NCBI GenBank assembly: GCA_965249645.1
Contig: CBDFML010000010.1
Span: 488,232 to 552,231, forward strand
Direction: 5' to 3'
Source of the DNA: Alphaproteobacteria bacterium
GTDB lineage: Bacteria > Pseudomonadota > Alphaproteobacteria > UBA828 > JAPUJA01
DNA length: 64,000 nt
The position numbers and the translations under genes were made by a program. Positions 1 through 64,000 of the stretch are shown here, piece by piece; within the stretch, counting starts at the first letter, position 1, and each line of letters opens with the position of its first letter. The notes beneath the pieces are model-generated. The model worked only from the letters and a program-made list of their open reading frames with translations, was not told the origin of the DNA and did not search any database.

Positions 1-1199
1 TTCAATTCCAGCCGGATCCAGACGTCGCGTAGCGCCTCGACCAGATGGTCCATCATTTCGTCTGTGTGGAGCGGGCTGGGCGTCAGCCGCAACCGCTCGG
101 TGCCGCGGGGAACCGTGGGGTAATTGATCGGCTGGACGTAGATACTGTGGTCGTTGAGCAGCAGGTCGCTTGCCTGCTTGCACAGCGCCGCATCACCCAC
201 CAGAACGGGCACGATGTGTGTCTCGGACGGCATGACGGGCAGGCCGGCCTCGGTCAGCCGACGCTTGCATGCGGCGGCGCGTTCCTGGTGGCGCTCGCGT
301 TCGGCGCTGTTGGTCTTCAGGTGACGGACGCTGGCGAGTGCGCCGGCGGCGACCGCCGGGGGCAGCGCAGTGGTAAAGATGAAGCCCGGCGCAAAGCTGC
401 GGATGACGTCGACCAGCGCTTCGGACCCGGTGATATAGCCGCCCATCACGCCGAACGCCTTGGCGAGAGTGCCCTCGATAACGGTCAGGCGATCGGCCAG
501 TCCGTCGCGCTCGGCAATTCCTCCGCCGTGCTCGCCATAGAGGCCGACGGCATGGACTTCGTCGAGATAGGTGATGGCGTTGTAAGCATCGGCGAGATCA
601 CAAAACGCCTCGATCGGTGCAACATCGCCATCCATCGAATAAACCGACTCGAAGAGGATCAACTTCGGTGCGTCGGGGTCGGCGTCGTGCAGCAGGCGCT
701 CGAGGTCGTCAGGATCGTTGTGGCGGAATATCCGCTTGTGGGCGCGGCTGTGGTGCACCCCGGCGATCATCGAGGCATGGTTGAGGGCGTCGGAGAAAAT
801 GATGCAGTCGGGCAGCAGGTTGGCCAGGGTGCCGATAGTGGCTTCGTTGGAGACGTAGCCCGAGGTGAAGACCAGGGCCGCGGCCTTGCCGTGCAGGTCT
901 GCGAGCTCGCGCTCGAGCAGCACGAGGGGATGGGACGTGCCTGAAATGTTGCGCGTGCCGCCGGCTCCCGCGCCGAGGCGTTCGATTGTCTCTTTCATCG
1001 CGGCGCGAACCTCGGGATGTTGACCCATGCCGAGGTAGTCGTTGCTGCACCAGACCGTTACAGCCCGCTCGCCACCCCGCAGGTGGCTCGTCGCAAAGGG
1101 AAAGTCGCCGGCGTGGCGCGACAAATCGGCAAACACGCGGTAGCGTCCCTCGGTCTTCAGATCGTCGATGGCCTCTGCAAAAAAGGCGTCGTAGTCCAT
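1..1199 (-). CDS. hemA: 5-aminolevulinate synthase (3' end runs off the left edge)
   Basis: Absent from the ORF track because its stop lies outside the window. Manual minus-strand translation from the ATG at 1199 gives [69 protein letters not shown], the alpha-oxoamine synthase/ALAS pattern. The 45..944 + ORF is its antisense shadow. Confidence 0.95.
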
Positions 1200-1462
1200 C
1201 TTCGTCACCCTGGCCTTCACTTCAGCCCTCCGACAGCATTGCCGATGCTAGCGCAGGTTTGCAAACTCCTCAATCCGGCTCCTGGAGATTATTGACTATG
1301 TGCCGGTGACTGGCCATTACGGGGGTCGGATCATGGCTTTGCTAGGTCGACGCGGCGAAATGTAGCGTAGCAATTGCGGTCGGTGCAGTAGGTGACGTCG
1401 ATCACCCGATGGACCGCACGGAAACATCGCAACGCGAAGCCGTGTTGGGCGCATATCGGCGT

Positions 1463-2122
1463 TTAGAGTTTGCGGGCCAGTGTCAGCCCATCGGAGATGG
1501 GGACGAGGCTGAGATCAATCCGCTTGTCGTCTCGAAGCGCAGAGTTGAGCGCGCGGATGGCTTCGGTGTCCGCGTCTCGTGCCTCGGGATCCGCCACTTT
1601 GCCGTTCCACAGCACGTTATCGATGGCGACGATCCCGCCGGAGCGAATCAGGCGCAGGCAACGCTCGTAATAGCCGCCATAGTTTTCCTTGTCGGCGTCG
1701 ATGAAGGCGAAATCGAACCGGTTTTCACCCTCTTCCGTCAGCAGGGCGTCCAGGGAGTCGAGCGCCGGCCCCAATCGCAAGTCGATCTTGTTTGCGACGC
1801 CAGCCGCTTCCCAGTAGCGCCGGGCCACCGACGTCCACTCGTCGCTGATATCGAGAGCGACGATCCCGCCGTCGTCTGGCAGGGCGAGGGCGATGGACAG
1901 CGAGCTGTAGCCCGTGAAGACCCCGACTTCGAGGGTCCGCCGCGCGCCGATGAGACGACATAGAAAGGCCATGAATTGACCCTGGTCGGGGGCAATCTGC
2001 ATGCGCGCCATGGGGTCTTGGGCGGTTTCCTCGCGAAGCCGCACGAGCAGCGGGTTCTCGCGTACGGAGACGCGTAGGATGTAGTCGTGGATAGCGTCGT
2101 TGACCGAAGTGTATTTGGACAT
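1463..2122 (-). CDS. SAM-dependent O-methyltransferase, family 3 (caffeoyl-CoA OMT-like)
   Basis: ORF 1463..2170. Motifs LEVGVFTGYSSLSIALALP, FDFAFIDADKENY and GGIVAIDNVLWNG. The internal ATG at 2122 is preceded by GGGAGA, so it is the likelier start. Confidence 0.85.
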   Translation of the reverse strand: MSKYTSVNDAIHDYILRVSVRENPLLVRLREETAQDPMARMQIAPDQGQFMAFLCRLIGARRTLEVGVFTGYSSLSIALALPDDGGIVALDISDEWTSVARRYWEAAGVANKIDLRLGPALDSLDALLTEEGENRFDFAFIDADKENYGGYYERCLRLIRSGGIVAIDNVLWNGKVADPEARDADTEAIRALNSALRDDKRIDLSLVPISDGLTLARKL

Positions 2123-2264
2123 GACCGTCTCCCGCCTGATAGTTGCGCCTCGCTTGCGTCCCGCCGACATTTCATTCCAGTAAACAATATTTGCGGCCAG
2201 CAGAATTTTGTTGGTAGGATTCCCCCGTTACGACTGGTGTGACAGCATAACCGCGGACCGGACT

Positions 2265-2915
2265 ATGCCCACAGAGGCAAATTCAAACGGGATGAAATTC
2301 CAGGATCCCCATGGCCTAAAAGAGGGCAGACACGCAACCCTCGAGAAGGCAATCGGGCACGAAGTGCGGCGCCTGCGCAAGCAACTCGATATGACCGTGA
2401 TCGAGCTGGCCAATGTGGCCGGCCTGTCGTCGGGGATGCTGTCGAAAATCGAAAACGGGCTGACCTCGCCGTCGCTTGCGACCCTGCAGGCGTTGGCTGG
2501 CGCACTCAACGTGTCGATGAGCGCCTTCTTTCAGAAATACGAGGATCAGAAGGACGCCACCTTCGTCAAGGCGGGACAGGGACTGCGAATCGAGCGCCGG
2601 GGTACGCGAAACGGCCATCAGTATCATCTTCTGGGCCATTCCATAGGGCGCAAGATTGCCGTCGAACCGTACCTGATCGTGATCGAGGAACAGGCAACGA
2701 CCTTCCCGTCGTTTCAGCATACCGGGCACGAATTCATCCATATAATCGATGGGCGGATGAACTACGTTCATAACGGTGTGGTTTATGAAATGGGAGCGGG
2801 CGACTCTCTGTTCTTCGACGGGGAGGCCCCGCACGGCCCCGAGCGCCTGATCGAGCTTCCGATCCGGTTCATTTCGGTCATTACCTACCCGAGCGACAAT
2901 GAATCCCGAAAATAA
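2265..2915 (+). CDS. XRE-family HTH plus C-terminal cupin transcriptional regulator (PuuR-like architecture)
   Basis: ORF 2208..2915. HTH segment LDMTVIELANVAGLSSGMLSKIENG and cupin segment HTGHEFIHIIDGRMNYV..GDSLFFDGEAPHG. The start is uncertain (2208, 2265 or 2292). Confidence 0.85.
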   Translation: MPTEANSNGMKFQDPHGLKEGRHATLEKAIGHEVRRLRKQLDMTVIELANVAGLSSGMLSKIENGLTSPSLATLQALAGALNVSMSAFFQKYEDQKDATFVKAGQGLRIERRGTRNGHQYHLLGHSIGRKIAVEPYLIVIEEQATTFPSFQHTGHEFIHIIDGRMNYVHNGVVYEMGAGDSLFFDGEAPHGPERLIELPIRFISVITYPSDNESRK

Positions 2916-2989
2916 TAGATTGTTGATTTTATTTCAATAGCTTATGGTATTTTTAGCCTTCGAAGAAGTCAAAGGCACGCGTTCAAAAA

Positions 2990-3035
2990 ATTTCATACCT
3001 AGAAACAAAATTAATTATCTTGCAAATTATGAAAT
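2990..3035. promoter_or_regulatory. 8-bp inverted repeat ATTTCATA..TATGAAAT in the AT-rich leader of the GS-like gene (candidate operator)
   Basis: ATTTCATA at 2990..2997 and TATGAAAT at 3028..3035, inside an unusually AT-rich spacer (about 2916..3060) between the regulator and the GS-like gene. An 8-bp repeat is statistically weak. Confidence 0.2.
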
Positions 3036-3180
3036 GTTGACGTCGTGTTGATTGACGGGCTGACCCATCGAGCCGGACCGCGGGAGGCGACTCAGCTTGA
3101 CAGTTCGACAAAACCGACAATATTGGCGTGACTCCGCGGCAGGGCCGGCTGTCTGACGGCAATATCTCAGGGAGATTCCG

Positions 3181-4488
3181 ATGGCTGTTGATCTGGCGAA
3201 GATCGCCAAGGAAAGAAAGATCAAATATTTTTTGATCAGCTTTACCGACCTGTTCGGTGTGCTGCGCGCCAAGTTGGTGCCGGCGGCAGCGATCGGGGGG
3301 ATGCAAAGGGACGGTGCGGGATTTGCCGCTTTTGCCGCGTGGCTCGACAGCACGCCCGCAGACCCCGACATGCTGGTGATCCCCGATCCCGATAGCCTGA
3401 TCCAGTTGCCCTGGAAGCCCGAGGTCGGGTGGCTCGCCGGCGATTCCCATATGGACGGCAAGCAGATGGCGGACACGCCGAGGGTCATGCTCAAGACCCA
3501 GGTTCAGAAGCTGGCCAAGATGGGCTATTGCATGAAAACAGGAATCGAGGCCGAATACTTCCTGATCAACGACGACGGCAGTGCTATCGCGGATTCGCGC
3601 GACACCCAGGCTAAGCCCTGCTACGACCAGACGGCGTTGATGCGGCGTTACGATGTGATTTCGGAAATCTGTGACTGCATGCTCGAGTTGGGCTGGAAGC
3701 CCTACCAGAACGATCACGAAGACGCGAATGGCCAGTTCGAGATGAACTGGGATTTCAACGACTGTCTCGTCACTGCCGACCAGCACGTATTCTTCAAATT
3801 CATGGTCAAGGAAATTGCCGAAAAGCACGGTTTGCGCGCGACCTTCATGCCCAAGCCGTTCTCCTACCTGACGGGCAACGGCTGCCACGCCCATGTCTCA
3901 TTGTGGGACAAGGCGGGAAGGAAGAATCTGTTCGATGATCCCAAGGGAGAGCTCGGCCTGTCGAAGCTAGCCTATCAGTTCCTCGGCGGCGCGGTTCATT
4001 CAGCCGTGGCGCTCTGCTCGATCTGGAATCCGACGATCAACAGCTACAAGCGGATCAATGCGCCGCGCACCACTTCGGGAGCCACCTGGTCGCCCAACAC
4101 GGTGACCTTCGGCGGCAACAACCGCACCCACATGGTGCGGATTCCCGATCCGGGCCGGTTCGAACTGCGCCTGATGGACGGAGCCGCAAATCCGTATTTG
4201 CTGCAGGCGGGCATCCTGGTTGCCGGTATCGACGGCATCAAGAACAAGCGCGATCCGGGAAAGCGTCTCGACATCAATATGTATACGGACGGCCAAAAGG
4301 TGCGCGGCGCCAAGAAATTGCCGCTCAATCTGCTCGATGCCATTCGCTTGACCGAGAAAAACAAGGTTTTGCGCGACGGCTTCGGCGACTCCTTCATCGA
4401 GAGCTACGTCAAGTTGAAGCATGAGGAGTGGACCCTCTTTACCGCCCACCTGACGCAGTGGGAACGGGACAACACGCTCGACTGCTAG
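3181..4488 (+). CDS. Glutamine synthetase-like ligase, about 435 aa (GlnT / gamma-glutamylmethylamide-synthetase-like class)
   Basis: ORF 3181..4488. N-terminus KIKYFLISFTDLFGVLRAKLVP and C-terminal GS catalytic segments NGCHAHVSLWD, NSYKRI and NRTHMVRIP. Confidence 0.9.
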   Translation: MAVDLAKIAKERKIKYFLISFTDLFGVLRAKLVPAAAIGGMQRDGAGFAAFAAWLDSTPADPDMLVIPDPDSLIQLPWKPEVGWLAGDSHMDGKQMADTPRVMLKTQVQKLAKMGYCMKTGIEAEYFLINDDGSAIADSRDTQAKPCYDQTALMRRYDVISEICDCMLELGWKPYQNDHEDANGQFEMNWDFNDCLVTADQHVFFKFMVKEIAEKHGLRATFMPKPFSYLTGNGCHAHVSLWDKAGRKNLFDDPKGELGLSKLAYQFLGGAVHSAVALCSIWNPTINSYKRINAPRTTSGATWSPNTVTFGGNNRTHMVRIPDPGRFELRLMDGAANPYLLQAGILVAGIDGIKNKRDPGKRLDINMYTDGQKVRGAKKLPLNLLDAIRLTEKNKVLRDGFGDSFIESYVKLKHEEWTLFTAHLTQWERDNTLDC

Positions 4489-4545
4489 GAGCGTCCGTCG
4501 CGATCCGGTTTGCGCCGGCGCTGTCTGTACGGAGTCAGAATCGTC

Positions 4546-5787
4546 ATGCCTTTGCGGCTGCTGAAATACGGCCTGTCAAAGACTCACCCGGCCGAGCGCC
4601 ATTTCGCGCGCACGCTCGAGCTCAAGCCGAATTACGACGTGGTCATTATCGGCGGTGGCGGCCACGGCCTCGCTTGCGCCTACTACCTCGCGAAATTTCA
4701 CGGGATCACCAACGTCGCTGTGCTCGAAAAGGGCTATGTCGGCGGTGGCAACACGGGGCGGAACACTGCCATCGTGCGTTCGAATTACCTGACCCCGGAG
4801 GGTGTGCGGTTCTACGATGAATCGGTGCGGCTTTACAAGAACCTCTCGGCCGAACTCGACTTCAACATTATGTACTCGGAGCGCGGTCATTTCACGCTCG
4901 CCCATACAGATTCGGCAATCCGGACGGCGCGCTGGCGGGCCGAGGTGAACAAGCATATCGGCGTCGATTCCGAGGTCGTCTATTGCGACGATTTGCGCCG
5001 AATGATTCCACTGCTTAACCTGTCGGAAGACGTACGTTATCCCGTCATGGGCGCACTCTACCACCCGCCCGGCGCGATTGCCCGCCACGATGCGGTGGCC
5101 TGGGGCTATGGCGGCAGGGCCAGCCAGCTCGGCGTGGAAATTCACCAAGGGACGGAAGTCACCGGGATCAAGCAAGGGGGCGGCCGGGTGACCGGCGTGA
5201 TCACTAACCGCGGCGAAATCGGCTGCGGCAAGGCAATGCAGGCGGTGGCGGGGATGAGCTCGGTCATGGCCGCCAAGGCCGGGTTCAAGCTGCCGATCAG
5301 CTCGACCACACTTCAGGCCTGCGTCTCGGCGCCGCTCAAGCCGTTCCTCAACGACATCGTCGTCTCAGGCAGCTTGCATGTCTATATCTCGCAAAGCTCG
5401 CGTGGCGAATTGGTGATGGGTGGTTCGGCTGAGGGCTACTCTCGCTACAACACTCGCACAACCCTCGACCTGACCGAGGGCCTGATGGCGCATATGCTCG
5501 AACTATTCCCTTTTTTAGGCGAGGTGCCGCTGCTGCGACACTGGGCCGGGATCGTCGACATGACACCGGACTTCAGCCCGATCATGGGCGAAACACCGGT
5601 CGAGAACTATTACATCGATGCCGGGTGGGGGACTTGGGGCTTCAAGGCGACTCCAGTGAGCGGCAAGCGTATGGCAGAGACCCTCGCAACAGGCCGCGTG
5701 CCCGACATTCTCAAGCCTTTCCGGCTATCGCGGTTCAATGAGTTCGCGTTGGTCGGTGAAAAGGGCGCCGCAGCGGTGGGCCATTGA
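4546..5787 (+). CDS. soxB: Heterotetrameric sarcosine oxidase / N-methylglutamate dehydrogenase family, beta subunit
   Basis: ORF 4510..5787. YDVVIIGGGGHGLACAYYLAKFHGITNVAVLEKGYVGGGNTGRNTAIVRSNY is the SoxB-type FAD fold. The ATG at 4546 is the likely start. Confidence 0.88.
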   Translation: MPLRLLKYGLSKTHPAERHFARTLELKPNYDVVIIGGGGHGLACAYYLAKFHGITNVAVLEKGYVGGGNTGRNTAIVRSNYLTPEGVRFYDESVRLYKNLSAELDFNIMYSERGHFTLAHTDSAIRTARWRAEVNKHIGVDSEVVYCDDLRRMIPLLNLSEDVRYPVMGALYHPPGAIARHDAVAWGYGGRASQLGVEIHQGTEVTGIKQGGGRVTGVITNRGEIGCGKAMQAVAGMSSVMAAKAGFKLPISSTTLQACVSAPLKPFLNDIVVSGSLHVYISQSSRGELVMGGSAEGYSRYNTRTTLDLTEGLMAHMLELFPFLGEVPLLRHWAGIVDMTPDFSPIMGETPVENYYIDAGWGTWGFKATPVSGKRMAETLATGRVPDILKPFRLSRFNEFALVGEKGAAAVGH

Positions 5788-5797
5788 GGATGGCGTC

Positions 5798-6118
5798 ATG
5801 AAAATCCTAACCTGCCCCCTGAACGGTCCCCGCAACATCTCGGAATTCGTCTACGGCGGAGAGGTGGTCGACATGCCGGATCCCAGCCGCTGCTCCGTCG
5901 ACGAGTGGGCTGATTATGTGTTCCTCGAAAACAACACGGCCGGCGTGGTGCGCGAATGGTGGTATCACGCGCCGACCGCCTATTGGTTTATCGCCGAGCG
6001 CGATACGGTGAGCGAGGAGGTCATCCGGACCTACGACGCCGGAACCGTGTTCAAGGAGCGCATCGAATTCAGCAAGCCCGAACAGTCGGCGAACGCCGGC
6101 GCGCCGAAGAAAGACTAG
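5798..6118 (+). CDS. soxD: Sarcosine oxidase family, delta subunit
   Basis: MKILTCPLNGPRNISEFVYGGE within ORF 5738..6118. Small subunit located between the beta and alpha genes, as in soxBDAG operons. Confidence 0.8.
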   Translation: MKILTCPLNGPRNISEFVYGGEVVDMPDPSRCSVDEWADYVFLENNTAGVVREWWYHAPTAYWFIAERDTVSEEVIRTYDAGTVFKERIEFSKPEQSANAGAPKKD

Positions 6119-6124
6119 GCGGCA

Positions 6125-9046
6125 ATGGCGTCTCAATCCCGACGACTCTCCGAGCCCGCAGGGCTGCTGATCGATCGCTCGGTTCCGGTCAGCTTCTCGT
6201 TTGAGGGGGAACGCTACAGCGGCTTTGCCGGCGACACGATTGCCAGCGCTCTGGTTGCGAACGGCGTGACGACGATTTCACGTTCGTTCAAATACCACCG
6301 GCCGCGTGGTGTGCTCTCGATGTGCGGGCATGATGCCAACAGCCTGGTCCAAATCGGCCCCCGGCCCAATGCGCTGGCCGACAAGGTATTGATTGCGGAC
6401 GGATTGGTGGTGCGCGGCCAAAACTATTCCGGCAGTCTGGAGAACGACCGGACCGCGCTGCTGGGCCTGCTCGGGCGGTTCATGCCGGTCGGTTTCTATT
6501 ACAAGGCGTTCCATACGCCGAAGGCCCTGTGGCCGTTCTGGGAAAAGGTGATCCGGCGGATTGCGGGCCTCGGCAAAGTCGATCTCGGTCATCACCACGA
6601 ATATTACGACAAGGAATACTTGTTTGCCGATATCTGCGTCGTGGGCGGTGGCCCGGCTGGGATGGCCGCGGCGCTGAAAGCCGCTGAATCAGGTGCTGAG
6701 GTCATTCTCGTTGACGATATGGATGCCCTGGGCGGCTCGCTCAATTACGCCCGGTTCGACGCCAAGGGCGAGGCGGGGGCCAAGGTCCGGGCCAAGCTCG
6801 TCACCGAGGTTGAGGCCCAGCCGAACATCCGAGTCATGACCCGGACCATGTGTAATGGCTGGTTTTTCGACAACTGGCTTCCCCTGGTCGGCGATCGCCG
6901 GCTCTACAAACTTCGGGCAAAGGCTCTCGTCGCCGCGACGGGCACCATCGACCAGCATGTGGCGTTCCATAACAATGACCTGCCGGGTGTGATGATGGCG
7001 AGCGCCGTGCAACGGCTGATCCGGCTCTACGGCGTGCGGCCGGGAACACGCGCGGTCGTGACGACGGCGAACGGTGATGGTTACGGCGCGGCGCTCGATC
7101 TGGTCGATGCCGGCGTCGACGTCGCTTGCGTCGTCGACATGCGGGCCGAACCCGTACCGGACGAGCGCTACGAGGCGGTGCTCCAGAAGGCGCATATTCC
7201 GATCTTTGCGAATTCGGCCATTCGTGAAGCGATCCCCTTGTCCGGAAACAAGGGCGTTCGAGCGGTCGACGTGGCGCGCATCGTGGGCGACGGCCAGTTG
7301 GCCACACAAAGCGACCGGTTCGAGTGCGATCTGGTGGCGATGGCGGGCGGCTACAATCCGTTTGCAGCACTCGTCTATCAAGCAGGCGGCCAACTGTCCT
7401 ACGACGAGGATGTTGCCATGTTCGGGATCGCCGGGCTGCCGGAACACCTTTTTGCCGCAGGCTCCGTGGACGGAGCGTTCCGTCTCGATGCTGTGAACGA
7501 GAGCGGTCGAATCGCCGGCTGGGCGGCGGCAAAAGATGCGGGCTTCGGAGCTGGACGGAAGCCAGCGAGTCGCGCGGAAAAAGGCACGGCCGAGCAGAAT
7601 ATCGCCTGGCCGATGTTCCCTCATCCGAAGGCCAAGGAATTCATCGACTTCGATGAGGACCTCCAGATCAAGGACATCGTGAACACCATCGCCGAGGGCT
7701 ACGATCATATCGAGCTGCAAAAACGCTTCTCGACTGTGGGCATGGGACCGTCCCAAGGGCGCCATTCCCTGTTGCCGTCGGTGCGGATCAACGCGCGAGC
7801 AAACGGGCGAAGTGTTGACGAGACGGGTGTGACGACCCAGCGTTCGCCGATCTCGCAGATTACGATCAGCCATCTTGCCGGGCGGATTTTCGATCCCGTA
7901 CGCGAGACCTCGATGCATCACCGGCATCTCGAGCTAGGCGCCCGGATGATGACGGCGGGCACCTGGATGCGACCCGAATATTACGGCACGCCGGACAACC
8001 GAGCGGACAGCATCCTGCGTGAAGTGAAGAGCGTGCGCGAGAACGTTGGCGTGATCGACGTCTCCACCCTTGGCTCGCTGGTAATCCAAGGGCCGGACGC
8101 TGCCGAGTTTCTCGAACGGGTCTATACCTTCGCCTATAAGAAGCAGCCGCTGGGCCGGGCGCGCTATGTATTGATGACCGACCAAAGCGGCGTGATCACG
8201 GATGACGGCGTCGCGTGCCGGCTTCACGACGATCATTTTTACGTCACTGCGACGACTTCGGGTGCGGATGCGGTCTATCGCACCATGCTGTGGTTCAACG
8301 CCCAGTGGCGCCTCAAGGTCAACGTGATCAACGCGACCGCATCCTATGCCGCGGTAAACATCGCCGGCCCCAATGCGCGCAAGGTGTTGGAGAAAATCAA
8401 TACTAAAATCGACTTTTCGAGCGAAGCGTTCCCCTATATGGGCGTGCGCGAGGGCCTGCTCGGAGACATCCCGGCGACGATCATGCGAATCGGCTTTGTC
8501 GGCGAACTCGGCTACGAAATCCACGTTCCCTCTGCGCAGGGCGAAGCCTTGTGGGACGCGCTGTTCGCGGCGGGCGCGGAGTTCGGGATCATGCCGTTCG
8601 GGATCGAGGCCCAGCGCCTGTTGCGGCTCGAGAAGGGCCACATCATCATCAGCCAGGACACGGATGGTCTGACGACGCCTCACGAGGCAGACATGGCCTG
8701 GGCGCTTTCTCGCAAGAAGCAATTTTTTGTCGGCGAGCGCTCAATTGAAATCCAGGCGGTACGTGGCCTAGAGCGCAAGCTTGTCGGATTTGAACTGGTC
8801 GATTCGCAGGCGACGGTACCGCTGGAGGCGCATCTGACGTTGCGTGGCAGCGAGATCGCCGGACGGTTGACCTCGGTGGGTCGCTCTCCGACGCTGGGCA
8901 AGGTTATCGGGCTGGGCTACGTGGCACCCGATCAGACCGAGCCAGGCACGGAGTTCGACATCAAGGTTGCCTACGGCGAGATCGTCAAGGGACGGGTAGT
9001 CAAATTGCCGTTCTACGATCCCGAGGGCGAGCGCCAGGAGATGTGA
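6125..9046 (+). CDS. soxA: Sarcosine oxidase family, alpha subunit (NAD/FAD domain plus GcvT-like folate-binding domain)
   Basis: 973 aa. FKYHRPRG, CVVGGGPAGMAAALKAAESGAEVILVDD, and a C-terminal aminomethyltransferase-like part (GYEIHVP, RLEKGH). Confidence 0.9.
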   Translation: MASQSRRLSEPAGLLIDRSVPVSFSFEGERYSGFAGDTIASALVANGVTTISRSFKYHRPRGVLSMCGHDANSLVQIGPRPNALADKVLIADGLVVRGQNYSGSLENDRTALLGLLGRFMPVGFYYKAFHTPKALWPFWEKVIRRIAGLGKVDLGHHHEYYDKEYLFADICVVGGGPAGMAAALKAAESGAEVILVDDMDALGGSLNYARFDAKGEAGAKVRAKLVTEVEAQPNIRVMTRTMCNGWFFDNWLPLVGDRRLYKLRAKALVAATGTIDQHVAFHNNDLPGVMMASAVQRLIRLYGVRPGTRAVVTTANGDGYGAALDLVDAGVDVACVVDMRAEPVPDERYEAVLQKAHIPIFANSAIREAIPLSGNKGVRAVDVARIVGDGQLATQSDRFECDLVAMAGGYNPFAALVYQAGGQLSYDEDVAMFGIAGLPEHLFAAGSVDGAFRLDAVNESGRIAGWAAAKDAGFGAGRKPASRAEKGTAEQNIAWPMFPHPKAKEFIDFDEDLQIKDIVNTIAEGYDHIELQKRFSTVGMGPSQGRHSLLPSVRINARANGRSVDETGVTTQRSPISQITISHLAGRIFDPVRETSMHHRHLELGARMMTAGTWMRPEYYGTPDNRADSILREVKSVRENVGVIDVSTLGSLVIQGPDAAEFLERVYTFAYKKQPLGRARYVLMTDQSGVITDDGVACRLHDDHFYVTATTSGADAVYRTMLWFNAQWRLKVNVINATASYAAVNIAGPNARKVLEKINTKIDFSSEAFPYMGVREGLLGDIPATIMRIGFVGELGYEIHVPSAQGEALWDALFAAGAEFGIMPFGIEAQRLLRLEKGHIIISQDTDGLTTPHEADMAWALSRKKQFFVGERSIEIQAVRGLERKLVGFELVDSQATVPLEAHLTLRGSEIAGRLTSVGRSPTLGKVIGLGYVAPDQTEPGTEFDIKVAYGEIVKGRVVKLPFYDPEGERQEM

Positions 9047-9047
9047 G

Positions 9048-9764
9048 ATGAGCGTCACCCCGACGGACAGCAGCACCCGGAGCTTCATCTATCGCGAGCT
9101 CATCGCACTCGACGCCACGTTCGAGGATATCGGCGGTTGTGCGGCGGCCTTGACCTGCGGTGGGACGGTTGCGGCGGAGACCGAACAGGCCGCTTCGCTC
9201 GGCCTGTGTGATCTCAGCGCGTTACCACGTTCCGGCTACAAGGGCTGGAACAGCGTGCCCTGGGTGGTGAAGGGCGGCGCCAAGGTCGGGGATGCCCCGA
9301 ACCGCGCCTACCCCCAAAAGGACGGAACGTTGTTTGGGCGCCTGGCTGTCGGCGAGGTGCTAATTCTGGGTCCGCTCAACGGCAAGCCGGGGCTGATCCA
9401 GTCGCTCGCCAAGGGATGGTCGATGAGCGGTGGCGAAGGCGCCTATCCGGTGCCTCGTCAGCACACCAACTGCTGGTACGGGGTGAGCGGCGAGCATGCG
9501 GCAGGTATGTTCGCCAAGATCTGCGGTGTCGATTTGCGGCCCAAAACGTTCGAGAACCATGGCATCGCGCAAACCTCGATTGCCAAGTTGATCGGCATTA
9601 TCGTGCGCGACGATCTGGGGGCTGTGCCCAACTATCATCTGCTGAGCGACAGTGCTTCAGCGGCTTATCTTTGGACCTGCTTGCTGGATGCGGCCGAGGA
9701 ATTCGGTGGTCGGCCGGTAGGACTTTCCGCACTCCGCTATCTCGCAGGCGGCAAGAAACGCTAG
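9048..9764 (+). CDS. soxG: Sarcosine oxidase family, gamma subunit
   Basis: 238-aa ORF starting 1 nt after the soxA-like stop, in the last position of the soxBDAG-type order. Sequence conservation is weak, as is usual for gamma subunits. Confidence 0.7.
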   Translation: MSVTPTDSSTRSFIYRELIALDATFEDIGGCAAALTCGGTVAAETEQAASLGLCDLSALPRSGYKGWNSVPWVVKGGAKVGDAPNRAYPQKDGTLFGRLAVGEVLILGPLNGKPGLIQSLAKGWSMSGGEGAYPVPRQHTNCWYGVSGEHAAGMFAKICGVDLRPKTFENHGIAQTSIAKLIGIIVRDDLGAVPNYHLLSDSASAAYLWTCLLDAAEEFGGRPVGLSALRYLAGGKKR

Positions 9765-10254
9765 CCGGCTGAGCCTCGGCAGCGGCCTTGTTCGGGTTCT
9801 TTGCCGTCGGCTTGTTCAAACCGGTCGATCGCGGCGCTCAATCGCGCCAGTCCCGATGGTGGCCTGTACCGGTGGGGCGACAAGATCCGCGACAATCTTG
9901 TAGCGAGCCGGCTCGGTTGCCGGTGCCTTGTGCAGCGCCGCTCCTTGATACGCCGTTTCATCCTGCTCGCCGTTCGCTTTCGGACGTGGCCGCGAGCCAG
10001 AGCAATTCGCGACCGAGCGCGATGCGTAAGCGACGAAGCAGCACCGCTCGCGCGTGCACCGAGCGATAGTCCGGTGAGGCGCCAACGACCCGGTGAATGC
10101 GATGGCCGATGGCGCGGATCCGCCGGCAATAAGCCGCCCGCTCCTCGGCGCGTCGCACCGGCGCAGGCATTCACCGAAACCTTGGCGCCTGCGCAGTTAC
10201 CGCGCGGGCAGCCCGGGCCCGGATCTCATGCCGGGCGATACCGCGGGAACGGCT

Positions 10255-10260
10255 TGCAAG
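10255..10260. repeat. Target-site duplication TGCAAG (left copy) of the IS21-family element
   Basis: TGCAAG lies immediately outside both proposed IS termini (10255..10260 and 12830..12835). Confidence 0.65.
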
Positions 10261-10288
10261 TGAGAACGGCGGCGCAATAATCCCCCAC
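10261..10288. repeat. IS21-family left terminal inverted repeat (outer); inner copy at 10313..10335
   Basis: TGAGAACGGCGGCGCAATAATCCCCCAC compared with the reverse complement of the right end, TGTCAATGGCGGAGCAAAAAGGGACCAC. Confidence 0.6.
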
Positions 10289-10377
10289 TGAAGCGGCCGG
10301 TTGATCCGGCTGTGGCGGACCAAAATGGGACCGTCTATAGCCTTCTGTCAGGGTTGCTCTGACTGGAAGGCGGGGGG

Positions 10378-11877
10378 ATGTATCGGGTGGAGTTGTACGC
10401 GCGGGTCCGGCGGGCGTGTCGTGTCGAGGGGATGAGCACCCGCGAGGCCTCGCGGGTGTTCGGGCTGGACCGCAAGACGGTGCGCAAGATGCTGTCGTTC
10501 TCGGTGCCGCCGGGATATCGCCGGAGCGTGCCGCGGAGGCGTCCGAAGCTGGACGCATTCACGGGGATTATCGATCGGATCCTGGAGGACGATCGGACCA
10601 GCCACCACAAGCAACGGCACACGGCGAAGCGGATCTTCGACCGTCTCCGGGACGAGTACGGGTTCACCGGCGGCTACACCATCGTGAAGGACTATGTCCG
10701 TGAGCGGCGGCTTCGGTCGCGCGAGATGTTCGTGCCGCTCGTCCATTCCCCCGGCCACGCCGAGGCGGACTTCGGCGAGGCGATGGCGGTGATCGGCGGT
10801 GTGGCGCGCAAGGTCCACTTCCTTGCCTTCGACCTTCCCCACAGTGATGGTTGCTTCGTGAAGGCCTATCCGGCGGAGACGACCGAGGCGTTCTGCGATG
10901 GCCACAACGCGGCGGTTGCGTTCTTCGGCGGCGTCCCCCGCTCCATCCTGTACGACAACACCAAGCTGGCGGTTGCCCGCATCCTGGGCGATGGAAAGCG
11001 GCAGCGAACGCGCGTCTTCACGGAGCTGCAATCCCACTATCTGTTCGAGGACAGGTTCGGCCGGCCGGGCAAGGGCAACGACAAAGGCAAGGTCGAGGGA
11101 CTGGTCGGCTTCATCCGGCGGAACTTCCTGGTCCCCGTCCCGCGGGCCGAGAGCATCGAGGCGCTGAACGATGATCTCGCGGGACAGTGCCGCCGGCGCC
11201 AGGCGGCGCGGCTGCGGGGTCACAAGGAGACCATCGGCGAGCGCCTCGCGCGGGATCGCCAAGCTCTGCTACCGCTACCCCCGGCACCATACGATGCCTG
11301 CGACAAGCGTCCCGGGCGGGTGAGTTCGCTGTCGCTGTTGCGCTACCGCGGCAACGACTACTCCGTACCCGTGGCCTACGGCCACCGCGAGGTACTGATC
11401 CGGGGCTATGTCGACGAGGTGATGATCAGCTGCGGGGCCGAGGTGATCGCCCGGCACCGCCGGTCCTATGACAGCGAGGACCTGATCTTCGACCCGCTGC
11501 ATTATCTGCCATTGATCGAGCAGAAGATCGGCGCCCTCGACCAGGCCGCGCCGTTGGCGGGCTGGGACCTGCCCGAGGCCTTCATCACTCTGCGACGCCT
11601 GCTCGAAGCCCGCATGGGCAAGGCGGGCAAGCGCGAGTACGTCCAGGTGTTGCGTCTGCTGGAGACCTTCCGGCCCGAGGAGGTCGAGGGTGCGGTCGGC
11701 GACGCCCTGCGGCTTGGCACGATCGGCTTCGATGCCGTCAAGCACCTGGTGCTGTGTCGGACCGAGCGACGGCCGCCTCGACTGGATCTCGACGTCTATC
11801 CGTACCTGCCGCGCGCCCGGGTCGCGATAACGTCTGCCAAATCGTACATGAGCCTGCTGTCGGGGCTCCGCGCATGA
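10378..11877 (+). CDS. istA: IS21-family transposase IstA
   Basis: 499 aa. N-terminal HTH (STREASRVFGLDRKTVRKM), DDE core (HAEADFGE..LYDNTKLAV) and the typical IstA C-terminus. Confidence 0.93.
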   Translation: MYRVELYARVRRACRVEGMSTREASRVFGLDRKTVRKMLSFSVPPGYRRSVPRRRPKLDAFTGIIDRILEDDRTSHHKQRHTAKRIFDRLRDEYGFTGGYTIVKDYVRERRLRSREMFVPLVHSPGHAEADFGEAMAVIGGVARKVHFLAFDLPHSDGCFVKAYPAETTEAFCDGHNAAVAFFGGVPRSILYDNTKLAVARILGDGKRQRTRVFTELQSHYLFEDRFGRPGKGNDKGKVEGLVGFIRRNFLVPVPRAESIEALNDDLAGQCRRRQAARLRGHKETIGERLARDRQALLPLPPAPYDACDKRPGRVSSLSLLRYRGNDYSVPVAYGHREVLIRGYVDEVMISCGAEVIARHRRSYDSEDLIFDPLHYLPLIEQKIGALDQAAPLAGWDLPEAFITLRRLLEARMGKAGKREYVQVLRLLETFRPEEVEGAVGDALRLGTIGFDAVKHLVLCRTERRPPRLDLDVYPYLPRARVAITSAKSYMSLLSGLRA

Positions 11878-12638
11878 CCGACACGCCGCAGGTGCTGCTC
11901 GTCCACCACCTCAAGAGGCTGAAGCTGCCGACGTTCCTGAGGGAGTACGACAAGATCGCCCGGCAGTGTGCCTCGGAAGGCGTCGACCACGTTCGCTATC
12001 TTCTGCGTCTTGCCGAGCTCGAGCTGATCGCCCGCGAGCGCCGCATGGTCGAGCGGCGCATCAAGGCGGCGCGCTTCCCCGTGATCAAGAGCCTCGACAG
12101 CTTCGACTTCAAGGTCATCCCCTCGCTCAACAAGACGCTGGTCCTGGAGCTGGCCCGCTGCGCGTACATCGAGCGCCGCGAGAACCTCATCGCGCTCGGC
12201 AACAGCGGCACCGGCAAGACCCACATCGCCCTCGGTCTCGGCCTGGCGGCCTGCCAGAAGGGCCTCTCGGTCGGCTTCATCACCGCCGCCGCACTGGTCC
12301 ACGAGCTCATCGAGGCCCGCGATGACAAGCAGCTGCTGAGGTTCCAGAAGAAGCTCGCCACCTACAAGCTTCTGATCGTCGACGAACTCGGCTTCGTGCC
12401 GCTGTCCAAGACCGGCGCCGAGCTCCTGTTCGAGGTGTTCAGCCAGCGCTACGAGCGGGGCTCGACCCTGGTCACCACCAATCTGCCCTTCGACGAATGG
12501 ACCGAGGTGTTCGGCTCCGAGCGCCTCACCGGCGCTCTCCTCGACCGCCTCACCCACCACGTCAACATCCTCGAGATGAATGGCGAGAGCTACAGGCTCA
12601 ACCAGAGCCGCAGGCGTCAAACCCCGACGGCGAACTGA
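11874..12638 (+). CDS. istB: IS21-family helper ATPase IstB
   Basis: MTDTPQVLL.. from the ATG at 11874, overlapping the istA stop. Walker A GNSGTGKTH and Walker B LLIVDELG. Confidence 0.93.
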   Translation: MTDTPQVLLVHHLKRLKLPTFLREYDKIARQCASEGVDHVRYLLRLAELELIARERRMVERRIKAARFPVIKSLDSFDFKVIPSLNKTLVLELARCAYIERRENLIALGNSGTGKTHIALGLGLAACQKGLSVGFITAAALVHELIEARDDKQLLRFQKKLATYKLLIVDELGFVPLSKTGAELLFEVFSQRYERGSTLVTTNLPFDEWTEVFGSERLTGALLDRLTHHVNILEMNGESYRLNQSRRRQTPTAN

Positions 12639-12801
12639 ACCGACCACCCAGCCCACGCTTGACCCCGTGGGCCCACAGGTCCCTCCCGCGCGCGCCGCCG
12701 CGTCGGCCTGTTGAGGGCACGCCGCGTCGCACGCGGGGCCCTCCCATGGACTACGGGGACAAGCCCGCAGCCGCCAAGTGGTCCCTTCTTACACCGCCAC
12801 G

Positions 12802-12829
12802 GTGGTCCCTTTTTGCTCCGCCATTGACA
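12802..12829. repeat. IS21-family right terminal inverted repeat (outer); inner copy at about 12778..12800
   Basis: See the left repeat. Two tandem copies of GTGGTCCCTT(C/T)TT..CCGCCA. Confidence 0.6.
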
Positions 12830-12835
12830 TGCAAG
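12830..12835. repeat. Target-site duplication TGCAAG (right copy)
   Basis: Identical hexamer abutting the right IS terminus. Confidence 0.65.
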
Positions 12836-13118
12836 GGATGCCGCAGCGGCGTCCATCGCGGCGCGGGTTGCATCGGAAGTTCTTGATGCCCCGCGGGCGG
12901 GAGCCTGTCGATTATGCATGGCGTCGATCCTCACTTAGGATGGCCTGAGATTACCATGTTGGTTGATAAAAAGCCAAGCAATTTCTTCCGATAAGGAAGA
13001 CCTTGTACCGCCAAATTGGAAAATTTCCGGAAATCCCGGCGGTCAAACCGTGTAGGAGGCCGGCATTTGAATGCCAACAAGAGCATCGGCTGCCAACAGG
13101 CGACCGGGCAGGGGGCGC

Positions 13119-13700
13119 TTAGATTCGCTTGACCCAACGGACAGGGGCTGCCCATTGGATGACGACGTCCGCGATTTCCGGCGCGTTGTGTGAAAGCAGG
13201 GTGTAGAGGCCGGAAGCGGAGCCGCGGATTATACGTTTCACCAACATTCGTTCGTCAGCCAGACGGACGACGCATTCGCGCCCCAGATAGCTCGATTCCG
13301 GAGCGCCATCGGCGCCGTGATAGAAAATCAGATCGCCGTCGTTATAGCCGGGATACATGCTCTCGCCGCGCACGATGACAGCCACGATTTCGTCGCTTTC
13401 GCCGGGCGGCACCTCAACCTCGTCAAGGCCGTGACCCAAAGGATGATCGTCGAACGGGTAGACTTCTTCGCCGGCACCCACGTAGCCGACAACCGCGGCC
13501 CGTCTGGGTGCGGTATCGGGCAGCAGATCGGCCGGATGGCAGCCTAGCGCGCGCGACACGCGAACCATCCATTCATGTGTCAGGCGCCGCTTGCCGGTCT
13601 CGAGCCGGTGGATTTGCTGGTTGGTCGTATGGGCGCGCTGGGCCACCTGCTCAAGGGTCAGACCCTGGCGTTTGCGAAGTTCGCGCAACCGGTTTTCCAT
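13119..13700 (-). CDS. CI/LexA-type repressor: XRE HTH plus S24 peptidase domain
   Basis: ORF 13119..13736. HTH LTLEQVAQRAHTTNQQIHRLETGKR and S24-like core VIVRGESMYPGYNDGDLIFY..VKRI. The ATG at 13700 is the likelier start. Confidence 0.85.
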   Translation of the reverse strand: MENRLRELRKRQGLTLEQVAQRAHTTNQQIHRLETGKRRLTHEWMVRVSRALGCHPADLLPDTAPRRAAVVGYVGAGEEVYPFDDHPLGHGLDEVEVPPGESDEIVAVIVRGESMYPGYNDGDLIFYHGADGAPESSYLGRECVVRLADERMLVKRIIRGSASGLYTLLSHNAPEIADVVIQWAAPVRWVKRI

Positions 13701-13821
13701 AGGCGATATTCCACCTAGTTTGGCGGAAAAGAGCAATTCCTATTTTGGTGAAAATCTTGTTGAATAATATACCTGTAATGGTGGATATTGACCGTTCGTA
13801 TTCATCGAAACAAGTCCACGG

Positions 13822-14487
13822 GTGCCAGACGACGGCCCCGCAAAGCCACTTCGACGGATGGAAGGAAGCAAATCAATGGCAGACACGAGGAAACATCGAT
13901 CCGAGGATCGACCGAACCAGACGTCTGCGACGCTCGATCGACGGCGCGCAGACGTCACGACCTCGAAGCCAGCGGCGCGTCGCAAGGCGGCGAGCTTCGG
14001 GTCGAGGACCGCAACCGGGGTGGGGCGCCGCCGGCTTTCGAGTACAGACCACGCAGGACCTACTGCGGAAACACTTGCCAAGCTACGACCTGATCCAATC
14101 GTCTTGCTGGCTTTGCGGGGCGATCTTGGGCGTGAACACCGGGTTGCCGTTCAGGAAATCCGGCAGGCGGTGGCGGTCGTCACCCAACCCGTAGCACTCC
14201 GCGTGAGTAATCCGCTGCGCGTTGCCGGCCCGACCCACCCGCTCGAAAGGGAGAGCGAACGGAATGCGCGACTCAAACGCCGCTATCTCTCCTGGATCGA
14301 CGAACTCGGTCGCCGGGAAATTCCGACCTGGCCGGTGTTCGACGTGGTGATCGACGAATTGTCGTGTCGACAGAGCGATCGTGGGCGCCGCAAGCGGGCG
14401 GGAACGGCGCGTCGGTTGCTCGTGAGCGCATTGGATGTTTATTGCGAATTGTCCGGCTGGCCGACGAAAGGCGGCAAGACGAATTAA
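13822..14487 (+). CDS. Hypothetical protein with an Arg-rich N-terminus, divergent from the repressor gene
   Basis: ORF 13822..14487 stops just before an AT-rich spacer. Its mirror ORF 14083..14622(-) shares codon boundaries and runs through that spacer, so the + frame is preferred. No family recognised. Confidence 0.4.
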   Translation: MPDDGPAKPLRRMEGSKSMADTRKHRSEDRPNQTSATLDRRRADVTTSKPAARRKAASFGSRTATGVGRRRLSSTDHAGPTAETLAKLRPDPIVLLALRGDLGREHRVAVQEIRQAVAVVTQPVALRVSNPLRVAGPTHPLERESERNARLKRRYLSWIDELGRREIPTWPVFDVVIDELSCRQSDRGRRKRAGTARRLLVSALDVYCELSGWPTKGGKTN

Positions 14488-14622
14488 ACGTTCTAATTGC
14501 AGCGTCGTTAACCATTGATCAACCAAATTTTCCGATCTTAACAGCACGTAATTTCGTGGCGTCGACTGCGAAACATCCTCGGATTCCCGATTGGTGGATC
14601 GCGCCGCAAAGGAACAAAACAT

Positions 14623-17600
14623 TTGGTCAATTTGACCCTGCCCGGAGAGAACGCCTCACCTGACGTTGTCGAGCCGGACCAGGGCCCCAAAGTTCCTGTG
14701 CCGTCGCCGACCGGTTCCCCGGGAGAACTCATCCATTATCTGCCGGTTCCCGTGTGTATCGAGGACTGGTCGCGCATGCACGAGATGGTGGCCGGTCTCC
14801 AGTCACACAGCGTCAGCGACTGGGAGAATTTTGTCGCTGCCGACCAGCCTGGCGCCGAGACCCTCGAATGTGCCGTCCGGGTTGTCGATGTTAACGACGC
14901 GGGCCTCCGGTATTTCGGCGTGCCCGGCAAGTTGGACCTGACGGCCCGTTCCGGTGGTGCCCTTGGCTGGAGTGATAGTGGGCGTGCCATGCGAGCGGCG
15001 GCCGTGGCTGCTTTCGCACGCGGCGAGACCGTGTGGGAAGGACAGGGCGATGTCGCGATCGGCGAAAGCAGTCACCGCCCGGTTCGAATTACGGCGACTC
15101 TGGACGATGTGACGAAAGGCGACTGGGCTCGCGTCATCGTGACAATTCAGGATCTGGCCGATGGGGCTCATGCGGCGAGCGACGAGAACGACACCGAGGC
15201 CGCGTTGCGCGAGAGCGAGGTACGCTTTCGGACGATCGTGGAGAACCTGCCTGGCACGGTCTATCGCTCGACCTTCGGCGATGACGGCACGATGGTTTAT
15301 CTTAGCCAGGGGATCGAAGATCTGACCGGCTACCGGGCCGACGAATTGATCGGTCAGTCCAAGCAAAGCTATAAAAAGCTGATCCATCCCGAGGATTGGC
15401 CGCGTGTTCGCGATGCCTTTAACACCGGCGGCGAGCGGAGAGAACCGGTCGAGGCGCAGTACCGGATCCGGCGCCGAGATGGGAGCATCCGCTGGGTCTC
15501 TGAACGCGGTCAACCGATCTACGACGACGATGACAACGCCTTGTGGTTCGACGGCGTGGTCTTCGACATCACGGAACTGAAAGACGTTGAGCAGGATCTG
15601 GCCAGCGCTCACGTCAAGCTGCGAGAGAGTGAGTTCAAATTCCGCGCCATGATCGGGAACGTGCCCGCCGCCATCTATCAGGCGCTACCCGATGAAAACT
15701 GGACCGATCTTTTTATCAGCGACGCGGTGGAAGATATCACAGGCTATCCGGCGACGGACTTCATTGGCTCGCAGGTGCGCACCTGGAGCAGCGTTATCCA
15801 TCCCGACGATCGGTCCCGATACCACGTAAGCGGCACAGAGGAGCTGAAAGCGCAACAGCCCTACCTCGTTGAATACCGGATCTGTCATGCCGACGGCAGC
15901 GTGCGTTGGGTCCGCGAGCGCGTGCGCGGCATTTATTCGGACGACGGCGAACTGCAGTGGATGACCGGTGCGATCCACGACGTCACCGAACAGGTGAAAA
16001 CCCAGGAGGCTCGGCGCGAGGATGAGGAGCGGTTCCGCGCCATGGTGGCAAACGTGCCCGGCGCCATTTATCAGGCTGTTCCCGATGACGAATGGACAGA
16101 CGTCTTCATGAGCGATGCGATTGCCGAAATCACCGGCTATCCCGCATCGGATTTCACCGGTGCCTGGATCCGGAGCTGGTCGAGCATCGTGCATCCGGAC
16201 GACTAGTCACTTTATATGATGTCAGGCTCGCACGAGCTTGAGAATAAAGAGCCCTATACCGTCGAGTATCGGATTTTCCACTCTGACGGCAGCATGCGCT
16301 GGCTGCGCGAGCAAGGTCGAGGCATTTTCGACGACGATGATAAACTCGTGTCGATGACCGGCGCGATTTTCGACGTGACCGAACAGGTGCGTAACCGGGA
16401 CGCCCGGCGCGACGAAGAAGAGCGGTTCCGCGCCATGGTGGCGAACGTGCCTGGTGTGATCTACCGAAGCGCCGCCGACAAGGACTGGACGGTTGAATAC
16501 ATCAGCGACGCTGTTCGGGATCTCACGGGGTATCCAGCCGGCGACTTCCTCGGCGACCGAGTGCGCAGCTTCGCCAGCGTGATTCATCCCGACGACACCG
16601 GCCCGGTCGAAGAAGCGGTGGCCGAGGCCCTCGCGGTGCAACAGCCCTACATCATCGATTACCGGGTGGTCCATGCGGACGGCTCGCTTCGCTATGTTCA
16701 CGAGAAAGGGCAGGGGATCTTCGACCCGTCCGGGGAGTTCAAGCACCTCGACGGAGCGGTGTTCGACGTGACCGAACACAAGCAGACCCAACTCGCGCTC
16801 GAAGACAGCTTCGAAGAGATCGACGCCATCCTTAATTCGGCGGTCGATCCCATCATCACCATTGACGAGGTTGGTGCGATCGAGCGCTTTAACCCGGCGG
16901 CGGAGAACGTATTCGGCTATTCCGCCGAGGAGGTGGCAGGGCAGAATGTGAAGATGCTGATGCCCGAGCCTTATCGCTCGGAACATGACGGCTATGTTGC
17001 CGCCTACCTGACGACGGGGGTGGCCAAAGTGATCGGCACCAGCCGCGAGGTTACAGGCACGCGCAAGGACGGCAGCGAATTTCCGCTCGATCTCGCGTTG
17101 GGCGACATCCGCATGCAGGAGTCTCGGAAATTCGTCGGAACCCTGCGCGATATTTCCGAGAGGAAGGAAGCAGAGCGGGCCTTGCTAGAAAGCGAAGCGC
17201 GTTTTCGCAGCATGGTCACGAATGTGCCCGGGGCGTTCTACCGCACGGAGCTTGATGGACGGACGCTGTTCATGAGCGATGGAATTGAGACGATCACCGG
17301 CTACGCGGCGGGTGAGTTTCTCGACACCCCGATCCAGCAAGGCCGGCATTTTCTCTATGAAGAAGATGCTCCCTTGGTCGAGGCGGCGCTCAATGCATGC
17401 CTGCGCACGGGCGAGCCGTTCAGCGTGGAATACCGGATTCGCCACGCCGACGGCTCGATGCGCTGGCTTCATGAGCTTGGCCAGGCCATGCCTGATCCGG
17501 GCAACGGGCAACCACGCTGGATCGATGGGTTCGTCCTCGACATTACCGAGAGAAAGACTGCCGATGCCCTCGTCCATGCCGCGCGCGACGAAGCGGAGCG

Positions 17601-18354
17601 GGCAAACAAGGCCAAGAGCCAGTTCCTTGCCGGAATGAGCCACGAATTGCGCACGCCTCTCAACGCGGTGATCGGCTTTTCCGAAGCGATCCGCACCGAG
17701 ATGGTCGGCCCAATAGGCAACCCGAAATACGTCGCCTACGCCAAGGACATCAACGATTCGGGCTGCCACCTGCTGGAGCTGATCAACGACCTGTTCGACA
17801 TGTCGAAGATTGAAACAGGGCACACCGAACTGATTGAGGAACATGTCTCGATCGAGGAGCTGGTTGGCGCTTCGCTCAGTATGCTGCGCCAACGTGCCGA
17901 GGAGAACGGCGTGACGCTGGAATCGACGCTGCCCGAGAACGCGCCGAACCTCTATGCCGACCGACTCAAGCTCAAGCAGGTGTTGATCAACCTGCTCACC
18001 AACGCCGTGAAGTTCACGCCCGAGGGCGGTACCGTGCGGCTCGACGTCATCGAGGATATCGACGGCGGTATCGAGTTCCGGGTCTCCGATACGGGCATCG
18101 GCATGGCGCCGGAGGAGATTCCGATGGCGCTCGAACAGTTCGGCCAGGTCGACGGCTCCAAGCCCGGTACCCGCGAAGGCACCGGCCTCGGTCTGCCGAT
18201 CTCGAAGTCGCTTGTCGAGCTGCACGAGGGCCGATTCGAGATCGAAAGTGCGCCGGGCGAGGGCACCACAGTTCGCGTCATTCTGCCCGGGCAGCGGGTG
18301 TTCGATGCCAGTGTCGAGATGCCCCAGACGGTGAACCGGCGCCAGGTTTCCTAG
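14623..18354 (+). pseudogene. Cytoplasmic multi-PAS (six canonical PAS plus one N-terminal PAS-like region) FixL-like sensor histidine kinase, interrupted by an in-frame TAG at 16204..16206
   Basis: ORFs 14623..16206 and 16216..18354 are in the same frame (offset 1593 nt). The stop falls inside the third PAS repeat (IVHPDD*SLYMMSG versus VIHPDDRSRYHVSG). H-box SHELRTPLN; HATPase GTGLGLPISKSLVELHEG. No TM segments or receiver domain seen. Confidence 0.85.
16828..17165 (+). other. FixL-type heme-binding PAS domain within the kinase
   Basis: NVKMLMPEPYRSEHDGYVAAYLTTGVAKVIGTSREVTGTRKDGSEFPLDLALGDI closely parallels, from memory, the Bradyrhizobium FixL heme pocket [32 protein letters not shown]. 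The candidate proximal His codon is at 16984..16986. Confidence 0.75.
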
Positions 18355-18848
18355 CCGTCGTCGGGGCTAAGCAGCGCGTCAAAATCTTTTCCGTCCGCCG
18401 ACCAGGCGAGATAGTTGGGCTCGGCCTCGCCGACCTTGGCGTAAAAGGCGTTGCCGATGGCGTTGTCTTTTTTTGCCATCCAGGTGAGGTATTGCCCCCC
18501 GGTCGCGGCGTTCTCGCGCGCGATCGCGGCCATTAGCCGGCGGGCAAGACCCGTGCCGCGCGCCGCAGGATTGACCCAAAGATCCTCGACGTACGCGCCG
18601 CGCCGGCCGCCGAGCGCGTCGTACTCCGGATACCAAAGGGTGTAGCCGACCAGCGAGCCCGCCTCGTCCTCGGCGACGAAGACACGAAACGCCGGGGAAT
18701 CGGCAAAGCCGTCTCGGCGAAAGCGTGCAGCGTCCATCAGGACGGGCGCGCGCTTGTCGTGCTCGTTCAGAGCAACGGTCATGGCGACTACGGCGTCGGC
18801 GTCGTCGAGGCGGGCCGGATGGTGTAGGACATGGCGAAGCTCCAGCAA
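18351..18848 (-). CDS. GNAT-family N-acetyltransferase
   Basis: 165 aa. The acetyl-CoA motif region LWVNPAARGTGLARRLMAAI. Its 3' end overlaps the kinase stop by 4 nt (convergent). Confidence 0.85.
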   Translation of the reverse strand: MLELRHVLHHPARLDDADAVVAMTVALNEHDKRAPVLMDAARFRRDGFADSPAFRVFVAEDEAGSLVGYTLWYPEYDALGGRRGAYVEDLWVNPAARGTGLARRLMAAIARENAATGGQYLTWMAKKDNAIGNAFYAKVGEAEPNYLAWSADGKDFDALLSPDDG

Positions 18849-18930
18849 ATTTCGGTGGGGGCATCCAACTTTTTTTACACGGGTCTTGCAAGTGCCTGAA
18901 TCGGTAGGAAAAGAAAATCCAACAAAATGG

Positions 18931-18960
18931 TTGACAAATGGGGATCACTGGATGTATGCT
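18931..18960 (+). promoter_or_regulatory. Sigma70-like promoter: TTGACA, 18-nt spacer, TATGCT
   Basis: A perfect -35 hexamer at 18931..18936 and a -10-like TATGCT at 18955..18960, in a GC-rich context with no gene immediately downstream. Confidence 0.45.
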
Positions 18961-18966
18961 TCAGAC

Positions 18967-19027
18967 ATCATCGCAACAGGTGACAGAGAGGCGACCCGCT
19001 GAGTCCCGAGGGCTGGCGGGTTTTTTG
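18967..19027 (+). ncRNA. Candidate short transcript (about 60 nt) between the orphan promoter and an intrinsic terminator
   Basis: Defined only by the promoter at 18931..18960 and the terminator at 18995..19026. No known RNA family recognised. It could also encode a 16-codon peptide (MYASDIIATGDREATR). Confidence 0.3.
18995..19026 (+). terminator. Rho-independent terminator
   Basis: CCCGCTGAGTCCCGAGGGCTGGCGGG forms a GC-rich hairpin (outer CCCGC/GCGGG, inner AGTCC/GGGCT) and is followed directly by TTTTTT. Confidence 0.6.
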
Positions 19028-19210
19028 TTGCAGTATTTTCAATAGCTTAAAGAATTATCGGCGACGAGCCGCATCACGGGGCGGTTCGTTGGGCGGCTCA
19101 GTGTATCTCCACCGAATCAGGGGACTGGTAGAGCGGTTACAGGCCTGAGGCTGGAAGCCCGGGCGGGCGGCAAACGAAATTATTCAACGAGGGAAGGGCA
19201 AGGAGCGGCC

Positions 19211-19678
19211 ATGACAGGACGGGCATCGTTTTGCGCGACCGAGGAGCAGCGCCGCACGGTGCGCGCCATGGCGGGCTACGGCATTCCCCAGGACGAGATC
19301 GCGCGGGTGGTGATCAACCCGGCGACAGGCCGTTCGATCACGCGCAAGACACTCGCTCGACATTGTGCCGACGAGATCGCGACGGGAGCGACTGAGGAAA
19401 ACGCAAAGGTTGCCCAGTCGCTCTACCGTCAGGCGGTCGACGGCCATGTCACCGCGGCGATCTTCTGGTGCAAGACCCGGATGGGTTGGCGTGAGACACC
19501 ACGCGGAGCGGCGGCCGTTGGAATCGAAGCTGGAGGGCTGGTGATCGAGAGCCGTATTGAGCTTGGCGGCGACGGTCCATCCCATAATGGCGCGGGCGAT
19601 GGCGGCGGTTCTCGCCAACAGACGCGGGGCGATCAGGGCGGCGCAGATGAGGAGCCGGCGGCAGGGCAGGAGAATTAA
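19211..19678 (+). CDS. Phage terminase small subunit-like protein
   Basis: 155 aa with RBS AAGGAG. N-terminal HTH-like part and the motif AAIFWCKTRMGWRE, common in alphaproteobacterial phage terS-like proteins. Sits directly upstream of the terL fragment. Confidence 0.6.
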   Translation: MTGRASFCATEEQRRTVRAMAGYGIPQDEIARVVINPATGRSITRKTLARHCADEIATGATEENAKVAQSLYRQAVDGHVTAAIFWCKTRMGWRETPRGAAAVGIEAGGLVIESRIELGGDGPSHNGAGDGGGSRQQTRGDQGGADEEPAAGQEN

Positions 19679-19740
19679 CCGGCGACACGACCTGCCCGCG
19701 CGTCGCACGGGCGGCCGGATCAACATTAAAAGGATGGGAG

Positions 19741-20616
19741 ATGCACAAGGTGCGGCTCGATTACCGGCCGGCTGGACCGACGCTCGCGCGCTTTCACCGC
19801 TCCGAAGCCTTCGTGCGCACGGTGATGGGCCCGTTGGGTTCGGGCAAGACGACCGTGTGTGCCGTCGAGATCTGGCGGCGTGCGATTGCGCAATCGACTG
19901 ACTGCGGGGGCGTGCGCCGGTCACGCTGGCTGGTGGTGCGCTCGACCTATCCGGAACTGGAAACGACGACGATCAAAAGCTGGCGCGCACTGTTCGACGA
20001 CCGCTTCGGGCCCATGAGCTGGGGTCATCCGCCGACCCATCGGCTGACCGCTCAGCTCGCCGACGGCACGCGGCTCGACGCCGAGGTGATCTTCATGGCA
20101 CTCGACGAGCCCGACGGCGCGGAGAAGATCCGCGGCCTCGAGCTGACCGGCGCCTGGTTCAACGAGGTGCGCGAGATTCCCAAGGCGATCGTCGACATGG
20201 CAACCGGCCGGGTTGGGCGCTATCCCGCGCGGCGCGACGGCGGGGCGGACTGGTTCGGTGTGATCGCGGACTCAAATGCATTCACGTCGGACGAGGAGAA
20301 GGCCCAGGCGCAGGCGGTGCTGGCGAAGATTGCCCAGCAGCCCCACATCCTTCAAGCCGAAATCAACAAGATCGAGGCCGGGCACCGCTCCATTTTCGTG
20401 GCGGGTTGGCGACCGTTCATCGGCTGGGTATGTGGTGCGGCCCTGTTCTATCACTTCATCGGCTACCCGTTACTCGATTGGGCTTTTGCCCTGTGGGCGT
20501 CGAGCATGAATACTCCCACGCTCGTGGGAACGGAGAGCCTATTCGAGCTCGTGCTGGCGATGCTGGGACTTGCCGGTTATCGGACGTGGGAGAAGCTGAG
20601 AGGGCAGGCCAAATAA
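19741..20616 (+). pseudogene. Chimeric ORF: terminase large-subunit ATPase N-terminus fused in frame to a 3TM-holin-like C-terminus (prophage deletion remnant)
   Basis: Residues 1 to about 180 carry Walker A GPLGSGKTT, LVVRSTYPELE, and Walker B-like AWFNEVRE up to VIADSNAF. The rest (SIFVAGWRPFIGWVCGAALFYHFIGYPLL..LGLAGYRTWEKLRG) looks like a 3TM holin of the gene-transfer-release type. Confidence 0.6.
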
Positions 20617-20974
20617 GCTGCGTTGCACTCGCCCTGTTCTTCGTGACCATCAGGATTAAAGCCCAAGCGGTGTGGTACAATCGGTGGGAGATCAACAGGT
20701 GAAGGTTGCCAGATCGGGTATCCTCGAATGCCCCCCGATTGAACTGCCTTTTTTTGTCTCATTCTAACTAGGCCAGCGATATCTCCAGCTGCTACCACCG
20801 CCCTCCCTACAGCCGGCGCCACAGTGACGCCGGTAGCAGTTCCGCCTTGTCACCACCCTTGCGAGACCCCAGTTGCTCGACCTAAGCTTTCAAAAATTAG
20901 AATGAAGAGCAAGCCTCCCCGCCGGTTACGCTGTATCGAGTGGGACAAGGCTGGGCGTTAGGAGAACATCGACT

Positions 20975-21703
20975 ATGCGTCTTGGAGATGCAGCCGCGCC
21001 CGTGTCGCCGCGCGTTGCCAAAGCTTACCGAAGCAACGGCACGCTTTGGCAACGCCTCAAAACTGCCTGCCCCGACCTTTGGGATGGATATCTCGGGACC
21101 GACTTCATCTGGAGCCTGGCCGAGGGAACACTATCCGATGACGCGTTCCGCCACCACATCACCCAAGACTACCTCTACCGCATCCATTACGCCCGGGCCT
21201 ACGCGCTAGCTGCCTACAAGGCTGACACCGTCGCAAATATGCGAAAGTTCCTCGACAGGATGCTGGCCGTGCTGGATACAGAATTCACATTGCATCGCAG
21301 CCTGCTCGAATCCTGGGGCATTTCGATGGTGGAACTGGATACTGTTCCAGAATCAAGCGCTATTGTCGCCTACACTCGCTCCATTCTCGACTGCGGTGCC
21401 GCCGGTGACCTGCTCGACCTGCACACCGCGCTCTCGCCCTACGTCATCGGGCGTGCCGAGGTCGGTCGACTTTTGATCGACCACGAACGGACGGTGCTAG
21501 AGGGCAACCCCTTCCGAGGCTGGATAGAGCAATACGCCGGCGACAATTACCAAGAGGTCGCACACGCCGCGGAAACCCATCTCGACGAGGTTGCGGCGGG
21601 CCGGCTCAGCGAGGAACGCTTTGCCCAGTTGGCAAGTATCTTTGCACAGGCCGTGCGGCTCGATAATAAATTCTGGGAAACGGGTTTCCGGGCAGAGAAT
21701 TAA
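20975..21703 (+). CDS. tenA: TenA-family thiaminase II / aminopyrimidine aminohydrolase
   Basis: 242 aa. TenA/PqqC-fold pattern FRHHITQDYLYRIHYARAYALAAYKA..PYVIGRAEVG..WIEQYAGDNY. Confidence 0.8.
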   Translation: MRLGDAAAPVSPRVAKAYRSNGTLWQRLKTACPDLWDGYLGTDFIWSLAEGTLSDDAFRHHITQDYLYRIHYARAYALAAYKADTVANMRKFLDRMLAVLDTEFTLHRSLLESWGISMVELDTVPESSAIVAYTRSILDCGAAGDLLDLHTALSPYVIGRAEVGRLLIDHERTVLEGNPFRGWIEQYAGDNYQEVAHAAETHLDEVAAGRLSEERFAQLASIFAQAVRLDNKFWETGFRAEN

Positions 21704-21711
21704 AATGGAAC

Positions 21712-21756
21712 TGGTGCCGCCGGAGTGGATCGAACACTCGGCCTCGCCCTTACCAA
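21712..21756 (-). repeat. att repeat: displaced 3' fragment of tRNA-Thr (anticodon loop through CCA)
   Basis: TGGTGCCGCCGGAGTGGATCGAACACTCGGCCTCGCCCTTACCAA is identical to 40447..40491. It starts 8 nt after the tenA stop. Confidence 0.9.
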
Positions 21757-21885
21757 CGCTTTTTGTCATTGCTTCGAGGTGAACATCGGTGCACCGTAGT
21801 AAACGAATATATCAATTCGATCAATGAGTTATAGGAAACCGAGTGTCATGGCGGTATAACCCGTTTCAGGGTCTTTCACCGAGCT

Positions 21886-21906
21886 TGCACTTACAGTGCA
21901 CTTACG
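21886..21906 (+). repeat. Tandem 11-mers TGCACTTACA-GTGCACTTACG (candidate arm-type recombinase sites), left arm
   Basis: The 21-nt string is identical to 40382..40402. It lies between the att repeat and the integrase start. Confidence 0.55.
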
Positions 21907-22022
21907 GGCGCGCGAGCCGGGTTCACTTAAGCGCAGAAAGAAGGTGACACATTCAAGCCGTCATCAGCCACAGCCTGATCACGAATCTCAAGCCCGGGGA
22001 TCGTCCCTTCGAGGTTCGAGAC

Positions 22023-23128
22023 ATGCGATTGAAGGGACTGTTGCTGCGCGTCCAACCGAGCGGCGTGATGACCTGGTACGCGGAGTTCGCGCGGGGCAAA
22101 CGCATCAGCTTGGGACGCGTCGATGCGATCAAGCCGGCCGAAGTCCGCGACGAAGCCAAGAAAGTGCTCTCGGAGGCCTACGCGGGCAGGGATCCCATGG
22201 CGAAGCGCCGTGCCGAGCGCGTCGAGTCCTTCCGCTCCTTTATCGATACCATCTATGCACCGTGGGCTGAAGAACACATTCGGACTCACAAGGGAACCCT
22301 GGGGCGCTTGAGAGGGAGATTTCCTGAGCTGCATAAGCAGAAGTTCAAAGACATCACTCCTCTGCTGGTCGAGAAGTGGCGTCTACGGCGGCTCAAGGAA
22401 GGGGCTAAGCCTTCGACGGTCAATCGCGATCTCAATGACCTGAAGTCCTGCCTCCATAAGGCGGTCTCGTGGGGCATCTCGAGGCGTCCCCTCTCCAATT
22501 GGTCCGCGGCATGCGAGTCGATGCCATGCCAGTTGTGCGTTTCCTCAGTGACGACGAAGAGCGTTGTCTACGCGTCGCACTCGATCAGCGTGGAAAGCGC
22601 ATTCGCCAGGAGCGTCGAAATGCGAATGCTTAGCGTCAATGCCGAGGGTACGAGCTTCTGCCCGACCTCGACGAAGCGCCCTTTGTGGATCATCTCGAAC
22701 CGATGGTGATCGTCTCGCTCAACACCGGTATGCGTCGGGGTGAGATCTCAAATCTGAGGTGGGCCGATGTGGATCTTGATCAAGCGCTCATCACCATCCA
22801 TGGACATTCTGCGAAGAGCAATCGGACCCGATATATTCCGCTCAATGACGAGGCCTGCGCCGCCTTGCGGGATTGGCGGGGCGCGCGATTTGATTGGGAT
22901 GGCTACGTCTTCCCAGGCCGCTTCGGCGACCGCCTCGATAATGTGCGGACCGCCTGGGAGAGGGTGCTTGCGGACGCGGGCATCGATCAGTTTCGGTGGC
23001 ACGATTTGCGGCACACATTTGCGTCGCGCCTCGTGATGAAGGGTGTCGATCTCAATACCGTCCGAGAGCTTCTCGGCCACGCGCCTTATCAAATGACGTT
23101 GCGCTACGCCCATCTTGCACCGGAGTAA
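22023..23128 (+). pseudogene. Tyrosine recombinase (phage-type integrase), disrupted
   Basis: N-terminus in ORF 22023..; the frame switches in the G-run near 22471..22476 (..KAVSWG then HLEASPLQLVRGMRVDAMPVVRFLSDDEE..). In-frame TAG at 22631..22633 (RRNANA*RQCRGYELLPDL). The catalytic C-terminus is intact (LNTGMRRGE, WHDLRHTFAS, LGHAPYQMTLRYAH). Confidence 0.85.
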
Positions 23129-23168
23129 AACCCGGGCGATTCCAGCTTGTCGGATTCCGCCCCAGGGG

Positions 23169-23807
23169 CTATTCGGCAGCTTCGGTCTTTCCGCCCGTGA
23201 TCTCGAGGAATTCCTCGGTCGGCTTGGCGATTCCCTGACGGATGAAGCTCTCGCGCATGGGGCTGCCGTTGCCCGCGTGGGCCACCATCTGCTCGGGCGG
23301 TGTCGGCTCGGCTACCTCGGGCCAGATGCCCGGCTGGGGCTCGGCCCCCTCGGCGACAATCGCCATCGGTTCGTCGTCTTCCATCGCGGGCATCACCAGG
23401 ATCTCCATGCAATCCCAGGTGATCTCCAGGGGAATGTTATTGGGGTCGAAGAAATAGATCGACCACATGGTGCCATGATCCACGGCACCGCTCACCTCGA
23501 CGCCCGCCGCCTCGAGCTTGTCCTTGTAGGCGAACAGGTCGGCGCAACTTGCGACCGTGAACGAGACGTGATCGAAGCCCAGCGGCTTCGTCGTCGGCAC
23601 GCCCTGAGACTTGCGCTCCATGGGCTGCGCGCCTTCATACTCGAAGAACGCCACATGGGTGTCGCCGAAACGGAAGAAATAGTGGCGATAGCCGTCATGA
23701 CCGATGCCGGCGGACAACGCCATGTCGAGCAGGTCCCGATAGAACCGGATGGTCTTCTCCATATCCTCGGTGATAAAGGCCAGGTGATTGATGCCCGTGA
23801 GCTTCAT
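23169..23807 (-). CDS. VOC-family (glyoxalase / extradiol dioxygenase fold) protein
   Basis: MKLTGINHLAFITEDMEKTIRFY..GFDHVSFTV. The ATG at 23807 is preceded by AAGGAGA. Confidence 0.75.
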   Translation of the reverse strand: MKLTGINHLAFITEDMEKTIRFYRDLLDMALSAGIGHDGYRHYFFRFGDTHVAFFEYEGAQPMERKSQGVPTTKPLGFDHVSFTVASCADLFAYKDKLEAAGVEVSGAVDHGTMWSIYFFDPNNIPLEITWDCMEILVMPAMEDDEPMAIVAEGAEPQPGIWPEVAEPTPPEQMVAHAGNGSPMRESFIRQGIAKPTEEFLEITGGKTEAAE

Positions 23808-23911
23808 GATTCTCCTTTCCGCACCGCCCGCGTACGGGCTTTGGTCAGCGCGTTCTGTCAGAGTCGCCCGCAGCATACCCGAATCATCGTTCCGGTTATA
23901 GGATAGCGGGG

Positions 23912-24976
23912 ATGATGACTTTCGTTCACGACAACCCGATCGGCCGGGTCGTCTTCGGCGTCGGCCGGCGGACGAGCCTCGGTGAAGAAATCGAGCGGCT
24001 CGACCTCGCGCGGCTGTTGATCTTGTGCAGCCAGAGCCAGCGGGTCCGCGCCGAGGAGGCGGCCCACGCCCTTGGCTCCACGGCGATCGGGGTGTTCGGC
24101 GAAGCGGTCAGCCACATCTCCCCCGTCCTCGCCGCCCGGGCCTCGGCCGAAGCGGCGCACGCCGAGGCTGACGGCCTGGTCGCAATCGGCGGCGGATCGG
24201 CCGTCGGCCTGGCGAAGGCGGTGGCCCGTGAGCGGGGTCTGCCGATTGCTGCCCTGCCGACGACCTACGCAGGCTCGGAGATGACCCCGGTCTGGGGCCT
24301 GACCGAAAAAGGCGTCAAACGCACTGGACGGGATCCGCAGGTGCTGCCGAAGCTGGTGATCTACGACCCCGAGCTTACCCTCGATCTGCCGCCGGGAATC
24401 GCCGCGGCCTCGGGCATGAACGCCCTCGCCCATTGCGTCGAGGCGCTTTATGCGCTGGGCGCCAGCCCGATCGTCTGCCTGATGGCCGAGGAAGGAATCG
24501 GGTCGCTCGCTCGCAGCCTGCCTGGGGTTGTGGCCGCGCCCCGGGATATCGACGCGCGCAGCCAGGCGCTCTACGGCGCCTGGCTGTCGGGCGCGGCGCT
24601 GGGCGGCGTCGCCATGGCGCTGCATCACAAGCTCTGTCATGTGCTGGGCGGGCGATTCAGCCTGCCCCACGCCCAAACCCACGCGGCGGTCCTGCCGCAC
24701 GCCGCCGCCTACAACCGCTCGGCCGCGCCCGACGCCATGGACCGCATCGCTGAGGCGCTGGGCTGCCAAGACGCGCCGGGCGGACTCTTCGAACTGGCTT
24801 GTGCGACAGGCTGTCAGATGGCGCTCGGGGATTTCGGCCTCAAGGAATCCGATCTCGACGAGGCGGCGGACCTCGCGACCCGGGATCCCTACCCCAATCC
24901 GCGGCCTCTCGAGCGCGCTGCCGTGCGCGCATTGCTCGCGGACGCGCTCAACGGCCGGCGGCCACAAACCGCCTGA
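23912..24976 (+). CDS. Maleylacetate reductase-like iron-containing alcohol dehydrogenase
   Basis: 354 aa. GGGSAVGLAKAVA, LPTTYAGSEMTP, MNALAHCVEALY and HHKLCHVLGG match the maleylacetate reductase pattern. Confidence 0.8.
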   Translation: MMTFVHDNPIGRVVFGVGRRTSLGEEIERLDLARLLILCSQSQRVRAEEAAHALGSTAIGVFGEAVSHISPVLAARASAEAAHAEADGLVAIGGGSAVGLAKAVARERGLPIAALPTTYAGSEMTPVWGLTEKGVKRTGRDPQVLPKLVIYDPELTLDLPPGIAAASGMNALAHCVEALYALGASPIVCLMAEEGIGSLARSLPGVVAAPRDIDARSQALYGAWLSGAALGGVAMALHHKLCHVLGGRFSLPHAQTHAAVLPHAAAYNRSAAPDAMDRIAEALGCQDAPGGLFELACATGCQMALGDFGLKESDLDEAADLATRDPYPNPRPLERAAVRALLADALNGRRPQTA

Positions 24977-25489
24977 GCGAGACCGGTACGTGCCTAAATG
25001 GCGCGTTAGAGCATTTTCTGAGAGCACAGCTGCACCATCGTCCGGAAAAAACAACTTCCCGATAAGCGAGCCTTTGCCTCTCGTCGTTAGGACCGCTTGT
25101 GGCTATCAATAGACATCGCAGCAGGGGCACCGGCACCTCCGCTTATGACCCAACTCGGACATTTGCGGCTTCACTAGTCCACGATTGCCAAGAGCTCTGT
25201 TCGCTGAGATCCTGCGTCTGATTAACGGGCTGCGGCCAGCCCCTCTACCGCCATGACAGCGACCGATCCAGTAGCATCCAGGTTGCGCGATAGGACGGGT
25301 GTGTGCGGCGCGGGCCGGGGTACGCTCTCACAGCGCGAAAAAGTCACTGGCCGGGCTTTTGATCGCCAAATCGGCTCGACGAAGAGGGGAGATCGCTATG
25401 CAGACTGCTGGATCAGGACCGGGAGCGCCTTCGACCCCTTATTTGCTACTCTACCAGTGACCGCAAGTGGTCATCCGGGGAATCTCGGC

Positions 25490-26446
25490 TTAGACGAGGG
25501 TCCCGCTCTGGCGCACCGCCCGGCCCGTGCTGTTGACCAGATACACCGCCACCAGCAGAAGGGCCAGCGCCGCCCAGACCCACACCGAATGAACCTCGCC
25601 GAACAGCAGAATGCCCCACCCCACGCCCGTCAGCGTCGCCAGATTATCGACGATCGACAAGTACACGGGCCCCGACAGGCGGATCAGCTCGAGCAGGACG
25701 AACCACATGGCCGCCTGGGAGAGCGTGATGCCGATTAGCGCGCCGTCGCCGGCGTCCAACGGTGCCCCAAACCACCACCAGCTGTCCGTCGCCGCGACGA
25801 TCGGCAGCATCAGGATCGCCGAGGCGCTCAGCGTGCCCGCCGCGAGTTCGAGCGAACCCATCGTCGGAAATCGCAGCCGTGCGATGCCGACCGCGCTCAG
25901 CGAGAATGAGGCTGGCGCCGCCAAGGCGAGCACGACCCAGCCCACCATGTCGCGGCTCGGCAGGCTGGAATCGGGCAGCACGATCAACAGCACGCCGGCG
26001 AAGCCCAGCAAGATGCCGAGCAGCCTGATGAAAAGAAACACTTCGAGCCGCGTGCCGAGTGCGAAGACGTAGGTGAACAGGGGGACCATCGCCAGTGTCA
26101 GACCGACGATCCCCGCGGGCAGCCTAGGCGCGACGAAGGCATAGATTTAATAGGGCACCACCATGCCGAACACCGACATACCAAGATAGATCCAAAGCGC
26201 GCGCCGGTCGCAGCGGGGAAACCGGTGATGGAACGCGCCGTAGGTGGCGAGCAGCAGAAGCGCCGCGCCGGCGCACTGCCAGAAGACATAGGCGATGAAC
26301 GGGATGCCCGCGGTGATCCCGATCCGGTTGAGCGAGAACGACAGGCCGAAAATCGCGGCCATGAAGGCGATGATGCCCAGCGGCGCGAATCGGGACCGCC
26401 GATAGAGCGGTGCGAAACCTGAAGTGTCGATGCCGGGGTCTCCCAT
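25490..26446 (-). pseudogene. EamA/DMT-family permease with an in-frame TAA (26147..26149)
   Basis: ORFs 26147..26497 and 25490..26089 are in the same frame. The read-through gives ..GMVVPY*IYAFVAPRLPAGIVGLTLAMVPLFTY.., i.e. one 10-TM-type DMT protein split in two. Confidence 0.75.
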
Positions 26447-26508
26447 CGCTCGGCTGTAACATTCATCGCCCATAGGAACAATGAGCGATCCGACCAAAGA
26501 GGGTCATC

Positions 26509-27000
26509 ATGGGCGGAAAAACGATGCCGATTACCGGCGGACGCGCGTGCGGCGCGATCCGCGACGAGGCAACCGAGCCGCCACAAGAGGTTGGCTATTG
26601 CCATTGCCGGATGTGCCAGAAAGCTACCGGCAACCTATTCTATCCGTGGGCCATGTTTGGGAGCGACGCATTTCGGATAACAAAGGGCGAGCCGACGTTC
26701 TATAAATCCTCGGCCTTGGCGGAACGCGGCTTCTGTGCGAATTGCGGCACGCAAATGGCTTTTCACTATCTCAGTGACCGCGTGTTCCGGGCGTCTATCG
26801 GTAGCCTAGATCATCCGGAAGATTGGCCGCCGAGTGTCCGTGCTGGCGTTGGAAGCCAGATACCGTGGTTGACCATCCATGACGACCTTCCCCGCATGCG
26901 CACCGAAGAGTGCCCCGAGTTCGCCGCGGCGAAGGCCTCAACGCTCACGGGGGTTTTTAGATCTCCCCAATCGGCCGGTACGTCGATAAGTCGGCCCTGA
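26509..27000 (+). CDS. GFA-family (glutathione-dependent formaldehyde-activating / CENP-V-like) protein; the 3' tail reads into an antisense gene relic
   Basis: GYCHCRMCQKATG and FCANCGTQM zinc motifs. The first motif reads GGRACG where GGCxCG is usual. The last roughly 20 codons are antisense to the binding-protein relic, so the native C-terminus may be lost. Confidence 0.65.
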   Translation: MGGKTMPITGGRACGAIRDEATEPPQEVGYCHCRMCQKATGNLFYPWAMFGSDAFRITKGEPTFYKSSALAERGFCANCGTQMAFHYLSDRVFRASIGSLDHPEDWPPSVRAGVGSQIPWLTIHDDLPRMRTEECPEFAAAKASTLTGVFRSPQSAGTSISRP

Positions 27001-27473
27001 CGGTAAGTATCCGGGGTCGCGAAGACTTCGCCTCATTTCCTCAAAGCCCACCAATGCGGAAGTCCGGGGCAAAGCGGTTCCGCATATCCGGGATAGACCC
27101 ATCCTCCGGACCCCTCCATGCCGGTCAACCCGAGCACTTCGAGTGTCCCGTCGTCGACGCCCTTAAAGTACCCCTCGCCGATGGTCACTTCCCATATCTC
27201 CAACGCCGCCGTCAGATCGCCCTCGCCTATGGCTGTGAGCTGGGGAATGTAACCGGCTGTAATGTATTCGATGTTGTAGCCCATCTTCGTGAGCAGCTTG
27301 CCGGCGATTGTCGTGATGATGATCTGGCTGCTCCAGTCATTCATCGCGAGTTTGATCGCATCGCCGGATTCTGGAATGTCGGTAGCCTGCGCTGCCGCCA
27401 CGCCAACGGCGCTCGTCGCCAACGCAAAACACAGACAGGCCGACGCAATCGAACGCCGAATGACGCTCTTCAT
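26930..27473 (-). pseudogene. Truncated paralog of the adjacent betaine-type substrate-binding protein (in-frame TGA at 27033..27035, C-terminal half deleted)
   Basis: MKSVIRR..IPESGDAIKLAMNDWSSQIIITTIAGKLLTKMGYNIEYITAGYIPQLTAIGEGDLTAALEIWE parallels the 27851..28840 product. After the TGA the frame continues GEVFATPDTYRQGRLIDVPADWGDLKT, then similarity ends. Confidence 0.8.
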
Positions 27474-27850
27474 TTCGACCTCCCTATTAATTGATTTGTT
27501 CTTCCAATCCACCCACTCGGCGGCCGCTGCCTGACGCACCGGCCGGTGGATTACACAAAGCGTTACCCCACGGCGATAATTTGGGTTGCGCGTGCTTGCA
27601 ACTACAAGACGCTTCCTGACGCGCCCTCTCTGTGCAAAAGCTCGCCCTATCAAGTATCAATGTCGGTGATTGTCTGTTCGTCGCTCTCAGGCAAGCTAAT
27701 GTTCAGATCCATACCTCACTGCGCTCTCCATAGCGCCGCCCATTGCCTTTAGCGGTCGCTATGGTGAGCCAAATTGCATTGCTACGGCCCGAAATTTCGT
27801 GATCCAGACCTCAGGATTTAATCTTGGCACAACATCGCGCGGCGCATGAA

Positions 27851-28840
27851 CTACAGGGCCGCCTCATCGATCCAGACGCTCCAATTCGCCTCGTTGTCCG
27901 CAATCCACTGGTCGGTCAAATCATCCAGGCTCTCGCCGCCCAGTTCAAAGGCATGCATCATCGCGATGTCGTCCTCGGTCGAGATCTGGAACGCCTTGAG
28001 GAACCGGTAGGCTCCGGGCCACTTGTCCTTCATCCCGGGCCAAGCCACCTTTGTGATCGGCAATGCTGCTTCCGTGCAGTCGTAAGCGAGGTCGGGATTG
28101 GGACCCCAGGAGGGATCTTCCCAGCACGCGTCTTCGTATGCAGGCTCATCGAGGTGTTGCAGATCGTATTCGGCAAAGACCCAGTGCGGCCACCACAGGT
28201 AGATCAACAAGGGCGTCTGGGACTGGAAGGCTGCCTTGACTTCGGCCATCATCGCGCCTTCGCTTCCTCCCTTAACGACCTGAAAGTCTATTTCATAGGC
28301 CGCAACGCGTTCGACGGTTTTGAAGTCACCCCAATCCGACGGTTGATCGATGACACGGCCTTGCGGGTAGGTATCGGGCGTGGCGAACACTTCGGCACAG
28401 TCTTGCAGAGCCCGAATGTCGGGAAGCCCGGGGCAAAGCTCCTCGGCGAATCCCGGATAAACCCAGCCGGCCGCCCCTTGCATGCCGGTCAACCCGAGTA
28501 TTTCCAGCTTGCCTTCTTCAATGCCCTTAAAGTACCCCTCGCCGGCGCTGACCTCCCACATTTCCAGAGTGGCCGTCAGATCACCGAAGCCGATTGCCGT
28601 CAGCTGGGGAATATAGCCCGCTGTGACGTACTCGACGTTGTAGCCCATTTTCGTAAGCAACTTTCCTGCAATCGTCGTTATAAGGTTCTGACTGCTCCAG
28701 TCATTCATGGCGAGAATTACGGGGTCGTCTGACTCCGGAATGTCGCCGGCCTGTGCGGGCGCCACACCGGCAACGGCAGTGGCCATCAATAGCGAAAACC
28801 CAACGGCTGCGATCGAATTCCTGCGGAAACGATTTTTCAT
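27851..28840 (-). CDS. ABC substrate-binding protein, glycine betaine/proline betaine (ProX/OpuAC) family
   Basis: 329 aa with a signal peptide (AVGFSLLMATAVAGVAPAQA) and a ProX-like body (MNDWSSQ.., LLIYLWWPHWV). Confidence 0.85.
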   Translation of the reverse strand: MKNRFRRNSIAAVGFSLLMATAVAGVAPAQAGDIPESDDPVILAMNDWSSQNLITTIAGKLLTKMGYNVEYVTAGYIPQLTAIGFGDLTATLEMWEVSAGEGYFKGIEEGKLEILGLTGMQGAAGWVYPGFAEELCPGLPDIRALQDCAEVFATPDTYPQGRVIDQPSDWGDFKTVERVAAYEIDFQVVKGGSEGAMMAEVKAAFQSQTPLLIYLWWPHWVFAEYDLQHLDEPAYEDACWEDPSWGPNPDLAYDCTEAALPITKVAWPGMKDKWPGAYRFLKAFQISTEDDIAMMHAFELGGESLDDLTDQWIADNEANWSVWIDEAAL

Positions 28841-29085
28841 CTCATGCTCCCGAATAGTTTCGTTCGGAAAGCCGACGTTTAGCGACGTACCCGATGAATT
28901 AGTACTTCGGGTGCTCGCCCCGCTCGCCAGTGTCCGCTGAATCGGATTGCAGCAGGAATTGTGTAGCGTTACCCCAAGAGGACGTGGCGAAATACGTGGA
29001 AGCGATGGCGGTCGTCTCCGCCAGAAGCATCATGTCAGACTCTCCCTCGAGAGGCTGCGCGGTTCCCTGAGCTCGTCTGATTCCA

Positions 29086-29130
29086 AGAGCCGAGCTTACC
29101 CTTTAATTGTTTGAGCCGAGCTTACCCTTT
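29086..29130. repeat. Two tandem copies of GAGCCGAGCTTACCCTTTA (period 26) in a divergent promoter region
   Basis: Exact 19-mers at 29086..29104 and 29112..29130, between the binding-protein gene (-) and the SnoaL-like gene (+). Confidence 0.8.
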
Positions 29131-29314
29131 ATTCTTTTTTTTGAAAGTATAGACCTGAATTCTTGATGGGCGCAAGAATGATTCATCGAATTCGGGATCG
29201 AACCCGGATTGGAGGGGGAGATCAGCTTGGCTCAGACCGCTGCCACCCCGAATTTTGACAACCGCGCCGCGATGGGCTGGCGCTGCTCCTGGCTCGTCCA
29301 GCGGGCCTCGATCC

Positions 29315-29731
29315 ATGGATGACGACAAAAACATTGTTACGGTAAACGAATGGTTCCGTCTTCTTGCCGAGGGCGAATATGACGCCATGCACGCGCTGCA
29401 CACCGACGATATCGTCTGGGAGGTGATCACGGGCGGGTCGGAAAAAATCGTGCCGTGGCTGGGACGTTTCGAAGGGCGTGAGGGCGTTGACGATTGCCTG
29501 CGCCTGTTTGCCGACGCCGTCGAAAGCGAGAAATTCGACACGGGGGAGGTCATGACCGGGGCTAACGGCCTCGTAATAATGCTGGGCACGGTCGATCTGA
29601 GGGCCTATCACAACGGTAAACGGTTTCGCATCGAGATCGCCGAGCTCTTCCGCTTTCGGGATGGCAAGATTGCGTTTGTGAAGGTATACGCAGACAGCGC
29701 TGCAGCGCGGGTTGCGTTCAAGGATCGCTGA
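29315..29731 (+). CDS. SnoaL/NTF2-like fold protein
   Basis: MDDDKNIVTVNEWFRLLAEGEYDAMHALHTDDIVWEV..FRFRDGKIAFVKVYAD. ATG at 29315 within ORF 29255... Confidence 0.65.
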   Translation: MDDDKNIVTVNEWFRLLAEGEYDAMHALHTDDIVWEVITGGSEKIVPWLGRFEGREGVDDCLRLFADAVESEKFDTGEVMTGANGLVIMLGTVDLRAYHNGKRFRIEIAELFRFRDGKIAFVKVYADSAAARVAFKDR

Positions 29732-29744
29732 GACCCGCAGCGAG

Positions 29745-30827
29745 TTGAGGAGCAACGCTACGCGAGCCGCACGATTTCACGAGCCGGGCAAACCGCTCAT
29801 CATCGAAGAGATGGCGGATCCCGAACTGCAGCCGGGCACGGCTATCGTTCGCGTGCTAGCCGCTTTCGTGCCGCCCTACTGCGCAGAGATGTTCGACGGT
29901 CGGGCGTTTTATCCCCTTCCGCCACTGCCCTTTACACCAGGCATGGACACCATTGGCGAGCTGCTCGAGGTTGCCGATGACGTCTCTGGTCTCGAGGTGG
30001 GCGAACGTGTTTTCTGTGATCATTTTTACAATGCGGTGAATGTCGGAGGCCGGGCGGAATCCTGCTATATCGGGGTATTCGGCAAGGGCGAGCGGTCTCA
30101 GAAAATTCTTGCCCGTTGGCGTGATGGCAGCTTCGCCGAAAAAATGATCCTGCCCGCCGAGTGCTTCATTCCGTTAGGCGCGGCCGCTTCGGTCGATCCC
30201 GCAAAGCTCGTGCGCATCGGCTGGTTCGGAACCTGCTACGGAGCGATGATGCGCTCGACCTTCCGGCCGGGCCACACGGTTCTGATCAATGCGGCGACCG
30301 GGCTGGTCGGGTCAGCCGGCGTGCTGCTGGCACTGGCCTTGGGAGCGGGCCGCGTCGTCGCGCTCGGACGCAAGCAAGCCGTACTCGACGAACTCTGTGC
30401 GCTCGATTCCAAACGGGTCACGGGGCTCGCAATATCCGGCGCGCCGGCCGACGCCGAGGCGATTATCGAGGCGGTTGGCGGCGGAGCCGATATCCTGCTC
30501 GATTGCATAGGACATGTTCCCGACCCCACGACAACCCAGAACGCGCTTGCTGCGCTGGCACCTTATGGCTGTGCACTTTTCGTCGGAGGCTGCGTCGGCG
30601 AACTCGCTATCAGCTACAAATGGGTACTCGATAAGCAGATCACGATCCTGGGCTCGAGTTGGTACCCCCGTGAAGGCAACGCAGAAATGTTCAGCATGAT
30701 TGGCACGGGCGCCCTCGATGTGGAAGCGCTTCGCGCCCGGGTATTTTCCCTGGATGAAGTCAACGAGGCCGCCCAGTGGGCAGAGCACGGTTCGGGTGGC
30801 CTCGAGCACGCTGCCTTGGTACCATGA
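29745..30827 (+). CDS. Medium-chain (zinc-type/quinone oxidoreductase-like) dehydrogenase; start codon unclear
   Basis: ..AARFHEPGKPLIIEEMADPELQPGTAIVRV.. and a Rossmann segment LINAATGLVGSAG. The canonical N-terminus would start at the in-frame ACG at 29760, which follows a perfect AGGAG (29748..29752). Alternatives are TTG 29745 or ATG 29712. Confidence 0.7.
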   Translation: MRSNATRAARFHEPGKPLIIEEMADPELQPGTAIVRVLAAFVPPYCAEMFDGRAFYPLPPLPFTPGMDTIGELLEVADDVSGLEVGERVFCDHFYNAVNVGGRAESCYIGVFGKGERSQKILARWRDGSFAEKMILPAECFIPLGAAASVDPAKLVRIGWFGTCYGAMMRSTFRPGHTVLINAATGLVGSAGVLLALALGAGRVVALGRKQAVLDELCALDSKRVTGLAISGAPADAEAIIEAVGGGADILLDCIGHVPDPTTTQNALAALAPYGCALFVGGCVGELAISYKWVLDKQITILGSSWYPREGNAEMFSMIGTGALDVEALRARVFSLDEVNEAAQWAEHGSGGLEHAALVP

Positions 30828-30998
30828 GCGCCGCTATTGTCGGGGGCCCTGAGGCAGGGTGGCGCGCCCGATCGGGGAATTCTTGGAAAATATCGTGGCG
30901 GGCACCGTCTCATCCGTCATCATTGAGAATGGGGCAACGCCCTAGGATAAACAGTGCGGTAAGATAGCCTTAAAATATGCCGAGAAAGGAGGCGTCCG

Positions 30999-32294
30999 AT
31001 GGAAGTCACAGAGGCCGATACGGCACGGAATTTCACGCCGCCGCCGCCCGCTCAATTCGTGAATCTGGAACGTGCCCGGTCGGTCATGTCCGAGCTACGG
31101 TTGGACGCCCTCGTCGGCACCACTGACGAAAACCTCTACTACCTATCCGGCCACGCGCCGGACTCGGTGCTGGCCCATTTCTGGGACACCTGGGCGGCTG
31201 CCATCTTGCCCCGCGAGCGAGACGCCGCGCCTTGCCTCGTGGTTTCCGAATACGACCTTGCCTATTGCGTCACCCATCCCACCTGGATGCCGGAAGTGAG
31301 GACGTATGGCGCAAGTTGGAGCAGCGCCGCATCTTTGCTGGACAAGATCAACGAGGGGGTTGGAATCGATACCGACATCCGGGAAGCGTTGCGGACGCTC
31401 TATCGTCAAACCCAGGAGAACAAGTCGCCGGACCTCGTCGATGCAATTGCGCGCTATATCAATAACGAGCTTTCATCAGGCTCGTTGCGGGTCGGATTCG
31501 ACGACCTTCGGGTAGCTGCTGCTGTGGGTGAGCGCATCGGCAATCGGCTTGAGGTCGTCGACGGACTGCAACCGCTCCGCAAAATTCGTCAGGTGAAGAC
31601 GCCACCCGAAATTGACTTGTTACGCAAGGCGGCTCAGATTAACGACGAAGCGCTCAACGAAGTGGCGGCGGCCATCTCCGAGGGGAGGCCCTTGTACGAT
31701 ATGGTTCGGGCATACCGCGAGGGGGTAACCAAGCGGGATGCCAAGCCGATGGGCGAACACGGCATGCTGTTTAGTGCGGGGCCTGATGGCGGTTTCGTGC
31801 TCGATCACAACTACATTGAACGCAAGCGGTTTGCCAAAGGCGACGCGGTCGTGCTCGATGCAATTTGCACCTACCGAATGTATCACGCCGACATGGCCAG
31901 GACGGCGACCGTGGGCGAACCGCGCAAGCGTCACCTGGAGCTTCATGAGGCGGTAAAGACGGCGCTGGAGATTGCCGAAGATCGGTTACGACCTGGCGCG
32001 CGAACCGTGGACGCGGTGGAAGCCGCAGCCGACGTCCTCCGTAAACACGGGCTGGATCCAGACGCAATGACGCTGGTGTTCCACCCGATCGGCTTGAACA
32101 TATTCGATTACGCATCGCCAGAAGACGGATTTGTGGGCTGGGTCATCGAATCCGACACGGTAATGAATTTCGAGGTGTTCAATCGTGATCCCGAATTTGG
32201 CGGCATGCATCTCGAGGATACCGTGCTGGTGACAGATCGCGGATTGGACCATTTTTCGACTTTTCCGCGGGAAATCGTCGTTGCGGCAAATTAG
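30999..32294 (+). CDS. M24-family metallohydrolase with creatinase/prolidase N-domain (Xaa-Pro peptidase / creatinase / ectoine-hydrolase-like)
   Basis: 431 aa with a strong RBS GGAGG. Pita-bread motifs with all five metal ligand positions apparently present (VVLDAI, HADMART, FHPIG, NFEVF, HLEDTVLVT). Confidence 0.8.
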   Translation: MEVTEADTARNFTPPPPAQFVNLERARSVMSELRLDALVGTTDENLYYLSGHAPDSVLAHFWDTWAAAILPRERDAAPCLVVSEYDLAYCVTHPTWMPEVRTYGASWSSAASLLDKINEGVGIDTDIREALRTLYRQTQENKSPDLVDAIARYINNELSSGSLRVGFDDLRVAAAVGERIGNRLEVVDGLQPLRKIRQVKTPPEIDLLRKAAQINDEALNEVAAAISEGRPLYDMVRAYREGVTKRDAKPMGEHGMLFSAGPDGGFVLDHNYIERKRFAKGDAVVLDAICTYRMYHADMARTATVGEPRKRHLELHEAVKTALEIAEDRLRPGARTVDAVEAAADVLRKHGLDPDAMTLVFHPIGLNIFDYASPEDGFVGWVIESDTVMNFEVFNRDPEFGGMHLEDTVLVTDRGLDHFSTFPREIVVAAN

Positions 32295-32372
32295 ACCGGA
32301 TGGCTGCTCCGGTTTTTATGAACTGGATTCTGCCACGCCAAGCAATGACTGGAAGAATGTGTATCCCAGTCT

Positions 32373-33542
32373 GTGACAGTGGGGATTGATCTCAAGGTGG
32401 CAACGGGAAATCGAGTTTCGGGAAACGCTCCGACCGATCTCTTGCCGGTGTCCGTGCTGACGGGTTTTCTGGGAAGCGGCAAGACGACAATATTGTCCCG
32501 ACTTCTCCATGATCCGGGCATGGCCAATACCGCGATTATCGTCAACGAATTCGGCGAGGTTGGACTTGATCACCTTATCGTGGAGAAGGGCGAGGAGGAC
32601 GTCGTGCTCCTCGACGCGGGCTGTCTCTGCTGCGCTGTAAGCGATTCTCTCAGCGATACGCTGACCAATCTCTTTTTCCGCCGTGTGCGCGGCGATGTTC
32701 CCTCCTTCGAGCGCGTAATAATCGAAACGAGCGGCCTCGCTGACCCGGCTCCGATCCTCCACGCTCTGGTAATGGATCAGTTCGTGTCATCCCACTTTTT
32801 CCTGGATGGAATAATTGCGACCGTGGATGGCGTCCACGGATTCAACCAGTTGGATGACCACGAGGAGGCCGTCAAGCAGGCGGCCTTCGCCGAGCGTATC
32901 GTCATTACCAAGTCCGATCTCGTTGCACTCAATGACATCGCGGCCTTGCGCGAACGATTGAACGGAATGAACGATGGCGCGAGGATTCTAGAGGCCGCGA
33001 AGGGACACGTGGAACCCGCTTGCATATTGAACGTCGGTCTTTTCGACCTGAGCAAGAAATCCGCCGACGTGCAGCGATGGTTGCGTCAAGAAGCCGTTGG
33101 GGGCCATGGCCACGACACTCGAGATGCCGCTCACGGAAACTCCGAGGAACTGAGTGAGCATGCGGGATCGCGGAACCACAAGTCCGGGCGTCACAACGAG
33201 AAGATTCAAACCTTCTGCGTCGACTTCGATTTCCTCGTGACCTGGGCCAGCTACGCCGACTGGGTCGCTTCAATGGAAAGGATTCCGAGTGAAAATCTCC
33301 TGCGCGTTAAGGGTCTGATCGGCATCGCAGGCAGCGACCGACCCTACGTCATCCAGGGGGTACGGCACATCTTCAGCCCGCCGATCAGGCTGAAGAGCTG
33401 GCCCCAGGACATTCACGAATCTCGCCTAATCTTCATTACCTACGATTTGGATCGTTCTCTCGTTGAGGCAACGCTGGGAGCGCTCAGGGCGCCCGAAGGA
33501 TTACAGGGCACCGGCATGCTCGAAGACGCCCTTAAAATATGA
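32373..33542 (+). CDS. COG0523-family GTPase metallochaperone (CobW/ZigA-like)
   Basis: GFLGSGKTT Walker A, GCLCCAV metal motif, ETSGLADP, a His-rich linker (GGHGHDTRDAAHG..) and the CobW_C-like end. Confidence 0.88.
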   Translation: MTVGIDLKVATGNRVSGNAPTDLLPVSVLTGFLGSGKTTILSRLLHDPGMANTAIIVNEFGEVGLDHLIVEKGEEDVVLLDAGCLCCAVSDSLSDTLTNLFFRRVRGDVPSFERVIIETSGLADPAPILHALVMDQFVSSHFFLDGIIATVDGVHGFNQLDDHEEAVKQAAFAERIVITKSDLVALNDIAALRERLNGMNDGARILEAAKGHVEPACILNVGLFDLSKKSADVQRWLRQEAVGGHGHDTRDAAHGNSEELSEHAGSRNHKSGRHNEKIQTFCVDFDFLVTWASYADWVASMERIPSENLLRVKGLIGIAGSDRPYVIQGVRHIFSPPIRLKSWPQDIHESRLIFITYDLDRSLVEATLGALRAPEGLQGTGMLEDALKI

Positions 33543-33733
33543 GGAGAGCCGCTTCGAACGCACCGGTCGGATTCGCTAGTGGTGCGCGGACCGGTCGGTC
33601 CCGGTCACCCATTCCCGTGGCCTTGCTCGAGTAGGCGGCCGGTGCCGTGTATGCCTGAGCTCGGTGATCGCTCTGTTGAATCGCCGAGCGTGCAAAGGAA
33701 AAGTAGTTTACTGATCGAGTGAAGGAGGTTTCG

Positions 33734-35098
33734 ATGAATTTCGATTGTATCGTCGAAAACGGCACCGTCGTCTTTCCTGAGCGCGGAGAGGTCGAGGCCG
33801 ACATCGCCATCCGCGACGGCAAGTTTGCTGGTATCCTTCGACCGGGCGAAGAGGCGCCGGGCACTGCCGAAAGAATCGACGTGGCGGGTAAGCACGTATT
33901 TCCCGGCATCATCGACGCCCATGTCCATTTTGGCTTCGCCGAGCCCCTGACCGAATACAGTACCGAGACGATGACGGCGGCGATCGGCGGGGTGACGACC
34001 ATACTCGCATATTTTCTCAACAATGAATCTTACAGGGACGTCTTCGCGGATCAGCTTGGCGAAGTGGAATCCCGTGCCTACGTCGATTTCGGCTTCCACT
34101 TCTCTACGGCGAAGGACATCCACTTGGATGAGCTCGAAAGCTACGTGAAGGAGTGCAACGTCACCTCGTTCAAATATTTCATGAACTTCAAGGGCGAAGC
34201 AGGGAGGTATCTAGGCCTTGACGGCACCGACGACGGCTACATGTATGACCTGCTACAGGAAGCAGCGCGCATAAAGGACATCGTCATTGTCATTCATCCC
34301 GAGAACATCGAGCTCGTCAATCGCTTCCGGCAGCGTTTCATGGAAGAGGGCCGCGAGGGCTTGCGGGCATATAGCGAATCAAAACCGGACTTTACGGAAA
34401 CCGAGAACACCATGCGGGCCATGGCATTCGCGGAACATCTAGGCGCGCGCATTTATTTCCCCCACGTGAGCTGCTCCTCAAGCCTAAGGGAGGTTCAGCG
34501 TTTTCGCGAACGCTATGAACATGTGCACCTTGAGACCTGCCCCCACTATCTGACCCACACCATGGACGCGGACTTGGGGAGCATCGGCAAGGCTAACCCG
34601 CCGTTGCGCACCCAGCAGGATGTCGACGCCCTTTGGGAGGGCTTGGCTGATGGATCGATCGATGTGGTCGCTTCGGATCACGTTCCCCGCAAAAAAGCGA
34701 CCAAGGAAAAATCGATCTGGCAGGCTTCCCAGGGTTTCCCCGGGACGGCAATAATACTTCCGGTTCTTCTGAGCGAGGGCTACCACAAGGAGCGCCTCAC
34801 TTTGCAACGCATCGCCCAGCTCGTGACGGCCCGGCCCGCCGAGATTTTCGGCATTGAGAAGAGGAAGGGTCGCATTGCCGAGGGGGCCGATGCGGACCTG
34901 ACCATCGTCGATCTCGACCTTGAGCGCAAAGTGCACGCCGAGGAATTGGCGTCCTATTCGGACTACACGCCGTATGAAGGGTGGACCCTTAAGGGCTGGC
35001 CTGTCCTCACCATGGTCCGTGGCGACGTGGTTATGCGGGACGGCAAAATCGTTGGGAAAAAAGGCTACGGACAATATTTGCGCCGTCCTTTAACGTAA
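33734..35098 (+). CDS. Cyclic amidohydrolase (dihydropyrimidinase / hydantoinase / allantoinase family)
   Basis: MNFDCIVENG..PGIIDAHVHF, FKYFM (carboxylated-Lys position), HPEN and ASDHVP. The ATG at 33734 follows GAAGGAGG; the GTG at 33719 in the track overlaps that RBS. Confidence 0.85.
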   Translation: MNFDCIVENGTVVFPERGEVEADIAIRDGKFAGILRPGEEAPGTAERIDVAGKHVFPGIIDAHVHFGFAEPLTEYSTETMTAAIGGVTTILAYFLNNESYRDVFADQLGEVESRAYVDFGFHFSTAKDIHLDELESYVKECNVTSFKYFMNFKGEAGRYLGLDGTDDGYMYDLLQEAARIKDIVIVIHPENIELVNRFRQRFMEEGREGLRAYSESKPDFTETENTMRAMAFAEHLGARIYFPHVSCSSSLREVQRFRERYEHVHLETCPHYLTHTMDADLGSIGKANPPLRTQQDVDALWEGLADGSIDVVASDHVPRKKATKEKSIWQASQGFPGTAIILPVLLSEGYHKERLTLQRIAQLVTARPAEIFGIEKRKGRIAEGADADLTIVDLDLERKVHAEELASYSDYTPYEGWTLKGWPVLTMVRGDVVMRDGKIVGKKGYGQYLRRPLT

Positions 35099-35159
35099 CG
35101 GTGAATCTCGAGGAACCACGAGCGGATCGCTCAATTAAGCGAAAGCAAGAGAGCCCATC

Positions 35160-36053
35160 GTGGCACAGAAAAGCCGCACTCTGAGCACTGCCTTTAAGGA
35201 GACCGTCCAACGTCGGCAGGCGCTGATCGTCCCCGGGGCGCCAAATGCCTTGACGGCCCGGCTGATCGAAGATCTGGGGTTCGAGGCTGTTTATATAACC
35301 GGCGCCGGCGTGACCAACATGCATCTGGGGGTGCCGGACATCGGATTGATCACACTGACCGAGCTCGCTGATCACGTCGGGGCAATCCACGATGTGGTTT
35401 CCCTGCCGCTGATCGTCGACGCCGACACGGGCTTCGGCAATCCCGTTAACGTGACTCGCACGGTAAAGGTTTTGGAACGCAACGGTGCCAACGGGATCCA
35501 GCTGGAAGACCAGGCGTTTCCAAAACGCTGCGGGCACTTTTTGGGGAAAAACGTCATTCCCGTCGAGGAGATGGTTCAAAAACTCAAGGCTGCGACGGAC
35601 ACCCGGCGGGATCCGGATTTGCAAATCATCGCTCGTACCGATGCCCTGGAGAAGCTTGGGATCAATGCCGCATTAGATCGCGCTGCGGCATATGTGGAAG
35701 CGGGGGCGGACATTACCTTCGTCGACGCGCCGGAAAATATCGGTGAGTTGAGAGCCATAGCAAGCGCTCTGAAAGTCCCGCAGGTGGCGAATATGGTCGT
35801 GGGCGGAAAAACGCCGCTGGTCGGCCGGTCCGAGCTCAGCGAGATGGGTTTCGCCGTCGTGCTCTATGCGAACGCGGCCTTGCAGAGCGCCCTATACGGC
35901 ATGCAGGCTGTGCTATCGGAGCTTTACAAAGAGGGGTCTCTCGAGGCCGTCCGTGAACTGCTTACTCCGTTCGGTGAGCGCCAGCGGCTTGTCGGCAATT
36001 CCGAATTCGATGCTTTGGAGGAGAAGTACCAGACGGAACCTGGGGCGAAATAG
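35160..36053 (+). CDS. Isocitrate lyase/PEP mutase superfamily lyase (2-methylisocitrate lyase / dimethylmalate lyase-like)
   Basis: PGAPNALTARLIE, IVDADTGFG, IQLEDQAFPKRCGH and ARTDA. Confidence 0.82.
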   Translation: MAQKSRTLSTAFKETVQRRQALIVPGAPNALTARLIEDLGFEAVYITGAGVTNMHLGVPDIGLITLTELADHVGAIHDVVSLPLIVDADTGFGNPVNVTRTVKVLERNGANGIQLEDQAFPKRCGHFLGKNVIPVEEMVQKLKAATDTRRDPDLQIIARTDALEKLGINAALDRAAAYVEAGADITFVDAPENIGELRAIASALKVPQVANMVVGGKTPLVGRSELSEMGFAVVLYANAALQSALYGMQAVLSELYKEGSLEAVRELLTPFGERQRLVGNSEFDALEEKYQTEPGAK

Positions 36054-36136
36054 TCACGCTCCAGTATGGAATTAATGTGGTTGGCCCCGAAGGGGGCGTA
36101 TGAAGCGGGCCCTGAATAACCAGCCAGGAGACTTTC

Positions 36137-36832
36137 ATGCGACCATGGGATGGGATTATCAGCGAGGAAGAGCAAGAAGCCTATCGTGCCGTCGGATTCG
36201 GCAAGACCTCGGGTATCGGCAGCTGTCCCGCCTTGCTCATCATCGACGTTCAGTACCGGACGGTTGGCACCAAACCGCAGCCCTTTTGGGAGGCCATCAA
36301 GGAGTTTCCCACTAGTTGCGGCGATGTGGCGTGGGAAGCCGTCGAAAAAATCAAACCTCTTCTAGCGACGTTCCGGGAGCAGGGCTGGCCGGTGCTCTAT
36401 CCCCATGTGGCGCCAAAGCAAAGCCACGATGCCGGACGGCTGGCCGAAAAAGTGCCCGCGATTATGACGGTCTCGAAGAAGGGTTATGAATTCGTGGCCG
36501 ACATCGCGCCGGTTGAGGGTGAAATCCTCTTGCCCAAGAAGCATCCAAGTGCGTTCTTCGGTACGCCGTTGGCAAGTCACCTGATCGACCTGGGAGTCGA
36601 CACGTTGTTCATTACCGGCTGCACCACGAGCGGCTGCGTTCGCAGTACGGTCGTTGATGCCTTCTCCTATAACTTCAAATTGGTTGTGCCGGAGGATTCC
36701 GTCTACGACCGCAGCAAGGTTTCCCACGCGGTCAATCTGTTCGATATGTCGGAAAAATACGCCGATGTCATGCCGCTGACGGACGCACTGTCTCTCTTGG
36801 CAAAATTGCCAGCAAAGAATACGGCCGGCTGA
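36137..36832 (+). CDS. Isochorismatase-family cysteine hydrolase (N-carbamoylsarcosine amidase / RutB / nicotinamidase-like)
   Basis: LLIIDVQY (Asp), LPKKHPSAFF (Lys) and ITGCTTSGCVRSTVVDA (Cys): the full D-K-C triad pattern. Confidence 0.8.
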   Translation: MRPWDGIISEEEQEAYRAVGFGKTSGIGSCPALLIIDVQYRTVGTKPQPFWEAIKEFPTSCGDVAWEAVEKIKPLLATFREQGWPVLYPHVAPKQSHDAGRLAEKVPAIMTVSKKGYEFVADIAPVEGEILLPKKHPSAFFGTPLASHLIDLGVDTLFITGCTTSGCVRSTVVDAFSYNFKLVVPEDSVYDRSKVSHAVNLFDMSEKYADVMPLTDALSLLAKLPAKNTAG

Positions 36833-36849
36833 ATTGCCATGCTTAGGGG

Positions 36850-37614
36850 CTAATCGACCCAGAGTCCGCCGTTTATGTCCATGATTTCACCGGTTATGTA
36901 GTCCGACCCTTCGGCGGCAAGGAAAAGAATTGCTTCGGCCACGTCTTCGACCGTGCCCATGCGGCCAACGGGGATGAGTTGTTTCAGGCTATCGGGGAAC
37001 GTTGTCGTCATCTCAGTGGCGATCGGTCCAGGAGCCACGGCATTCACGGTTATCCCGTCTGCGGCTAGTTCCTTCGCCAAGTACAGTGTCATCGCATGAA
37101 CGCCGGCCTTCGAGACCCCGTAGGCTATGTTGGCGGCTTGCTCCTGTTCCTCCCGATCCAGCCACGGACGCGCGTTGCCTCCACTTTTCCCTGTGACCGA
37201 TCCGATGTTGAGGATCCTTCCATAATGTTGGGCACGCATCGGCGGAATTACCGACCGACAGCACAGGAAGGTGCCCTTCAGGTTGACGGCAAGCACTCGG
37301 TCCCATTCCTCTTCCGAGAGATGTTCGGCCGCGCCGTGCGACACGACGCCGGCAACGTTCACCAGGACATCGACACGGCCGAATTTATCCAGCACTTCGC
37401 CGACCGCCGCTTGAACCTGACTGCTGTCGGTAACGTCCACTTCGATGCTTGCGGCCCGCACGCCCGCTGCTCGAAGGTCTGTGGCGAAAGACTTCGTCGA
37501 TTGCTTGTCGATCAGCGATAACGACGCGTCTTCACGGGCAAAAGCGCGCGCCGTGGCAGCACCTATTGCACCGGCTGCCCCAGTAACAATTACGACCCGG
37601 TTACTGAACCCCAT
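36850..37614 (-). CDS. Short-chain dehydrogenase/reductase
   Basis: VVIVTGAAGAIGAA, NVAGV and YGVSKAG motifs. Confidence 0.88.
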   Translation of the reverse strand: MGFSNRVVIVTGAAGAIGAATARAFAREDASLSLIDKQSTKSFATDLRAAGVRAASIEVDVTDSSQVQAAVGEVLDKFGRVDVLVNVAGVVSHGAAEHLSEEEWDRVLAVNLKGTFLCCRSVIPPMRAQHYGRILNIGSVTGKSGGNARPWLDREEQEQAANIAYGVSKAGVHAMTLYLAKELAADGITVNAVAPGPIATEMTTTFPDSLKQLIPVGRMGTVEDVAEAILFLAAEGSDYITGEIMDINGGLWVD

Positions 37615-37769
37615 CTCAATTCCTCATCTGGGCATCGAAGATTCTCCGCAGCGCAGTCAGTCCCCGTGGAGAGGGAGGCACCTTTCGTCGGTCAATGAGA
37701 GAGCTATCCCAAGAGATGCCGTCTTCCGCTGACAGGCATTGTCGCATGATTCGCTTCTTGGGCGATGCT

Positions 37770-37922
37770 ATGTCTCAATTCAAGCCCGGCGCTCTTGCTA
37801 CGACCACGGCAGTAGAGGAGCTTTTGCCGGTCATCGTAGGTCGTGAGAGTCTATTGCCGGTAAGCGACGACGGTCGGATAATCGGTCAAATCACACCGTC
37901 TTGCATGATTAAGCCTCTTTCA
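37770..37922 (+). pseudogene. Relic of the C-terminal CBS region of a ProV-type ABC ATPase
   Basis: ..TTTAVEELLPVIVGRESLLPVSDDGRIIGQITPSCMIKPL resembles a single CBS motif, exactly where proV would precede proW. No Walker/ABC part remains. Confidence 0.45.
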
Positions 37923-38016
37923 CGTCATCGAAGTGGAGCTTGCCCAGATGGACGACATTGGCACTCGCGTGACGACAGCCGATGGCTAGTCGAGACCATC
38001 TGCGACCGAGGTTACG

Positions 38017-40107
38017 TTGATGCTGACCAGCGGCCGCTTTACCCGACGCATCGAACGCGAGTTCTATCCCTGGATCCTTGTCGGCCTGGGCGTATTCGTG
38101 TGCTTCCTGCTTCGAGATGAAGTCAGTTGGCTACTCACCTTTCCGAACGGTATCCAACTTCCCATCTCCGACTGGATCAATGTCTTTATGGATTGGTTCG
38201 TCGCAACATTTCGCTGGTTGTTTCGCGCAATTTCATGGACCCTCGGTTGGCCGATGACCTGGCTTCAAGGCCTGTTCCACTGGTTGCCCTGGCCCGCCAC
38301 GATCACGATGCTGGTTGCGTTCGCCTACGCGGCCAAGGGCTGGAAGCTTGCGTTGTTTACGGCCTGCGCGCTGCTCTACATGGTCGTCATTGGATACTGG
38401 GAAGAAAGTATGAGGACGCTGGCATTGGTCGGCGTTTCAGTGCCTCTCTCGGGCCTGAGTGGAGGCGCAGTGGGGCTACTCGCGTTTCGATACCGCCTTG
38501 CCCGCAAAATCATCGAACCCCTTCTCGACCTTATGCAAGTCGTCCCAACCTTCGTCTATCTGATTCCCGCGTTGCTGCTATTTGGCTTTGGTCCCGTGGT
38601 CGGAATTATTGCCAGCGCTATTTACGCGGCTCCGCCAATGGCCCGCAACATGATATTGGGATTGAGCCGCGTGCCAAAGGACGCCGTAGAATCGGGTCAA
38701 ATGTCGGGCGCGACGAACCTGCAGTTGCTCTGGTGGATCCAGATCCCTTCGGCGATGCCAACTATCATAATTGGCATCAACCAGACCATCATGGCCGCGT
38801 TCGCCATGGTAATCATCGCGGCGGTCATCGGCGGTTCGGCGGATATCGGCTGGGAAGTCCTGAGCTCTATGCGCCGGGCGCGTTTCGCCGAGAGCTTGCT
38901 CTCGGGCGTCGTTATCACGTTGATGGCGATGATCATGGATCGAGCCAGCCGTGCTTTTGCCGAACAGCGGGGTAAATTGCGCCTCAAGACCGACTCGTTC
39001 TGGCAACGCCATCGAAATCTCTGTATTTCGATTGCTGTTGTCGGGGGCATGATCGTTCTCGGCAAGTTCATCGATCCGATGCGCGCCTGGCCCGAATCCC
39101 TGGTGTTCTTTCCGACCGAACAGATAAATAACGGGCTCCGATTTCTTATCGAAAATTACAGCTTCGTCTTCAACACCATCAAAAAGTGGTCTCTGTTCTA
39201 TTTCATGATGCCCATACGCTTGGGACTTGAAGGATCGGTTCGGCCACATTCTTGGGGATTTGAACTCACCCTGCCAATCAGTCTGGCTTACGCCGGCGTG
39301 ATAACGACGTTCACTCTTGTCGGGCTGAAATTCTACGGATGGCGGGTTTGCGTCAGCATCGCGGTCATTGGTGCGATGCTCTATTTCGGGATCACAGCCA
39401 CTCCTTGGCCGGCCTTTATCGCCGTCGTCACGCTCATCGCCTGGCAGACTGGTGGCTGGAAGCTCGGCGTCGGAAGCCTTCTGGGGTTGGCCTTCATGTT
39501 GCTCACGGGAGTGTGGGAACAGGCGATGCTTTCGGTCTATCTGTGCGGCGCGGCCGTGTTCCTTTCGTTCGTCGTGGGCTGCTCGCTTGGCGTCTGGGCT
39601 TCGCACAACGATAGCGTCTCGGCCTTCCTGCGGCCGATCAACGACACATTTCAGTCGATGCCACTTTTCGTCTTCCTGATTCCCGTCGTCATGTTCTTCA
39701 AGATCGGTGATTTCACCGCATTGCTGGCGATCGCCGCCTACGCCATTGTCCCGGGAATTCGCTATACAGAGCACGGCATCCGAAATGTCCAGCCCGATAT
39801 TGTTGAAGCGGCCCGGGCACTGGGATGCACCAAGCGCCAGATTTTCTGGCAAGTCGAGCTCCCGCTTGCCCTCCCGGAAATAATGCTGGGTCTGAACCAA
39901 ATCGTCATGTTCGCTCTCGCCATGCTCGTTATCACCTCTCTCGTGGGCACCAAAGGGTTGGGCATGTTGGTCTACGTGGCGCTCAGTTCGGCGGATGTTG
40001 GCAAGGGTTTCGTCGCGGGGCTATCCATGGCGTTGATCGCCATCATTATCGATCGCATCATTCAATCCTGGAGCAATAAGAAGAAAGTCGAACTCGGGCT
40101 GGCCTAG
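38017..40107 (+). CDS. ABC permease, ProW-type, tandem-fused (two BPD_transp_1 modules)
   Basis: 696 aa. Two repeats of the EAA-loop region (ESGQMSGATNLQLLWWIQIPSAMP and EAARALGCTKRQIFWQVELPLALP). Confidence 0.85.
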   Translation: MMLTSGRFTRRIEREFYPWILVGLGVFVCFLLRDEVSWLLTFPNGIQLPISDWINVFMDWFVATFRWLFRAISWTLGWPMTWLQGLFHWLPWPATITMLVAFAYAAKGWKLALFTACALLYMVVIGYWEESMRTLALVGVSVPLSGLSGGAVGLLAFRYRLARKIIEPLLDLMQVVPTFVYLIPALLLFGFGPVVGIIASAIYAAPPMARNMILGLSRVPKDAVESGQMSGATNLQLLWWIQIPSAMPTIIIGINQTIMAAFAMVIIAAVIGGSADIGWEVLSSMRRARFAESLLSGVVITLMAMIMDRASRAFAEQRGKLRLKTDSFWQRHRNLCISIAVVGGMIVLGKFIDPMRAWPESLVFFPTEQINNGLRFLIENYSFVFNTIKKWSLFYFMMPIRLGLEGSVRPHSWGFELTLPISLAYAGVITTFTLVGLKFYGWRVCVSIAVIGAMLYFGITATPWPAFIAVVTLIAWQTGGWKLGVGSLLGLAFMLLTGVWEQAMLSVYLCGAAVFLSFVVGCSLGVWASHNDSVSAFLRPINDTFQSMPLFVFLIPVVMFFKIGDFTALLAIAAYAIVPGIRYTEHGIRNVQPDIVEAARALGCTKRQIFWQVELPLALPEIMLGLNQIVMFALAMLVITSLVGTKGLGMLVYVALSSADVGKGFVAGLSMALIAIIIDRIIQSWSNKKKVELGLA

Positions 40108-40117
40108 CGTGCTGGCT

Positions 40118-40380
40118 ACGGCTTTAACGGCGGATCGTTCCATCGTCAAGGCTCACCGCGCGGCAGCCGGCGCAAAAGGGGGGAACTGGCGCAGGATATC
40201 GGCCGCTCACGCGGCGGCCGCACAAGCAAGGTTCACGCCGTAGTCGATGAACACGGTCGTCCCCGGCGCTTTGTCATCACCGGCGGTCAGGTTCATGACG
40301 GTCAAGTCCTGCCGGATCTTCTCGAAAGCGCCGCTTGCCGTCGTCGCCGACAAGGCTTACGGCTCACGCGCCATCCGCCA
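40118..40380 (+). pseudogene. Internal fragment of an IS5-family DDE transposase with frameshifts
   Basis: Pieced from three frames: ADRSIVKAHRAAAGAKGG / LAQDIGRSRGGRTSKVHAVVDEHGRPRRFVITGGQVHDGQVLPDLLES / AVVADKAYGSRAIRQ. There are no ends and no start. Confidence 0.7.
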
Positions 40381-40381
40381 G

Positions 40382-40402
40382 TGCACTTACAGTGCACTTA
40401 CG
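40382..40402 (+). repeat. Tandem 11-mers TGCACTTACA-GTGCACTTACG, right arm
   Basis: Identical to 21886..21906. Lies 45 bp from the tRNA 3' end. Confidence 0.55.
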
Positions 40403-40446
40403 AGCCGCTTGTAGGAATTGGGAATTTAGCTAAGTCATTGAAAGTA

Positions 40447-40491
40447 TGGTGCCGCCGGAGTGGATCGAACACTCGGCCTCGCCCTTACCAA
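40447..40491 (-). repeat. att repeat within the intact tRNA-Thr
   Basis: Identical to 21712..21756. Confidence 0.9.
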
Positions 40492-40521
40492 GGGCGCGCT
40501 CTACCACTGAGCTACGGCGGC
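40447..40521 (-). tRNA. tRNA-Thr (anticodon GGU)
   Basis: The hand-folded 75-nt cloverleaf is GCCGCCG-TA-GCTC-AGTGGTA-GAGC-G-CGCCC-TTGGTAA-GGGCG-AGGCC-GAGTG-TTCGATC-CACTC-CGGCGGC-A-CCA. Confidence 0.92.
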
Positions 40522-41098
40522 ACGGATACGGAGGGCGGAACTTGCCACACGCGAGTCTGCCGGGCAAGCATTCAGCCGAAAATTCCTTGACGAGCTGTGA
40601 GCGAATGCGCTTGCAATGGGCATTGATTCCTTTTTGGTGCGTGGGTCGGCATTGAAAAAATTCTCAAAACGCGAGTCGCGTAGCAAGCTGGATGCTGCTT
40701 CAAGCCGTGACGCGCATGCCCGCAAGCAGCGCCAAGCCGAATCGTTACGGGAAAACCTGCTCAAGCGAAAGCGCCAGCATCAGAACCGTTCGGATAGGCA
40801 ATCCGAAAAGACGCCAGACAGAGATTAATCCACTTTGCAATGGCAGTTGGGATGTCACTGTCTACCTCTATTACGTTGACGATTTGTCTCGCCAAAGCTT
40901 CCTTCCTGACCAATCCCTTTCCACGAATTACGTCATTCTAAACTCATTCATTTCCGACGACCTGTCGATTTCGGGTCCATAAGGCTCGCACGTCTCGTTG
41001 AGTTGAGGTAGAAGAGCCAGCCAACGACAGTGGATTCAAGGCTTCGAGCGTGACCGTCACTTGATGGCACGGCACGGGCCGTGTCGCGAGACGTCATC

Positions 41099-42382
41099 AT
41101 GGACAAGATTCGTATTATCGGCGGCCAGCCTCTCGAAGGGCAAATCGAAATCAGCGGTGCTAAGAATGCGGCACTGCCGCTCTTGGCGGCGAGCCTTCTT
41201 ACGTCCGAAATCCTTACCCTCTCCAATCTGCCCCATCTTGCCGATATCACTATGCTGGCGAATTTGCTGACCAAGCTTGGCGTGCGGATTTCCATGAACG
41301 GTGTGGCCCCGGTCGGTGGAAATTCTGGGCGCGTTCTGTCTCTCGATGCGAGCGAGATTGAGTCGACAATAGCTCCCTACGATCTTGTGCGAAAAATGCG
41401 AGCGTCGATCCTCGTGCTTGGCCCGTTGCTCGCCCGAGAGCATGAGGCGACCGTCTCGTTACCCGGAGGCTGTGCAATCGGAACCCGACCGGTCGACCTC
41501 CATCTTCGGGCTTTGGAGGAGCTGGGGGCTCAGATCGACATTCGCGACGGCTATATTCACGCTCGAGCTCCGGGAGGGTTGGTCGGTGCCAACGTTCGTT
41601 TTCCCACGGTAACTGTTGGGGGCACGGAAAATATACTGATGGCGGCATGCCTTGCGGCGGGCGAGACTATTTTGTCCAACGTTGCACAGGAACCTGAAGT
41701 TTCCGATCTGGCAAATTGCCTCGTGGCCATGGGAGCTGAAATTGAGGGCATCGGAAGCGATACGCTGTGCGTGCGGGGAGTTCCCACTTTATACGGGACA
41801 AATTATGAAGTTTTGCCCGACCGGATCGAGGCCGGTACCTACGCCATGGCTGCAGCGATCACGGGTGGTGATGTGGAGCTTGTAGGGGCGAGCCCCGGCC
41901 TTCTTGCGTCAGTCAATGATAAGCTCGGTGATGCGAATATAGACGTGACCACGACGCCAAACGGGCTTCGCGTGTCTCGACGCAATGCCCCAATCGGGGG
42001 TGTCGACGTAACGACCCAGCCTTATCCCGGCTTTCCCACTGACCTTCAGGCGCAGATGATGTCCCTGATGTGCGTCGCGTCCGGGGTATCCATGATTACA
42101 GAGACTATCTTCGAGAACCGCTTTATGCATGTCCCAGAGTTAGTGCGGATGGGAGCAAATATTTCTGTGCAAGGTGGATCGGCAATGGTGAGAGGGGTCG
42201 GACAACTACGGGGTGCGCCCGTAATGGCGACGGACCTGCGAGCGTCAGTGTCGCTCGTTCTAGCAGGATTAGCGGCAGAAGGTGAGACGATCATCAATCG
42301 CGTCTATCATCTCGACCGAGGGTATGAACGGCTCGAGGAGAAACTTTCCGCCTGTGGCGCGGAGATTGAACGAATTACATGA
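41099..42382 (+). CDS. murA: UDP-N-acetylglucosamine 1-carboxyvinyltransferase
   Basis: [42 protein letters not shown].. Confidence 0.95.
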
Positions 42383-42443
42383 AGGATGCGCGCGAGACCG
42401 GCCAAACGAGCATTGACCGTGCCTCGTTCGACGATGAAGGCCG

Positions 42444-43112
42444 ATGACGACAAATGACGAGCTTATTATTGCGTTGCCCAAGGGACGGGTGCTGAAGGAT
42501 CTGCGTCCGCTCATGACGGCTGCGGGGTTAGAGCCGGAATCGGCGTTCGATGACCCAAATTCCCGCCGACTTAGCTTCGAGACGAGCCTACCAGGGGTTC
42601 GTATCATTCGCGTGCGAAGTTTCGATGTAGCGACGTTCGTCGCGTTCGGAGCGGCGCAGATCGGTGTCGCCGGGCGAGATATTCTCATGGAATTCGATTA
42701 TCCAGAGATTTATGCGCCGCTTGATCTAGGCATCAGCAAATGTCGCCTAATCGTTGCTGAACCAGAAGATCTTGCCCAGTCGGACGATCCCGAGCGCTGG
42801 AGCCACGTACGCGTAGCGACCAAATACCCGGAAATCACCCGCCGGCATTTTTCTGCGCGGGGTGTCCAAGCTGAGTGCATAAAGTTGAACGGCGCCATGG
42901 AACTTGCCCCTAGCCTCGGGCTCTGCCGTCGTATTGTCGATCTCGTCGATTCAGGGGAAACGCTGAAGGCCAACGGTCTCGTCGAGGTGGAGCATATTGC
43001 GGATATTAGTGCGCGCTTGATCGTCAATCGATCCGCGCTCAAGACGCGTCCTGACTTGATGTCGGCGTGGATCGAGCGCTTTCGGAAAGCTGTTTATGCC
43101 CAAACGACTTGA
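42444..43112 (+). CDS. hisG: ATP phosphoribosyltransferase, short form
   Basis: 222 aa. [11 protein letters not shown] and [14 protein letters not shown]. No C-terminal regulatory domain. Confidence 0.9.
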
Positions 43113-44400
43113 CGTTACCGATCCGGGATTCGCGACGGCATTCGAGCAACTAGTCTGGGCAAAGCGCGAGCAAGTCGCAGATGTAGACGGTCAGGTCATG
43201 GCAATTCTCGACGACGTGCGTCTGCGAGGGGATGCGGCGGTCATTGAGTATACCCGGAGGTTCGATCGACTGGACCTTACGTCTACCGATTTTCGCGTCA
43301 CTGCCGAAGAGATAGGCGCTGCCGGTCCCAGGTGCACTTCGGAAGCACTCGACGCCCTGGCCCTGGCTGCGGAGCGGATCGAATCCTTTCATCGGCGCCA
43401 GATGCCCGAGGATGAATTCTACGAAGATCCACTGGGCGTCGGATTGGGTTGGCGTTGGACCGCTCTGAAGGCAGTGGGCCTATATGTGCCTGGTGGAATC
43501 GCGACCTATCCCAGCTCGGTTCTCATGAATGCGATTCCCGCAAAAGTCGCTGGTGTTGAGCGGTTTGCGATGGTGGTGCCGAGCCCAGACGGTGTGCTCA
43601 ATCCTCACGTCCTGGCTGCCGCGTCAATCGCCGGTGTTGACGAAATCTACCGCATCGGCGGGGCGCAAGCAGTTGGCGCTCTGGCCTACGGAACCGCTAC
43701 GGTCGAGCGAGTCGACAAGATCGTAGGGCCTGGAAACGCCTATGTGGCAGCGGCGAAAAAATTGGTGTTTGGTACCGTGGGAATCGACATGATCGCGGGC
43801 CCGTCGGAAGTTCTCGTAGTGGCCGATGGCGACAATGATCCGGACTGGATTGCTGCGGATCTTCTTGCCCAAGCGGAGCATGACGAAGCGGCTCAAGCCG
43901 TCTTAATCACCGACGCACCCGCGTTCGGCGATGCCGTAGCAGACGCTGTGGATCGCCAACTCGAGACCCTTGAGCGCAGAGAAATTGCGGCAGCCAGTTG
44001 GCGAGACCACGGCGCAATCATCCGGGTGCGTGATTTTGCTGAAGCGCCGGCTCTTGTGGATTGCCTGGCGCCCGAGCATCTCGAGGTGGCACTTGATAAT
44101 GCGGATGACTTCGCGCAGCACGTGCACAATGCCGGTGCAGTGTTTTTGGGTCGCTACACGCCGGAAGCCATCGGCGATTACGTCGGGGGAACCAATCATG
44201 TGCTGCCCACTGATCGTAGCGCGCGCTTCTCTTCCGGCCTCTCCGTGTTGGAATTTCTGAAACGGACGTCGCTGCTTCGTTGCAACGCGGAATCTCTCGC
44301 AGCAATCGGTCCCGCTGCGGTGACGTTGGGGCGAACGGAAGGACTTGGCGCGCATGCGCGTTCCGTGGCAATTCGGCTCAATATCGGGCGGGATGATTGA
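43096..44400 (+). CDS. hisD: Histidinol dehydrogenase
   Basis: 434 aa. [29 protein letters not shown] and NHVLPT. Confidence 0.95.
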
Positions 44401-44405
44401 CTTCA

Positions 44406-44894
44406 ATGCCGGACGATCCGCCCGTTGATCCTGAGCGGATCATCAATGTGACCTTGGACGAACGCAGTGTCGTTCGCCGCAGTCCCGAGATCGAGCATGA
44501 ACGACAGGTCGCGATCTTTGATCTGCTTGAAGAAAATCAATTCTCTCTCGATGACGCATTTCGAGGTCCCTACGACCTGTTTCTGAGCATCGAGGAAAAC
44601 CGCCTGCTTATAGATGTACGCGACGAATTTACCAGTACGCTGACTGTAGTGCCACTCCCGTTGACGCCATTTCGTCGAATCATCAAAGACTACTTCAAGG
44701 TCTGTGAAAGCTATTTCGAAGCAATAAAGCGGGGTTCGAACGCTCAAATCGAAGCGCTCGACCAGGGAAGACGCGGCCTTCACATAGAAGGCTCGGAGCT
44801 TCTCAGGGACCGGCTAGAGGGCACGGTCGCACTTGATCTGGACACAGCGAGGCGTCTGTTCACCTTGATATGCGTTCTCCACATCCGGGCTTGA
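44406..44894 (+). CDS. UPF0262-family protein
   Basis: EHERQVAIFDLLEENQF.. pattern, in the usual alphaproteobacterial position after hisD. Start either TTG 44397 or ATG 44406. Confidence 0.75.
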   Translation: MPDDPPVDPERIINVTLDERSVVRRSPEIEHERQVAIFDLLEENQFSLDDAFRGPYDLFLSIEENRLLIDVRDEFTSTLTVVPLPLTPFRRIIKDYFKVCESYFEAIKRGSNAQIEALDQGRRGLHIEGSELLRDRLEGTVALDLDTARRLFTLICVLHIRA

Positions 44895-44901
44895 TCGCCC
44901 A

Positions 44902-45345
44902 ATGAGCGACTTGCCGTCGAGTGTCCTGTTCGCCTGCACTTGGAATGCCGTGCGTTCGCCGCTTGCGGAAGGCGTCGCCAAGCGCCTGCTGGGAAAGATG
45001 GCGTTCATCGATTCCGTGGGGGTTCACAAGAAGGAAATCGACCCATTCGTCGTGGTCGTGTTGGGCGAAGTCGGAATCGATGTCAGTGGCCACAAACCAA
45101 AATCCTTTGATGAGCTGGACGACTCGTCATTTGATTTGGTGATCTCATTGTCTCCGGAAGCGCAACATCAGGCAGTCGAGATGACGCGAACCATGGCCTG
45201 CGACGTGGAGTTTTGGCATACCTTCGATCCCAGCATTATCGAAGGTAACCGGGAAACTCGGCTGGATGCGTATCGTCAAGTCCGTGATACGCTGCTTAGG
45301 AAAATCGAGGAGCGCTTTGACGTGAGCGGCATGCCTGCGGTCTAA
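44902..45345 (+). CDS. Low-molecular-weight phosphotyrosine phosphatase / ArsC-like protein
   Basis: VLFACTWNAVRSPLAEG (CX5R-S P-loop). Confidence 0.8.
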   Translation: MSDLPSSVLFACTWNAVRSPLAEGVAKRLLGKMAFIDSVGVHKKEIDPFVVVVLGEVGIDVSGHKPKSFDELDDSSFDLVISLSPEAQHQAVEMTRTMACDVEFWHTFDPSIIEGNRETRLDAYRQVRDTLLRKIEERFDVSGMPAV

Positions 45346-45377
45346 GTGTTGCCGACGAGCGAGAGAAGTGATCGGAC

Positions 45378-45992
45378 TTGAGCAGATCACCACATAAGAC
45401 CGAATTGGTGCTGGCGTCGGCGTCGCAGCGACGGGTTACCCTGCTGGCGCAAGTCGGCATCGTCCCGGATGCCATCGATCCGGCGCATATCGTTGAAACT
45501 CCGGAGCGCGGCGAACTACCGCGGGACTTTGTTCGCCGCATCGCCCGGGAAAAGACGCAGGCCGTAGCTGTGCGTCACGAAAATGCATTCGTTCTCGGTG
45601 CTGACACTGCGGTGGCTCTGGGCCGTCGGCTTCTCCTGAAACCCGATACTCCAGATAAAGCCCGAGCTGATCTTGAAGCCCTTTCGGGCCGGCGACATCG
45701 TGTCCTGACCGCAATTCATCTCATATGTATGGGGAATGTCGCGCGGTCTCGCGTCGTCGAAACCACAGTCTCTTTCAAAAGATTGTCGACCGAAGAGATC
45801 TCGACCTATGTCGAGACAGGCGAGTGGCGGGGTAAGGCAGGCGGATATGCAATTCAGGGGTTTGCCGGAGGCTTCGTGACTAAGTTGAATGGTTCCTATA
45901 GCAATGTCGTAGGGCTGCCGCTTTACGAGGCCGTTTGTATGTTGATCGGCGCCGGTTGGTCAGGGGATTGCCCTCTGAAGTTTCAACACTAG
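45378..45992 (+). CDS. maf: Maf-family nucleoside triphosphate pyrophosphatase
   Basis: LVLASASQRR.., GADT, GKAGGYAIQG. Confidence 0.88.
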   Translation: MSRSPHKTELVLASASQRRVTLLAQVGIVPDAIDPAHIVETPERGELPRDFVRRIAREKTQAVAVRHENAFVLGADTAVALGRRLLLKPDTPDKARADLEALSGRRHRVLTAIHLICMGNVARSRVVETTVSFKRLSTEEISTYVETGEWRGKAGGYAIQGFAGGFVTKLNGSYSNVVGLPLYEAVCMLIGAGWSGDCPLKFQH

Positions 45993-46111
45993 GGCTGGAG
46001 CATTTTTCGCCCGTTGTCTCACTACGCGCCCCCGGTTATGTAGACGCTGGCTGCTATCTCGGCGTTTGGCTCTTCGCTGAATGGCGCGCCGCGAATTACA
46101 GGATAATCTCG

Positions 46112-47059
46112 ATGATTGCGCTTCAGCTAGTTGGCGGCTTTCTCCTGCTCTTGGTCGGTGCCGAGGCGCTCGTGCATGGTTCCGTAGCACTGGCGCGCCG
46201 TTTGAAGGTTACGCCCTTCCTGATCGGCCTCACGGTCGTCGCCTATGGCACTTCGGCACCCGAGTTGCTCGTGAGTTTGCAGGCTGCGTTGCTTGATGCG
46301 CCCGACATGGCGATTGGCAACGCCATAGGGAGCAATATCGCAAATATCCTGTTGGTGTTGGGCACAGCGGCGGTGATCTGGCAGGTCGACAGTGATCGCC
46401 GGCTGCTTCGGCGCGACCTGCCCGCCCTTGTTTTGACCGGTATCCTGTTTGTTGTGCTGGTGCACGAGCGTCAGTTGGTACTTTGGCACGGAGTTTTGAT
46501 GTTGGCCCTCGTCGGAACTCTGACGGTCTATGCCTATTTTGCTGAACGTCGGCATCATTTCGCCACTGGCGAGATGTATGAGAATGAAAGCGAGGAAGTC
46601 GGGCGTATCCCCCGTTCGATCTTTATCGAGGCAATTCTCATCATCGGTGGTCTTGCGGCGGTAACCTTTGGGGCCGAATTTCTCATCGAGGGCTCTGTCG
46701 CCCTTGCCCGAATGGCGGGGATTTCCGGAGCGACCATCGGACTTACGCTGCTTGCGGTAGGCTCGTCTCTTCCCGAACTTGCCACCGCGGTGATTGCAGC
46801 CTACCGGCGTCACAGTGAAGTCGCCCTTGGCAATGTCATTGGCAGCAGTATTTTCAATATTCTGGGAATCATGGGCGTGGTGGCCGTGATCACACCCATG
46901 GCGGTGTCGCCCAAATTTCTTCAGTTCGACATTTGGGTCATGATGGGCGTCATGACCATTCCCTTCATTGTCACCGTTGCGCGTATACCAATGAGGTGGC
47001 CGGTGGGCCTGGTCTTTTTGGGTGCCTACACGGCTTATGTCTGCCTGCAGTTCTTATAA
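46112..47059 (+). CDS. CaCA-family Na+/Ca2+ antiporter (YrbG-like)
   Basis: Two alpha-repeat motifs, GTSAPELLVS and GSSLPELATA. The ATG at 46112 is within ORF 45935... Confidence 0.85.
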   Translation: MIALQLVGGFLLLLVGAEALVHGSVALARRLKVTPFLIGLTVVAYGTSAPELLVSLQAALLDAPDMAIGNAIGSNIANILLVLGTAAVIWQVDSDRRLLRRDLPALVLTGILFVVLVHERQLVLWHGVLMLALVGTLTVYAYFAERRHHFATGEMYENESEEVGRIPRSIFIEAILIIGGLAAVTFGAEFLIEGSVALARMAGISGATIGLTLLAVGSSLPELATAVIAAYRRHSEVALGNVIGSSIFNILGIMGVVAVITPMAVSPKFLQFDIWVMMGVMTIPFIVTVARIPMRWPVGLVFLGAYTAYVCLQFL

Positions 47060-47150
47060 CGAACCAGATGCTGCCTGTGGGCCCGATCATCGTTTGCTCA
47101 GGTCTCGACAGTGCCTCGAGAATCCCCTATCAATGTGCGCCCTATCCGGT

Positions 47151-47226
<76 letters not shown>

Positions 47227-47351
47227 TTTATTTGTTATATATCATCAGGTTACTGTGGTGCCGCCTCCCGGTGTCAATCCAACTGGCGCGCGGTGCCAAA
47301 CCATGTGGGGCGCTACACCAAACTTGTCCGTAGGACCGCAGCTTGCCAACC

Positions 47352-48128
47352 TCAGTCCATCACCTCGCCACGGTCGCAATGTACGGTCTGGCCAGTGATA
47401 TTGGCGGCCGCTTCCGATGCCAAAAACAGATATGTCGCCGCCATGTCGACGGGCTCCAGCATGCCGGGCAGCGCTTGGCGGCTGAGCGCCGTGTCAATAA
47501 GTTCATCCTCGCTGATGCCGAGGCGCTTGGCATCGGCTTCGACCTCGTCCATCGCGCCGGCGGTATTCACCCAGCCTGGGCAGACGCCGTTGACCGTGAT
47601 CGCTCTCGGCCCCAACTCCTGGGCCAGGGAGCGAAGCAAACCCAATACCGCGTGCTTCGAGGCACAATAGCCGCTGTAACCGGACACGGCCGTCTTGCTC
47701 CACACCGATGCCGTGAACAAGATGCGGCCACCAGATTCCATACGTGATAAGGCCTCGCGAGTCACATAGAAACTCCCATTCACATTGACGTCTATGACCC
47801 GGCGAAATCGATCCTCGACTGCATCGCCAGCCTCGTCTATCGGCGTGAGGTATTGCAACCCTGCATTGTTCACCAGGACGTCCAGATGCTCGATCTGCTC
47901 AAAAGTGCGTGAGACGGCGGCGCGGTCGGCAATGTCGCAATGCATCGGTACGACGGAGCGGCCCGACAACGCCTCCAGCTCTTGCGCAGCATCTGCGATC
48001 GAAGCGTCTTCCGACAGAACCATTAGGTTGGCGCCTGCCCGCGCGAACTCCTGGGCAACGGCGAAGCCGATGCCTCGGTTTGCACCGGTCACAAGCACGG
48101 TTTTGCCCTCGAATGAAAAGGTTGTCAC
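47352..48128 (-). CDS. Short-chain dehydrogenase/reductase
   Basis: VLVTGANRGIGFA, NNAG and YCASKHAV. Confidence 0.88.
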   Translation of the reverse strand: MTTFSFEGKTVLVTGANRGIGFAVAQEFARAGANLMVLSEDASIADAAQELEALSGRSVVPMHCDIADRAAVSRTFEQIEHLDVLVNNAGLQYLTPIDEAGDAVEDRFRRVIDVNVNGSFYVTREALSRMESGGRILFTASVWSKTAVSGYSGYCASKHAVLGLLRSLAQELGPRAITVNGVCPGWVNTAGAMDEVEADAKRLGISEDELIDTALSRQALPGMLEPVDMAATYLFLASEAAANITGQTVHCDRGEVMD

Positions 48129-48236
48129 GATTGTTCCCTCCCACCCAGTTACTGTAGTCTGACACTATTATCTTTGCGGACGCGCCCAAGGTCGATTGTT
48201 ACGGGCCGCGTCCGACGATAATTTGAGGATATCGTC

Positions 48237-48518
48237 GTGATCGATGAAGCCGGTGTCACCGAGCTGAAAATCGCGTTAAGACAGAAACTCGACGCTCAGA
48301 TAAGCGAGCGGCGGAGCGCCGAAGGAGAAAGCGGATCTATTACCGATTCGCGCCGCCTGCTGGACGAGATCGTCGAAAAAATGACCGTCGAACTGCAAGA
48401 ACAGCAGGACGAGTGCCTGAATCGCAATGAGGACGAAGCGGCGAGGTTGTTTCAAGCGATGCGGGAGAGGTTGCTCCCACAGGTTGCATCAGAAATCGCC
48501 GAAAATCTGTCCGACTAA
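48237..48518 (+). CDS. Small acidic hypothetical protein (GTG start)
   Basis: 93-aa ORF with reasonable third-position GC. No family recognised. Confidence 0.35.
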   Translation: MIDEAGVTELKIALRQKLDAQISERRSAEGESGSITDSRRLLDEIVEKMTVELQEQQDECLNRNEDEAARLFQAMRERLLPQVASEIAENLSD

Positions 48519-48521
48519 CGG

Positions 48522-49733
48522 TTAGCCGGCCCGAACTTCGTCGGCAGATCGACCCGTAAGGACCGTGTAAACATCGGGGTCGGTCGCTCCTTCCGTACCG
48601 AAAAGCTGAACAATCGAGTATTCATCAATATCGAGCATCTGGCGGAGCTCGTCGCAATCAACCGCGTGTAGCAGTGCGACCAAGCCCGCAACGGCTGATT
48701 CGCCTGCCACGACTGGGATATCACCTGCTTCACCCTCCCCAAGTCGCCGCATAGCCTCGGCAACCCGGTCATCGGGTATGGCCAATCCGTCGTCGGCCCC
48801 TCCTTTCAGTACCTCCCACGCCAGCAACGAAACCTCGCCTGCCGACAGCCCCGCCATCGCGGTTTCGAGATCGCCCTCCACGGACACGGGTTTTCCCAAC
48901 TGAAGGCTTCTGTAGATACAATCCGCGTTCATCGGCTCGACGAGGACGAAGCGTGGCCGAGTGGCGCCGTATTCGCGCCAGTAGCGTGTGCAGACCGACG
49001 CAGCCAGGCCGCCGACGCCGCCTTGAACAAATACATGGGTCGGCGGAGTGCCATCGGGCGTCTGAGCGATAGCCTCGGACGCCATTACCACATAGCCCTG
49101 CATTACGTCGCGCGGCACGTCGACGTAATCCTCGTAAGACGTATCGGAGATCACGAACCAACCGTTCCGATCAGCCTCCGCCTGCGCATGACGGACAGTC
49201 TCATCGTAGTTGCCCGCAACGCGTGTCACCACGGCGCCATAATGCTCGATTGCCTTGACGCGTCCCTCGCTCACGGCCGTGGGCACAAAAATTACGCAGT
49301 TGCAGCCGAACAACTGCGCTCCCCAGGCCACGGAGCGTCCGTGATTTCCATCGGTTGCCGAGCAAACCGTGACTGTTCGCGTAATTTTGGAGAAATCGCC
49401 GGCCATCAGACTTGCAGACGACACTGGGATGTCTTCTCCTCGTACTGCTGTCATTGCGGCAAGCAGGCGGTAGACGGCGTAGGCCCCGCCTAATGCCTTG
49501 AAGCTTTTCAATCCGAACCGCTCGGATTCATCCTTGTAGCGAAGTGTGCCTATCCGCAGCCGTTCGGCCATTCCGGGAAGCTCGACCAGGGGTGTAGGCG
49601 CATAGCCAGGCCACGAAGTAATCTCCTGCCACGCGTGTGCGGACCCTGCCGGATCGAGCGTGTCGGGTGTCGGTGCATCACGCAGCGCCGGATCGTCTGC
49701 GTACGCGTTATGGGTATGGCGAACATCTGTCAT
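48522..49733 (-). CDS. dpaL: Diaminopropionate ammonia-lyase (PLP-dependent)
   Basis: FGLKSFKALGGAYAV (PLP Lys) and SATDGNHGRSVAWGAQ. The ATG at 49733 is within ORF ..49754. Confidence 0.85.
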   Translation of the reverse strand: MTDVRHTHNAYADDPALRDAPTPDTLDPAGSAHAWQEITSWPGYAPTPLVELPGMAERLRIGTLRYKDESERFGLKSFKALGGAYAVYRLLAAMTAVRGEDIPVSSASLMAGDFSKITRTVTVCSATDGNHGRSVAWGAQLFGCNCVIFVPTAVSEGRVKAIEHYGAVVTRVAGNYDETVRHAQAEADRNGWFVISDTSYEDYVDVPRDVMQGYVVMASEAIAQTPDGTPPTHVFVQGGVGGLAASVCTRYWREYGATRPRFVLVEPMNADCIYRSLQLGKPVSVEGDLETAMAGLSAGEVSLLAWEVLKGGADDGLAIPDDRVAEAMRRLGEGEAGDIPVVAGESAVAGLVALLHAVDCDELRQMLDIDEYSIVQLFGTEGATDPDVYTVLTGRSADEVRAG

Positions 49734-49945
49734 CTTGTAACCTTTGCCTTCCACATTGTCCCGATACCGTTGCGCTGAACATATCCTTGCAGCGCTCTCA
49801 GCCGAGTTACCCGAAGGCCTCTTCTGCCCGTGAAATTCTCACGCCATTATAATAGGATGCACGCCAAATGCGGGCGACGGACAGCCCCAGGACAATCAGT
49901 GTCCGGCGGCACGCCGCTTCGCCCCGTTGGAGGAAAGACGAACCG

Positions 49946-50776
49946 ATGAAATGCTTTGTTCTGGCCGCACTTGCTGCAGCGCTGCTCCTGACTGATTCTG
50001 CCCGCGCCCAGTCTGACGCCCCGGCTGACGACAACCCTGTACTCATAACCGTGAACGGCGAAGACGTCTTCGTGTCGGACGTCATCATGCTTCACGAATC
50101 ACTGCCGGCACAATATCGCCAGCTGCCGATGGAAATGCTCTATCCGCAACTCATAAACACTCTGATCGATCGTAAGTTGATCGCGGCAAAGGCTCGGGAG
50201 CAAGGACTCGAAAGTGAGGCCCAAGCGCAACAGCGCATTGCGTTCGAAATGGAAACGATCCTCGAGGAGTTGTACCTGGCCCGATTTATCGATGAGTCCC
50301 TGACCGACGAACGCCTCCAAGCCGCCTACGAAGGGTTTCTCACGACCTGGGAGCCGGACGAACAGGTCCGCGCTCGCCATATTTTGTTGGAAACCGAGGA
50401 AGAGGCGGTGGCGGTGATTGCGGACCTCGGCGAAGGAGCCGACTTCGAAGAGTTAGCGCGCACCAAGTCAATCGGGCCGACCAGCGTGGATGGCGGCGAT
50501 CTCGGTTTTTTCCGTCGCGAGGGCGATATGCTTCCCGCCTTTATCGAAGCGGCATTCGCTATGCAGCCGGGCGAGGTGTCTGCAACCCCCGTCCAGACTT
50601 CTTTCGGCTGGCATGTCATCCGGGTCGAGGAACGGCAAATGGCGCCGCCACCTGAGTTTGCCGAAGTGGAGCCGGACTTGCGGGCTCAGGAAACGGAATC
50701 TCTCGTCATGGAGCTGTCTGGAACATTGCGTGAGGGCGCGACAATCGAATCACCGGCCGCGCCGCCCGAGCAATAA
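49946..50776 (+). CDS. Periplasmic parvulin-type peptidyl-prolyl isomerase (SurA/PpiC-like)
   Basis: Signal peptide MKCFVLAALAAALLL and parvulin core ARHILL..GGDLGFF..FGWHVIRV. RBS GGAGGAAAG. Confidence 0.85.
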   Translation: MKCFVLAALAAALLLTDSARAQSDAPADDNPVLITVNGEDVFVSDVIMLHESLPAQYRQLPMEMLYPQLINTLIDRKLIAAKAREQGLESEAQAQQRIAFEMETILEELYLARFIDESLTDERLQAAYEGFLTTWEPDEQVRARHILLETEEEAVAVIADLGEGADFEELARTKSIGPTSVDGGDLGFFRREGDMLPAFIEAAFAMQPGEVSATPVQTSFGWHVIRVEERQMAPPPEFAEVEPDLRAQETESLVMELSGTLREGATIESPAAPPEQ

Positions 50777-50788
50777 TCCGGGGGCGGA

Positions 50789-51850
50789 TTATTCGGCCGA
50801 ACCGGCCGCCATGGCCTCGTGCAATATGTCCAGAAGCGCTCCGTGGTTTGTCGTAATCGCGTATTGCGCGGCACGGCTCACGTCTTCTTCGAGCGTATCC
50901 CACTGAATCGCGTCGAGTTGCGCGAGCGTGCATCGGTCGAATACGGCTGAGTCGCCCATCTGGGCGATCGGGCTGCAGGTATCCGTGCCAAACGCGAACG
51001 CATAGGCGATTTCCGGCTCGAGAACGAACTCCAGAAAATCTGTTGCGTGGGGCGAGGTTTCCGCATGCTCGAGAATTGAGGTCACCTCGAAAAACGCGAT
51101 TCCCCCCTTGCCATCGATTGGGCCGCACCGGGGTGTGATGCATCGTATCTGGCTATGACCGTCAAGGCGCGCTGCAGCCGCGGTGAAAAGACCTCCGGAT
51201 AAGTAAAAATCAATCTCGCCGTCGAGCAGGGCCTGATTGAGGATCACATGATTGCTCGTCACTCGGGACGCGCCGGCAAACCACGCCCGTGCGGTTTCCC
51301 CGAAAAGCTCTTCGTCGTCGCGGTCGAGAGGTTGGAAGGGATTGAGCCCGGCGTCGATGCAGATATGATGAATGTTGAAGTCGTCATAGGCCAGCACGGC
51401 GTAGCGGCCTCGATGTGCATCGTCTCGGCGCATTCCGAAGCCTTCGTCTTCGGCACGAGCTCGTGACAGGCGCTCTTCGTTGATCACGATATTAAAGGGG
51501 CCGAAGCGCTGCCCAATCCCGATCCGCTCCGTTCCGTCCGAACTCAACGTCCAGTGCAAGTGATCGACAAGCCAGGGCAATAACCCGTCAAACCGGGGCT
51601 CGAAGCGATCCCGGTCCAACGGCTGGATCAGCCCACGGGGATAGAGTTGGTCCCGGGAGAACGGGTTGTTCAGGTTGAGAATATCCCAGTTGAACGCATC
51701 GCCATCAGCAATGCGCGCAGACGTAGCAGCGTCGGATACAAGTGTTTCGGCATGGCTGGAAAGGTTTCGCTCGTTGGCAAATCGACCGAGAACGGCCTCG
51801 GTCTCGTAGCCGTCCCAGCATAATACGTTGAGATCAGCCCGTCGGTTCAT
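50789..51850 (-). CDS. PotD/PotF-fold binding-protein homolog without a signal peptide
   Basis: 353 aa. LNVLCWDGYE, GLIQPLDRDRF and GGIAFFEVTSILEHAE..FLEFVLEPEIA parallel PotD segments. The N-terminus MNRRADLNVL has no hydrophobic leader. It is the last gene of the ABC operon. Confidence 0.65.
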   Translation of the reverse strand: MNRRADLNVLCWDGYETEAVLGRFANERNLSSHAETLVSDAATSARIADGDAFNWDILNLNNPFSRDQLYPRGLIQPLDRDRFEPRFDGLLPWLVDHLHWTLSSDGTERIGIGQRFGPFNIVINEERLSRARAEDEGFGMRRDDAHRGRYAVLAYDDFNIHHICIDAGLNPFQPLDRDDEELFGETARAWFAGASRVTSNHVILNQALLDGEIDFYLSGGLFTAAAARLDGHSQIRCITPRCGPIDGKGGIAFFEVTSILEHAETSPHATDFLEFVLEPEIAYAFAFGTDTCSPIAQMGDSAVFDRCTLAQLDAIQWDTLEEDVSRAAQYAITTNHGALLDILHEAMAAGSAE

Positions 51851-51874
51851 GGCGCGTCTATCTCACTGCCAGGC

Positions 51875-52693
51875 TTACTCGCCGCGGTAACCAAACCGGA
51901 TAAGTCCGGTTCGCATAAGCACATAAAGAATTGCAAAGACGATGAAGACAAAACCGTTCACCAGTGCCGTAAGCGCAAGAAGCTCGTCCTTCACACCGAA
52001 ACGAAGTGACCCCCAGGCAACCGAGGGCAGAGTGGGGATGGCGCCAAGATTGTAAAACGAGATCTCGAGGTTGTTGAAGGCAAGCAGAAAGCTGATCAAA
52101 AAGGCCCCAAGAATCGCCGGCCAGATGTTGGGTAGGGTGATCTCACGAAACACACGGGACGGTGTGGCGCCGAACACCATGGCGGCGTCGTCCATGCGCC
52201 AGTTGTAGCGAACAAGTTGTGTGAGAATGATCAGGAAGCCAAAGGCGACACCGTGAACCGCGTTGGCAAGGATCGCCGAAACCATGTTTCCCGGCAACCC
52301 GAGGACCTGCTTGTTGAACATCAGGGTAGAAATACCAATCAGAAGTTCGGCGACAAACAACGGGGAGATGAAAATGATACCGAAGAGGCCGCGCCAGCGG
52401 GACCGGTATTTAAGCAGCGCGATGCCGCCCATGGTGGCGAAGAGTGCCGCGAGAGCGGCTGCACCGAACGAAAGCAGCAAACTATTCCATAGTGCTTGTT
52501 GGTAAGCCCTATTGACCGACAGATCTTCATAGGCATGGAGGCTGAATTTCCAGGGAAACGGCCACATCGTGTCGGACGCGAACGATGTGTATATTATGTA
52601 GGCGATCGGCGAATAGAGAAATAGGTAGAGCACAAGAAGCAGCAAGGCCATGCCGCTCCAGCTCAACCGGTCATCAAGCCGCATTCCTGCCAT
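51875..52693 (-). CDS. ABC permease (PotC/PotI-like)
   Basis: Multi-TM protein with EAA-loop-like DDAAMVFGATPSRVFREITLP. The ATG at 52693 lies 2 nt after the upstream stop. Confidence 0.85.
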   Translation of the reverse strand: MAGMRLDDRLSWSGMALLLLVLYLFLYSPIAYIIYTSFASDTMWPFPWKFSLHAYEDLSVNRAYQQALWNSLLLSFGAAALAALFATMGGIALLKYRSRWRGLFGIIFISPLFVAELLIGISTLMFNKQVLGLPGNMVSAILANAVHGVAFGFLIILTQLVRYNWRMDDAAMVFGATPSRVFREITLPNIWPAILGAFLISFLLAFNNLEISFYNLGAIPTLPSVAWGSLRFGVKDELLALTALVNGFVFIVFAILYVLMRTGLIRFGYRGE

Positions 52694-52695
52694 GG

Positions 52696-53586
52696 CTACA
52701 TGCCTGCCCCGGTGAAGCCGCTTCGCCGCAGATTTACCGTTCGCCACATAATAAGAATCACAATGAACGAGGCGATGAATAAAATGACACCCATTGCCGA
52801 TCCCTTAGCCCAGGTTCCTGTTTCGGCGAATTGTTCACCTAGAACCAATCCGAAGAGCGCCCCATTTGCCCCACCCAGAAAATGGGGTGTTACCGACGAT
52901 GCGAGGCAGGGAATAAATACCAGGACGAAGCCAATGGCGGTTCCGGCCCAGTTCAGCGGCCAAGTAATTTCAAGGAAGGCGCGCCAGGGTTTTGCGCCGT
53001 TCACCTTGGCGACGTCGAGCAAACGGAAGTTGAAGTTGAGCAGAGACAGGTAGATGGCGACCACCATGAACGGCGCATAGAGATAGAATAGGCCGATTCC
53101 GGAGGCGACTTTCGTGTACATGATGAATTGGATCGGCGCCATGCCGAGATCCATCATGAGCATGTTAATGAGTCCGAGGGGACCCATAATGGCTTGCAGG
53201 GCAGCAAGGCGAAGAATTATTCCCGTGAAGAAGGGGGCCGCGAGGGCAACCACTAGAAGTAACCGATATCGCCCGCCAAGCTTTGCGATGAAATAGGCGA
53301 CTGGCCAGGAATAGACGAGACACGCGACCGAGACGATCAGGGCCGTCAAGAACGACCGAAGCAAGAAAACCATATAACTGCCGTCGCCCAGCACTTCCGC
53401 GTAATTGTTAACATTCCAGTCGGCATAGAGTTCATAGCTCTCGGTGCGCCAGAAACTGAAGACGAGGATCGAGATGATGGGGATAAGAAGGAAGAGGACG
53501 ACAAAGAGGACACCTGGAACTGCGAGCAGGGCGAACCTTGCGCCTGGCCGGTAGAGGATATTCGAAAAGCGATTGTGGGCAGCCAT
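52696..53586 (-). CDS. ABC permease (PotB/PotH-like)
   Basis: LDVAKVNGAKPWRAFLEITWP EAA loop. Start adjacent to the ATPase stop. Confidence 0.85.
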   Translation of the reverse strand: MAAHNRFSNILYRPGARFALLAVPGVLFVVLFLLIPIISILVFSFWRTESYELYADWNVNNYAEVLGDGSYMVFLLRSFLTALIVSVACLVYSWPVAYFIAKLGGRYRLLLVVALAAPFFTGIILRLAALQAIMGPLGLINMLMMDLGMAPIQFIMYTKVASGIGLFYLYAPFMVVAIYLSLLNFNFRLLDVAKVNGAKPWRAFLEITWPLNWAGTAIGFVLVFIPCLASSVTPHFLGGANGALFGLVLGEQFAETGTWAKGSAMGVILFIASFIVILIMWRTVNLRRSGFTGAGM

Positions 53587-53587
53587 G

Positions 53588-54679
53588 TCAATCGCGCTGC
53601 GCCGAGAAGCAATTACCGGCCTCGGCCGGCCAGCTCAGTATGACCCGATCCCCGGCCTTGACTTGTGGAATTCCTGAGGCGTCGCTGACCGCAATTTCGG
53701 TTTCGTTCTCCAGCACGACAATGTAGTCCGCCGTCTGGCCCTTGAAGATGACATCGCGCAGGGTGCCGGCCAGCTGATTTTCGTTCGAACCGGCCGCCGA
53801 GCCACCGTCCGGTTGAATCTGAATATGCTCGCATTTTATAAAATACAAGATGTGATCGCCGTCGCCGGCATCCGCCGGGCAGGGAACGATGAGAGGTATG
53901 CCGTTCCAGTCGATCCGCGCGAGGCCGCCGTCGACCGAGCCGATCCGCCCGTCGATGCGGTTCGAATGCCCGACGAAGTTCGCGACGAAGGGAGTGGCCG
54001 GCTTCGTGTAAATTTCGAGCTTCGGCGCCACCTGGTCGAATTTGCCCTCCTGCATCACCGCAATGCGGTCGCTCATGGTGAGCGCCTCTTCCTGGTTATG
54101 GGTGACGTAGACGAAGGGGATGCCAAGTTCGATCTGATAGCGGCGGACTTCGACCTCCATCTCTTTGCGTAGCTCCCGATCGAGGTTCGCAAGGGGTTCA
54201 TCGAGCAGCAAGAGCACGGGGCGCGAGATCAACCCGCGCGCGAGCGCGACACGCTGCTGCTGACCACCGGATAGCTGGCTCGGGTAACGCTTTTCCAGTC
54301 CGTCGATGCGCAGAAGCTTGACGATCCAGTCAAGCCGTTCCGCTTGGTGCGCCTTGTTTGCACCCTGCATCTTCAAGGGAAACGTGATGTTCTCGCCGAC
54401 CGTCTTGTGCGGGAACAATAGGAAATCCTGAAACACCATGCCCACGCCCCGGGCGTAGGGCGGCAGACGCGTCACGTCCTCGCCGTTGATCAGGACACGC
54501 CCTTCGTCCGGCGCTTCGAGACCCGCGATAATGCGCAGCAGCGTCGTTTTTCCCGAGCCGCTCGGTCCCAGCAGGGCAAAGAACTCGCCCTGTTCGATTT
54601 CGAGGTCTACCCGATCGACGGCCGTGACCGTGCCGAACCGCTTGGTCGCCCCTTCGATCCCGATTGCGACATCTGCCAT
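53588..54679 (-). CDS. ABC ATP-binding protein (PotA/PotG-like, with C-terminal TOBE-like domain)
   Basis: GPSGSGKTT, LSGGQQQRVALAR, LLLDEP. Confidence 0.9.
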   Translation of the reverse strand: MADVAIGIEGATKRFGTVTAVDRVDLEIEQGEFFALLGPSGSGKTTLLRIIAGLEAPDEGRVLINGEDVTRLPPYARGVGMVFQDFLLFPHKTVGENITFPLKMQGANKAHQAERLDWIVKLLRIDGLEKRYPSQLSGGQQQRVALARGLISRPVLLLLDEPLANLDRELRKEMEVEVRRYQIELGIPFVYVTHNQEEALTMSDRIAVMQEGKFDQVAPKLEIYTKPATPFVANFVGHSNRIDGRIGSVDGGLARIDWNGIPLIVPCPADAGDGDHILYFIKCEHIQIQPDGGSAAGSNENQLAGTLRDVIFKGQTADYIVVLENETEIAVSDASGIPQVKAGDRVILSWPAEAGNCFSAQRD

Positions 54680-54779
54680 CTCTCACCCTGTCTGGAACGT
54701 GCCACGCCGGAGCAAAAATGACTCGGAGACGGCACGTCTGGCCGTCTCCGAGATCTTCGCTTTTCCGATTTGGATCGAG

Positions 54780-55982
54780 TCAGGCTGCCTCAACCTCGGC
54801 CCACACCTTCTCCCATTTCTCCGGAGAGGACGGTGCGTTGAACATGTAGAGGCCCTGAAGTGCGTCGGTCTGATCCATCAGTAGGTCGTCTTGTTCTTCC
54901 TGCGACATCCGGTCACGAACATCGACCACCGGCGCCAGACCTTCCTCGCGGGCTACGATCTCCATGTTGTCCTTTGTCAGGAATCGGTTGATCCAGTCAT
55001 GGCACAGCTCGTATTTTTCGCTGTCCTGGACGCCCGAGCTGATGAGCCAGTTGTCGACCCAGCCGAGCCCGCCTTCTTTGGGGCGAAGAACGTGCTTGGC
55101 CCGCCAATCGATCTCGCCGGCGCGATACATTGAGAGCAATCGCCGATACGTTAATGCCCATTCGGGCGTTGCCCAGACCGTGCCTGCGATCATCAGGCGA
55201 TCGACTATGTCGTAATCCACATATCGGGTCACCAGCAACGGTTTCTGCACGATCAGCAGGCGCTTGACTTCCTCAAGCTCCGCGTCCGTCAGAGTATACG
55301 GATCGAACGATTTGCCGTCGGGACGAGGATCGTTTTTCGTGCCCATCTGCTCGGCGGCCAGAATGCCTGTCAGGGCTATGTTCTCCTCGAAGCGGGCGCT
55401 TGTGAGCAGATGGCCTGCATACTTCTCATTGTACAGCAGAGTGAGGGTGTCGGCATCCTCTGGAGCGACCTTGCTCGTGTTGACCGTGATTCCATAGCCA
55501 CCCCAGCAATTCGGACAGGCAACATTTACGTCACCACCGTCAACGTCCTGGTTGAGATTGAAAATAGGTGCCAGAAAATTTGGATCGGTCGTTGCGAGAT
55601 TGGGAATTTTATCATAATCGACATGCTGGACGAGGCCCTGGGAATAATAGGTCCGCCCCCAATGGCCGTCCGCCATCACCAAGTCGAAATCCTCGGTGCC
55701 GCCGGCTTTCATCTTGTTGAAAGCTTCGGAGTTGCCGTCGAAGAACGTCGGCGCCCAAATTGCGCCTGTTTCCTCTTCGAATTTAGCTACCGTCGATTTG
55801 ATGTTATAGGGCTCCCAGATCAGCGCCCGCAGTTTCATGGTTGCTGCCGACGCGTTGCGGATGAATGGGCCCGTGCTTTTCATCGTAAATCCGGCCGCGG
55901 ACGCCGCCGCTACGCCGGTCAGAACAGTCCGCCGCGTAACTTTGGCTTTACTCGTACTCTTGGTTTTTTCGCGTTTTGGCAT
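54780..55982 (-). CDS. Periplasmic polyamine/amine-type substrate-binding protein (PotD/PotF family) with a Tat-like signal
   Basis: RRTVLTGVAAASAAGF leader and an SBP_bac_8-like body. Confidence 0.8.
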   Translation of the reverse strand: MPKREKTKSTSKAKVTRRTVLTGVAAASAAGFTMKSTGPFIRNASAATMKLRALIWEPYNIKSTVAKFEEETGAIWAPTFFDGNSEAFNKMKAGGTEDFDLVMADGHWGRTYYSQGLVQHVDYDKIPNLATTDPNFLAPIFNLNQDVDGGDVNVACPNCWGGYGITVNTSKVAPEDADTLTLLYNEKYAGHLLTSARFEENIALTGILAAEQMGTKNDPRPDGKSFDPYTLTDAELEEVKRLLIVQKPLLVTRYVDYDIVDRLMIAGTVWATPEWALTYRRLLSMYRAGEIDWRAKHVLRPKEGGLGWVDNWLISSGVQDSEKYELCHDWINRFLTKDNMEIVAREEGLAPVVDVRDRMSQEEQDDLLMDQTDALQGLYMFNAPSSPEKWEKVWAEVEAA

Positions 55983-56273
55983 TGAAACTTCTCCCTTCGC
56001 TGATCCTCTTCGGCGACAGCCGCAAGAGTCTATTTTTTAGAACCAACTTGCTTGATTGAACGGACTTCAGTTGCCGTTATCAACCTGTTCGCACAACTGC
56101 ATTTTGTTTGCCTTGGCGTCCGATGGCCCGATCGGCAGCAGATCAAAACATCTGTCCTGGGTCGAGTCAAGCAATGGCCGACTGAGAGCGAGGCTTGCTA
56201 GCAATCGCTGGAGTGGCCATCATCCTTTCACGCGCTCCACCCTCCGTTATTTCTCAACCTCTTGGTTTCACAC

Positions 56274-57068
56274 ATGACGACTCTAGCGCCCGACCCCGTT
56301 GAGCGGGACCAGCCCATTCGGTTTCTCAATGCGGAAGGGCAGGGACCCGGCCTGATCATCTGCGACCATGCTTCCAACCGAATCCCCGAAAGCCACAGCA
56401 GCCTCGGGCTCGACGAAGAGTCTCTTCGGGATCATATCGCGTGGGATATCCGGGCCGCAGAACTCTCGGAAGCGTTGTCCACTCGTCTTGACATGCCGGC
56501 CATTCTCTCCGGCTATTCCCGTCTCTTCATCGACTGCAATCGCACGCCCGATCACCCGGAACTTGTACGGGCGGAAAGCGACGGGCGCCGGATTCCCGGC
56601 AATCAGGAGCTCACGGCGCAAGAAATCGACTCGCGCCGTAAGCACGCCTACGAGCCCTACCACGCGGCGATCGAGCGCTGGCTGGACGAACGGCTGGCAT
56701 CGGGCTCGATCCCGGTGGTGTTGTCGGTCCACAGCATGACCCGCCACCTCGAGGGGCAGCCGGTTCGGCCGTGGCAGGTTTGTATTCTGTGGAATCAAGA
56801 CGGCCGGCTCGCTCAACCCTTGCTCGCAGCTTTGCAGGTGCAGGCCCGTTTTGTGATCGGCGACAATGAGCCCTATTCAGCGAAAGTTTTGGCGGGCGCA
56901 ACGCGATCGTGGCATGCCGAATTACGTGGTCTCCCCCACGTCATATTCGAGATCCGCAACGACTTACTTGCCACCACTGCCGGAATCGACGCCGTCGCCG
57001 ACGTCCTTCACGCTGTGCTTGAGCCGGTGCTTGCCAGTCCCGAACTCTACACCATCCAGCATTTCTAG
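56274..57068 (+). CDS. N-formylglutamate amidohydrolase-family (FGase, PF05013-like) hydrolase
   Basis: LIICDHASNRIPE, HIAWDI, YSRLFIDCNR, SVHSMT, GDNEPYS and FEIRNDL. Confidence 0.8.
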   Translation: MTTLAPDPVERDQPIRFLNAEGQGPGLIICDHASNRIPESHSSLGLDEESLRDHIAWDIRAAELSEALSTRLDMPAILSGYSRLFIDCNRTPDHPELVRAESDGRRIPGNQELTAQEIDSRRKHAYEPYHAAIERWLDERLASGSIPVVLSVHSMTRHLEGQPVRPWQVCILWNQDGRLAQPLLAALQVQARFVIGDNEPYSAKVLAGATRSWHAELRGLPHVIFEIRNDLLATTAGIDAVADVLHAVLEPVLASPELYTIQHF

Positions 57069-57154
57069 ACGGTTGTATCCGGATCCCGGTCTGCCGGGGT
57101 GGGCATGCTGGTATCTCTGGTCTACCGTGTGATCCCGGCGGAAGGGAGATCCGA

Positions 57155-58531
57155 ATGAAACCCGAACAGGTACGCACCGCGGATGATGCGCGGGCAATCA
57201 TCGAGGAGCACAATCCCGATATGGTGACAATCGGGATGGTCGATATGCAGGGCCTCCTCCGCGGCAAGTACATCTCGAGGGAAAAGATTCTGAGCGCGCT
57301 TGATGGCGGTTACGGAATGCCGCTCTTGATCCACGCGCTCGACCCTCACGACGTCATGCTCGACAGCTCGATTGCAGACGGTTCCGACGGGTATGCCGAC
57401 TACGATGCGCGCATTTTGCCCGAGACCTGCCGCGAACTGCCTTGGGAGCCCGGCCACAGAAACCTTTTCTTTCTCTCGGAGTTCGCAGGGCAAGCCGAAT
57501 CGGTTTGCCCGCGAGCAATTTACCGGCGGGTTTGCGAACGAGCTGCGAGCATGGGATTCGTGCCGGATCACGGCCTCGAATATGAGTTCACTCTGTTCGA
57601 CGAAACCTCCCGATCCGCGGCGGAAAAGAACTATCGCGGTCTGCAGCTCGCGACCGAGTTCAAGACTTACGACGTGCTTCTTCGCCAGGCCGTGTGGTCG
57701 GAGTTCTATTCCCAGTTGCTCGATTGGTGCCGCACGGCGCGGATCGTTATCGAGGCAGCCCATGAAGAGATGTCCCCTGGCTTCATGGAATGTTCGATCC
57801 GCCACGGCACAGGTGTCGACATTGCCGATCAGGGGGCCTTGTTCAAGCTGATGGCCAAGACCGTTGCGCAGCGCCGCGGGTTGCTTCTGACCTTCATGGC
57901 GCGGTGGAGCAATCAGGCCGACGGCCAGAGTGGCCACGTGCATATCTCGTTAAGCGGGACGAACGGCGAAACCGTTTTCCACGATGCGGCGGGTGACCGG
58001 GGAATGAGCCAGAACATGCGTAATTTTCTGGGCGGCATGCAGGCTCTGATGCCTGAGTTGTTGCTCATGCTGGGCCCCAATATCAACTCGTTCAAACGGT
58101 TCGTTCCCGGCATCTTTGCACCGACCGTTGCGGGCTGGGGCTGGGAGAATAGATCTTGTGCCTTGAGGGTAATCCCGGGTTCGCCGAAATCCCAACGGAT
58201 CGAATGCCGAACCCCGGGGGCGGATACGAATCCGTATCTCTCTCTCGCCTGTCTTCTCGGCGCCGGTCTGCACGGCGTCGAGCAGAAAATCGAGCCGACT
58301 GAACCGGTCGAGGGCGTAATTTACGGTCGTGAGCACGAGTTACCCGATCGTCTTCAATTCCCGAAAACCTTCAGCCAAGGTATCGAACGATTTGCGTCAT
58401 CGACGGTGGCCCGCGATTTGTTTGGCGATGAATTTGTCGATGTCTATGCCCAGACCCGGGCATCGCAGGAACGGGATTTTCGCGGCCAGGTCACGGATTC
58501 CGAACTCGTGCGCTTTTTCGAGCTCATATGA
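57155..58531 (+). CDS. Glutamine synthetase-like ligase (PuuA/GlnA3-type gamma-glutamyl-amine synthetase-like)
   Basis: 458 aa. LEYEFTLFD, HEEMSPGFMECS, GQSGHVHISL, NSFKRF, ENRSCALRV and ECRTPGADTNPY. Confidence 0.85.
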   Translation: MKPEQVRTADDARAIIEEHNPDMVTIGMVDMQGLLRGKYISREKILSALDGGYGMPLLIHALDPHDVMLDSSIADGSDGYADYDARILPETCRELPWEPGHRNLFFLSEFAGQAESVCPRAIYRRVCERAASMGFVPDHGLEYEFTLFDETSRSAAEKNYRGLQLATEFKTYDVLLRQAVWSEFYSQLLDWCRTARIVIEAAHEEMSPGFMECSIRHGTGVDIADQGALFKLMAKTVAQRRGLLLTFMARWSNQADGQSGHVHISLSGTNGETVFHDAAGDRGMSQNMRNFLGGMQALMPELLLMLGPNINSFKRFVPGIFAPTVAGWGWENRSCALRVIPGSPKSQRIECRTPGADTNPYLSLACLLGAGLHGVEQKIEPTEPVEGVIYGREHELPDRLQFPKTFSQGIERFASSTVARDLFGDEFVDVYAQTRASQERDFRGQVTDSELVRFFELI

Positions 58532-58602
58532 ACAATTGCGTTTGACACAGTTCAAGATAACGGCGCGCCAGTCAGCGCGGCCTATGTTTCCGCGACGGTC
58601 GA

Positions 58603-59451
58603 CTATTCGTCGAGGCTTTCGGCACTTTCTTCGCGCATCATGTGGAGAACATGGTGATGCAGCTCGTTGTAGCCCGGGCTGTCATACATCTCCTCCTTGC
58701 TGCGTAGGCGCCGGCCCTTCTTGAAATCAGGGATGATGTTCTCGCGGACCCGTCCCGGGTGGCGGGACATGAAGATAATACGATCGGCAAGGAAGATAGC
58801 TTCCTCGATATCATGGGTGACCATGATGACGGTTTTCTTCGAACTTTCGAGAATCTCGAGCATCAGCTCCTGCATATGCCAGCGGGTTTCCGCATCGAGC
58901 GCACCGAAGGGTTCGTCCATGAGCAGGATTTCCGGATCGTTTGCAAGGGTCCGGGCGATGGCCACGCGTTGTTTCATGCCGCCGGACAGCTGTTTCGGAT
59001 AGGCATCCCTGAACTTCGTCAGGTGCACGAGATCGATATAATGTGCAGCCCGTTCGGCGCGGGTCGACTTCGGAACTCCGTTCAACCGCATTCCATACTC
59101 GATGTTCTGTTGGACGGTCAGCCAGGGAAACGAGGTGTAGCCCTGAAACACCATTCCTCGGTCGCGTCCTGCTGCGAGAATTTCCTCTCCTTCGAGAAAC
59201 ACGGCGCCACCCGTTGGGTCTTCAAGGCCCGCAATGATTCGCAGCAATGTGGATTTACCGCACCCCGATGGTCCGAGCAGGGCGCAAAGCTCATTCGACA
59301 TCACATCGAACGTGATGTCTTCGATTGCACGGATCGTAGCGCCCTTTTTTAAGTCGAAATCCTTCGTCAATGCCTGTGACGACAGAATTATCTCGTCGCG
59401 CGTCTGCGTATTACTCGGAGCCGTCTCGTTCATGGCGTCGCCCTCGCTCAC
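58603..59451 (-). CDS. ABC ATP-binding protein, NitT/TauT (nitrate/sulfonate/taurine) family
   Basis: GPSGCGKST, LSGGMKQRVAIAR, LLMDEPFGALD. Start either GTG 59451 or ATG 59433. Confidence 0.88.
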   Translation of the reverse strand: MSEGDAMNETAPSNTQTRDEIILSSQALTKDFDLKKGATIRAIEDITFDVMSNELCALLGPSGCGKSTLLRIIAGLEDPTGGAVFLEGEEILAAGRDRGMVFQGYTSFPWLTVQQNIEYGMRLNGVPKSTRAERAAHYIDLVHLTKFRDAYPKQLSGGMKQRVAIARTLANDPEILLMDEPFGALDAETRWHMQELMLEILESSKKTVIMVTHDIEEAIFLADRIIFMSRHPGRVRENIIPDFKKGRRLRSKEEMYDSPGYNELHHHVLHMMREESAESLDE

Positions 59452-59460
59452 TTCGTCGCT

Positions 59461-60888
59461 CTAAAAGAACCGCATATATTCTTCCTGTTCCCATTCAGAG
59501 ACGGTGGTGTAGTAGCGATCCCACTCGTCCTGCTTGTAGGTCAGCCAACAATCCAGCAGCGTCTCGCCCATCACCTGTTTTGACATGGGATCGGCCCGGA
59601 TCGCATGAATCGCGTCCTGAAGCGTTGCCGGAGTACGCTCAACACCCGCCTTCCTGAGTTCCTCCTTGTCCGCCTCATAAAGACTTATATTGGTCGGCTT
59701 AGGAGCTTTCATCTTCTTGGTGATGCCCTCCAATGACGCGGCGATGTGCATGGCGAACGCCATATAGACGTTCATCGTCAGGTCAGCTGCCCGGTTCTCG
59801 ATGGCGAACCTCGTCTGGGGCAATCGGTACATGGCCGAACGGTTGTTGGTGCCGTAGGTGATATGGGTCGGCGCCCAGGTCACCGTGCCGCCCTCGAATC
59901 CGGGCACGTAATCGACCAGGCCCTTGTACGAATTCACGGTCGGACAGCTGACCCCGCAGATCGCCTTGCCGTGCTTGATCAATCCCCCCAGCATGTTGAA
60001 GGTCACGTCGCTCCAGCCGCCGTCTTTGGCCTGCAGGAGGTTCTTTCCGGCGCCCTTCGTGCTCTGCACGCTGGTGTTGATGTGCGAAGCACTCCGCCAG
60101 TCGCCTGTCGTGGGCTTCGGCATGAAGGTCGCGATCAGGCCGTGTTCCTTGGCAAGCTCCTTGAGCAGGATGCGCAGGAAGATGAACCGATCCGCCGTCG
60201 TCAGCATGTCAGAATAATCGAAATCGAGCTCGATCTGGGAATAGGCGCCCTCGGCGACGACGTCTTTCACGCCCCAGCCGAGGCTGTTCAGGATATCGAT
60301 CACTTCGCTCACATACGGCATCTGGTCGAGGGTGAACTCGACGTCGTAGCCGTAGGGCTGCCGCTTGGGTCGAAATCCCTCGCCCGGCAAGGGATCGTCG
60401 TCAAACGCCTTCCACAGTTGGCCGTTTTCGAGCGGCCGCATGATGATGAACTCCGGCTCAAAGCCCGTGAAGAACTTGTAGCCGGCGTCCTTTGCTTTCT
60501 TGATCTGGCGGCGCAGCACTGTGCGCGGGCACATGCGGTAGGGCTTAGTGTCCCCGTGATAAAGATCGGCAATGACCCAGCCGTAGCGGTTGTCCCACGG
60601 ACAGACTTCGGCCGAATCGAGATCCGGCACCGTGATCTGGTCCGGATCGGCCGGACCCGCGTCGGGCACCATGGACACCGAATGCACCGCGAATTGGGGG
60701 CCCTTGCCGGCGCATAGACCTTCCCATTCCTCGATCGGCACAGGCTTCGTTTTCGGAATGCCGAGCATATCGATCCAGCAGCACAGCACGTATTTAACAC
60801 CCGACTTCTCGAACTTCTTGCGGACATCCGCCACGCGCTTGGCGGACGGCAGCGCTTCCTGGATGCTTTCGGGAAAATCTTTGCTCAT
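59461..60888 (-). CDS. Glutamine synthetase-like ligase (475 aa), located between the ABC permease and ATPase genes
   Basis: FEPEFIIM, AEGAYSQIELDF, SASHINTSV, NSYKGL and NRSAMYRLP. RBS GGAGA. Confidence 0.85.
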   Translation of the reverse strand: MSKDFPESIQEALPSAKRVADVRKKFEKSGVKYVLCCWIDMLGIPKTKPVPIEEWEGLCAGKGPQFAVHSVSMVPDAGPADPDQITVPDLDSAEVCPWDNRYGWVIADLYHGDTKPYRMCPRTVLRRQIKKAKDAGYKFFTGFEPEFIIMRPLENGQLWKAFDDDPLPGEGFRPKRQPYGYDVEFTLDQMPYVSEVIDILNSLGWGVKDVVAEGAYSQIELDFDYSDMLTTADRFIFLRILLKELAKEHGLIATFMPKPTTGDWRSASHINTSVQSTKGAGKNLLQAKDGGWSDVTFNMLGGLIKHGKAICGVSCPTVNSYKGLVDYVPGFEGGTVTWAPTHITYGTNNRSAMYRLPQTRFAIENRAADLTMNVYMAFAMHIAASLEGITKKMKAPKPTNISLYEADKEELRKAGVERTPATLQDAIHAIRADPMSKQVMGETLLDCWLTYKQDEWDRYYTTVSEWEQEEYMRFF

Positions 60889-60968
60889 CGTCTTTGGTCT
60901 CCGTTAATGCGGTACGGCCCGGTAGGGGCGGTGCGATTGATAGCAAGGGTCTTCAAATTTGGCCGCTT

Positions 60969-61826
60969 CTAGCTTTCTCTCTCGTCGAGGTATTTGAACA
61001 GTACCCGGTGCAGGTAGCGGAACATAAAGTCGAACATCAGTCCCAGGATGCCGATCATCAGGATGCCGGCCATGATCTTGTCGACATGGATGAAGCGTTT
61101 GGCCTGGATCATCATGGCGCCGATGCCGTCGGTCGCGGCGACGATTTCGGCGATCACGAGATAGGTCCAGCTGATCGCCAGCATCTGGCGCATCGCGGTG
61201 ACAACGTTGGGCATGACGCCTGGTACGACGACGGTCCACAGCACCTGCCAACGGTTGCCGCCAAGCGTGACCGAGGTTTCGATCAGTTCGTTTCGTACCG
61301 CCTTGGTGTGGTCCATGATCAGTGTCAGCATGAACCAGATGGCGCCGAGCACGAGAAGCGCGAGCTTTGATTCATCGCCCGAGCCCAGCCACATCAGCAG
61401 CAGTGGGATCAACGACGGGGCCGGCAGATAACGCCAGGCGGACACTAGCGGATTGAAGAATTTTTCGACTGTCTGAAACGACCCCATGAGGATGCCGAGC
61501 GGCACCGCGATCAGGCAAACGAGGCCGAAGCTGACGACGATCCGATAAATACTGACCAGGACGTCGATGATGAACTCGTCGTAGGCGTACAGCTCGTAGA
61601 GTTTGACGATGACGGTCTGGGGCGTCGGCAGTAGCAATTCCGACGACCAGCCGGCCAGGTTCACAAGCTCCCACAGGGCAAAAAAGATTATCCAGACGGT
61701 GACCCCGAGCACGACGGCCCGGGTCATCGGAATGGGTTTCTTGAATTCGAACAGCCGTTGCCGGCGCTTTGTCTGCGTGCCGGAGGCCGTTCGGGCCGAA
61801 TCATCGCCTGTTTGGGGTACGCTCAT
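60969..61826 (-). CDS. ABC permease, NitT/TauT family
   Basis: ETSVTLGGNRWQVLWTVVVPGVMP EAA loop; about six TM segments. Confidence 0.85.
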   Translation of the reverse strand: MSVPQTGDDSARTASGTQTKRRQRLFEFKKPIPMTRAVVLGVTVWIIFFALWELVNLAGWSSELLLPTPQTVIVKLYELYAYDEFIIDVLVSIYRIVVSFGLVCLIAVPLGILMGSFQTVEKFFNPLVSAWRYLPAPSLIPLLLMWLGSGDESKLALLVLGAIWFMLTLIMDHTKAVRNELIETSVTLGGNRWQVLWTVVVPGVMPNVVTAMRQMLAISWTYLVIAEIVAATDGIGAMMIQAKRFIHVDKIMAGILMIGILGLMFDFMFRYLHRVLFKYLDERES

Positions 61827-62229
61827 CGCAGCCTGTTTTTACCAACTGTTGCGCGGAAATGCCTGGGCGTTTGCCGGCTTATCGGTTCAACGTCCGCCAG
61901 AAAATCAAACCGCCAAGTTGGCGTGCGTGCCACTTTTCACGCGTAGACCGTGCAACGGTGTTGTAACTCCCCAATCGCCTTCCGGGTGCGCGGATCGCGC
62001 GCCGGCAGTGATTTTTTTCTTTGCCGCGACCGAGGGCGGAGCGGCAGCGCTACGTTATAGGACGCTGTCTTGAGCCGCAATCCGAAAAACTAGTTATCGG
62101 AAAGCGCTTTGTGCCTCATGCGCTTGCCCGTTGACGATGGAGAATCTTGCGTTTCGGGGCGGTTGGGCTAGGCTGCCGCCGCACGGTCGTTGGTGAACGA
62201 TCGAGAGCATTTCGGGGAGCGATTGCATC

Positions 62230-62991
62230 GTGACAGATCGGTTTTCACTGGCGAGTCGGCGGGCCCTTGTGACCGGCGCGTCGAGCGGCCTCGGCCATCA
62301 GTTTGCACTCGTTCTGGCGAATGCGGGCGCCGATGTGGCAATCACTGCGCGCCGGGTCGACCGGCTCCAAACCGTGGTATCCCAGATCGCTGAAACCGGC
62401 CACAAGGCCACTGCCATCGAGATGGATGTGCTCGATTTGGCGAGCATCGATCATGCCGTGGCAAAAGCTTGGGACACCCTCGGTGGCATCGACGTGCTCA
62501 TCAACAATGCGGGCACCGCGGCGGCCCGTCCTGCGCTCAAAGTTGAGGAAGATGATTGGGACGCTGTCTTGGACACCAATCTCAAGGGTGCCTTTTTCGT
62601 TGCGCGCGACGTGGCGCGGCGCATGGTCGTGCGGGGGCAGGGCGGCAGCATCGTCAACATCGCCTCGACCATCGCCAACCGAACATCCCGGAGCCTTGCC
62701 AGCTACGCCGCCTCGAAAAGCGGCCTGGTTCAGCTCACCCGGACCATGGCGCTTGAGCTGGCGAGCAAAAACGTTCGGGTCAACGCTCTCTCGCCGGGCT
62801 ACATCCTGACCGAAATCAATCAGGAGTTTTTTGAGTCACCCGACGCCGATAAAGTTGTCCGGCGCGTGCCCCAGAAGCGTGTCGGGCGGATCGACGAACT
62901 CGACGGTCCGTTGCTGCTACTCGCGTCCGAGGCCTCCTCCTACATGACCGGCGCCGTGCTCACGGTGGACGGGGGATATCAGCTGGGCTAG
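62230..62991 (+). CDS. Short-chain dehydrogenase/reductase
   Basis: ALVTGASSGLG, NNAG and YAASKSG. GTG start. Confidence 0.88.
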   Translation: MTDRFSLASRRALVTGASSGLGHQFALVLANAGADVAITARRVDRLQTVVSQIAETGHKATAIEMDVLDLASIDHAVAKAWDTLGGIDVLINNAGTAAARPALKVEEDDWDAVLDTNLKGAFFVARDVARRMVVRGQGGSIVNIASTIANRTSRSLASYAASKSGLVQLTRTMALELASKNVRVNALSPGYILTEINQEFFESPDADKVVRRVPQKRVGRIDELDGPLLLLASEASSYMTGAVLTVDGGYQLG

Positions 62992-63017
62992 CGGCTCGCA
63001 CCAGGGAATCAGAAGCC

Positions 63018-64000
63018 ATGGACTATTCACTGTCGCCCGAGATCGAGGATTACCGCCAGCGCATCAAGACGTTCGTTGATGAGCGCGTGATCCCGCTCGA
63101 AAAAGACCCGGCCAGCTACGACGAGTATGAGTACATCAAGGAAGAGGTACTCGAGCCGCTGCGGGCGGAGGCGAAGGCACAAGGGCTCTGGGCGCTCGGC
63201 ATGCCCAAAGAACGCGGCGGCCAGGACCTGCCCATCATCGCCATGGCGGCCTGCTACGAAGAGATGAACCGCTCGATCTTTGGTCCCGCCTGCTTCAATT
63301 GCCAGGCGCCCGACGACGGCAACATGATTCTGCTCAACAAGGTCGGCACCGAAGAGCAGAAGGCACGTTGGCTACAACCCATCATCGACGGCGAGGTACG
63401 CTCGTCCTTTGCCATGACCGAGCCGGCGCCCGGCGCGGGTTCCGATCCCGCGGGCATGATGCTGACCAAGGCCGAGAAGGTCGGAAACAAGTGGGTCATC
63501 CACGGCCGTAAATGGTTCATCACCGGAGCCGACGGCGCCAAACATTTCATTCTCATCGCACGGACCTCCGACCATCCCCGGCGCGGCCTTTCTGCTTTCC
63601 TGTTCCATGCGGATCAGCCCGGCTGGAAGATCGAACGGCGGATCGAAATCATGGGGCCCGAAGAACATGGCGGGCACTGCGAAATCACTTTCGACGGGCT
63701 CGAGGTTGAGCCCGAGAACATGCTGATGGAAGAGGGCGACGGCCTCAAGGCGACCCAGGTTCGCCTCGGCACGGCGCGCCTGACCCACTGCATGCGTTGG
63801 CTCGGCATGTGCAAGCGCGCGCTCGAGATTTGCATGCCCTACGTCAAGGAACGCGAGGGCTTCGGCATGAAGGTGATCGATCACGAGGTCGTCCAGCAGA
63901 TGCTCGGCAAGTCGGCGATGGACATCCATATCGGCCGCCAGCTCGTGATGAACGCGGCCTGGATGCTCGATCAGGGCGATTTCGCGCGCAAGGAGGTTTC
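63018..64000 (+). CDS. Acyl-CoA dehydrogenase family protein (3' end runs off the window)
   Basis: Not in the ORF track because there is no stop in the window. Manual translation from the ATG at 63018 gives MDYSLSPEIEDYRQRIKTFV..SSFAMTEPAPGAGSDPAGM..KWFITGA.. Confidence 0.85.
   Translation, partial: MDYSLSPEIEDYRQRIKTFVDERVIPLEKDPASYDEYEYIKEEVLEPLRAEAKAQGLWALGMPKERGGQDLPIIAMAACYEEMNRSIFGPACFNCQAPDDGNMILLNKVGTEEQKARWLQPIIDGEVRSSFAMTEPAPGAGSDPAGMMLTKAEKVGNKWVIHGRKWFITGADGAKHFILIARTSDHPRRGLSAFLFHADQPGWKIERRIEIMGPEEHGGHCEITFDGLEVEPENMLMEEGDGLKATQVRLGTARLTHCMRWLGMCKRALEICMPYVKEREGFGMKVIDHEVVQQMLGKSAMDIHIGRQLVMNAAWMLDQGDFARKEV

Follow-up and report, generated by a model that had tools for sequence, protein, structure and literature searches.

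Methylamine is a common marine source of nitrogen and carbon, and gmaS serves as a field marker for methylamine consumers. The alphaproteobacterial window studied here (the whole analysed stretch of 64,000 nucleotides, C10:488232-552231) raises the question of how methylamine could be processed where a GS-like ligase and a sarcosine oxidase-like operon lie side by side without genes for the N-methylglutamate synthase (NMGS) that connects such enzymes in the N-methylglutamate (NMG) pathway. Our analysis favours, with a probability of roughly 0.7, a split NMG pathway, in which the window encodes the first and last steps together with a regulator and a trio of genes on another contig (C12) provides the middle step.

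Gene content and surroundings of the locus

Six plus-strand genes occupy positions 2265-9764 (Table 1). Their products are a regulator of the XRE-cupin type, a GS-like ligase and four proteins that make up a complete SoxBDAG-family set, as an earlier reading made from the sequence alone (the sequence-only reading) had described. Its statement that the window holds no GltB-like genes was also correct, as a domain search of the window returned neither Glu_synthase (PF01645) nor GXGXG (PF01493) domains. Relatives with 96% MgdA identity showed the gene order OMT, regulator, ligase, four sox-like genes, spacer and S24 repressor, and because this order is common to relatives the cluster is no chance juxtaposition. 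The four sox-like genes also directly follow gmaS in loci L041 and L050, as in the window. The gap between gmaS and mgdA is 57 bp, and gmaS and mgdABCD are probably co-transcribed as one operon.

An IS21 element, of which the genome carries at least 30 near-identical copies, is located in the spacer after mgdD. The possibility that it severed mgs genes from the operon was ruled out by IS-free relatives. The element is missing at the equivalent spot in L111 and L112, where the spacer measures 783 bp in comparison to 775 bp here after subtraction of the IS, and nothing was lost to the insertion because these relatives have the same gene order and a spacer of nearly equal length. Contamination of the assembly is 7%, and it includes small contigs that are redundant; C12 is its largest contig.

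Table 1. Features of the window and of related loci elsewhere in the genome (positions without a contig prefix are those of the window).
Feature	Position	Strand	Basis or remark
XRE-HTH + cupin transcriptional regulator	2265..2915 (start may be 2292)	+	HTH_3, Cupin_2 domains
AT-rich leader	2916..3180	+	inverted repeat, sigma-70-like promoter
gmaS, gamma-glutamylmethylamide synthetase	3181..4488	+	Gln-synt_C; TIGR03105, 658 bits
mgdA, SoxB-like FAD subunit	4546..5787	+	TIGR01373, 504 bits
mgdB, SoxD-like delta subunit	5798..6118	+	PF04267
mgdC, SoxA-like alpha subunit with folate-binding GcvT domain	6125..9046	+	Fer2_4, FAD, SO_alpha_A3, GCV_T, GCV_T_C
mgdD, SoxG-like gamma subunit, divergent	9048..9764	+	weak GCV_T match, no NCBIfam match
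IS21 element	10255..12835	+	NF033546, NF038214; in spacer after mgdD, outside the pathway
istA	10378-11877		IS21 gene
istB	11754-12638		IS21 gene
Cluster 1: GS-like, mgsA-like, mgsB-like and mgsC-like genes	C10:362764-367458		next to DAO-family oxidase
Canonical soxBDAG, second operon	C10:454426-459621		above cut-offs for SoxB, SoxD and SoxA
Variant mgs trio: mgsA, fused mgsB-mgsC, GltD-like gene	C12:902364-907757	minus	domains, clade

The ligase

Placement of the ligase among related families, which the sequence-only reading had proposed as a check, put it on the GmaS side and not with GlnA or PuuA. It scored 658 bits against the NCBIfam model TIGR03105 (cut-off 470), 276 bits against GlnA (cut-off 429) and 251 bits against PuuA (cut-off 650), and in the tree it fell within the clade of gmaS genes adjoining mgs. 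Comparison with RhGmaS from Rhodovulum sp. 12E13 (PDB 7CQL) gave 642.6 bits over 433 aligned residues, in contrast to only 301 bits for the ligase paralogue on contig C11, and with a limit of 1e-60 the genome's own GS1 matched no PDB entry.

RhGmaS is a characterised methylamine ligase with catalytic Asp177, Glu186 and Arg312 and a methylamine pocket formed by Tyr147, Gln175, Glu179, Asn188 and Lys30'; it lacks the ammonium-site Asp50' and Glu-flap Glu of GS and has Ala48' and Trp300 instead (PMC7948447). The corresponding catalytic residues D178, E187 and R315 (RhGmaS D177, E186 and R312) and pocket residues Y148, Q176, E180, N189 and K31 (Y147, Q175, E179, N188 and K30') are all present in our ligase. 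Inspection of its ammonium site found A49 and W303 (A48' and W300) at the positions of the GS Asp and Glu, as in RhGmaS. All named ATP, glutamate, pocket and catalytic residues are kept except Tyr191, which is replaced by Phe, and the ligase differs by two one-residue insertions after position 246. Judged by sequence, it is an orthologue of the biochemically characterised GmaS.

The ligase is annotated elsewhere as glnT or 'type III glutamate--ammonia ligase', and RhGmaS itself was deposited under the latter name. Such public names, together with 'sarcosine oxidase subunit' for the downstream genes, would suit a plain ammonia-assimilating GlnT (GSIII) next to a sarcosine oxidase, with no pathway meaning in their adjacency. 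This alternative, which the sequence-only reading had raised for both enzymes, is hardly tenable given that a characterised methylamine ligase bears the same name, that its Ala48' and Trp300 are kept here, and that the GlnA score lies below its cut-off. A Methylobacterium plasmid 'glnT' that is 68.5% identical to the ligase is also located in an mgsABC-gmaS operon, and the oxidase genes provide further evidence against a sarcosine oxidase.

The sarcosine oxidase-like genes

None of the four genes downstream of gmaS reached the sarcosine oxidase cut-offs (TIGR01372-01375): MgdA scored 504 bits (cut-off 529), MgdB 69 bits (TIGR01374; cut-off 116.5) and MgdC 894 bits (TIGR01372; cut-off 1164), and SoxG gave no match. 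A true soxBDAG operon is present elsewhere in the genome (Table 1), and the Mgd genes are only 37-48% identical to it (SoxA, SoxB). MgdA is 63-79% identical to sox-like genes of NMG clusters in comparison to 47-48% for the canonical SoxB, and MgdC is 56-64% identical to its NMG-cluster orthologues in comparison to 37-39% for the canonical SoxA. MgdD, whose divergence has been reported (PMC5023235), shares 44-52% identity with the product of the fourth gene in NMG-cluster sox-like operons. Genes 57-79% identical to those in the window lie upstream of regulator-mgsABC-gmaS in 19 loci. For mgdA, the open reading frame list gave a start at 4510, and orthologues align from 4546.

Heterotetrameric SoxBDAG enzymes (1VRQ, 2GAG) have the same four-subunit architecture and domains, and are the nearest structures to MgdC (~450 bits). 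The N-terminus of MgdB, CPLNGPRN, is common to all Mgd-type orthologues and, unlike the delta subunit of heterotetrameric sarcosine oxidase, MgdB here has no second N-terminal Cys. A homologue search with MgdA for proteins named 'N-methylglutamate dehydrogenase' returned generic names only. Taken as homology evidence, these comparisons indicate that the sox-like genes are of the N-methylglutamate dehydrogenase (Mgd) type and orthologous to their counterparts in NMG clusters.

Mgd could alternatively serve mainly N-methylglutamate derived from other compounds, as in homarine breakdown, with GmaS detoxifying or storing methylamine and no synthase linking the two. A report of Mgd in homarine catabolism, cited in PMC13390433, is consistent with this, as is an incomplete upstream trimethylamine pathway, since no full-length orthologue of Tdm (trimethylamine N-oxide demethylase) was found in the genome. 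However, gmaS and mgd form one probable operon with one regulator, and a variant synthase co-occurs with gmaS (below), making such a division of roles very unlikely.

A candidate synthase on contig C12

The suggestion that mgsABC may lie elsewhere in the genome was essentially supported. A genome-wide search found no canonical set, the best matches to canonical MgsA, MgsB and MgsC being 36%, 38% and 52% identical, but it identified an Mgs-like trio on C12 that belongs to a variant clade. Only three Glu_synthase-domain genes were above the Pfam cut-off, namely gltB, one in a locus termed cluster 1 and the C12 variant; the housekeeping gltBD is separate, on C11. The trio comprises mgsA, encoding an Ntn amidotransferase that starts Met-Cys-Gly, a fused mgsB-mgsC combining a GXGXG domain with an FMN Glu_synthase domain that has GltB-type 3Fe-4S cysteines, and a gene for an 844 aa GltD-like protein with Fer4_20 and FAD/NAD(P)H domains in its N-terminal half. 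The C-terminal part of the latter is predicted to adopt a TIM-barrel fold, in a model built from 9 sequences with a mean pLDDT of 64 and a core above 85.

Phylogenetic analysis separated canonical, cluster 1 and variant sequences into three well-supported clades (SH-aLRT 99-100), and the genes of this genome fell in the cluster 1 and variant clades, outside the canonical one. The variant is 40% identical to canonical MgsC. A C-x5-C-x4-C motif with GltB spacing is kept in 11/11 variants, in comparison to D-W/Y-D at those positions in 30 of 47 canonical MgsC sequences, and every canonical and cluster 1 sequence displayed has a 16-17-residue insert at the motif. The genome of the closest relative has a variant copy 96% identical to that on C12.

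The variant Mgs group (mgsA, fused mgsBC and GltD-like gene) was defined in this analysis and is no curated family; the C12 trio shows the N-terminal nucleophile Cys, the GXGXG and Glu_synthase fusion and the GltD-like partner, with gmaS synteny or co-occurrence elsewhere. In a protein atlas the GltD-like protein was represented just by small clusters with generic names, and no description of a GltD-linked or fused Mgs was found in the incompletely covered literature that we searched. The trio shares with GltBD (GOGAT) the amidotransferase, GXGXG and FMN domain with 3Fe-4S cysteines as well as the GltD-like Fe-S/FAD/NAD(P)H module, but its domains are distributed over three proteins, GXGXG precedes the FMN domain, there is no Pfam central domain, and the GltD-like protein has the additional putative TIM-barrel-like domain. 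The neighbourhood of the variant trio ties to gmaS and not to glnA.

Association of the variant with gmaS

Among 80 relatives, the variant trio (49-77% identity) was found directly upstream of gmaS or regulator-gmaS in 15, and canonical mgsABC occupied the same gmaS-adjacent position in 52. The variant was present in all five genomes tested that lack mgs adjoining gmaS and in none of five with the canonical layout. In a 200-genome sample of the class, 9 of the 10 variant-bearing genomes have gmaS in comparison to 21 of the other 190, and an mgsC-like match abuts gmaS in 18 of these 21. The variant share of gmaS-bearing genomes in this sample is ~30% (9/30, nearly all from different families).

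These distributions bear on a shorter route considered in the sequence-only reading, whereby the Sox-like enzyme would oxidise gamma-glutamylmethylamide (GMA) or another gamma-glutamyl-N-alkylamide directly and no synthase would be needed. The direct adjacency of gmaS and the sox-like genes in a window without mgs genes is in keeping with such a route, which otherwise gained no support: the Sox-like orthologues also occur in canonical clusters with mgsABC, no sequence feature separates the Mgd of this genome from them, and the variant is present in this genome and in every examined genome without gmaS-adjacent mgs. We regard direct oxidation as extremely unlikely and favour the split NMG pathway because GmaS and Mgd orthologues are encoded here and a variant synthase is present on C12 and co-occurs with gmaS.

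Cluster 1 could instead supply NMGS to the GmaS and Mgd of the window, leaving the C12 trio with some other function. Its MgsC is closer to canonical MgsC (51% identity vs 40% for the variant), its three mgs-like genes are separate as in mgsABC, and several genomes have cluster-1-like genes as well as the variant. However, cluster 1 comes with a divergent GS-like ligase of its own, suggesting a different amine, and it forms a clade of its own and adjoins gmaS in 0/80 loci in comparison to 15/80 for the variant. In L028 and L037 it is found alongside canonical mgs adjoining gmaS and, because the two coexist there, it is no replacement of canonical mgs. Four genomes (G001, G004, G172 and G206) have the variant without a cluster-1-like gene, and two of them, G001 and G004, have no Glu_synthase-domain gene above the cut-off other than gltB and the variant. 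Cluster 1 is thus an unlikely source of the synthase, and the C12 trio is retained for the middle step of the split pathway.

The regulator and its leader

The proposed likeness of the regulator to PuuR extended to domain architecture only. PuuR of E. coli likewise combines HTH_3 and cupin domains and adjoins gamma-glutamylation pathway genes, but the regulator is not a PuuR orthologue, since it scored 57.6 bits against the PuuR model (equivalog cut-off 211). Of 80 related loci, 51 have an orthologue of it (53-93% identity) next to mgsA or gmaS, and this synteny marks it as a conserved component of NMG clusters. TmaR of R. pomeroyi is in contrast AraC-type, and our literature search, incomplete in coverage, found no XRE-cupin regulator of the NMG pathway.

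The leader has an inverted repeat, ATTTCATACCTAGAAAC, at 2990-3006 (motif RTTTC-N7-GAAAY), and a promoter scan gave TTGACA-16-AATATT at 3097-3124 as its best sigma-70-like promoter (10/12 matches), which is also kept in L016. A count over 1.28 Mb of related loci gave 16 copies of the motif, of which 10 lie at most 116 bp upstream of mgsA, and this genome as a whole has 14. Transcription of gmaS-mgdABCD from this leader is probably under the control of the XRE-cupin protein, with the repeat as a candidate operator; operator and effector are both putative. A k-mer motif search downstream of regulator orthologues returned only the mgsA coding start (ATGTGCGG), and a more permissive regular expression, aimed at the repeat in its TTTCTTGC-N-ATGAAAC form, produced too much noise. 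An operator common to the window leader and the C12 mgsA leader was considered and rejected, as they share just chance-level 8-10-mers and no RTTTC-N7-GAAAY site is present on C12, its mgsA leader included. Because that leader is without the repeat, co-regulation of the trio with the window operon is not claimed.

Proposed pathway and its implications

In the proposed split pathway, GmaS would form GMA in an ATP-consuming reaction that joins methylamine to the glutamate gamma-carboxyl. The C12 trio would then convert GMA to N-methylglutamate, so that the middle step is relocated and not skipped; by analogy with GOGAT, GMA, 2-oxoglutarate and NAD(P)H would yield glutamate and N-methylglutamate, a predicted reductive chemistry. 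Finally, MgdABCD would return N-methylglutamate to glutamate, passing the methyl carbon to tetrahydrofolate via the alpha subunit's GcvT-like domain. The substrate given for each enzyme in this organism is a prediction. Known NMG clusters (Methylobacterium extorquens DM4, Methyloversatilis universalis FAM5 and Ruegeria pomeroyi DSS-3) follow the same three-step logic with a four-gene sox-like dehydrogenase. In contrast to them, the cluster and genome studied here have no mgsABC, mgdABCD directly follows gmaS, and the candidate synthase lies on another contig, belongs to another clade, has fused B and C parts and includes an added GltD-like subunit. In other respects, the genes of the window are unremarkable representatives of an established pathway.

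The reductant of NMGS has been stated to be unknown, and a GS-GOGAT-like cascade has been proposed for it (PMC6237917). The C12 trio together with GmaS would mirror the GS-GOGAT cascade, and the variant bears on the open question of the NMGS redox partner (PMC6237917) because its operon includes a gene for an NAD(P)H-type subunit. That the trio, like its relatives, belongs to a widespread, hitherto undescribed and truly GOGAT-like form of NMGS, with its own GltD-like NAD(P)H/Fe-S input, replacing mgsABC in ~30% of gmaS-bearing genomes of the class sample, is in our judgement an evenly balanced proposition. Surveys scoring the pathway by mgsABC would mark this organism as incomplete, and likewise the ~30% of gmaS-bearing genomes with the variant in the class sample. 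If the GOGAT-like variant proves true, the long-unknown reductant of NMGS would be named for the variant form, and methylamine nitrogen would pass straight into glutamate without free ammonium.

Gene content of the window

Open reading frame listing and family scans identified six genes in one orientation at 2265-9764, and a domain scan of the window (C10:488232-552231) detected neither a Glu_synthase nor a GXGXG domain, so that the sequence-only reading of a regulator, a GS-like ligase and a Sox-like operon without N-methylglutamate synthase genes (mgsABC) was correct. Its term 'PuuR-like' for the regulator holds for domain architecture and not for orthology, as it scored 57.6 bits with the PuuR model, whose cut-off is 211. 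The source assembly comprises 4.1 Mb in 12 contigs (C1-C12) with a contamination estimate of 7%.

Features of the window and of related gene sets in the source genome (positions without a contig name are window positions)
Feature	Position	Strand	Remarks
XRE-HTH/cupin regulator	2265-2915	+	HTH_3 and Cupin_2
GS-family ligase	3181-4488	+	Gln-synt_C; TIGR03105, 658 bits
SoxB-like	4546-5787	+	start moved from 4510 by orthologue comparison
SoxD-like	5798-6118	+	PF04267
SoxA-like	6125-9046	+	Fer2_4, FAD, SO_alpha_A3 and GcvT domains
SoxG-like	9048-9764	+	divergent; no NCBIfam match
IS21 (istAB)	about 10255-12835		downstream of Sox-like operon
Cluster 1	C10:362764-367458		divergent GS-like ligase, amidotransferase, GXGXG protein, FMN-domain protein
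gltB	C11		housekeeping
C12 844-aa protein	C12:902364-904898	-	first 430 residues GltD-like: Fer4_20 and FAD/NAD(P)H domains
C12 fusion	C12:904900-906858	-	652 aa; GXGXG and Glu_synthase domains
C12 amidotransferase	C12: from 907757	-	about 303 aa; begins Met-Cys-Gly

Identity of the ligase and the oxidase

The best solved relative of the window ligase was 7CQL, aligned over 433 residues at 642.6 bits with a one-residue gap in two places; this structure is that of RhGmaS, the gamma-glutamylmethylamide synthetase from Rhodovulum sp. 12E13 (PMC7948447). In RhGmaS, Asp177, Glu186 and Arg312 are catalytic, Tyr147, Gln175, Glu179, Asn188 and Lys30' form the methylamine pocket, and the GS ammonium machinery is gone, with Ala48' replacing the loop aspartate Asp50' and Trp300 replacing the Glu-flap glutamate (PMC7948447). 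The window ligase keeps every such residue (D178, E187, R315, Y148, Q176, E180, N189, K31, A49 and W303), and Tyr191 to Phe is the sole change among the listed ATP ligands. It scored far under the cut-offs of both the GlnA and PuuA models and, among approximately 15 GS-family genes in the genome, it alone closely resembles RhGmaS; the paralogue that comes next among those positive for TIGR03105 (C11:8639) reached 301 bits, and the ligase of cluster 1, a paralogous mgs-like gene set, matched no PDB entry within the 1e-60 limit used. A Methylobacterium plasmid 'glnT' with 68.5% identity to the window ligase lies in an amidotransferase-glxC-FMN-glutamate-synthase-glnT operon, the typical mgsABC-gmaS layout. 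Judged by these residues and scores, the window ligase is a GmaS.

All four window Sox-like proteins fell under the NCBIfam sarcosine-oxidase cut-offs, and a second sox operon 35 kb upstream of the window (C10:454426-459621) has beta, delta and alpha subunits above them. The window proteins share only 37-48% identity with this canonical set versus 57-79% with sox-like genes of related genomes. Among 80 related loci fetched with the window ligase as query, 19 carry the sox-like orthologues just upstream of regulator-mgsA-mgsB-mgsC-gmaS, the classical cluster of the N-methylglutamate (NMG) pathway for methylamine. The gamma subunit is poorly conserved, as has been reported for MgdD, a subunit of the Sox-like dehydrogenase of this pathway (PMC5023235), and a homologue search for characterised Mgd names returned generic names only. 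The window Sox-like genes are thus predicted to be of Mgd type, and the reading of ligase and oxidase as GlnT and sarcosine oxidase fails, as residues, scores and context are all contrary to it.

The delta subunit carries CPLNGPRN, with Asn at the second Cys of canonical SoxD; this was common to all 20 aligned Mgd-type orthologues and is therefore a family trait, and a further change, WWCH to WWYH, was shared with L088 alone. A divergent 415-aa GS-like protein precedes the canonical sarcosine oxidase operon, forming a second 'GS-like gene then soxBDAG' arrangement (C10:453053-459621; L101:10053-16621) 35 kb upstream of the window, and a further GS-like gene lies at L101:3940-5439. Contig C4 (10.3 kb) copies C11:8625-19526 at 84-91% identity, and this segment carries a second ligase positive for TIGR03105 (552 bits; identity to GmaS about 40%) whose best PDB match was 9QUR, 'glutamate--methylamine ligase' (350 bits). 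The genome also encodes more than 10 dimethylglycine/sarcosine-dehydrogenase-like GcvT-domain proteins of 800-900 aa, which together with the approximately 15 GS-family genes suggest that a wide range of amines, methylated and other, is used. No full-length orthologue of the TMAO demethylase Tdm was found in the whole genome.

A likely partner synthase outside the window

Three Glu_synthase-domain genes exceeded the Pfam cut-off genome-wide, in gltB, cluster 1 and the C12 set. Canonical MgsA, MgsB and MgsC queries from related loci found best matches in the genome of only 36%, 38% and 52% identity. In the FMN-domain tree the canonical, cluster 1 and C12-type (variant) sequences formed three well-supported clades (SH-aLRT 99-100), with the genome's own genes in the latter two.

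Canonical mgsABC lies directly upstream of gmaS in 52 of the 80 loci. In 15 others this very place is taken by genes orthologous to the C12 trio (49-77% identity), often with a regulator of the window's type between trio and gmaS. Approximately nine loci lack adjacent mgs genes. Whole-genome searches found the fused mgsBC gene (68-96% identity) in all five tested genomes of this kind, including the nearest relative and those of L041 and L050 with the window's gmaS-mgd layout, and in none of five canonical-layout genomes (best match 43% or lower). In two variant genomes the variant is the only Glu_synthase-domain gene above cut-off besides gltB. Of 200 genomes sampled evenly across the class, 30 have a gmaS orthologue and 10 the variant; nine of the ten carriers were gmaS-positive and the tenth genome is 79% complete, although these layout and co-occurrence counts are not phylogenetically independent. 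Variant and gmaS lie 2.7 kb apart in four of the nine and apart in five, by 730 kb in one complete genome of the same order, and an mgsC-like match abuts gmaS in 18 of 21 gmaS-positive, variant-negative genomes. Layouts are interspersed inside one tight clade of the GmaS tree, indicating that the same ligase works with either synthase type and that the swap occurred more than once. The C12 set is therefore the likely partner synthase of the window gmaS and mgd genes.

Cluster 1, a paralogous and putative gamma-glutamyl-amine/synthase module with a divergent 489-aa GS-like ligase and mgsA-, mgsB- and mgsC-like genes, is the serious alternative source of synthase activity. Against this, its ligase is its own, L028 and L037 have it in addition to canonical mgs genes, and it never adjoins gmaS. 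With an adjoining DAO-family oxidase it spans C10:362764-368917 (L099), and orthologues occur in L028, L037 and several sampled genomes. Apart from the lack of mgs genes in the window, nothing supports the shorter, undescribed route without a synthase; the window genes are ordinary NMG pathway members in a split layout, the outcome that the sequence-only reading had itself set against its proposal.

Layout and assembly

Metagenome contigs with a 96% identical MgdA carry an O-methyltransferase, regulator, gmaS and mgdABCD in the order of the window, followed by a 783-bp spacer and an S24 repressor with no IS; the window spacer minus its IS is 775 bp. In L041 and L050, too, the four mgd genes come straight after gmaS. 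Equal gene order and the IS-free spacer indicate a layout native to the lineage, and loss of window genes through IS21 was rejected on the same grounds. The 2.57-kb IS21 at window 10261-12829 occurs in at least 30 other places (98-99.9% identity) on C1, C3, C5 and C7-C12, a strong recent IS expansion. The end of C10 (window 57021-64000; C10:545252-558293), with two GS-like genes (57416-58513, plus strand; 59473-60819, minus strand), is repeated on the small contig C3:2-13041 at 99.76%, and C3 matches C12:600399-615481 at 99.5%. The probable cause of this duplication is redundancy in the assembly or the presence of a second strain, in keeping with the 7% contamination estimate.

Regulation

Regulator orthologues in 51 of the 80 loci mark it as a conserved cluster member; no paper characterising this XRE-cupin regulator was found. 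The R. pomeroyi regulator TmaR differs in being an AraC-type protein. The best promoter-like site, TTGACA-16-AATATT (3097-3124), is conserved in the nearest relative, and the leader at 2990-3006 reads ATTTCATACCTAGAAAC. The repeat RTTTC-N7-GAAAY has 16 sites in 1.28 Mb of related loci, 10 of them within 116 bp upstream of canonical or variant mgsA and several right after the regulator gene. The genome itself has 14 sites; one is in the window leader, and the C12 genes have none upstream of them. In the split-layout relative L109 the repeat lies upstream of the distal variant mgsA. The repeat is a candidate operator, kept where mgsA stands in relatives.

Make-up of the variant synthase

Three cysteines in GltB spacing (C-x5-C-x4-C) are common to all 11 variant sequences; we take them to be the GltB 3Fe-4S motif. 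At these columns 30 of 47 canonical MgsC sequences have Asp-Trp/Tyr-Asp, and every displayed canonical and cluster 1 sequence has a 16-17-residue insert. Canonical MgsC (L017-L095) thus comes in two forms, with the Fe-S cysteines kept in 16 of 47, not kept in 30 and mixed in one, and may differ in holding a 3Fe-4S cluster. Invariant cysteines occur in the Fer4_20 region of the GltD-like protein and also in its C-terminal half, where residues about 574-804 were modelled as an alpha/beta barrel (pLDDT above 85; nine sequences, flanks disordered). The structures that best matched the model were TIM-barrel enzymes dependent on FMN, among them glutamate synthase 1OFD, and for this part we propose a fold class only. 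Immediately downstream of the trio, C12:900938-902329 encodes a TIGR03329-like FAD oxidoreductase ('putative aminophosphonate oxidoreductase'), which reached 532 bits where the cut-off is 633; in related loci it is not conserved beside the trio.

Between them, the three proteins of the variant contain every component of a glutamate synthase that depends on NAD(P)H. GmaS and N-methylglutamate synthase have been proposed to mirror GS/GOGAT, with the redox cofactor of the synthase stated as unknown (PMC6237917). A variant with a GltD-like subunit would fit a reductive reaction with 2-oxoglutarate. No description of such a GOGAT-like synthase was found in the literature searched; this variant, common among gmaS carriers, is the element out of the ordinary, and it lies outside the window.

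Follow-up and report, generated by a model that had tools for sequence, protein, structure and literature searches.

A tRNA-Thr-borne genomic island with a degenerate P4-like integrase and a mosaic of metabolic segments in an alphaproteobacterium

Small mobile elements with a P4-like integrase (Arm-DNA-bind_3/DUF4102), such as satellite phage P4, carry the integrase gene (int), a gene for an AlpA-type HTH_17 protein and a primase or Rep gene, and in the P4-type islands of Escherichia coli the integrase gene is found beside the intact tRNA gene. Successive or tandem accretion of elements at one tRNA gene is also a known phenomenon. Of the 3919 islands in Islander, 2083 belong to the anticodon-centred "A" class of attP sites and 3760 have a 3' fragment of the tRNA gene; these islands are taken as putatively active, their integrase genes being intact, and tandem arrays are resolved (Hudson, Lau and Williams, 2015; PMC4383910). 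The island described here was found in a 64,000-nucleotide stretch of alphaproteobacterial DNA, the whole of which is referred to as the window. Like the tDNA islands of Islander, it consists of an intact tRNA gene, a displaced 3' fragment found downstream of that gene and oriented like it, a tyrosine integrase ORF inside an interval of 2-200 kb and an identity block that begins at the anticodon loop. Unlike those islands, its integrase has four lesions and the element backbone is missing, and the island is therefore a fossil of the Islander class. It shares with P4-type elements the two-domain integrase, and in its intact relatives HTH_17 genes accompany D5_N, AAA_25 or Rep genes, but it differs from them in its anticodon-loop crossover and in having neither an HTH_17 nor a replication gene in the window; it also differs from the P4-type islands of E. 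coli in that int of its clade adjoins the displaced fragment and reads into the island. As in tRNA accretion hotspots, the occupants of the site differ across relatives and a prophage stump is kept outside the island. Unlike clean tandem arrays, the window has one orphan fragment only, and because the prophage stump and a tenA cassette come without a repeat or integrase of their own, the locus is not a clean tandem array. Overall, it is a real and ordinary tRNA-borne island of a well-known kind and does not represent a new type of system.

The intact tRNA-Thr(GGU) gene is located on the minus strand at 40447-40521 (ARAGORN and Rfam, with 70.4 bits in Rfam). Its last 45 nucleotides (40447-40491) are repeated exactly and in the same orientation at 21712-21756 (repeat finder, family D8), in full agreement, coordinates included, with the original prediction. 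The repeat covers positions 31-75 of the tRNA, opening with the first nucleotide of the anticodon loop (TTGGTAA) and closing with CCA, and its 24-nt core, at three mismatches or fewer, has two sites only versus 0.00 expected from shuffles. The copy at 21712-21756, also on the minus strand, is an orphan 3' fragment that ARAGORN does not call as a tRNA; with the tenA stop at 21703, it begins 8 nt past that stop, as had been stated. Full-length gene and cognate fragment are on one replicon, the fragment being downstream of the gene at lower coordinates and in the same orientation (both minus), and the 18.7-kb interval that they bound is within the 2-200 kb considered by Islander, while in TenA the domain stops at residue 236 of 242, before the fragment. 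The orphan copy is assigned as the attR core and the 3' 45 nt of the intact gene as the attL core, the latter supplied by the element. Rfam returns two tRNAs only; neither the island nor the region upstream of tenA yields a TPP riboswitch or any further RNA.

The Logan contigs of three source-sample runs (X1-X3) were used as independent short-read assemblies. They dispose of the alternative, raised with the original prediction, that the repeat is an assembly duplication: the 45-mer is a unitig of its own at about twice the depth of its flanks (14 versus 5.8 and 8.2 in X3; 20 in X2) and connects to four distinct flanks. The depth of the island in the same contigs is similar to that of its flanks, and the k=31 contig graph fits the integrated form and an excised circle plus an empty site equally. 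An apparent joint from 21751 to 40486 (X4, X21 and X23), considered as an empty site, is an artefact: the contigs behind it belong to other tRNAs, start at the repeat and contain mismatches. The composition check suggested with the original prediction did not set the island apart, as its tetranucleotide correlation with the flanks (r = 0.90-0.93) is indistinguishable from that of flank with flank (0.84-0.92). Also weighing against the insertion reading, a relative in a marine metagenome (X4; ~92-98% identity) bears pieces of tenA and of the cargo. Because no empty site or close strain without the island was found, the nearest comparisons being at 82-86% core identity, insertion is inferred from the structure and from these relatives.

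The P4-like tyrosine integrase pseudogene is found at 21951-23125 on the plus strand by its Pfam domains Arm-DNA-bind_3, Int_N and Phage_integrase (PF00589 at 22685-23128, E = 8e-35), which places an integrase ORF inside the interval as in Islander. Its Arm-DNA-bind_3 domain and its catalytic domain with R..HxxR..H..Y are those of the P4-like clade, and in an alignment with 22 homologs (57-62% identity) R263, H352, R355, H378 and Y387 are invariant columns that the window integrase has kept. Four lesions were identified: an ATT at 21951 where homologs start with ATG, a frameshift after 22470, a TGG to TAG change at 22631 and the loss of about 12 last codons after 23125, where a homolog contig reads on as HKAAAVARLV. 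The frameshift is still polymorphic, as the frame is restored in an X3 contig by one additional G after 22470. Thus, the tyrosine-recombinase gene with which the interval was predicted to open is present in its domains but is a multiply broken pseudogene, a point on which that prediction had hedged; the att cores and arm repeats are intact while the integrase is broken, and on the integrase side the locus departs from Islander. None of the ORFs between 23126 and 40446 contains an HTH_17 excisionase-like, Rep, AAA_25 or D5_N domain.

A second direct repeat, tandem TGCACTTAC, is present on both arms, 65 nt inside each island end. In the P' arm of the former attP (21757-21950, plus strand; repeat family D16), the tandem TGCACTTACAG/TGCACTTACGG at 21886-21907 is accompanied by a degenerate third copy, TTCACTTAA, at 21922-21932; in the P arm (40380-40446, plus strand; also D16), the tandem TGCACTTACAG/TGCACTTACGA at 40382-40403 sits 41 nt from the core. 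The arm repeats of the two ends agree at 23 of 24 bases, and the arm 11-mer, at one mismatch or fewer, is found in the window at the two island ends only, versus 0.33 expected. Two to three GCACTTA repeats are found at the same place upstream of int in 7/7 closest independent homolog loci (L091, L092, L094, L095 and L097-L099), and homologous P arms adjoin tRNA genes in L099, L156 and an X21 contig. The tandem TGCACTTAC repeats are likely to be the binding sites for the N-terminal arm-binding domain of the integrase.

Homologs of the integrase at 57-62% identity number in the thousands and are uncharacterised. A minus-oriented orphan tRNA 3' end is located 170-270 nt upstream of int in about 36 of 84 homolog loci, and an intact tRNA is found at that place in only two of the 84. 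The orphan fragment of the window is 239 nt upstream of the int start and those of the closest homologs are 235-240 nt upstream; this spacing, as well as the block from anticodon loop to CCA, is that of the P4-like clade. Dozens of homologous integrase loci share the layout of the window, including three complete islands in other tRNA genes. For instance, L131 is a 7.7-kb island in tRNA-Ala with a 45-nt repeat and L156 is a 9.1-kb island in tRNA-Arg with a 47-nt repeat and a second tandem repeat on both arms, and the repeats of both start at the anticodon loop. Intact family members carry int, a small ORF, HTH_17 and a Rep, AAA_25 or D5_N gene, the HTH_17 and replication-type genes downstream of int being seen in L094, L095, L131 and L156. 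The closest int homologs target a CAT-anticodon tRNA, not tRNA-Thr. The int pseudogene, its spacing, the arm repeats and the family islands all back the predicted insertion by a tyrosine integrase, and support that the interval is bounded by authentic att sites of such an element with crossover in the anticodon loop of tRNA-Thr.

Across Rhodospirillales, conservation is found on the side of the locus with tRNA-Thr, murA, hisGD and tRNA-Phe, and synteny is lost at the 3' end of the tRNA: tRNA-Thr/murA/hisGD is kept in about 35 of 50 relatives, which have no gene in common past that end. Three related genomes have three occupants of tRNA-Thr(GGU), which are a prophage, an island bearing Mrr and a different integrase, and the island of the window. 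In the relative with 90% MurA identity, an intact prophage ends with its holin ~140 nt from the tRNA, while in that with 93% MurA identity (JGI 3300072015 contig, compared by gene table) PAS-GNAT is followed by the different integrase island and then by murA. The order is prophage-holin/tRNA-Thr/murA in L183 and L184 and other-integrase/tRNA-Thr/murA in the JGI contig, with tenA in neither, so the ancestral tenA/tRNA-Thr/murA junction that had been predicted is not seen. As the same tRNA adjoins another island or a prophage, and no tenA, in the closest relatives, the site is an integration hotspot and tenA is accessory, falling within the variable region; tenA may nonetheless have been adjacent at the time of integration. 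In a MurA scan of species-representative genomes, tenA and the cargo were found in 0 of 80 loci, and the best MurA match is only 71%, a distance at which no empty site is readable from these loci.

The tenA cassette spans 20700-21703 on the plus strand and comprises the gene (20975-21703; Pfam TENA_THI-4) and a conserved upstream region from 20856. Homology with L183 stops near 20700, and L183 meets the tRNA ~60 nt further. A weak second copy of the upstream motif was noted at 29105-29147 (E = 0.026). An exact look-up of TenA returned no match; its closest homologs (65-78%) sit elsewhere, and those at 75-78% adjoin SnoaL and Zn-ADH genes. These partners of tenA in other lineages are inside the island, with tenA just outside, which is a coincidence left unexplained by the simple insertion model. 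Inversion models were rejected, as no single inversion gives the layout, and so was a tandem array with an older tenA-bearing element of the family, because there is neither a second tRNA fragment nor an arm repeat left of 21712. Also outside the island repeats is a prophage remnant (19741-20616, plus strand) in which an N-terminal fragment of terminase is fused to the C-terminal 111 residues of a holin of the GTA type (Pfam Terminase_6N and GTA_holin_3TM). The remnant holin is 84% identical in amino acids to the holin that ends the intact prophage on the tRNA-Thr side of L183 and L184.

Pfam found no phage structural, packaging or lysis genes between the repeats, and to that extent the predicted metabolic cargo stands; it is not one payload but a mosaic, with IS scars, of at least three metabolic segments that are unlinked in relatives. 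Segment A (23120-25009) contains a VOC/glyoxalase-family gene (23169-23876, minus strand) and an Fe-dependent alcohol dehydrogenase-family gene (23912-24976, plus strand; both by Pfam). Its counterpart in L177 and L178, at 93.6% identity, has arginase on one side and FecR/TetR/GcrA/SecB genes on the other, and the left boundary of the segment is exactly 23120 in four runs. Segment B (25459-26936) contains a fragment of an EamA transporter gene (25490-26089, minus strand), an unknown ORF and a GFA-family gene (26509-27000; Pfam) whose 3' end is cut at 26936; contigs with ~98% identity in X21, X23, X24 and X29 stop at both boundaries and enter unlike sequence. The following stretch (26937-27784, minus strand) is window-specific, being essentially uncovered by the X21, X23 and X24 contigs and partially covered in X29 (27531-27723). 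It carries a degenerate fragment of an OpuAC paralog (27033-27653; Pfam) that covers only positions 2-96 of the OpuAC profile and is 72-73% identical to the intact OpuAC gene.

Segment C (27785-40123, both strands; Pfam and NCBIfam searches) begins with that intact OpuAC gene (27851-28840, minus strand), which is followed on the plus strand by genes for SnoaL, Zn-ADH, an M24 hydrolase, a COG0523 GTPase, a cyclic amidohydrolase, a PrpB-like lyase and an isochorismatase-like amidase (29255-36832), an SDR gene on the minus strand (36850-37614) and a fused ABC permease gene on the plus strand (38017-40107). It is 96.7-97.4% identical to L180-L182, where an IS nest flanks it on one side and a gene for an ABC ATPase on the other. 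This ATPase gene is missing from the window, and the betaine-type ABC genes of the original prediction are thus an incomplete set. NCBIfam curated cut-offs are reached by none of the cargo genes, which leaves "maleylacetate reductase" and "ring-cleavage dioxygenase" as guesses at the family level. The boundaries of segment C recur in X21-X29, those of all three segments are sharp in four unrelated runs, and A and C are on separate contigs of one assembly in differing contexts. The identity of A and C is 94-97% and that of B is ~98%. By contrast, over murA-hisD the same runs reach 86% at best and L183 82%; at least segment C looks recently exchanged with related bacteria. The segment A and C contigs of other samples may stem from organisms other than that of the 86% murA contig, and depth ratios vary by run.

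Two IS remnants were identified. The 3' end of an IS4-like element, with the last 23 transposase codons and the element end, is at 25185-25370 on the plus strand (tblastn/blastn versus the IS4-like element of L177), and depth is raised over it in all runs. The IS5-type fragment with which the interval was predicted to close is present in the window as an internal, twice frameshifted piece of a transposase gene of the IS5 family (DDE_Tnp_1; 40140-40379, plus strand), but its presence in the source organism is doubtful: the organism's own contigs (X1-X3) have 18 nt (ATTTCTTAAAGCGAGAAA) in its place, and it is covered only by a 136x contig of a different, full-length IS. The junctions cut the 3' end of int, the GFA gene, the OpuAC paralog and the IS4-like end. 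Paired IS ends or target-site duplications were not found at the island, which is neither a composite transposon nor IS-bounded, and IS involvement in assembling the mosaic is plausible.

Based on these results, we propose, with a probability of roughly four in five, that an island in tRNA-Thr was later immobilised and refilled with a metabolic patchwork. The GNAT-to-tRNA site, a hotspot, would earlier have received a prophage, now the terminase-holin stump, and the tenA cassette. An element with a P4-like tyrosine integrase would then have entered the tRNA-Thr(GGU) gene upstream of murA by anticodon-loop recombination between the gene (attB) and an attP bearing the last 45 nt of the tRNA, so that the intact tRNA would have been rebuilt on the murA side and the original 3' part displaced as the orphan beside int (21712-21756). 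Immobilisation would have followed as int lost its start codon and 3' end and gained a stop and a frameshift, and as the family partner genes (small ORF, HTH_17 excisionase-like gene and replication gene) were lost. The segments were most likely assembled by deletion, IS-mediated or illegitimate recombination. Alternatively, all 18.7 kb may have arrived in one integration, with A, B and C as original cargo of a probably larger element that later suffered only two internal deletions, the first spanning the 3' end of int and the backbone as far as the VOC terminator and the second running from the permease to the P arm. We judge this unlikely, at long but not negligible odds. Both junctions could be simple deletions, L156 shows family cargo in the interval from the replication genes to the P arm, and an X21 contig with arm repeats beside the 3' end of tRNA-Thr, whose depth matches that of segment C and the murA-like contig (9.3-10.6), shows that a relative also has a family element in tRNA-Thr. 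However, in relatives A sits among core-type genes (GcrA, SecB and Tim44) and C beside the IS nest, on different contigs and with no arm repeats or integrase within 7-10 kb of either; the interior has extra junctions (IS4-like end, cut GFA gene, OpuAC paralog stump and missing ATPase), and the intact relatives of the element are only 7.7-9.1 kb long.

Because both att sites are intact (45/45 core bases and arm repeats on each side), excision in trans is conceivable if other loci of the genome encode a sibling integrase and an excisionase, and the island would then still be mobile. The near-identity of its arm repeats, the abundance of family integrases in the same samples and a contig graph open to either form agree with this. 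Mobility is nevertheless improbable, for the island depth equals that of the flanks, with none of the excess expected from replicating circles, the closest homologs target the CAT-anticodon tRNA, and cargo copies elsewhere stop at 23120 and 40123 and continue into other DNA, so that the observed spread has bypassed the att sites. That the repeat is an artefact or local duplication and the interval ordinary chromosome is barely credible, since, for all its flank-like composition and a cargo that fits flanking functions (the tenA module; a sarcosine oxidase cluster at 4510-9764), the 45-mer has double depth and four flanks in independent short-read assemblies, the repeat, like that of L131, opens precisely at the anticodon loop, the int pseudogene and the repeats on both arms are family-typical in distance and kind, and tRNA-Thr abuts a prophage or another island in relatives.

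Our preferred reading, an island immobilised and refilled in tRNA-Thr, invites a more tentative extension. Genomes that agree at only 82-86% in their core genes share segment C at 97% identity, and in the geometry of the clade the fragment lies ~235-240 nt from the int start, with 45-77 nt separating tandem GCACTTAC-type repeats from the start of int and from the 3' end of the tRNA. It is possible, though we would not count on it, that the dead shell serves as a neutral landing pad for catabolic modules swapped among marine Rhodospirillales, with the tenA/SnoaL-ADH module reuniting across attR, and that the geometry marks a large integrase clade, with arm sites co-varying with the integrase. 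The locus is a worked example in which a short exact tRNA repeat flags an integration site, and in which the equation of an island with integrase-delivered cargo is too simple. For annotation, the conserved core (tRNA-Thr, murA, hisGD and tRNA-Phe) can be separated from a variable region of ~21.6 kb, and several pseudogenes and an ATPase-less binding-protein transporter can be set apart. For mobile elements, a populous clade of anticodon-loop integrases, as yet uncharacterised, gains a geometry that is consistent and a candidate motif for its arm sites.

The feature belongs, as a fossil, to the anticodon-loop class of tDNA islands in Islander (PMC4383910), with real ends and an interior that is a secondary patchwork. 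The original prediction was correct about the repeat: ARAGORN and Rfam place tRNA-Thr(GGU) at 40447-40521 on the minus strand (and tRNA-Phe at 47151-47226), and a repeat finder identifies 21712-21756 as an exact 45-nt direct copy of 40447-40491. Numbered along the tRNA strand, the repeated stretch runs from position 31, where the anticodon loop (TTGGTAA) begins, to position 75 at the end of CCA; its orphan copy begins 8 nt beyond the stop codon of a TenA-family gene. A 24-nt core of the repeat, with up to 3 mismatches allowed, is found only at these two sites in the 64-kb window (0.00 expected). The repeat finder also detects a second direct repeat of 24 nt, with 23 of 24 bases alike, at 21886-21909 and 40382-40405, which is built of tandem TGCACTTACAG/TGCACTTAC(G/A) units. 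At one end of the island these arm repeats precede the integrase start by 65 nt, and at the other they precede the tRNA 3' end by the same distance. Within 64 kb, the 11-mer of the arm repeats with at most 1 mismatch is confined to the island ends (0.33 expected). An attB junction would take the form of ...GAGAATTAAAATGGAAC followed by the whole tRNA, and an attP junction that of ...TTGAAAGTA followed by the 45-mer and CGCTTTTTGTC...

The same layout is found in the integrase family. All six closest-homolog loci are without an intact tRNA beside the integrase gene, possess a minus-oriented orphan 3' end of a CAT-anticodon tRNA 235-240 nt upstream of the integrase start and contain 2 or 3 GCACTTA(C) copies directly upstream of the gene. 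Scanning metagenomes with an integrase alignment added 80 further loci; among the 84 loci in all, about 36 have an orphan tRNA 3' end 170-270 nt upstream of the integrase gene and 2 have an intact tRNA there. Complete islands are found on two contigs, L131 (7.7 kb, in tRNA-Ala(CGC), with a 45-nt repeat starting at the anticodon loop) and L156 (9.1 kb, in tRNA-Arg(CCG), with a 47-nt repeat), the latter of which also has a second tandem repeat of TGGACTTAA units both near the integrase gene and near the tRNA. On another contig, L099, TGCACTTACA repeats are located 53-70 nt off a tRNA and are followed by ...CATTGAAAAA, the same as in the window. Because the orphan fragment of the window is at -239 from the integrase start and repeats are present on both arms, as in the clade, the two ends of the island are authentic attR and attL sites of this integrase clade. 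L099 itself carries an integrase gene with an orphan CAT-anticodon fragment upstream (2169-3584), and at the far end of the contig family-type arm repeats adjoin an intact tRNA-Arg(CCG) (9360-9511), which suggests tandem or recombinant elements of one integrase clade.

The integrase gene is a pseudogene. Pfam assigns Arm-DNA-bind_3 and Int_N domains to an ORF at 22023-22709 and the catalytic domain PF00589 to an ORF at 22685-23128. Frame reading and alignment of the read-through with 22 homologs (57-62% identity, about 403-405 residues) revealed four lesions: an ATT at 21951 where the start Met of the homologs aligns, a frameshift after 22470, a TAG at 22631 that replaces an invariant Trp codon, and termination after HLAPE (23125), at which point HKAAAVARLV follows in every homolog. 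The alignment shows that the catalytic Arg, His-x-x-Arg, His and Tyr have been kept. A homologous contig of run X24 reads on past 23125 exactly as HKAAAVARLV. The frameshift is polymorphic among the runs of the source sample, as the X1 and X2 contigs agree with the window, but in the X3 contig one more G after 22470 brings the gene back into frame. Intact family members consist of the integrase gene, a small ORF, an HTH_17 gene and a Rep, AAA_25 or D5_N gene; domain searches of ORFs found none of these backbone genes downstream of the integrase gene in the window. Compared with the tDNA islands of Islander, this island possesses every structural hallmark except an intact integrase.

Three runs of one sample contain the window almost exactly. 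In the contigs of these runs, the 45-mer forms its own unitig with about double depth and four flanks, and the depth of the island is similar to that of its flanks. The IS5-type transposase fragment of the original prediction is present in the window as a DDE_Tnp_1 piece with two frameshifts (40140-40379), but in all three runs the organism's own contigs join 40139 to 40380 by 18 nt, which resemble the natural arm sequence of X21. As 40140-40379 is skipped by these contigs and covered solely by a 136x contig that belongs to a full-length IS, the fragment is a minority variant or else was introduced during assembly. The proposed comparison of composition revealed no difference between island and flanks, with GC of 0.59 and 0.57-0.61, respectively, and tetranucleotide correlations of 0.90-0.93 between island and flanks, which are within or slightly above those between the flanks (0.84-0.92). 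Two observations had been named as speaking against an island, of which the indistinguishable composition was found, whereas relatives that all carry the same block with no empty site were not. The sole compositional outlier is a complete IS21-family element at 10267-12662 (IstA at 10378-11877, IstB to about 12635), whose GC is 0.67 and whose tetranucleotide profile is deviant. Its DNA is about 90% identical to the IS21 copies beside segment C (27785-40123) in L180 and L181, and an unrelated alphaproteobacterial MAG (L014) carries a copy with 90-93% protein identity.

Between the ends, the cargo is a mosaic and appears from sequence comparison to move between species. In a sequencing-run index, words of 29255-36832 are found at 0.53-0.56 in runs of seven other labelled organisms from many studies, and these runs were not returned for the murA region. 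Contigs of four such runs (X21, X23, X24 and X29) align with the window at 23120-25009 (segment A, about 94% identity), 25459-26936 (segment B, about 98%) and 27785-40123 (segment C, 96-98%). No contigs of the four runs match the integrase or tenA genes at ≥80% identity, and essentially none match 26937-27784, except a short X29 piece at 27531-27723. On the left, the matches begin at 23120 in all four runs, a position within the terminator of the VOC gene where the truncation of the integrase also falls; on the right they end at 40123, beyond which the relatives run on into other sequence. The best contig of these runs for murA-hisD reaches 86% identity, with 80% in the tRNA-murA spacer. Segment A is found at 93.6% identity on an 827-kb contig between arginase and FecR/TetR/GcrA/SecB genes, and segment C at 96.7-97.4% on a 336-kb contig of the same assembly. 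The relatives' segment C has on one side a nest of IS4-like, IS3, IS256 and IS21 elements and on the other an ABC ATPase gene that is missing in the window. The interior of the window also contains an IS4-like 3' stump (25185-25370), a GFA gene cut at 26936, a degenerate OpuAC paralog and an EamA fragment (Pfam).

The functions of the cargo were named by Pfam and NCBIfam at family level only, with no curated cut-off reached. Segment A codes for a VOC/glyoxalase-fold protein and an Fe-dependent alcohol dehydrogenase-family enzyme. Segment C codes for a ProX/OpuAC-type binding protein, a fused permease and a seven-gene operon for SnoaL-like, Zn-ADH, M24 hydrolase (with a creatinase-type N-terminal domain), COG0523 GTPase, dihydropyrimidinase/hydantoinase-like amidohydrolase, PrpB-like lyase and isochorismatase-like amidase proteins, which looks like a predicted catabolic pathway for an N-heterocycle or hydantoin-like compound. 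Outside the island, a glutamine-synthetase-like gene followed by sarcosine oxidase beta, delta, alpha and gamma genes (3181-9764) constitutes a methylated-amine catabolism cluster, which could function downstream of the island's creatinase-like and amidase genes.

A MurA scan of species-representative genomes returned only relatives of ≤71% identity (Magnetovibrio, Kiloniellaceae, Thalassospira and others), in which tRNA-Thr(GGU) is directly upstream of murA on the minus strand in about 35 of 50 loci, with hisG, hisD and often tRNA-Phe downstream of murA; no gene common to these loci was found beyond the tRNA 3' end. Other integrase families also occur at this tRNA, for instance in a Magnetovibrio MAG (L004 2-607) whose integrase gene is convergent on it. 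Closer relatives come from a large protein collection. The gene table of a JGI contig (MurA 93%) lists a PAS sensor (1243 aa), GNAT, two small ORFs, a 500-aa ORF, an Mrr-like protein, a 328-aa integrase and murA, in which the integrase is different from that of the window and on the tRNA strand, and the PAS-GNAT pair corresponds to 14623-18848. The window's PAS-rich sensor histidine kinase (14623-18354) is interrupted by an in-frame stop (16204-16206) that leaves two ORFs; at this position the closest relative has one ORF of 1243 residues. L183 and L184 (MurA 90%, core DNA 82%) contain an intact prophage, from capsid through lysozyme and a GTA-type holin (69-9205 in L183), whose holin gene ends about 140 nt from tRNA-Thr. 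In the window, the ORF at 19741-20616 joins a terminase N-terminal fragment to 111 C-terminal residues of a holin of the GTA type. Because 20284 to about 20700 matches the last 111 residues of the L183/L184 holin and about 85 nt past its stop, this ORF is a fusion left by a large deletion, a stump of the prophage still intact at that site in these relatives. An HTH and peptidase-S24 repressor gene (13119-13736) may be another phage relic. Compared with L183, the window has about 20700-40446 as extra sequence, comprising the tenA cassette, the orphan fragment and the island. As this block includes tenA as well as the island, the predicted ancestral tenA/tRNA-Thr/murA junction is seen in no relative. 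The stretch from GNAT to tRNA-Thr is, judging from these comparisons, a hotspot whose occupant differs from genome to genome. A second strain-variable block, about 6.4 kb with ABC-transporter genes (52019-58448), is absent from L183; on either side of it, at 40446-52018 and 58449-58941, L183 and the window are collinear and 82-89% identical.

The closest TenA homologs are 78, 75 and 65% identical. On the contigs of the first two, SnoaL and Zn-ADH genes are divergently adjacent to tenA; on those of the third, tenA is among IS elements, with Zn-ADH a few kb off in some. These SnoaL and Zn-ADH genes are 68% and 75-77% identical, respectively, to those of 29255-30827 inside the island. Upstream of tenA, about 115 nt are conserved with L086, and a second copy of the upstream motif before SnoaL is only a weak match. 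In the nearest TenA-bearing lineages (L081-L086), tenA/SnoaL/Zn-ADH is a contiguous divergent module, which in the window is split at the attR site, with tenA (20856-21703) outside the island and SnoaL-ADH inside. No single rearrangement that we considered reproduces the present layout. A tandem 26-nt repeat is located upstream of SnoaL (29087-29138), and its copy number appears to be variable, because a 29-nt insertion after 29077 in the X21 and X23 contigs reads like an extra copy. The interest of the island is modest and lies in the history of the hotspot, the sharing of cargo across species and the split of the tenA module.

Follow-up and report, generated by a model that had tools for sequence, protein, structure and literature searches.

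The window, the whole 64,000-nt stretch of DNA analysed here, carries seven intact enzyme genes on the plus strand between 29315 and 36832 (Table 1). The genes lie, as a first-pass annotation had stated, in an island at a tRNA-Thr gene, which measures 18.7 kb and is marked at both ends by a perfect 45-nt direct repeat of the 3' half of the tRNA. The integrase remnant consists of an Arm DNA-binding domain alone, and a Pfam scan of the adjoining ORFs found no integrase catalytic domain. Within the island, the seven genes belong to a 12.3-kb block with a close twin in another contig (locus L001), where the flanks differ from those of the window and include transposases; they are best explained as cargo of this mobile block inside a decayed island. 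The island was said to hold no transcription factor gene, and no Pfam regulator domain was matched among the island ORFs scanned, while two tandem 26-nt repeats between the binding-protein and SnoaL genes represent a possible operator.

Table 1. Features of the tRNA-Thr island and its enzyme genes (window coordinates).
Feature	Position	Strand	Basis
Left end of the island, 45-nt direct repeat matching the 3' half of tRNA-Thr	21712..21756		100% identity to 40447-40491
Integrase remnant, Arm DNA-binding domain alone	22023..22709	+	PF13356 match
12.3-kb block, ~97% identity to ENA contig locus L001 (twin)	27787..40123		Sequence match
ABC substrate-binding protein of OpuAC (betaine) type, gene divergent to the enzyme genes	27851..28840	-	PF04069, E 9e-41
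Tandem pair of 26-nt repeats between the divergent binding-protein and SnoaL genes, candidate operator	29087..29138		Repeat search
SnoaL_2 (NTF2-fold) protein, 138 aa	29315..29731	+	Pfam; conserved pair with MDR gene
MDR-family NAD(P)-dependent oxidoreductase	29745..30827	+	Pfam; ORF opens 29712
M24 hydrolase (Creatinase_N + pita-bread fold)	30999..32294	+	Pfam; five metal ligands present
COG0523 G3E GTPase (cobW + CobW_C), candidate metal insertase	32373..33542	+	Pfam, motifs
Binuclear-metal cyclic amidohydrolase, DHPase/hydantoinase/allantoinase superfamily	33734..35098	+	Pfam, residues, PDB relatives
ICL/PEP-mutase superfamily C-C lyase (PEP_mutase)	35160..36053	+	Pfam; KRCGH
Isochorismatase-like cysteine hydrolase, NicF/N-carbamoylsarcosine amidase subgroup	36137..36832	+	Pfam, PDB relatives, alignment
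SDR oxidoreductase, convergent to the seven genes	36850..37614	-	Pfam
Fused double ABC permease (BPD_transp_1 x2)	38017..40107	+	Pfam
tRNA-Thr (GGT), 3' half forming the right-hand island repeat	40447..40521	-	Repeat copy 40447-40491

The families first assigned to the seven products, and the intact motifs read in them, were borne out by residue checks and by Pfam, every family score for the ORFs exceeding its gathering threshold. The MDR reading frame (29712-30827) likely uses a TTG start at 29745, which gives a 360-aa protein that matches the 98%-identical P0219, and the amidohydrolase starts at an ATG (33734) preceded by a good Shine-Dalgarno sequence. From gene 1 to gene 7 the intergenic gaps measure 13, 171, 78, 191, 61 and 83 nt, the 171-nt gap preceding M24 and the 191-nt gap the amidohydrolase, and none of these plus-strand gaps contains a terminator-like site; the layout appears operon-like. 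No product reaches an NCBIfam equivalog cut-off. The combination had not been recognised as a characterised pathway, and NCBIfam equivalogs, RefSeq names (generic in related loci except for one prpB label) and literature searches likewise yielded none that matches the gene set.

The full seven-gene set recurs only in the 97%-identical twin block, in a different genomic context and in the same order, and the proposal that it forms one conserved pathway unit does not hold. The set is a patchwork of three separately conserved modules: SnoaL-MDR; M24-COG0523(-cysteine hydrolase); and COG0523-amidohydrolase-lyase-cysteine hydrolase, which is widespread in Proteobacteria and Actinomycetota. The 80 cysteine-hydrolase-anchored loci contain no match to the SnoaL protein, the MDR, the OpuAC-type binding protein or the permease, and one of them (L108) encodes M24 at 50% identity or more; in amidohydrolase-anchored loci, no ortholog-level SnoaL, MDR, OpuAC, permease, M24 or SDR gene adjoins the core except in the twin. 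The SnoaL_2-MDR pair was found alone in L106, and in L104 and L105 the MDR gene sits, between IS elements, beside a GMC oxidoreductase. The ensemble is a recombination mosaic. The genes have diverged unevenly from their twin copies, with a dS of 0.35 for M24 against 0.01-0.10 for the others, and M24 is 91% identical to its twin copy in nucleotide sequence compared with 97-99% for most other block genes.

The missing matches in other loci and the uneven divergence would also be expected if recombination and IS activity had brought three unrelated modules together on a decaying island, so that at most the four-gene core cooperates and the remaining genes are unexpressed or serve other substrates. 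This account, which fits as well with the truncated integrase, the missing ABC ATPase, the lack of a detected regulator and the long gaps ahead of M24 and the amidohydrolase, is nonetheless somewhat unlikely: the ORFs in the window are all intact, pooled dN/dS against the twin is ~0.16, gene order is unchanged across two genomic contexts, intergenic terminator-like sites are absent, and the added reductases and hydrolase are of the function types found ahead of imide hydrolysis in one known pathway (PMC9304392).

The flanking betaine-type ABC genes noted in the first-pass annotation are present as a binding protein and a fused double permease, but the shared 12.3-kb block yielded no ABC ATPase gene. 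The hint of a betaine substrate taken from them is weak because the ATPase is missing and because the core is accompanied elsewhere by Liv-type, TRAP or TTT transporters; with both ATPase and regulator missing, expression and uptake are therefore uncertain. The families, motifs, island and lack of a match to a characterised pathway stand from the initial interpretation; the conserved seven-gene unit and the betaine hint are not supported.

The probable functional heart of the locus is the third module (COG0523, cyclic amidohydrolase, ICL/PEP-mutase-type lyase and NicF-like cysteine hydrolase), whose conservation had been set as a test and was found both in the genome scan and in metagenome loci. 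Where the amidohydrolase reached at least 38% identity in the genome scan, the cysteine hydrolase (58-78% identity) was present in 28 of 34 loci and the lyase (53-64%) in 16 of 34; among 22 metagenome loci of 8 kb or more, selected with the cysteine hydrolase as anchor, 13 encoded the amidohydrolase and 10 the lyase. In 25 non-redundant loci the gene immediately upstream of the amidohydrolase, in the same orientation, encodes COG0523, and of the core proteins the cysteine hydrolase is the best conserved. The amidohydrolase family typically occurs in catabolic operons that also encode transporters and GntR/IclR regulators. Partners of the core elsewhere act on unsaturated or hydroxy di-/tricarboxylates, including two MmgE/PrpD proteins flanking a flavocytochrome c/fumarate-reductase-like flavoprotein and, in L095, a LeuCD-like aconitase pair adjoining the lyase, and the transporters are of carboxylate (TRAP or TTT) or Liv type. 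The core probably degrades a nitrogen-containing ring compound.

The amidohydrolase retains its catalytic residues (H63, H65, K147, H188, H244 and D315) and shares fold and binuclear ligands (HxH, carbamylated Lys, H, H, D) with D-/L-hydantoinase and dihydropyrimidinase (EC 3.5.2.2), its best PDB relatives being L- and D-hydantoinases (1gkr, 1nfg and 1gkp; E 1e-64 to 1e-72). It forms a distinct clade of the DHPase/hydantoinase/allantoinase superfamily. The Tyr of D-hydantoinase/DHPase at Lys+5 is Phe152 in the window and Phe or Asn in every cysteine-hydrolase-linked amidohydrolase, a family-specific 7-residue insertion follows Phe152, and the protein falls below all NCBIfam hydantoinase, allantoinase, dihydroorotase and ErtD cut-offs (TIGR02033 score 281.7, cut-off 393.25). 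RefSeq labels its relatives 'dihydroorotase family protein', gammaproteobacterial loci L005-L008 contain COG0523 and the amidohydrolase alone, and Zur-regulated PyrC paralogues adjacent to COG0523 are documented (PMC2770081), all of which would suit a Zur-regulated pyrimidine backup under zinc limitation (PyrC2-type). That role is highly improbable, as the Zur-linked PyrC paralogue lacks zinc ligands (PMC2770081) while the window family keeps all six, the dihydroorotase cut-offs are missed, the family resides mostly in catabolic operons, and a generic consensus, itself a weak test, found no Zur-box-like palindrome in the window.

The catalytic triad of the cysteine hydrolase (D37, K134 and C167) is invariant in alignment A2, and the protein has the D-K-C triad and GCTTSGCVR motif in common with NicF and N-carbamoylsarcosine amidase. 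Its PDB neighbours (3ot4/3uao, 4l07 and 26st; E 1e-24 to 2e-31) are led by 26st, an N-carbamoylsarcosine amidohydrolase (E 2e-31); the PDB search lists the others as isochorismatase-family proteins, and we take 3ot4/3uao to be NicF and 4l07 to be the P. putida S16 maleamate amidase. It scores far below the RutB and BiuH NCBIfam cut-offs. Homologues of 44-58% identity lie in nic-type clusters, alongside XDH-type hydroxylase, NicC-like monooxygenase, NicD-like and NicX-like genes, and such neighbours are nearly absent from the set of at least 59% identity (one NicX-like match among 61 loci). The clade is sister to the NicF maleamate amidohydrolase clade of nic-type clusters. Where NicF belongs to aerobic nicotinate (nic) degradation, the clade of the window has COG0523, a binuclear amidohydrolase and an ICL-type lyase as its partners.

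The lyase has an intact catalytic loop (K122-R-C124-G-H) and shares the PEP_mutase fold, Asp metal ligands and K-R-C-G-H loop with PrpB, petal death protein and 2,3-dimethylmalate lyase. It is closer to petal death protein, with which it has a GGKTPL motif in common, than to PrpB, and its clade is not PrpB-like: K(R/K)CGH is retained, but V213, Q242 and F271 replace the succinate-binding PrpB residues T212, R241 and R270, and the protein scores 287.9 with TIGR02317, whose cut-off is 354.4. Where PrpB has E188, the window and twin lyases have Asp and every other ortholog compared has Glu; Asp also occurs in a 46%-identical paralog in L018. The window contains neither prpC nor prpD, nor any PrpD- or aconitase-type hydratase, and the lyase substrate is therefore not accounted for locally. 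Alhapel et al. 2006 reportedly described a dimethylmaleate hydratase and a dimethylmalate lyase in Eubacterium barkeri, an arrangement resembled by L095, where the lyase follows the LeuCD-like pair.

In the M24 hydrolase, all five metal ligands align with those of P. furiosus prolidase (D209, D220, H284, E313 and E327); creatinase, unlike the window protein, is not known to carry these ligands. Orthologs of M24, COG0523 and the cysteine hydrolase (66-67%, 53-57% and 74-75% identity, respectively) are adjacent in L097 and L108, in the company of amine-oxidase-like genes and, in L097, of sarcosine-oxidase-like domains and ATP-dependent HyuA/HyuB hydantoinase/lactamase genes. This context fits a ureide route, in which ATP-independent hydantoinase/dihydropyrimidinase-like ring opening would be followed by an N-carbamoyl-amino-acid amidase, with M24 acting on a guanidino or tertiary-amide bond, the lyase a later add-on, and the substrate a hydantoin or dihydropyrimidine, possibly N-substituted, such as creatinine-derived N-methylhydantoin. 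The Creatinase_N domain and the closest solved relatives of both hydrolases point in the same direction. The route is unlikely, given the replaced Tyr and missed cut-offs of the amidohydrolase, the metal ligands kept by M24, and NicF as the nearest cysteine hydrolase homologue with interpretable context; the recurrent PrpD, fumarate-reductase-like, aconitase-like and ICL-type partners are carboxylic-acid rather than amino-acid enzymes. The downstream amidase of the window also belongs to another family than the usual carbamoylases of hydantoinase systems.

The COG0523 protein has a P-loop (GFLGSGKT), a GCLCC (CxCC) motif, a His-rich stretch (linker) and CobW_C. COG0523 metallochaperones with known clients are CobW, Nha3 (nitrile hydratase) and the eukaryotic ZNG1-METAP1 pair (PMC11672702), which are likewise G3E GTPases with P-loop, CxCC metal site and CobW_C domain. 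As with Nha3, the window protein is encoded beside a metalloenzyme, and one neighbour, M24, has the METAP1 fold; the N-terminal CPxLxP motif of ZNG1 is not expected in bacteria. Its candidate clients differ from the known ones, and may be the binuclear cyclic amidohydrolase and M24 hydrolase of a catabolic cluster. A COG0523 subfamily clustered with cyclic imide hydrolase and amidase has been described, and the cluster list of Haas et al. 2009 includes atzB-type hydrolases and cyclic imide hydrolase, the arrangement of the window not being listed (PMC2770081 supplement).

With regard to the substrates suggested earlier, context speaks for an imide/half-amide rather than a hydantoin/N-carbamoyl route, given that the cysteine hydrolase clade is sister to NicF and that the core has partners of PrpD, aconitase and fumarate-reductase type. 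Against this reading, N-carbamoylsarcosine amidase (26st) is just as similar to the cysteine hydrolase, and some gammaproteobacterial loci have COG0523 and the amidohydrolase alone. Conversion of a cyclic imide via a half-amide to a substituted maleate/malate-type acid that is then cleaved, with COG0523 metallating the binuclear hydrolase(s), is plausible, if just short of probable. The amidohydrolase would open a cyclic imide or amide of maleimide, succinimide or piperidinedione type, probably N-heterocycle-derived and with alkyl or carboxyl substituents, to a half-amide; the cysteine hydrolase would release the amide nitrogen as ammonia, giving the maleate/malate-type acid; and the lyase would split the 2-hydroxy acid into a 2-oxo acid and a carboxylic acid. 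COG0523 would metallate the amidohydrolase and possibly, in the window, also the upstream-encoded M24 hydrolase, and SnoaL-MDR, M24 and SDR may provide window-specific reductive, isomerising or hydrolytic steps channelling a particular precursor to the core.

Bacterial cyclic imide catabolism reportedly proceeds via an imidase and a half-amidase, as described by Ogawa and Shimizu. The common logic of such catabolism is ring reduction or oxidation, hydrolytic imide opening and half-amide deamidation, to which the window adds a C-C lyase and a metallochaperone. Imide hydrolysis is documented for DHPase-family enzymes (PMC4437985; PMC13098106), and in bacteria a polyketide-cyclase-type (SnoaL-like) enzyme opens trihydroxypyridine (PMC9304392). 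Fungal nicotinate catabolism follows a reductase, SDR, cyclic imidase and amidase sequence, with HxnM as imidase and HxnN as amidase in Aspergillus (PMC9304392). Where that route uses HxnT and HxnW, the window likewise offers an MDR reductase and an SDR; the PuuE/polysaccharide-deacetylase-type imidase and amidase-signature enzyme of the route are replaced in the window by a non-homologous DHPase-superfamily metalloenzyme and a cysteine hydrolase.

The family names that the first-pass annotation had given to the seven plus-strand open reading frames at 29315-36832 agree with Pfam, in which every score exceeds its gathering threshold, and the catalytic residues it had described as intact in the amidohydrolase, the lyase, the cysteine hydrolase and the M24 protein are present on sequence alignment; the COG0523 protein likewise keeps its motifs. 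None of the products reached an NCBIfam equivalog cut-off. The seven genes share one strand, and the successive gaps of 13, 171, 78, 191, 61 and 83 nt contain no terminator-like site, so that the arrangement is compatible with an operon and co-transcription is possible.

Genes of the seven-gene set and the adjoining SDR gene (positions in the window)
Product	Position	Strand	Remarks
SnoaL_2	29315-29731	+	Pfam; 138 aa
MDR oxidoreductase	29745-30827	+	Pfam; ORF opens at 29712; TTG at 29745 gives 360 aa, the same as a 98% relative
M24 + Creatinase_N	30999-32294	+	Pfam
COG0523	32373-33542	+	Pfam; PF02492 141.7 bits, PF07683 (CobW_C) 58.4 bits
Cyclic amidohydrolase	33734-35098	+	ATG start, GGAGG Shine-Dalgarno sequence
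PEP-mutase/ICL-family lyase	35160-36053	+	Pfam
Isochorismatase-family (cysteine) hydrolase	36137-36832	+	Pfam
SDR	36850-37614	-	Convergent to the seven-gene set

Neighbourhood searches were anchored on the amidohydrolase, on the cysteine hydrolase, and on the M24 and MDR proteins; the window amidohydrolase and cysteine hydrolase have no exact-sequence record. The amidohydrolase has more than 2,400 homologues, many of them 60-71% identical and present in Alpha-, Beta- and Gammaproteobacteria. The window proteins were compared by tblastn with 80 species-representative genome loci anchored on this protein. Of the 34 loci with an amidohydrolase at least 38% identical, 28 also had the cysteine hydrolase (58-78% identity), for which tblastn gave no match in the more distant, mainly archaeal, amidohydrolase loci. 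The lyase (53-64%) was present in 16 loci of the same set, and COG0523 lay beside the amidohydrolase only within the clade of at least 55% identity. The cysteine hydrolase anchor gave 80 loci on metagenome contigs, including 61 at 59% identity or above, among which the amidohydrolase was found in 22, the lyase in 16 and COG0523 in 12; the 22 of these 61 loci that were at least 8 kb long held the amidohydrolase in 13 cases and the lyase in 10. In 25 non-redundant loci the gene immediately 5' of the amidohydrolase, in the same orientation, is COG0523. The core of COG0523, amidohydrolase, lyase and cysteine hydrolase, whose conservation had been put forward for checking, is therefore conserved in both genome and metagenome loci.

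The seven genes as a single unit did not hold up in the same way, being a mosaic of three modules that is present only in the window and in its 97%-identical twin, the ENA metagenome contig L001. SnoaL, MDR, the OpuAC-type binding protein and the permease had no match in any of the 80 loci anchored on the cysteine hydrolase. Because the mosaic itself is observed, the alternative that the seven genes are an accretion and may not constitute a single pathway overlaps with the main reading, degradation of a cyclic imide; it is somewhat unlikely. An island "operon" that looks coherent can thus have been pieced together recently from modules that evolve separately, a caution that bears on pathway inference from gene order.

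The M24 family is small, with about 95 representatives at 47-67% identity before a drop to 30%, and occurs elsewhere in HyuA-HyuB-SDR-M24 modules. Two loci (L097 and L108) have the order M24-COG0523-cysteine hydrolase, the respective window proteins being matched at 66-67%, 53-57% and 74-75% identity. The MDR family is also small; MDR is paired with SnoaL_2, the rest being absent, in one locus (L106), and lies between IS elements in two others (L104 and L105). Plasmid searches gave no match for M24 or SnoaL, and MDR matches only 33% identical, which are uninformative. The M24 protein keeps all five metal ligands (D, D, H, E and E), which correspond in the alignment to D209, D220, H284, E313 and E327 of P. 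furiosus prolidase, and its nearest solved relatives are prolidases. Creatinase (creatine amidinohydrolase) has the M24 fold without the five metal ligands; this identity was rejected for the window protein, which has the Creatinase_N and M24 fold but all five ligands. The "creatinase" clustering in Haas 2009 was likewise set aside as an M24 precedent, as it actually concerns COG1402 creatininase. In a different type of cluster, found in Bradyrhizobium, Aminobacter, Hyphomicrobiales and Cucumibacter (L071, L072, L078 and L081), a distant M24 (28-29%), a distant amidohydrolase (36-38%) and COG0523 (38-41%) lie within 12 kb, so these three families also co-occur independently.

The core is found in many Alpha-, Beta- and Gammaproteobacteria and in Actinomycetota. 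Megaplasmids of Methylobacterium, Variovorax and Hydrogenophaga also carry it, and its RefSeq product names are generic except for a single prpB label. A larger operon recurs in Methylobacterium nodulans pMNOD02, a Variovorax sp. SRS16 plasmid, Bordetella muralis and several MAGs, and runs in this order: a GntR or IclR regulator, the lyase, the cysteine hydrolase, a LivKHMGF-type ABC transporter, MmgE/PrpD, an FAD protein, a further MmgE/PrpD, in some cases COG0523, and the amidohydrolase. Its FAD protein resembles flavocytochrome c and fumarate reductase, with TcuA and KstD scores below their cut-offs. Variants include a CoA ligase, an acyl-CoA dehydrogenase, Amidohydro_2 and PrpD (L002 and L009), a TRAP transporter (L093), and TTT binding proteins with a lyase labelled prpB (Hydrogenophaga pBPS33-1). 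In the actinomycete locus L022, SDRs, the lyase, the amidohydrolase and the cysteine hydrolase are joined by a metallo-beta-lactamase-fold protein, a sugar-type ABC transporter and an MDR, and in L095 a LeuCD-like aconitase pair immediately precedes the lyase and is followed by HyuB/HyuA, a second isochorismatase and FmdA. The PrpD, aconitase-type hydratase and fumarate-reductase-type flavoprotein partners have substituted butenedioates or succinates as substrates. The combination of an aconitase-type hydratase with an ICL-type lyase mirrors the dimethylmaleate hydratase and 2,3-dimethylmalate lyase that Eubacterium barkeri reportedly possesses. In L091, two genes of the polysaccharide-deacetylase family, which is that of known cyclic imide hydrolases (PMC11424739), adjoin the lyase, COG0523 and amidohydrolase genes.

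The cysteine hydrolase is the most conserved member of the core, and its D37, K134 and C167 are invariant in the alignment. It shares this Asp-Lys-Cys triad, and homology to solved members, with the NicF / N-carbamoylsarcosine amidase subgroup, the E values being 2e-31 for 26st (N-carbamoylsarcosine amidase), 6e-31 for 3ot4 (which, with 3uao, we take to be NicF) and 1.5e-24 for 4l07 (presumably the maleamate amidase of P. putida S16). Homologues at 44-58% identity belong to nic-type clusters, where their neighbours are an XDH-type hydroxylase, a NicC-like monooxygenase, a NicD-like hydrolase and a NicX-like dioxygenase, whereas such genes are nearly absent from the clade of at least 59% identity (one NicX-like match in 61 loci). 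Unlike NicF, the window enzyme is located outside a nic cluster, as no NicAB-type hydroxylase, NicC, NicX or NicD was found in the window. Since the nic-type context is limited to the 44-58% homologues, the NicF clade is placed as the sister of the window clade, and this favours a half-amide (maleamate-type) substrate.

The amidohydrolase has an invariant binuclear ligand set of H63, H65, K147, H188, H244 and D315 (HxH, carbamylated Lys, His, His and Asp), the same as that of D-hydantoinase / dihydropyrimidinase (EC 3.5.2.2), from which it differs in having Phe152 in place of the Tyr five residues past the carbamylated Lys. The catalytic Tyr of hydantoinase is Tyr155 in the Bacillus and Thermus enzymes. 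Every amidohydrolase linked to the cysteine hydrolase has Phe or Asn here, followed by a 7-residue insertion. All NCBIfam cut-offs were missed, with scores of 281.7 against 393.25 for TIGR02033, 273 against 357.85 for allantoinase, 267 against 482 for dihydroorotase and 274 against 650 for ErtD. A ureide route, in which a hydantoin or dihydropyrimidine ring is opened to an N-carbamoyl acid and then converted to an amino acid, would agree with the similarity of the amidohydrolase to hydantoinases and of the cysteine hydrolase to N-carbamoylsarcosine amidase, and with the HyuAB/amine-oxidase context in L097; it is nevertheless unlikely, given the missing hydantoinase tyrosine, the missed cut-offs, core partners that metabolise carboxylates and the sister relationship to NicF. 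Imide hydrolysis by enzymes of the DHPase family has been described for phthalimide (PMC4437985) and 3-isobutylglutarimide (PMC13098106).

The lyase shares with PrpB (2-methylisocitrate lyase) the catalytic K122-R-C124-G-H126 loop and the Asp metal ligands (equivalents of D58, D85 and D87), but it misses the PrpB equivalog cut-off (287.9 against 354.4) and has V213, Q242 and F271 in place of PrpB T212, R241 and R270, which the PrpB structure papers reportedly assign to binding of the succinate carboxylate. The whole lyase clade keeps K(R/K)CGH and has V, Q (R in Actinomycetota) and F (W in Actinomycetota) at these three positions, where the genuine prpBCD-cluster lyase of L008 has T, R and R. 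Neither citrate synthase (prpC) nor PrpD genes were found in the window, and a methylcitrate-cycle role for the lyase was ruled out by cut-off, residues and context. The true prpBCD cluster near COG0523-amidohydrolase in L005-L008 is apparently a coincidence. The clade also shares GGKTPL with the petal death protein. Residue 189 of the window lyase (35724-35726) is Asp in the window and L001 and in one 46%-identical paralog (L018), and Glu in all other triad-lyase orthologs compared, in PrpB (E188) and in the petal death protein. A lyase ortholog (54%) is also present in the nic-type cluster of L179 (1849-10675), beside NicC-, XDH- and NicX-like genes and a cysteine hydrolase (55%), a hint of lyase action at a step after maleate.

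The best reading of these genes as a whole, held tentatively and at slightly less than an even chance, is that a cyclic imide is converted to a half-amide, deamidated and cleaved, with COG0523 supplying metal. The amidohydrolase would open a cyclic imide of the maleimide, succinimide or piperidinedione type, probably substituted, to a half-amide, from which the cysteine hydrolase would release ammonia, and the lyase would cleave the resulting substituted maleate/malate-type acid; each of these steps is inferred. Elsewhere, hydration by a PrpD- or aconitase-type enzyme would precede cleavage, and in the window MDR or SDR may act before the lyase, or the ring may carry a hydroxyl group from the outset. 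In fungi, nicotinate is broken down by the successive action of an ene-reductase, an SDR, a cyclic imidase and an amidase, and bacteria open 2,3,6-trihydroxypyridine by a polyketide-cyclase-type enzyme (PMC9304392); by analogy with these precedents, roles for the window MDR, SDR and SnoaL are plausible.

The loci with CoA ligase, acyl-CoA dehydrogenase and a TcuA-like flavoprotein would fit another route, from isonicotinate via citrazinate and 2,6-dioxopiperidine-4-carboxylate to tricarballylate, which Kretzer et al. reportedly described in 1993. This candidate was rejected, as it clashes with a lyase that does not have the distal-carboxylate residues. No characterised pathway matching the set or its core at high identity was found in NCBIfam, RefSeq plasmid annotation, the PDB or the searchable literature, including literature on the gene combination, cyclic imide genes, citrazinate/isonicotinate, maleimide/hematinic acid and lyase specificity. 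The parts and their logic are already known, namely a cyclic amidohydrolase with an amidase, an ICL-type lyase and a COG0523 gene beside a metal hydrolase. As the core module is widespread and its annotation almost only generic, a substrate assignment would fill a gap in bacterial N-heterocycle recycling.

The COG0523 product has the P-loop GFLGSGKT, a GCLCC (CxCC) motif, a His-rich linker and CobW_C, which are the features of a G3E metallochaperone (P-loop GTPase, CxCC, CobW_C), and its closest solved relative is YjiA. The P-loop occupies residues 31-38 of the ORF from 32373 and is lost from a 350-aa version, so the start must lie upstream of it. In the proposed imide pathway, the amidohydrolase would receive its metal from COG0523. 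In the window the COG0523 gene is flanked by those of two binuclear hydrolases, M24 and the amidohydrolase, and in other loci its nearest relatives (53-57% identity) come after M24 genes, so either or both hydrolases may be clients of COG0523. A zinc-sparing pair of the PyrC2 type, with a Zur-regulated COG0523 and its partner, is very improbable because the amidohydrolase keeps all metal ligands; no match was found in the window to a generic Zur palindrome consensus, which may differ from the motif of the host organism.

Haas et al. 2009 (PMC2770081) list COG0523 subfamilies that cluster with atzB-type hydrolases, as well as with a cyclic imide hydrolase and amidase; the present cluster is absent from that list. 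As of a 2024 review, there were few insights into bacterial COG0523 clients beyond CobW and Nha3, and eukaryotic ZNG1 serves METAP1, which has the M24 fold (PMC11672702). The COG0523-amidohydrolase (25 non-redundant loci) and M24-COG0523 adjacencies provide two concrete candidate chaperone-client pairs, and a widespread candidate pair of this kind, together with a catabolic module without assignment, is the main gain of the present analysis. A bolder reading, speculative and improbable, is that bacteria widely use the triad of amidohydrolase, lyase and cysteine hydrolase as an undescribed pathway for maleimides/succinimides with alkyl or carboxyalkyl substituents, for example hematinic acid and methyl-ethyl-maleimide, the imide fragments of oxidative tetrapyrrole breakdown, or for reduced hydroxypyridine imides. 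COG0523 would then serve the ring-opening enzyme, and the MetAP-fold M24, as a dedicated metal insertase. If true, a catabolic client pair would be in place for the first time for a COG0523 protein of bacteria.

The genes lie on a tRNA-linked genomic island: the 3' 45 nt of a tRNA-Thr(GGT) gene at 40447-40521 (-) are perfectly repeated at 21712-21756, which sets borders about 18.7 kb apart, and an arm-domain fragment (22023-22709) is all that remains of the integrase. A second direct repeat of 24 nt (TGCACTTACAGTGCACTTACG[GA]GC, 96% identical) at 21886-21909 and 40382-40405 sits just inside the island ends, 130 nt and 42 nt from the 45-nt att repeats, and may be an integrase arm-type binding site. 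Within the island, 27787-40123 matches L001 at about 97% identity, ending exactly at those limits, and in L001 transposase genes flank the block on both sides. The block comprises the seven genes together with those for the OpuAC binding protein (-), the SDR (-) and a fused double permease (+); a gene for an ABC ATPase was not found inside it, scanned island ORFs gave no Pfam regulator domain, and an Rfam scan of 21000-41000 for a riboswitch as a substrate clue gave none. M24 is 91% identical to its L001 counterpart at the nucleotide level (dS 0.35) and the remaining block genes 96-99.8%; this uneven divergence, with a pooled dN/dS of about 0.16 between window and L001, indicates that the block genes are under purifying selection and that the block was patched by recombination.

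Several smaller features accompany the block. In the twin, L001 7125-7317 (window 30956-31051) carries a 97-nt tandem duplication across the M24 start, and its COG0523 may be damaged, given indels relative to the window and a gene call without the P-loop. The 475-nt divergent region between the binding-protein and SnoaL genes contains two tandem copies of a 26-nt repeat (GAGCCGAGCTTACCCTTTA...; 29087-29138), a candidate operator for some regulator. A 25-nt repeat (80% identity) at 30961-30985, ending 14 nt 5' of the M24 start, and at 33523-33547 was rejected as a shared regulatory site, since the latter copy is merely the final codons of COG0523; it could be a recombination scar or chance. Immediately outside the block, 26933-27232 is 72% identical over 300 nt to a portion of the OpuAC gene (28297-28596) and belongs to a truncated second OpuAC gene (ORF 27033-27653, -), evidence of a transporter locus in decay. 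Also outside the block, a 1.66-kb stretch (10258-11916) is 88% identical to L001 19706-21364, a Mu-transposase_C_2 / IstB-type IS element, so one IS family is common to both genomes. Between the permease stop and tRNA-Thr, the plus strand at 40320-40380 reads ...VVADKAYGSRAIRQ, resembling a DDE transposase fragment, and Transposase_mut genes occupy the corresponding place in L001. Just beyond the island, an ORF with GTA-holin and terminase-N matches (19741-20616) and a TENA/THI-4 gene (20975-21703) suggest an alphaproteobacterial host; TENA/THI-4 genes also occur near a 79% MDR homologue on contigs L104 and L105.
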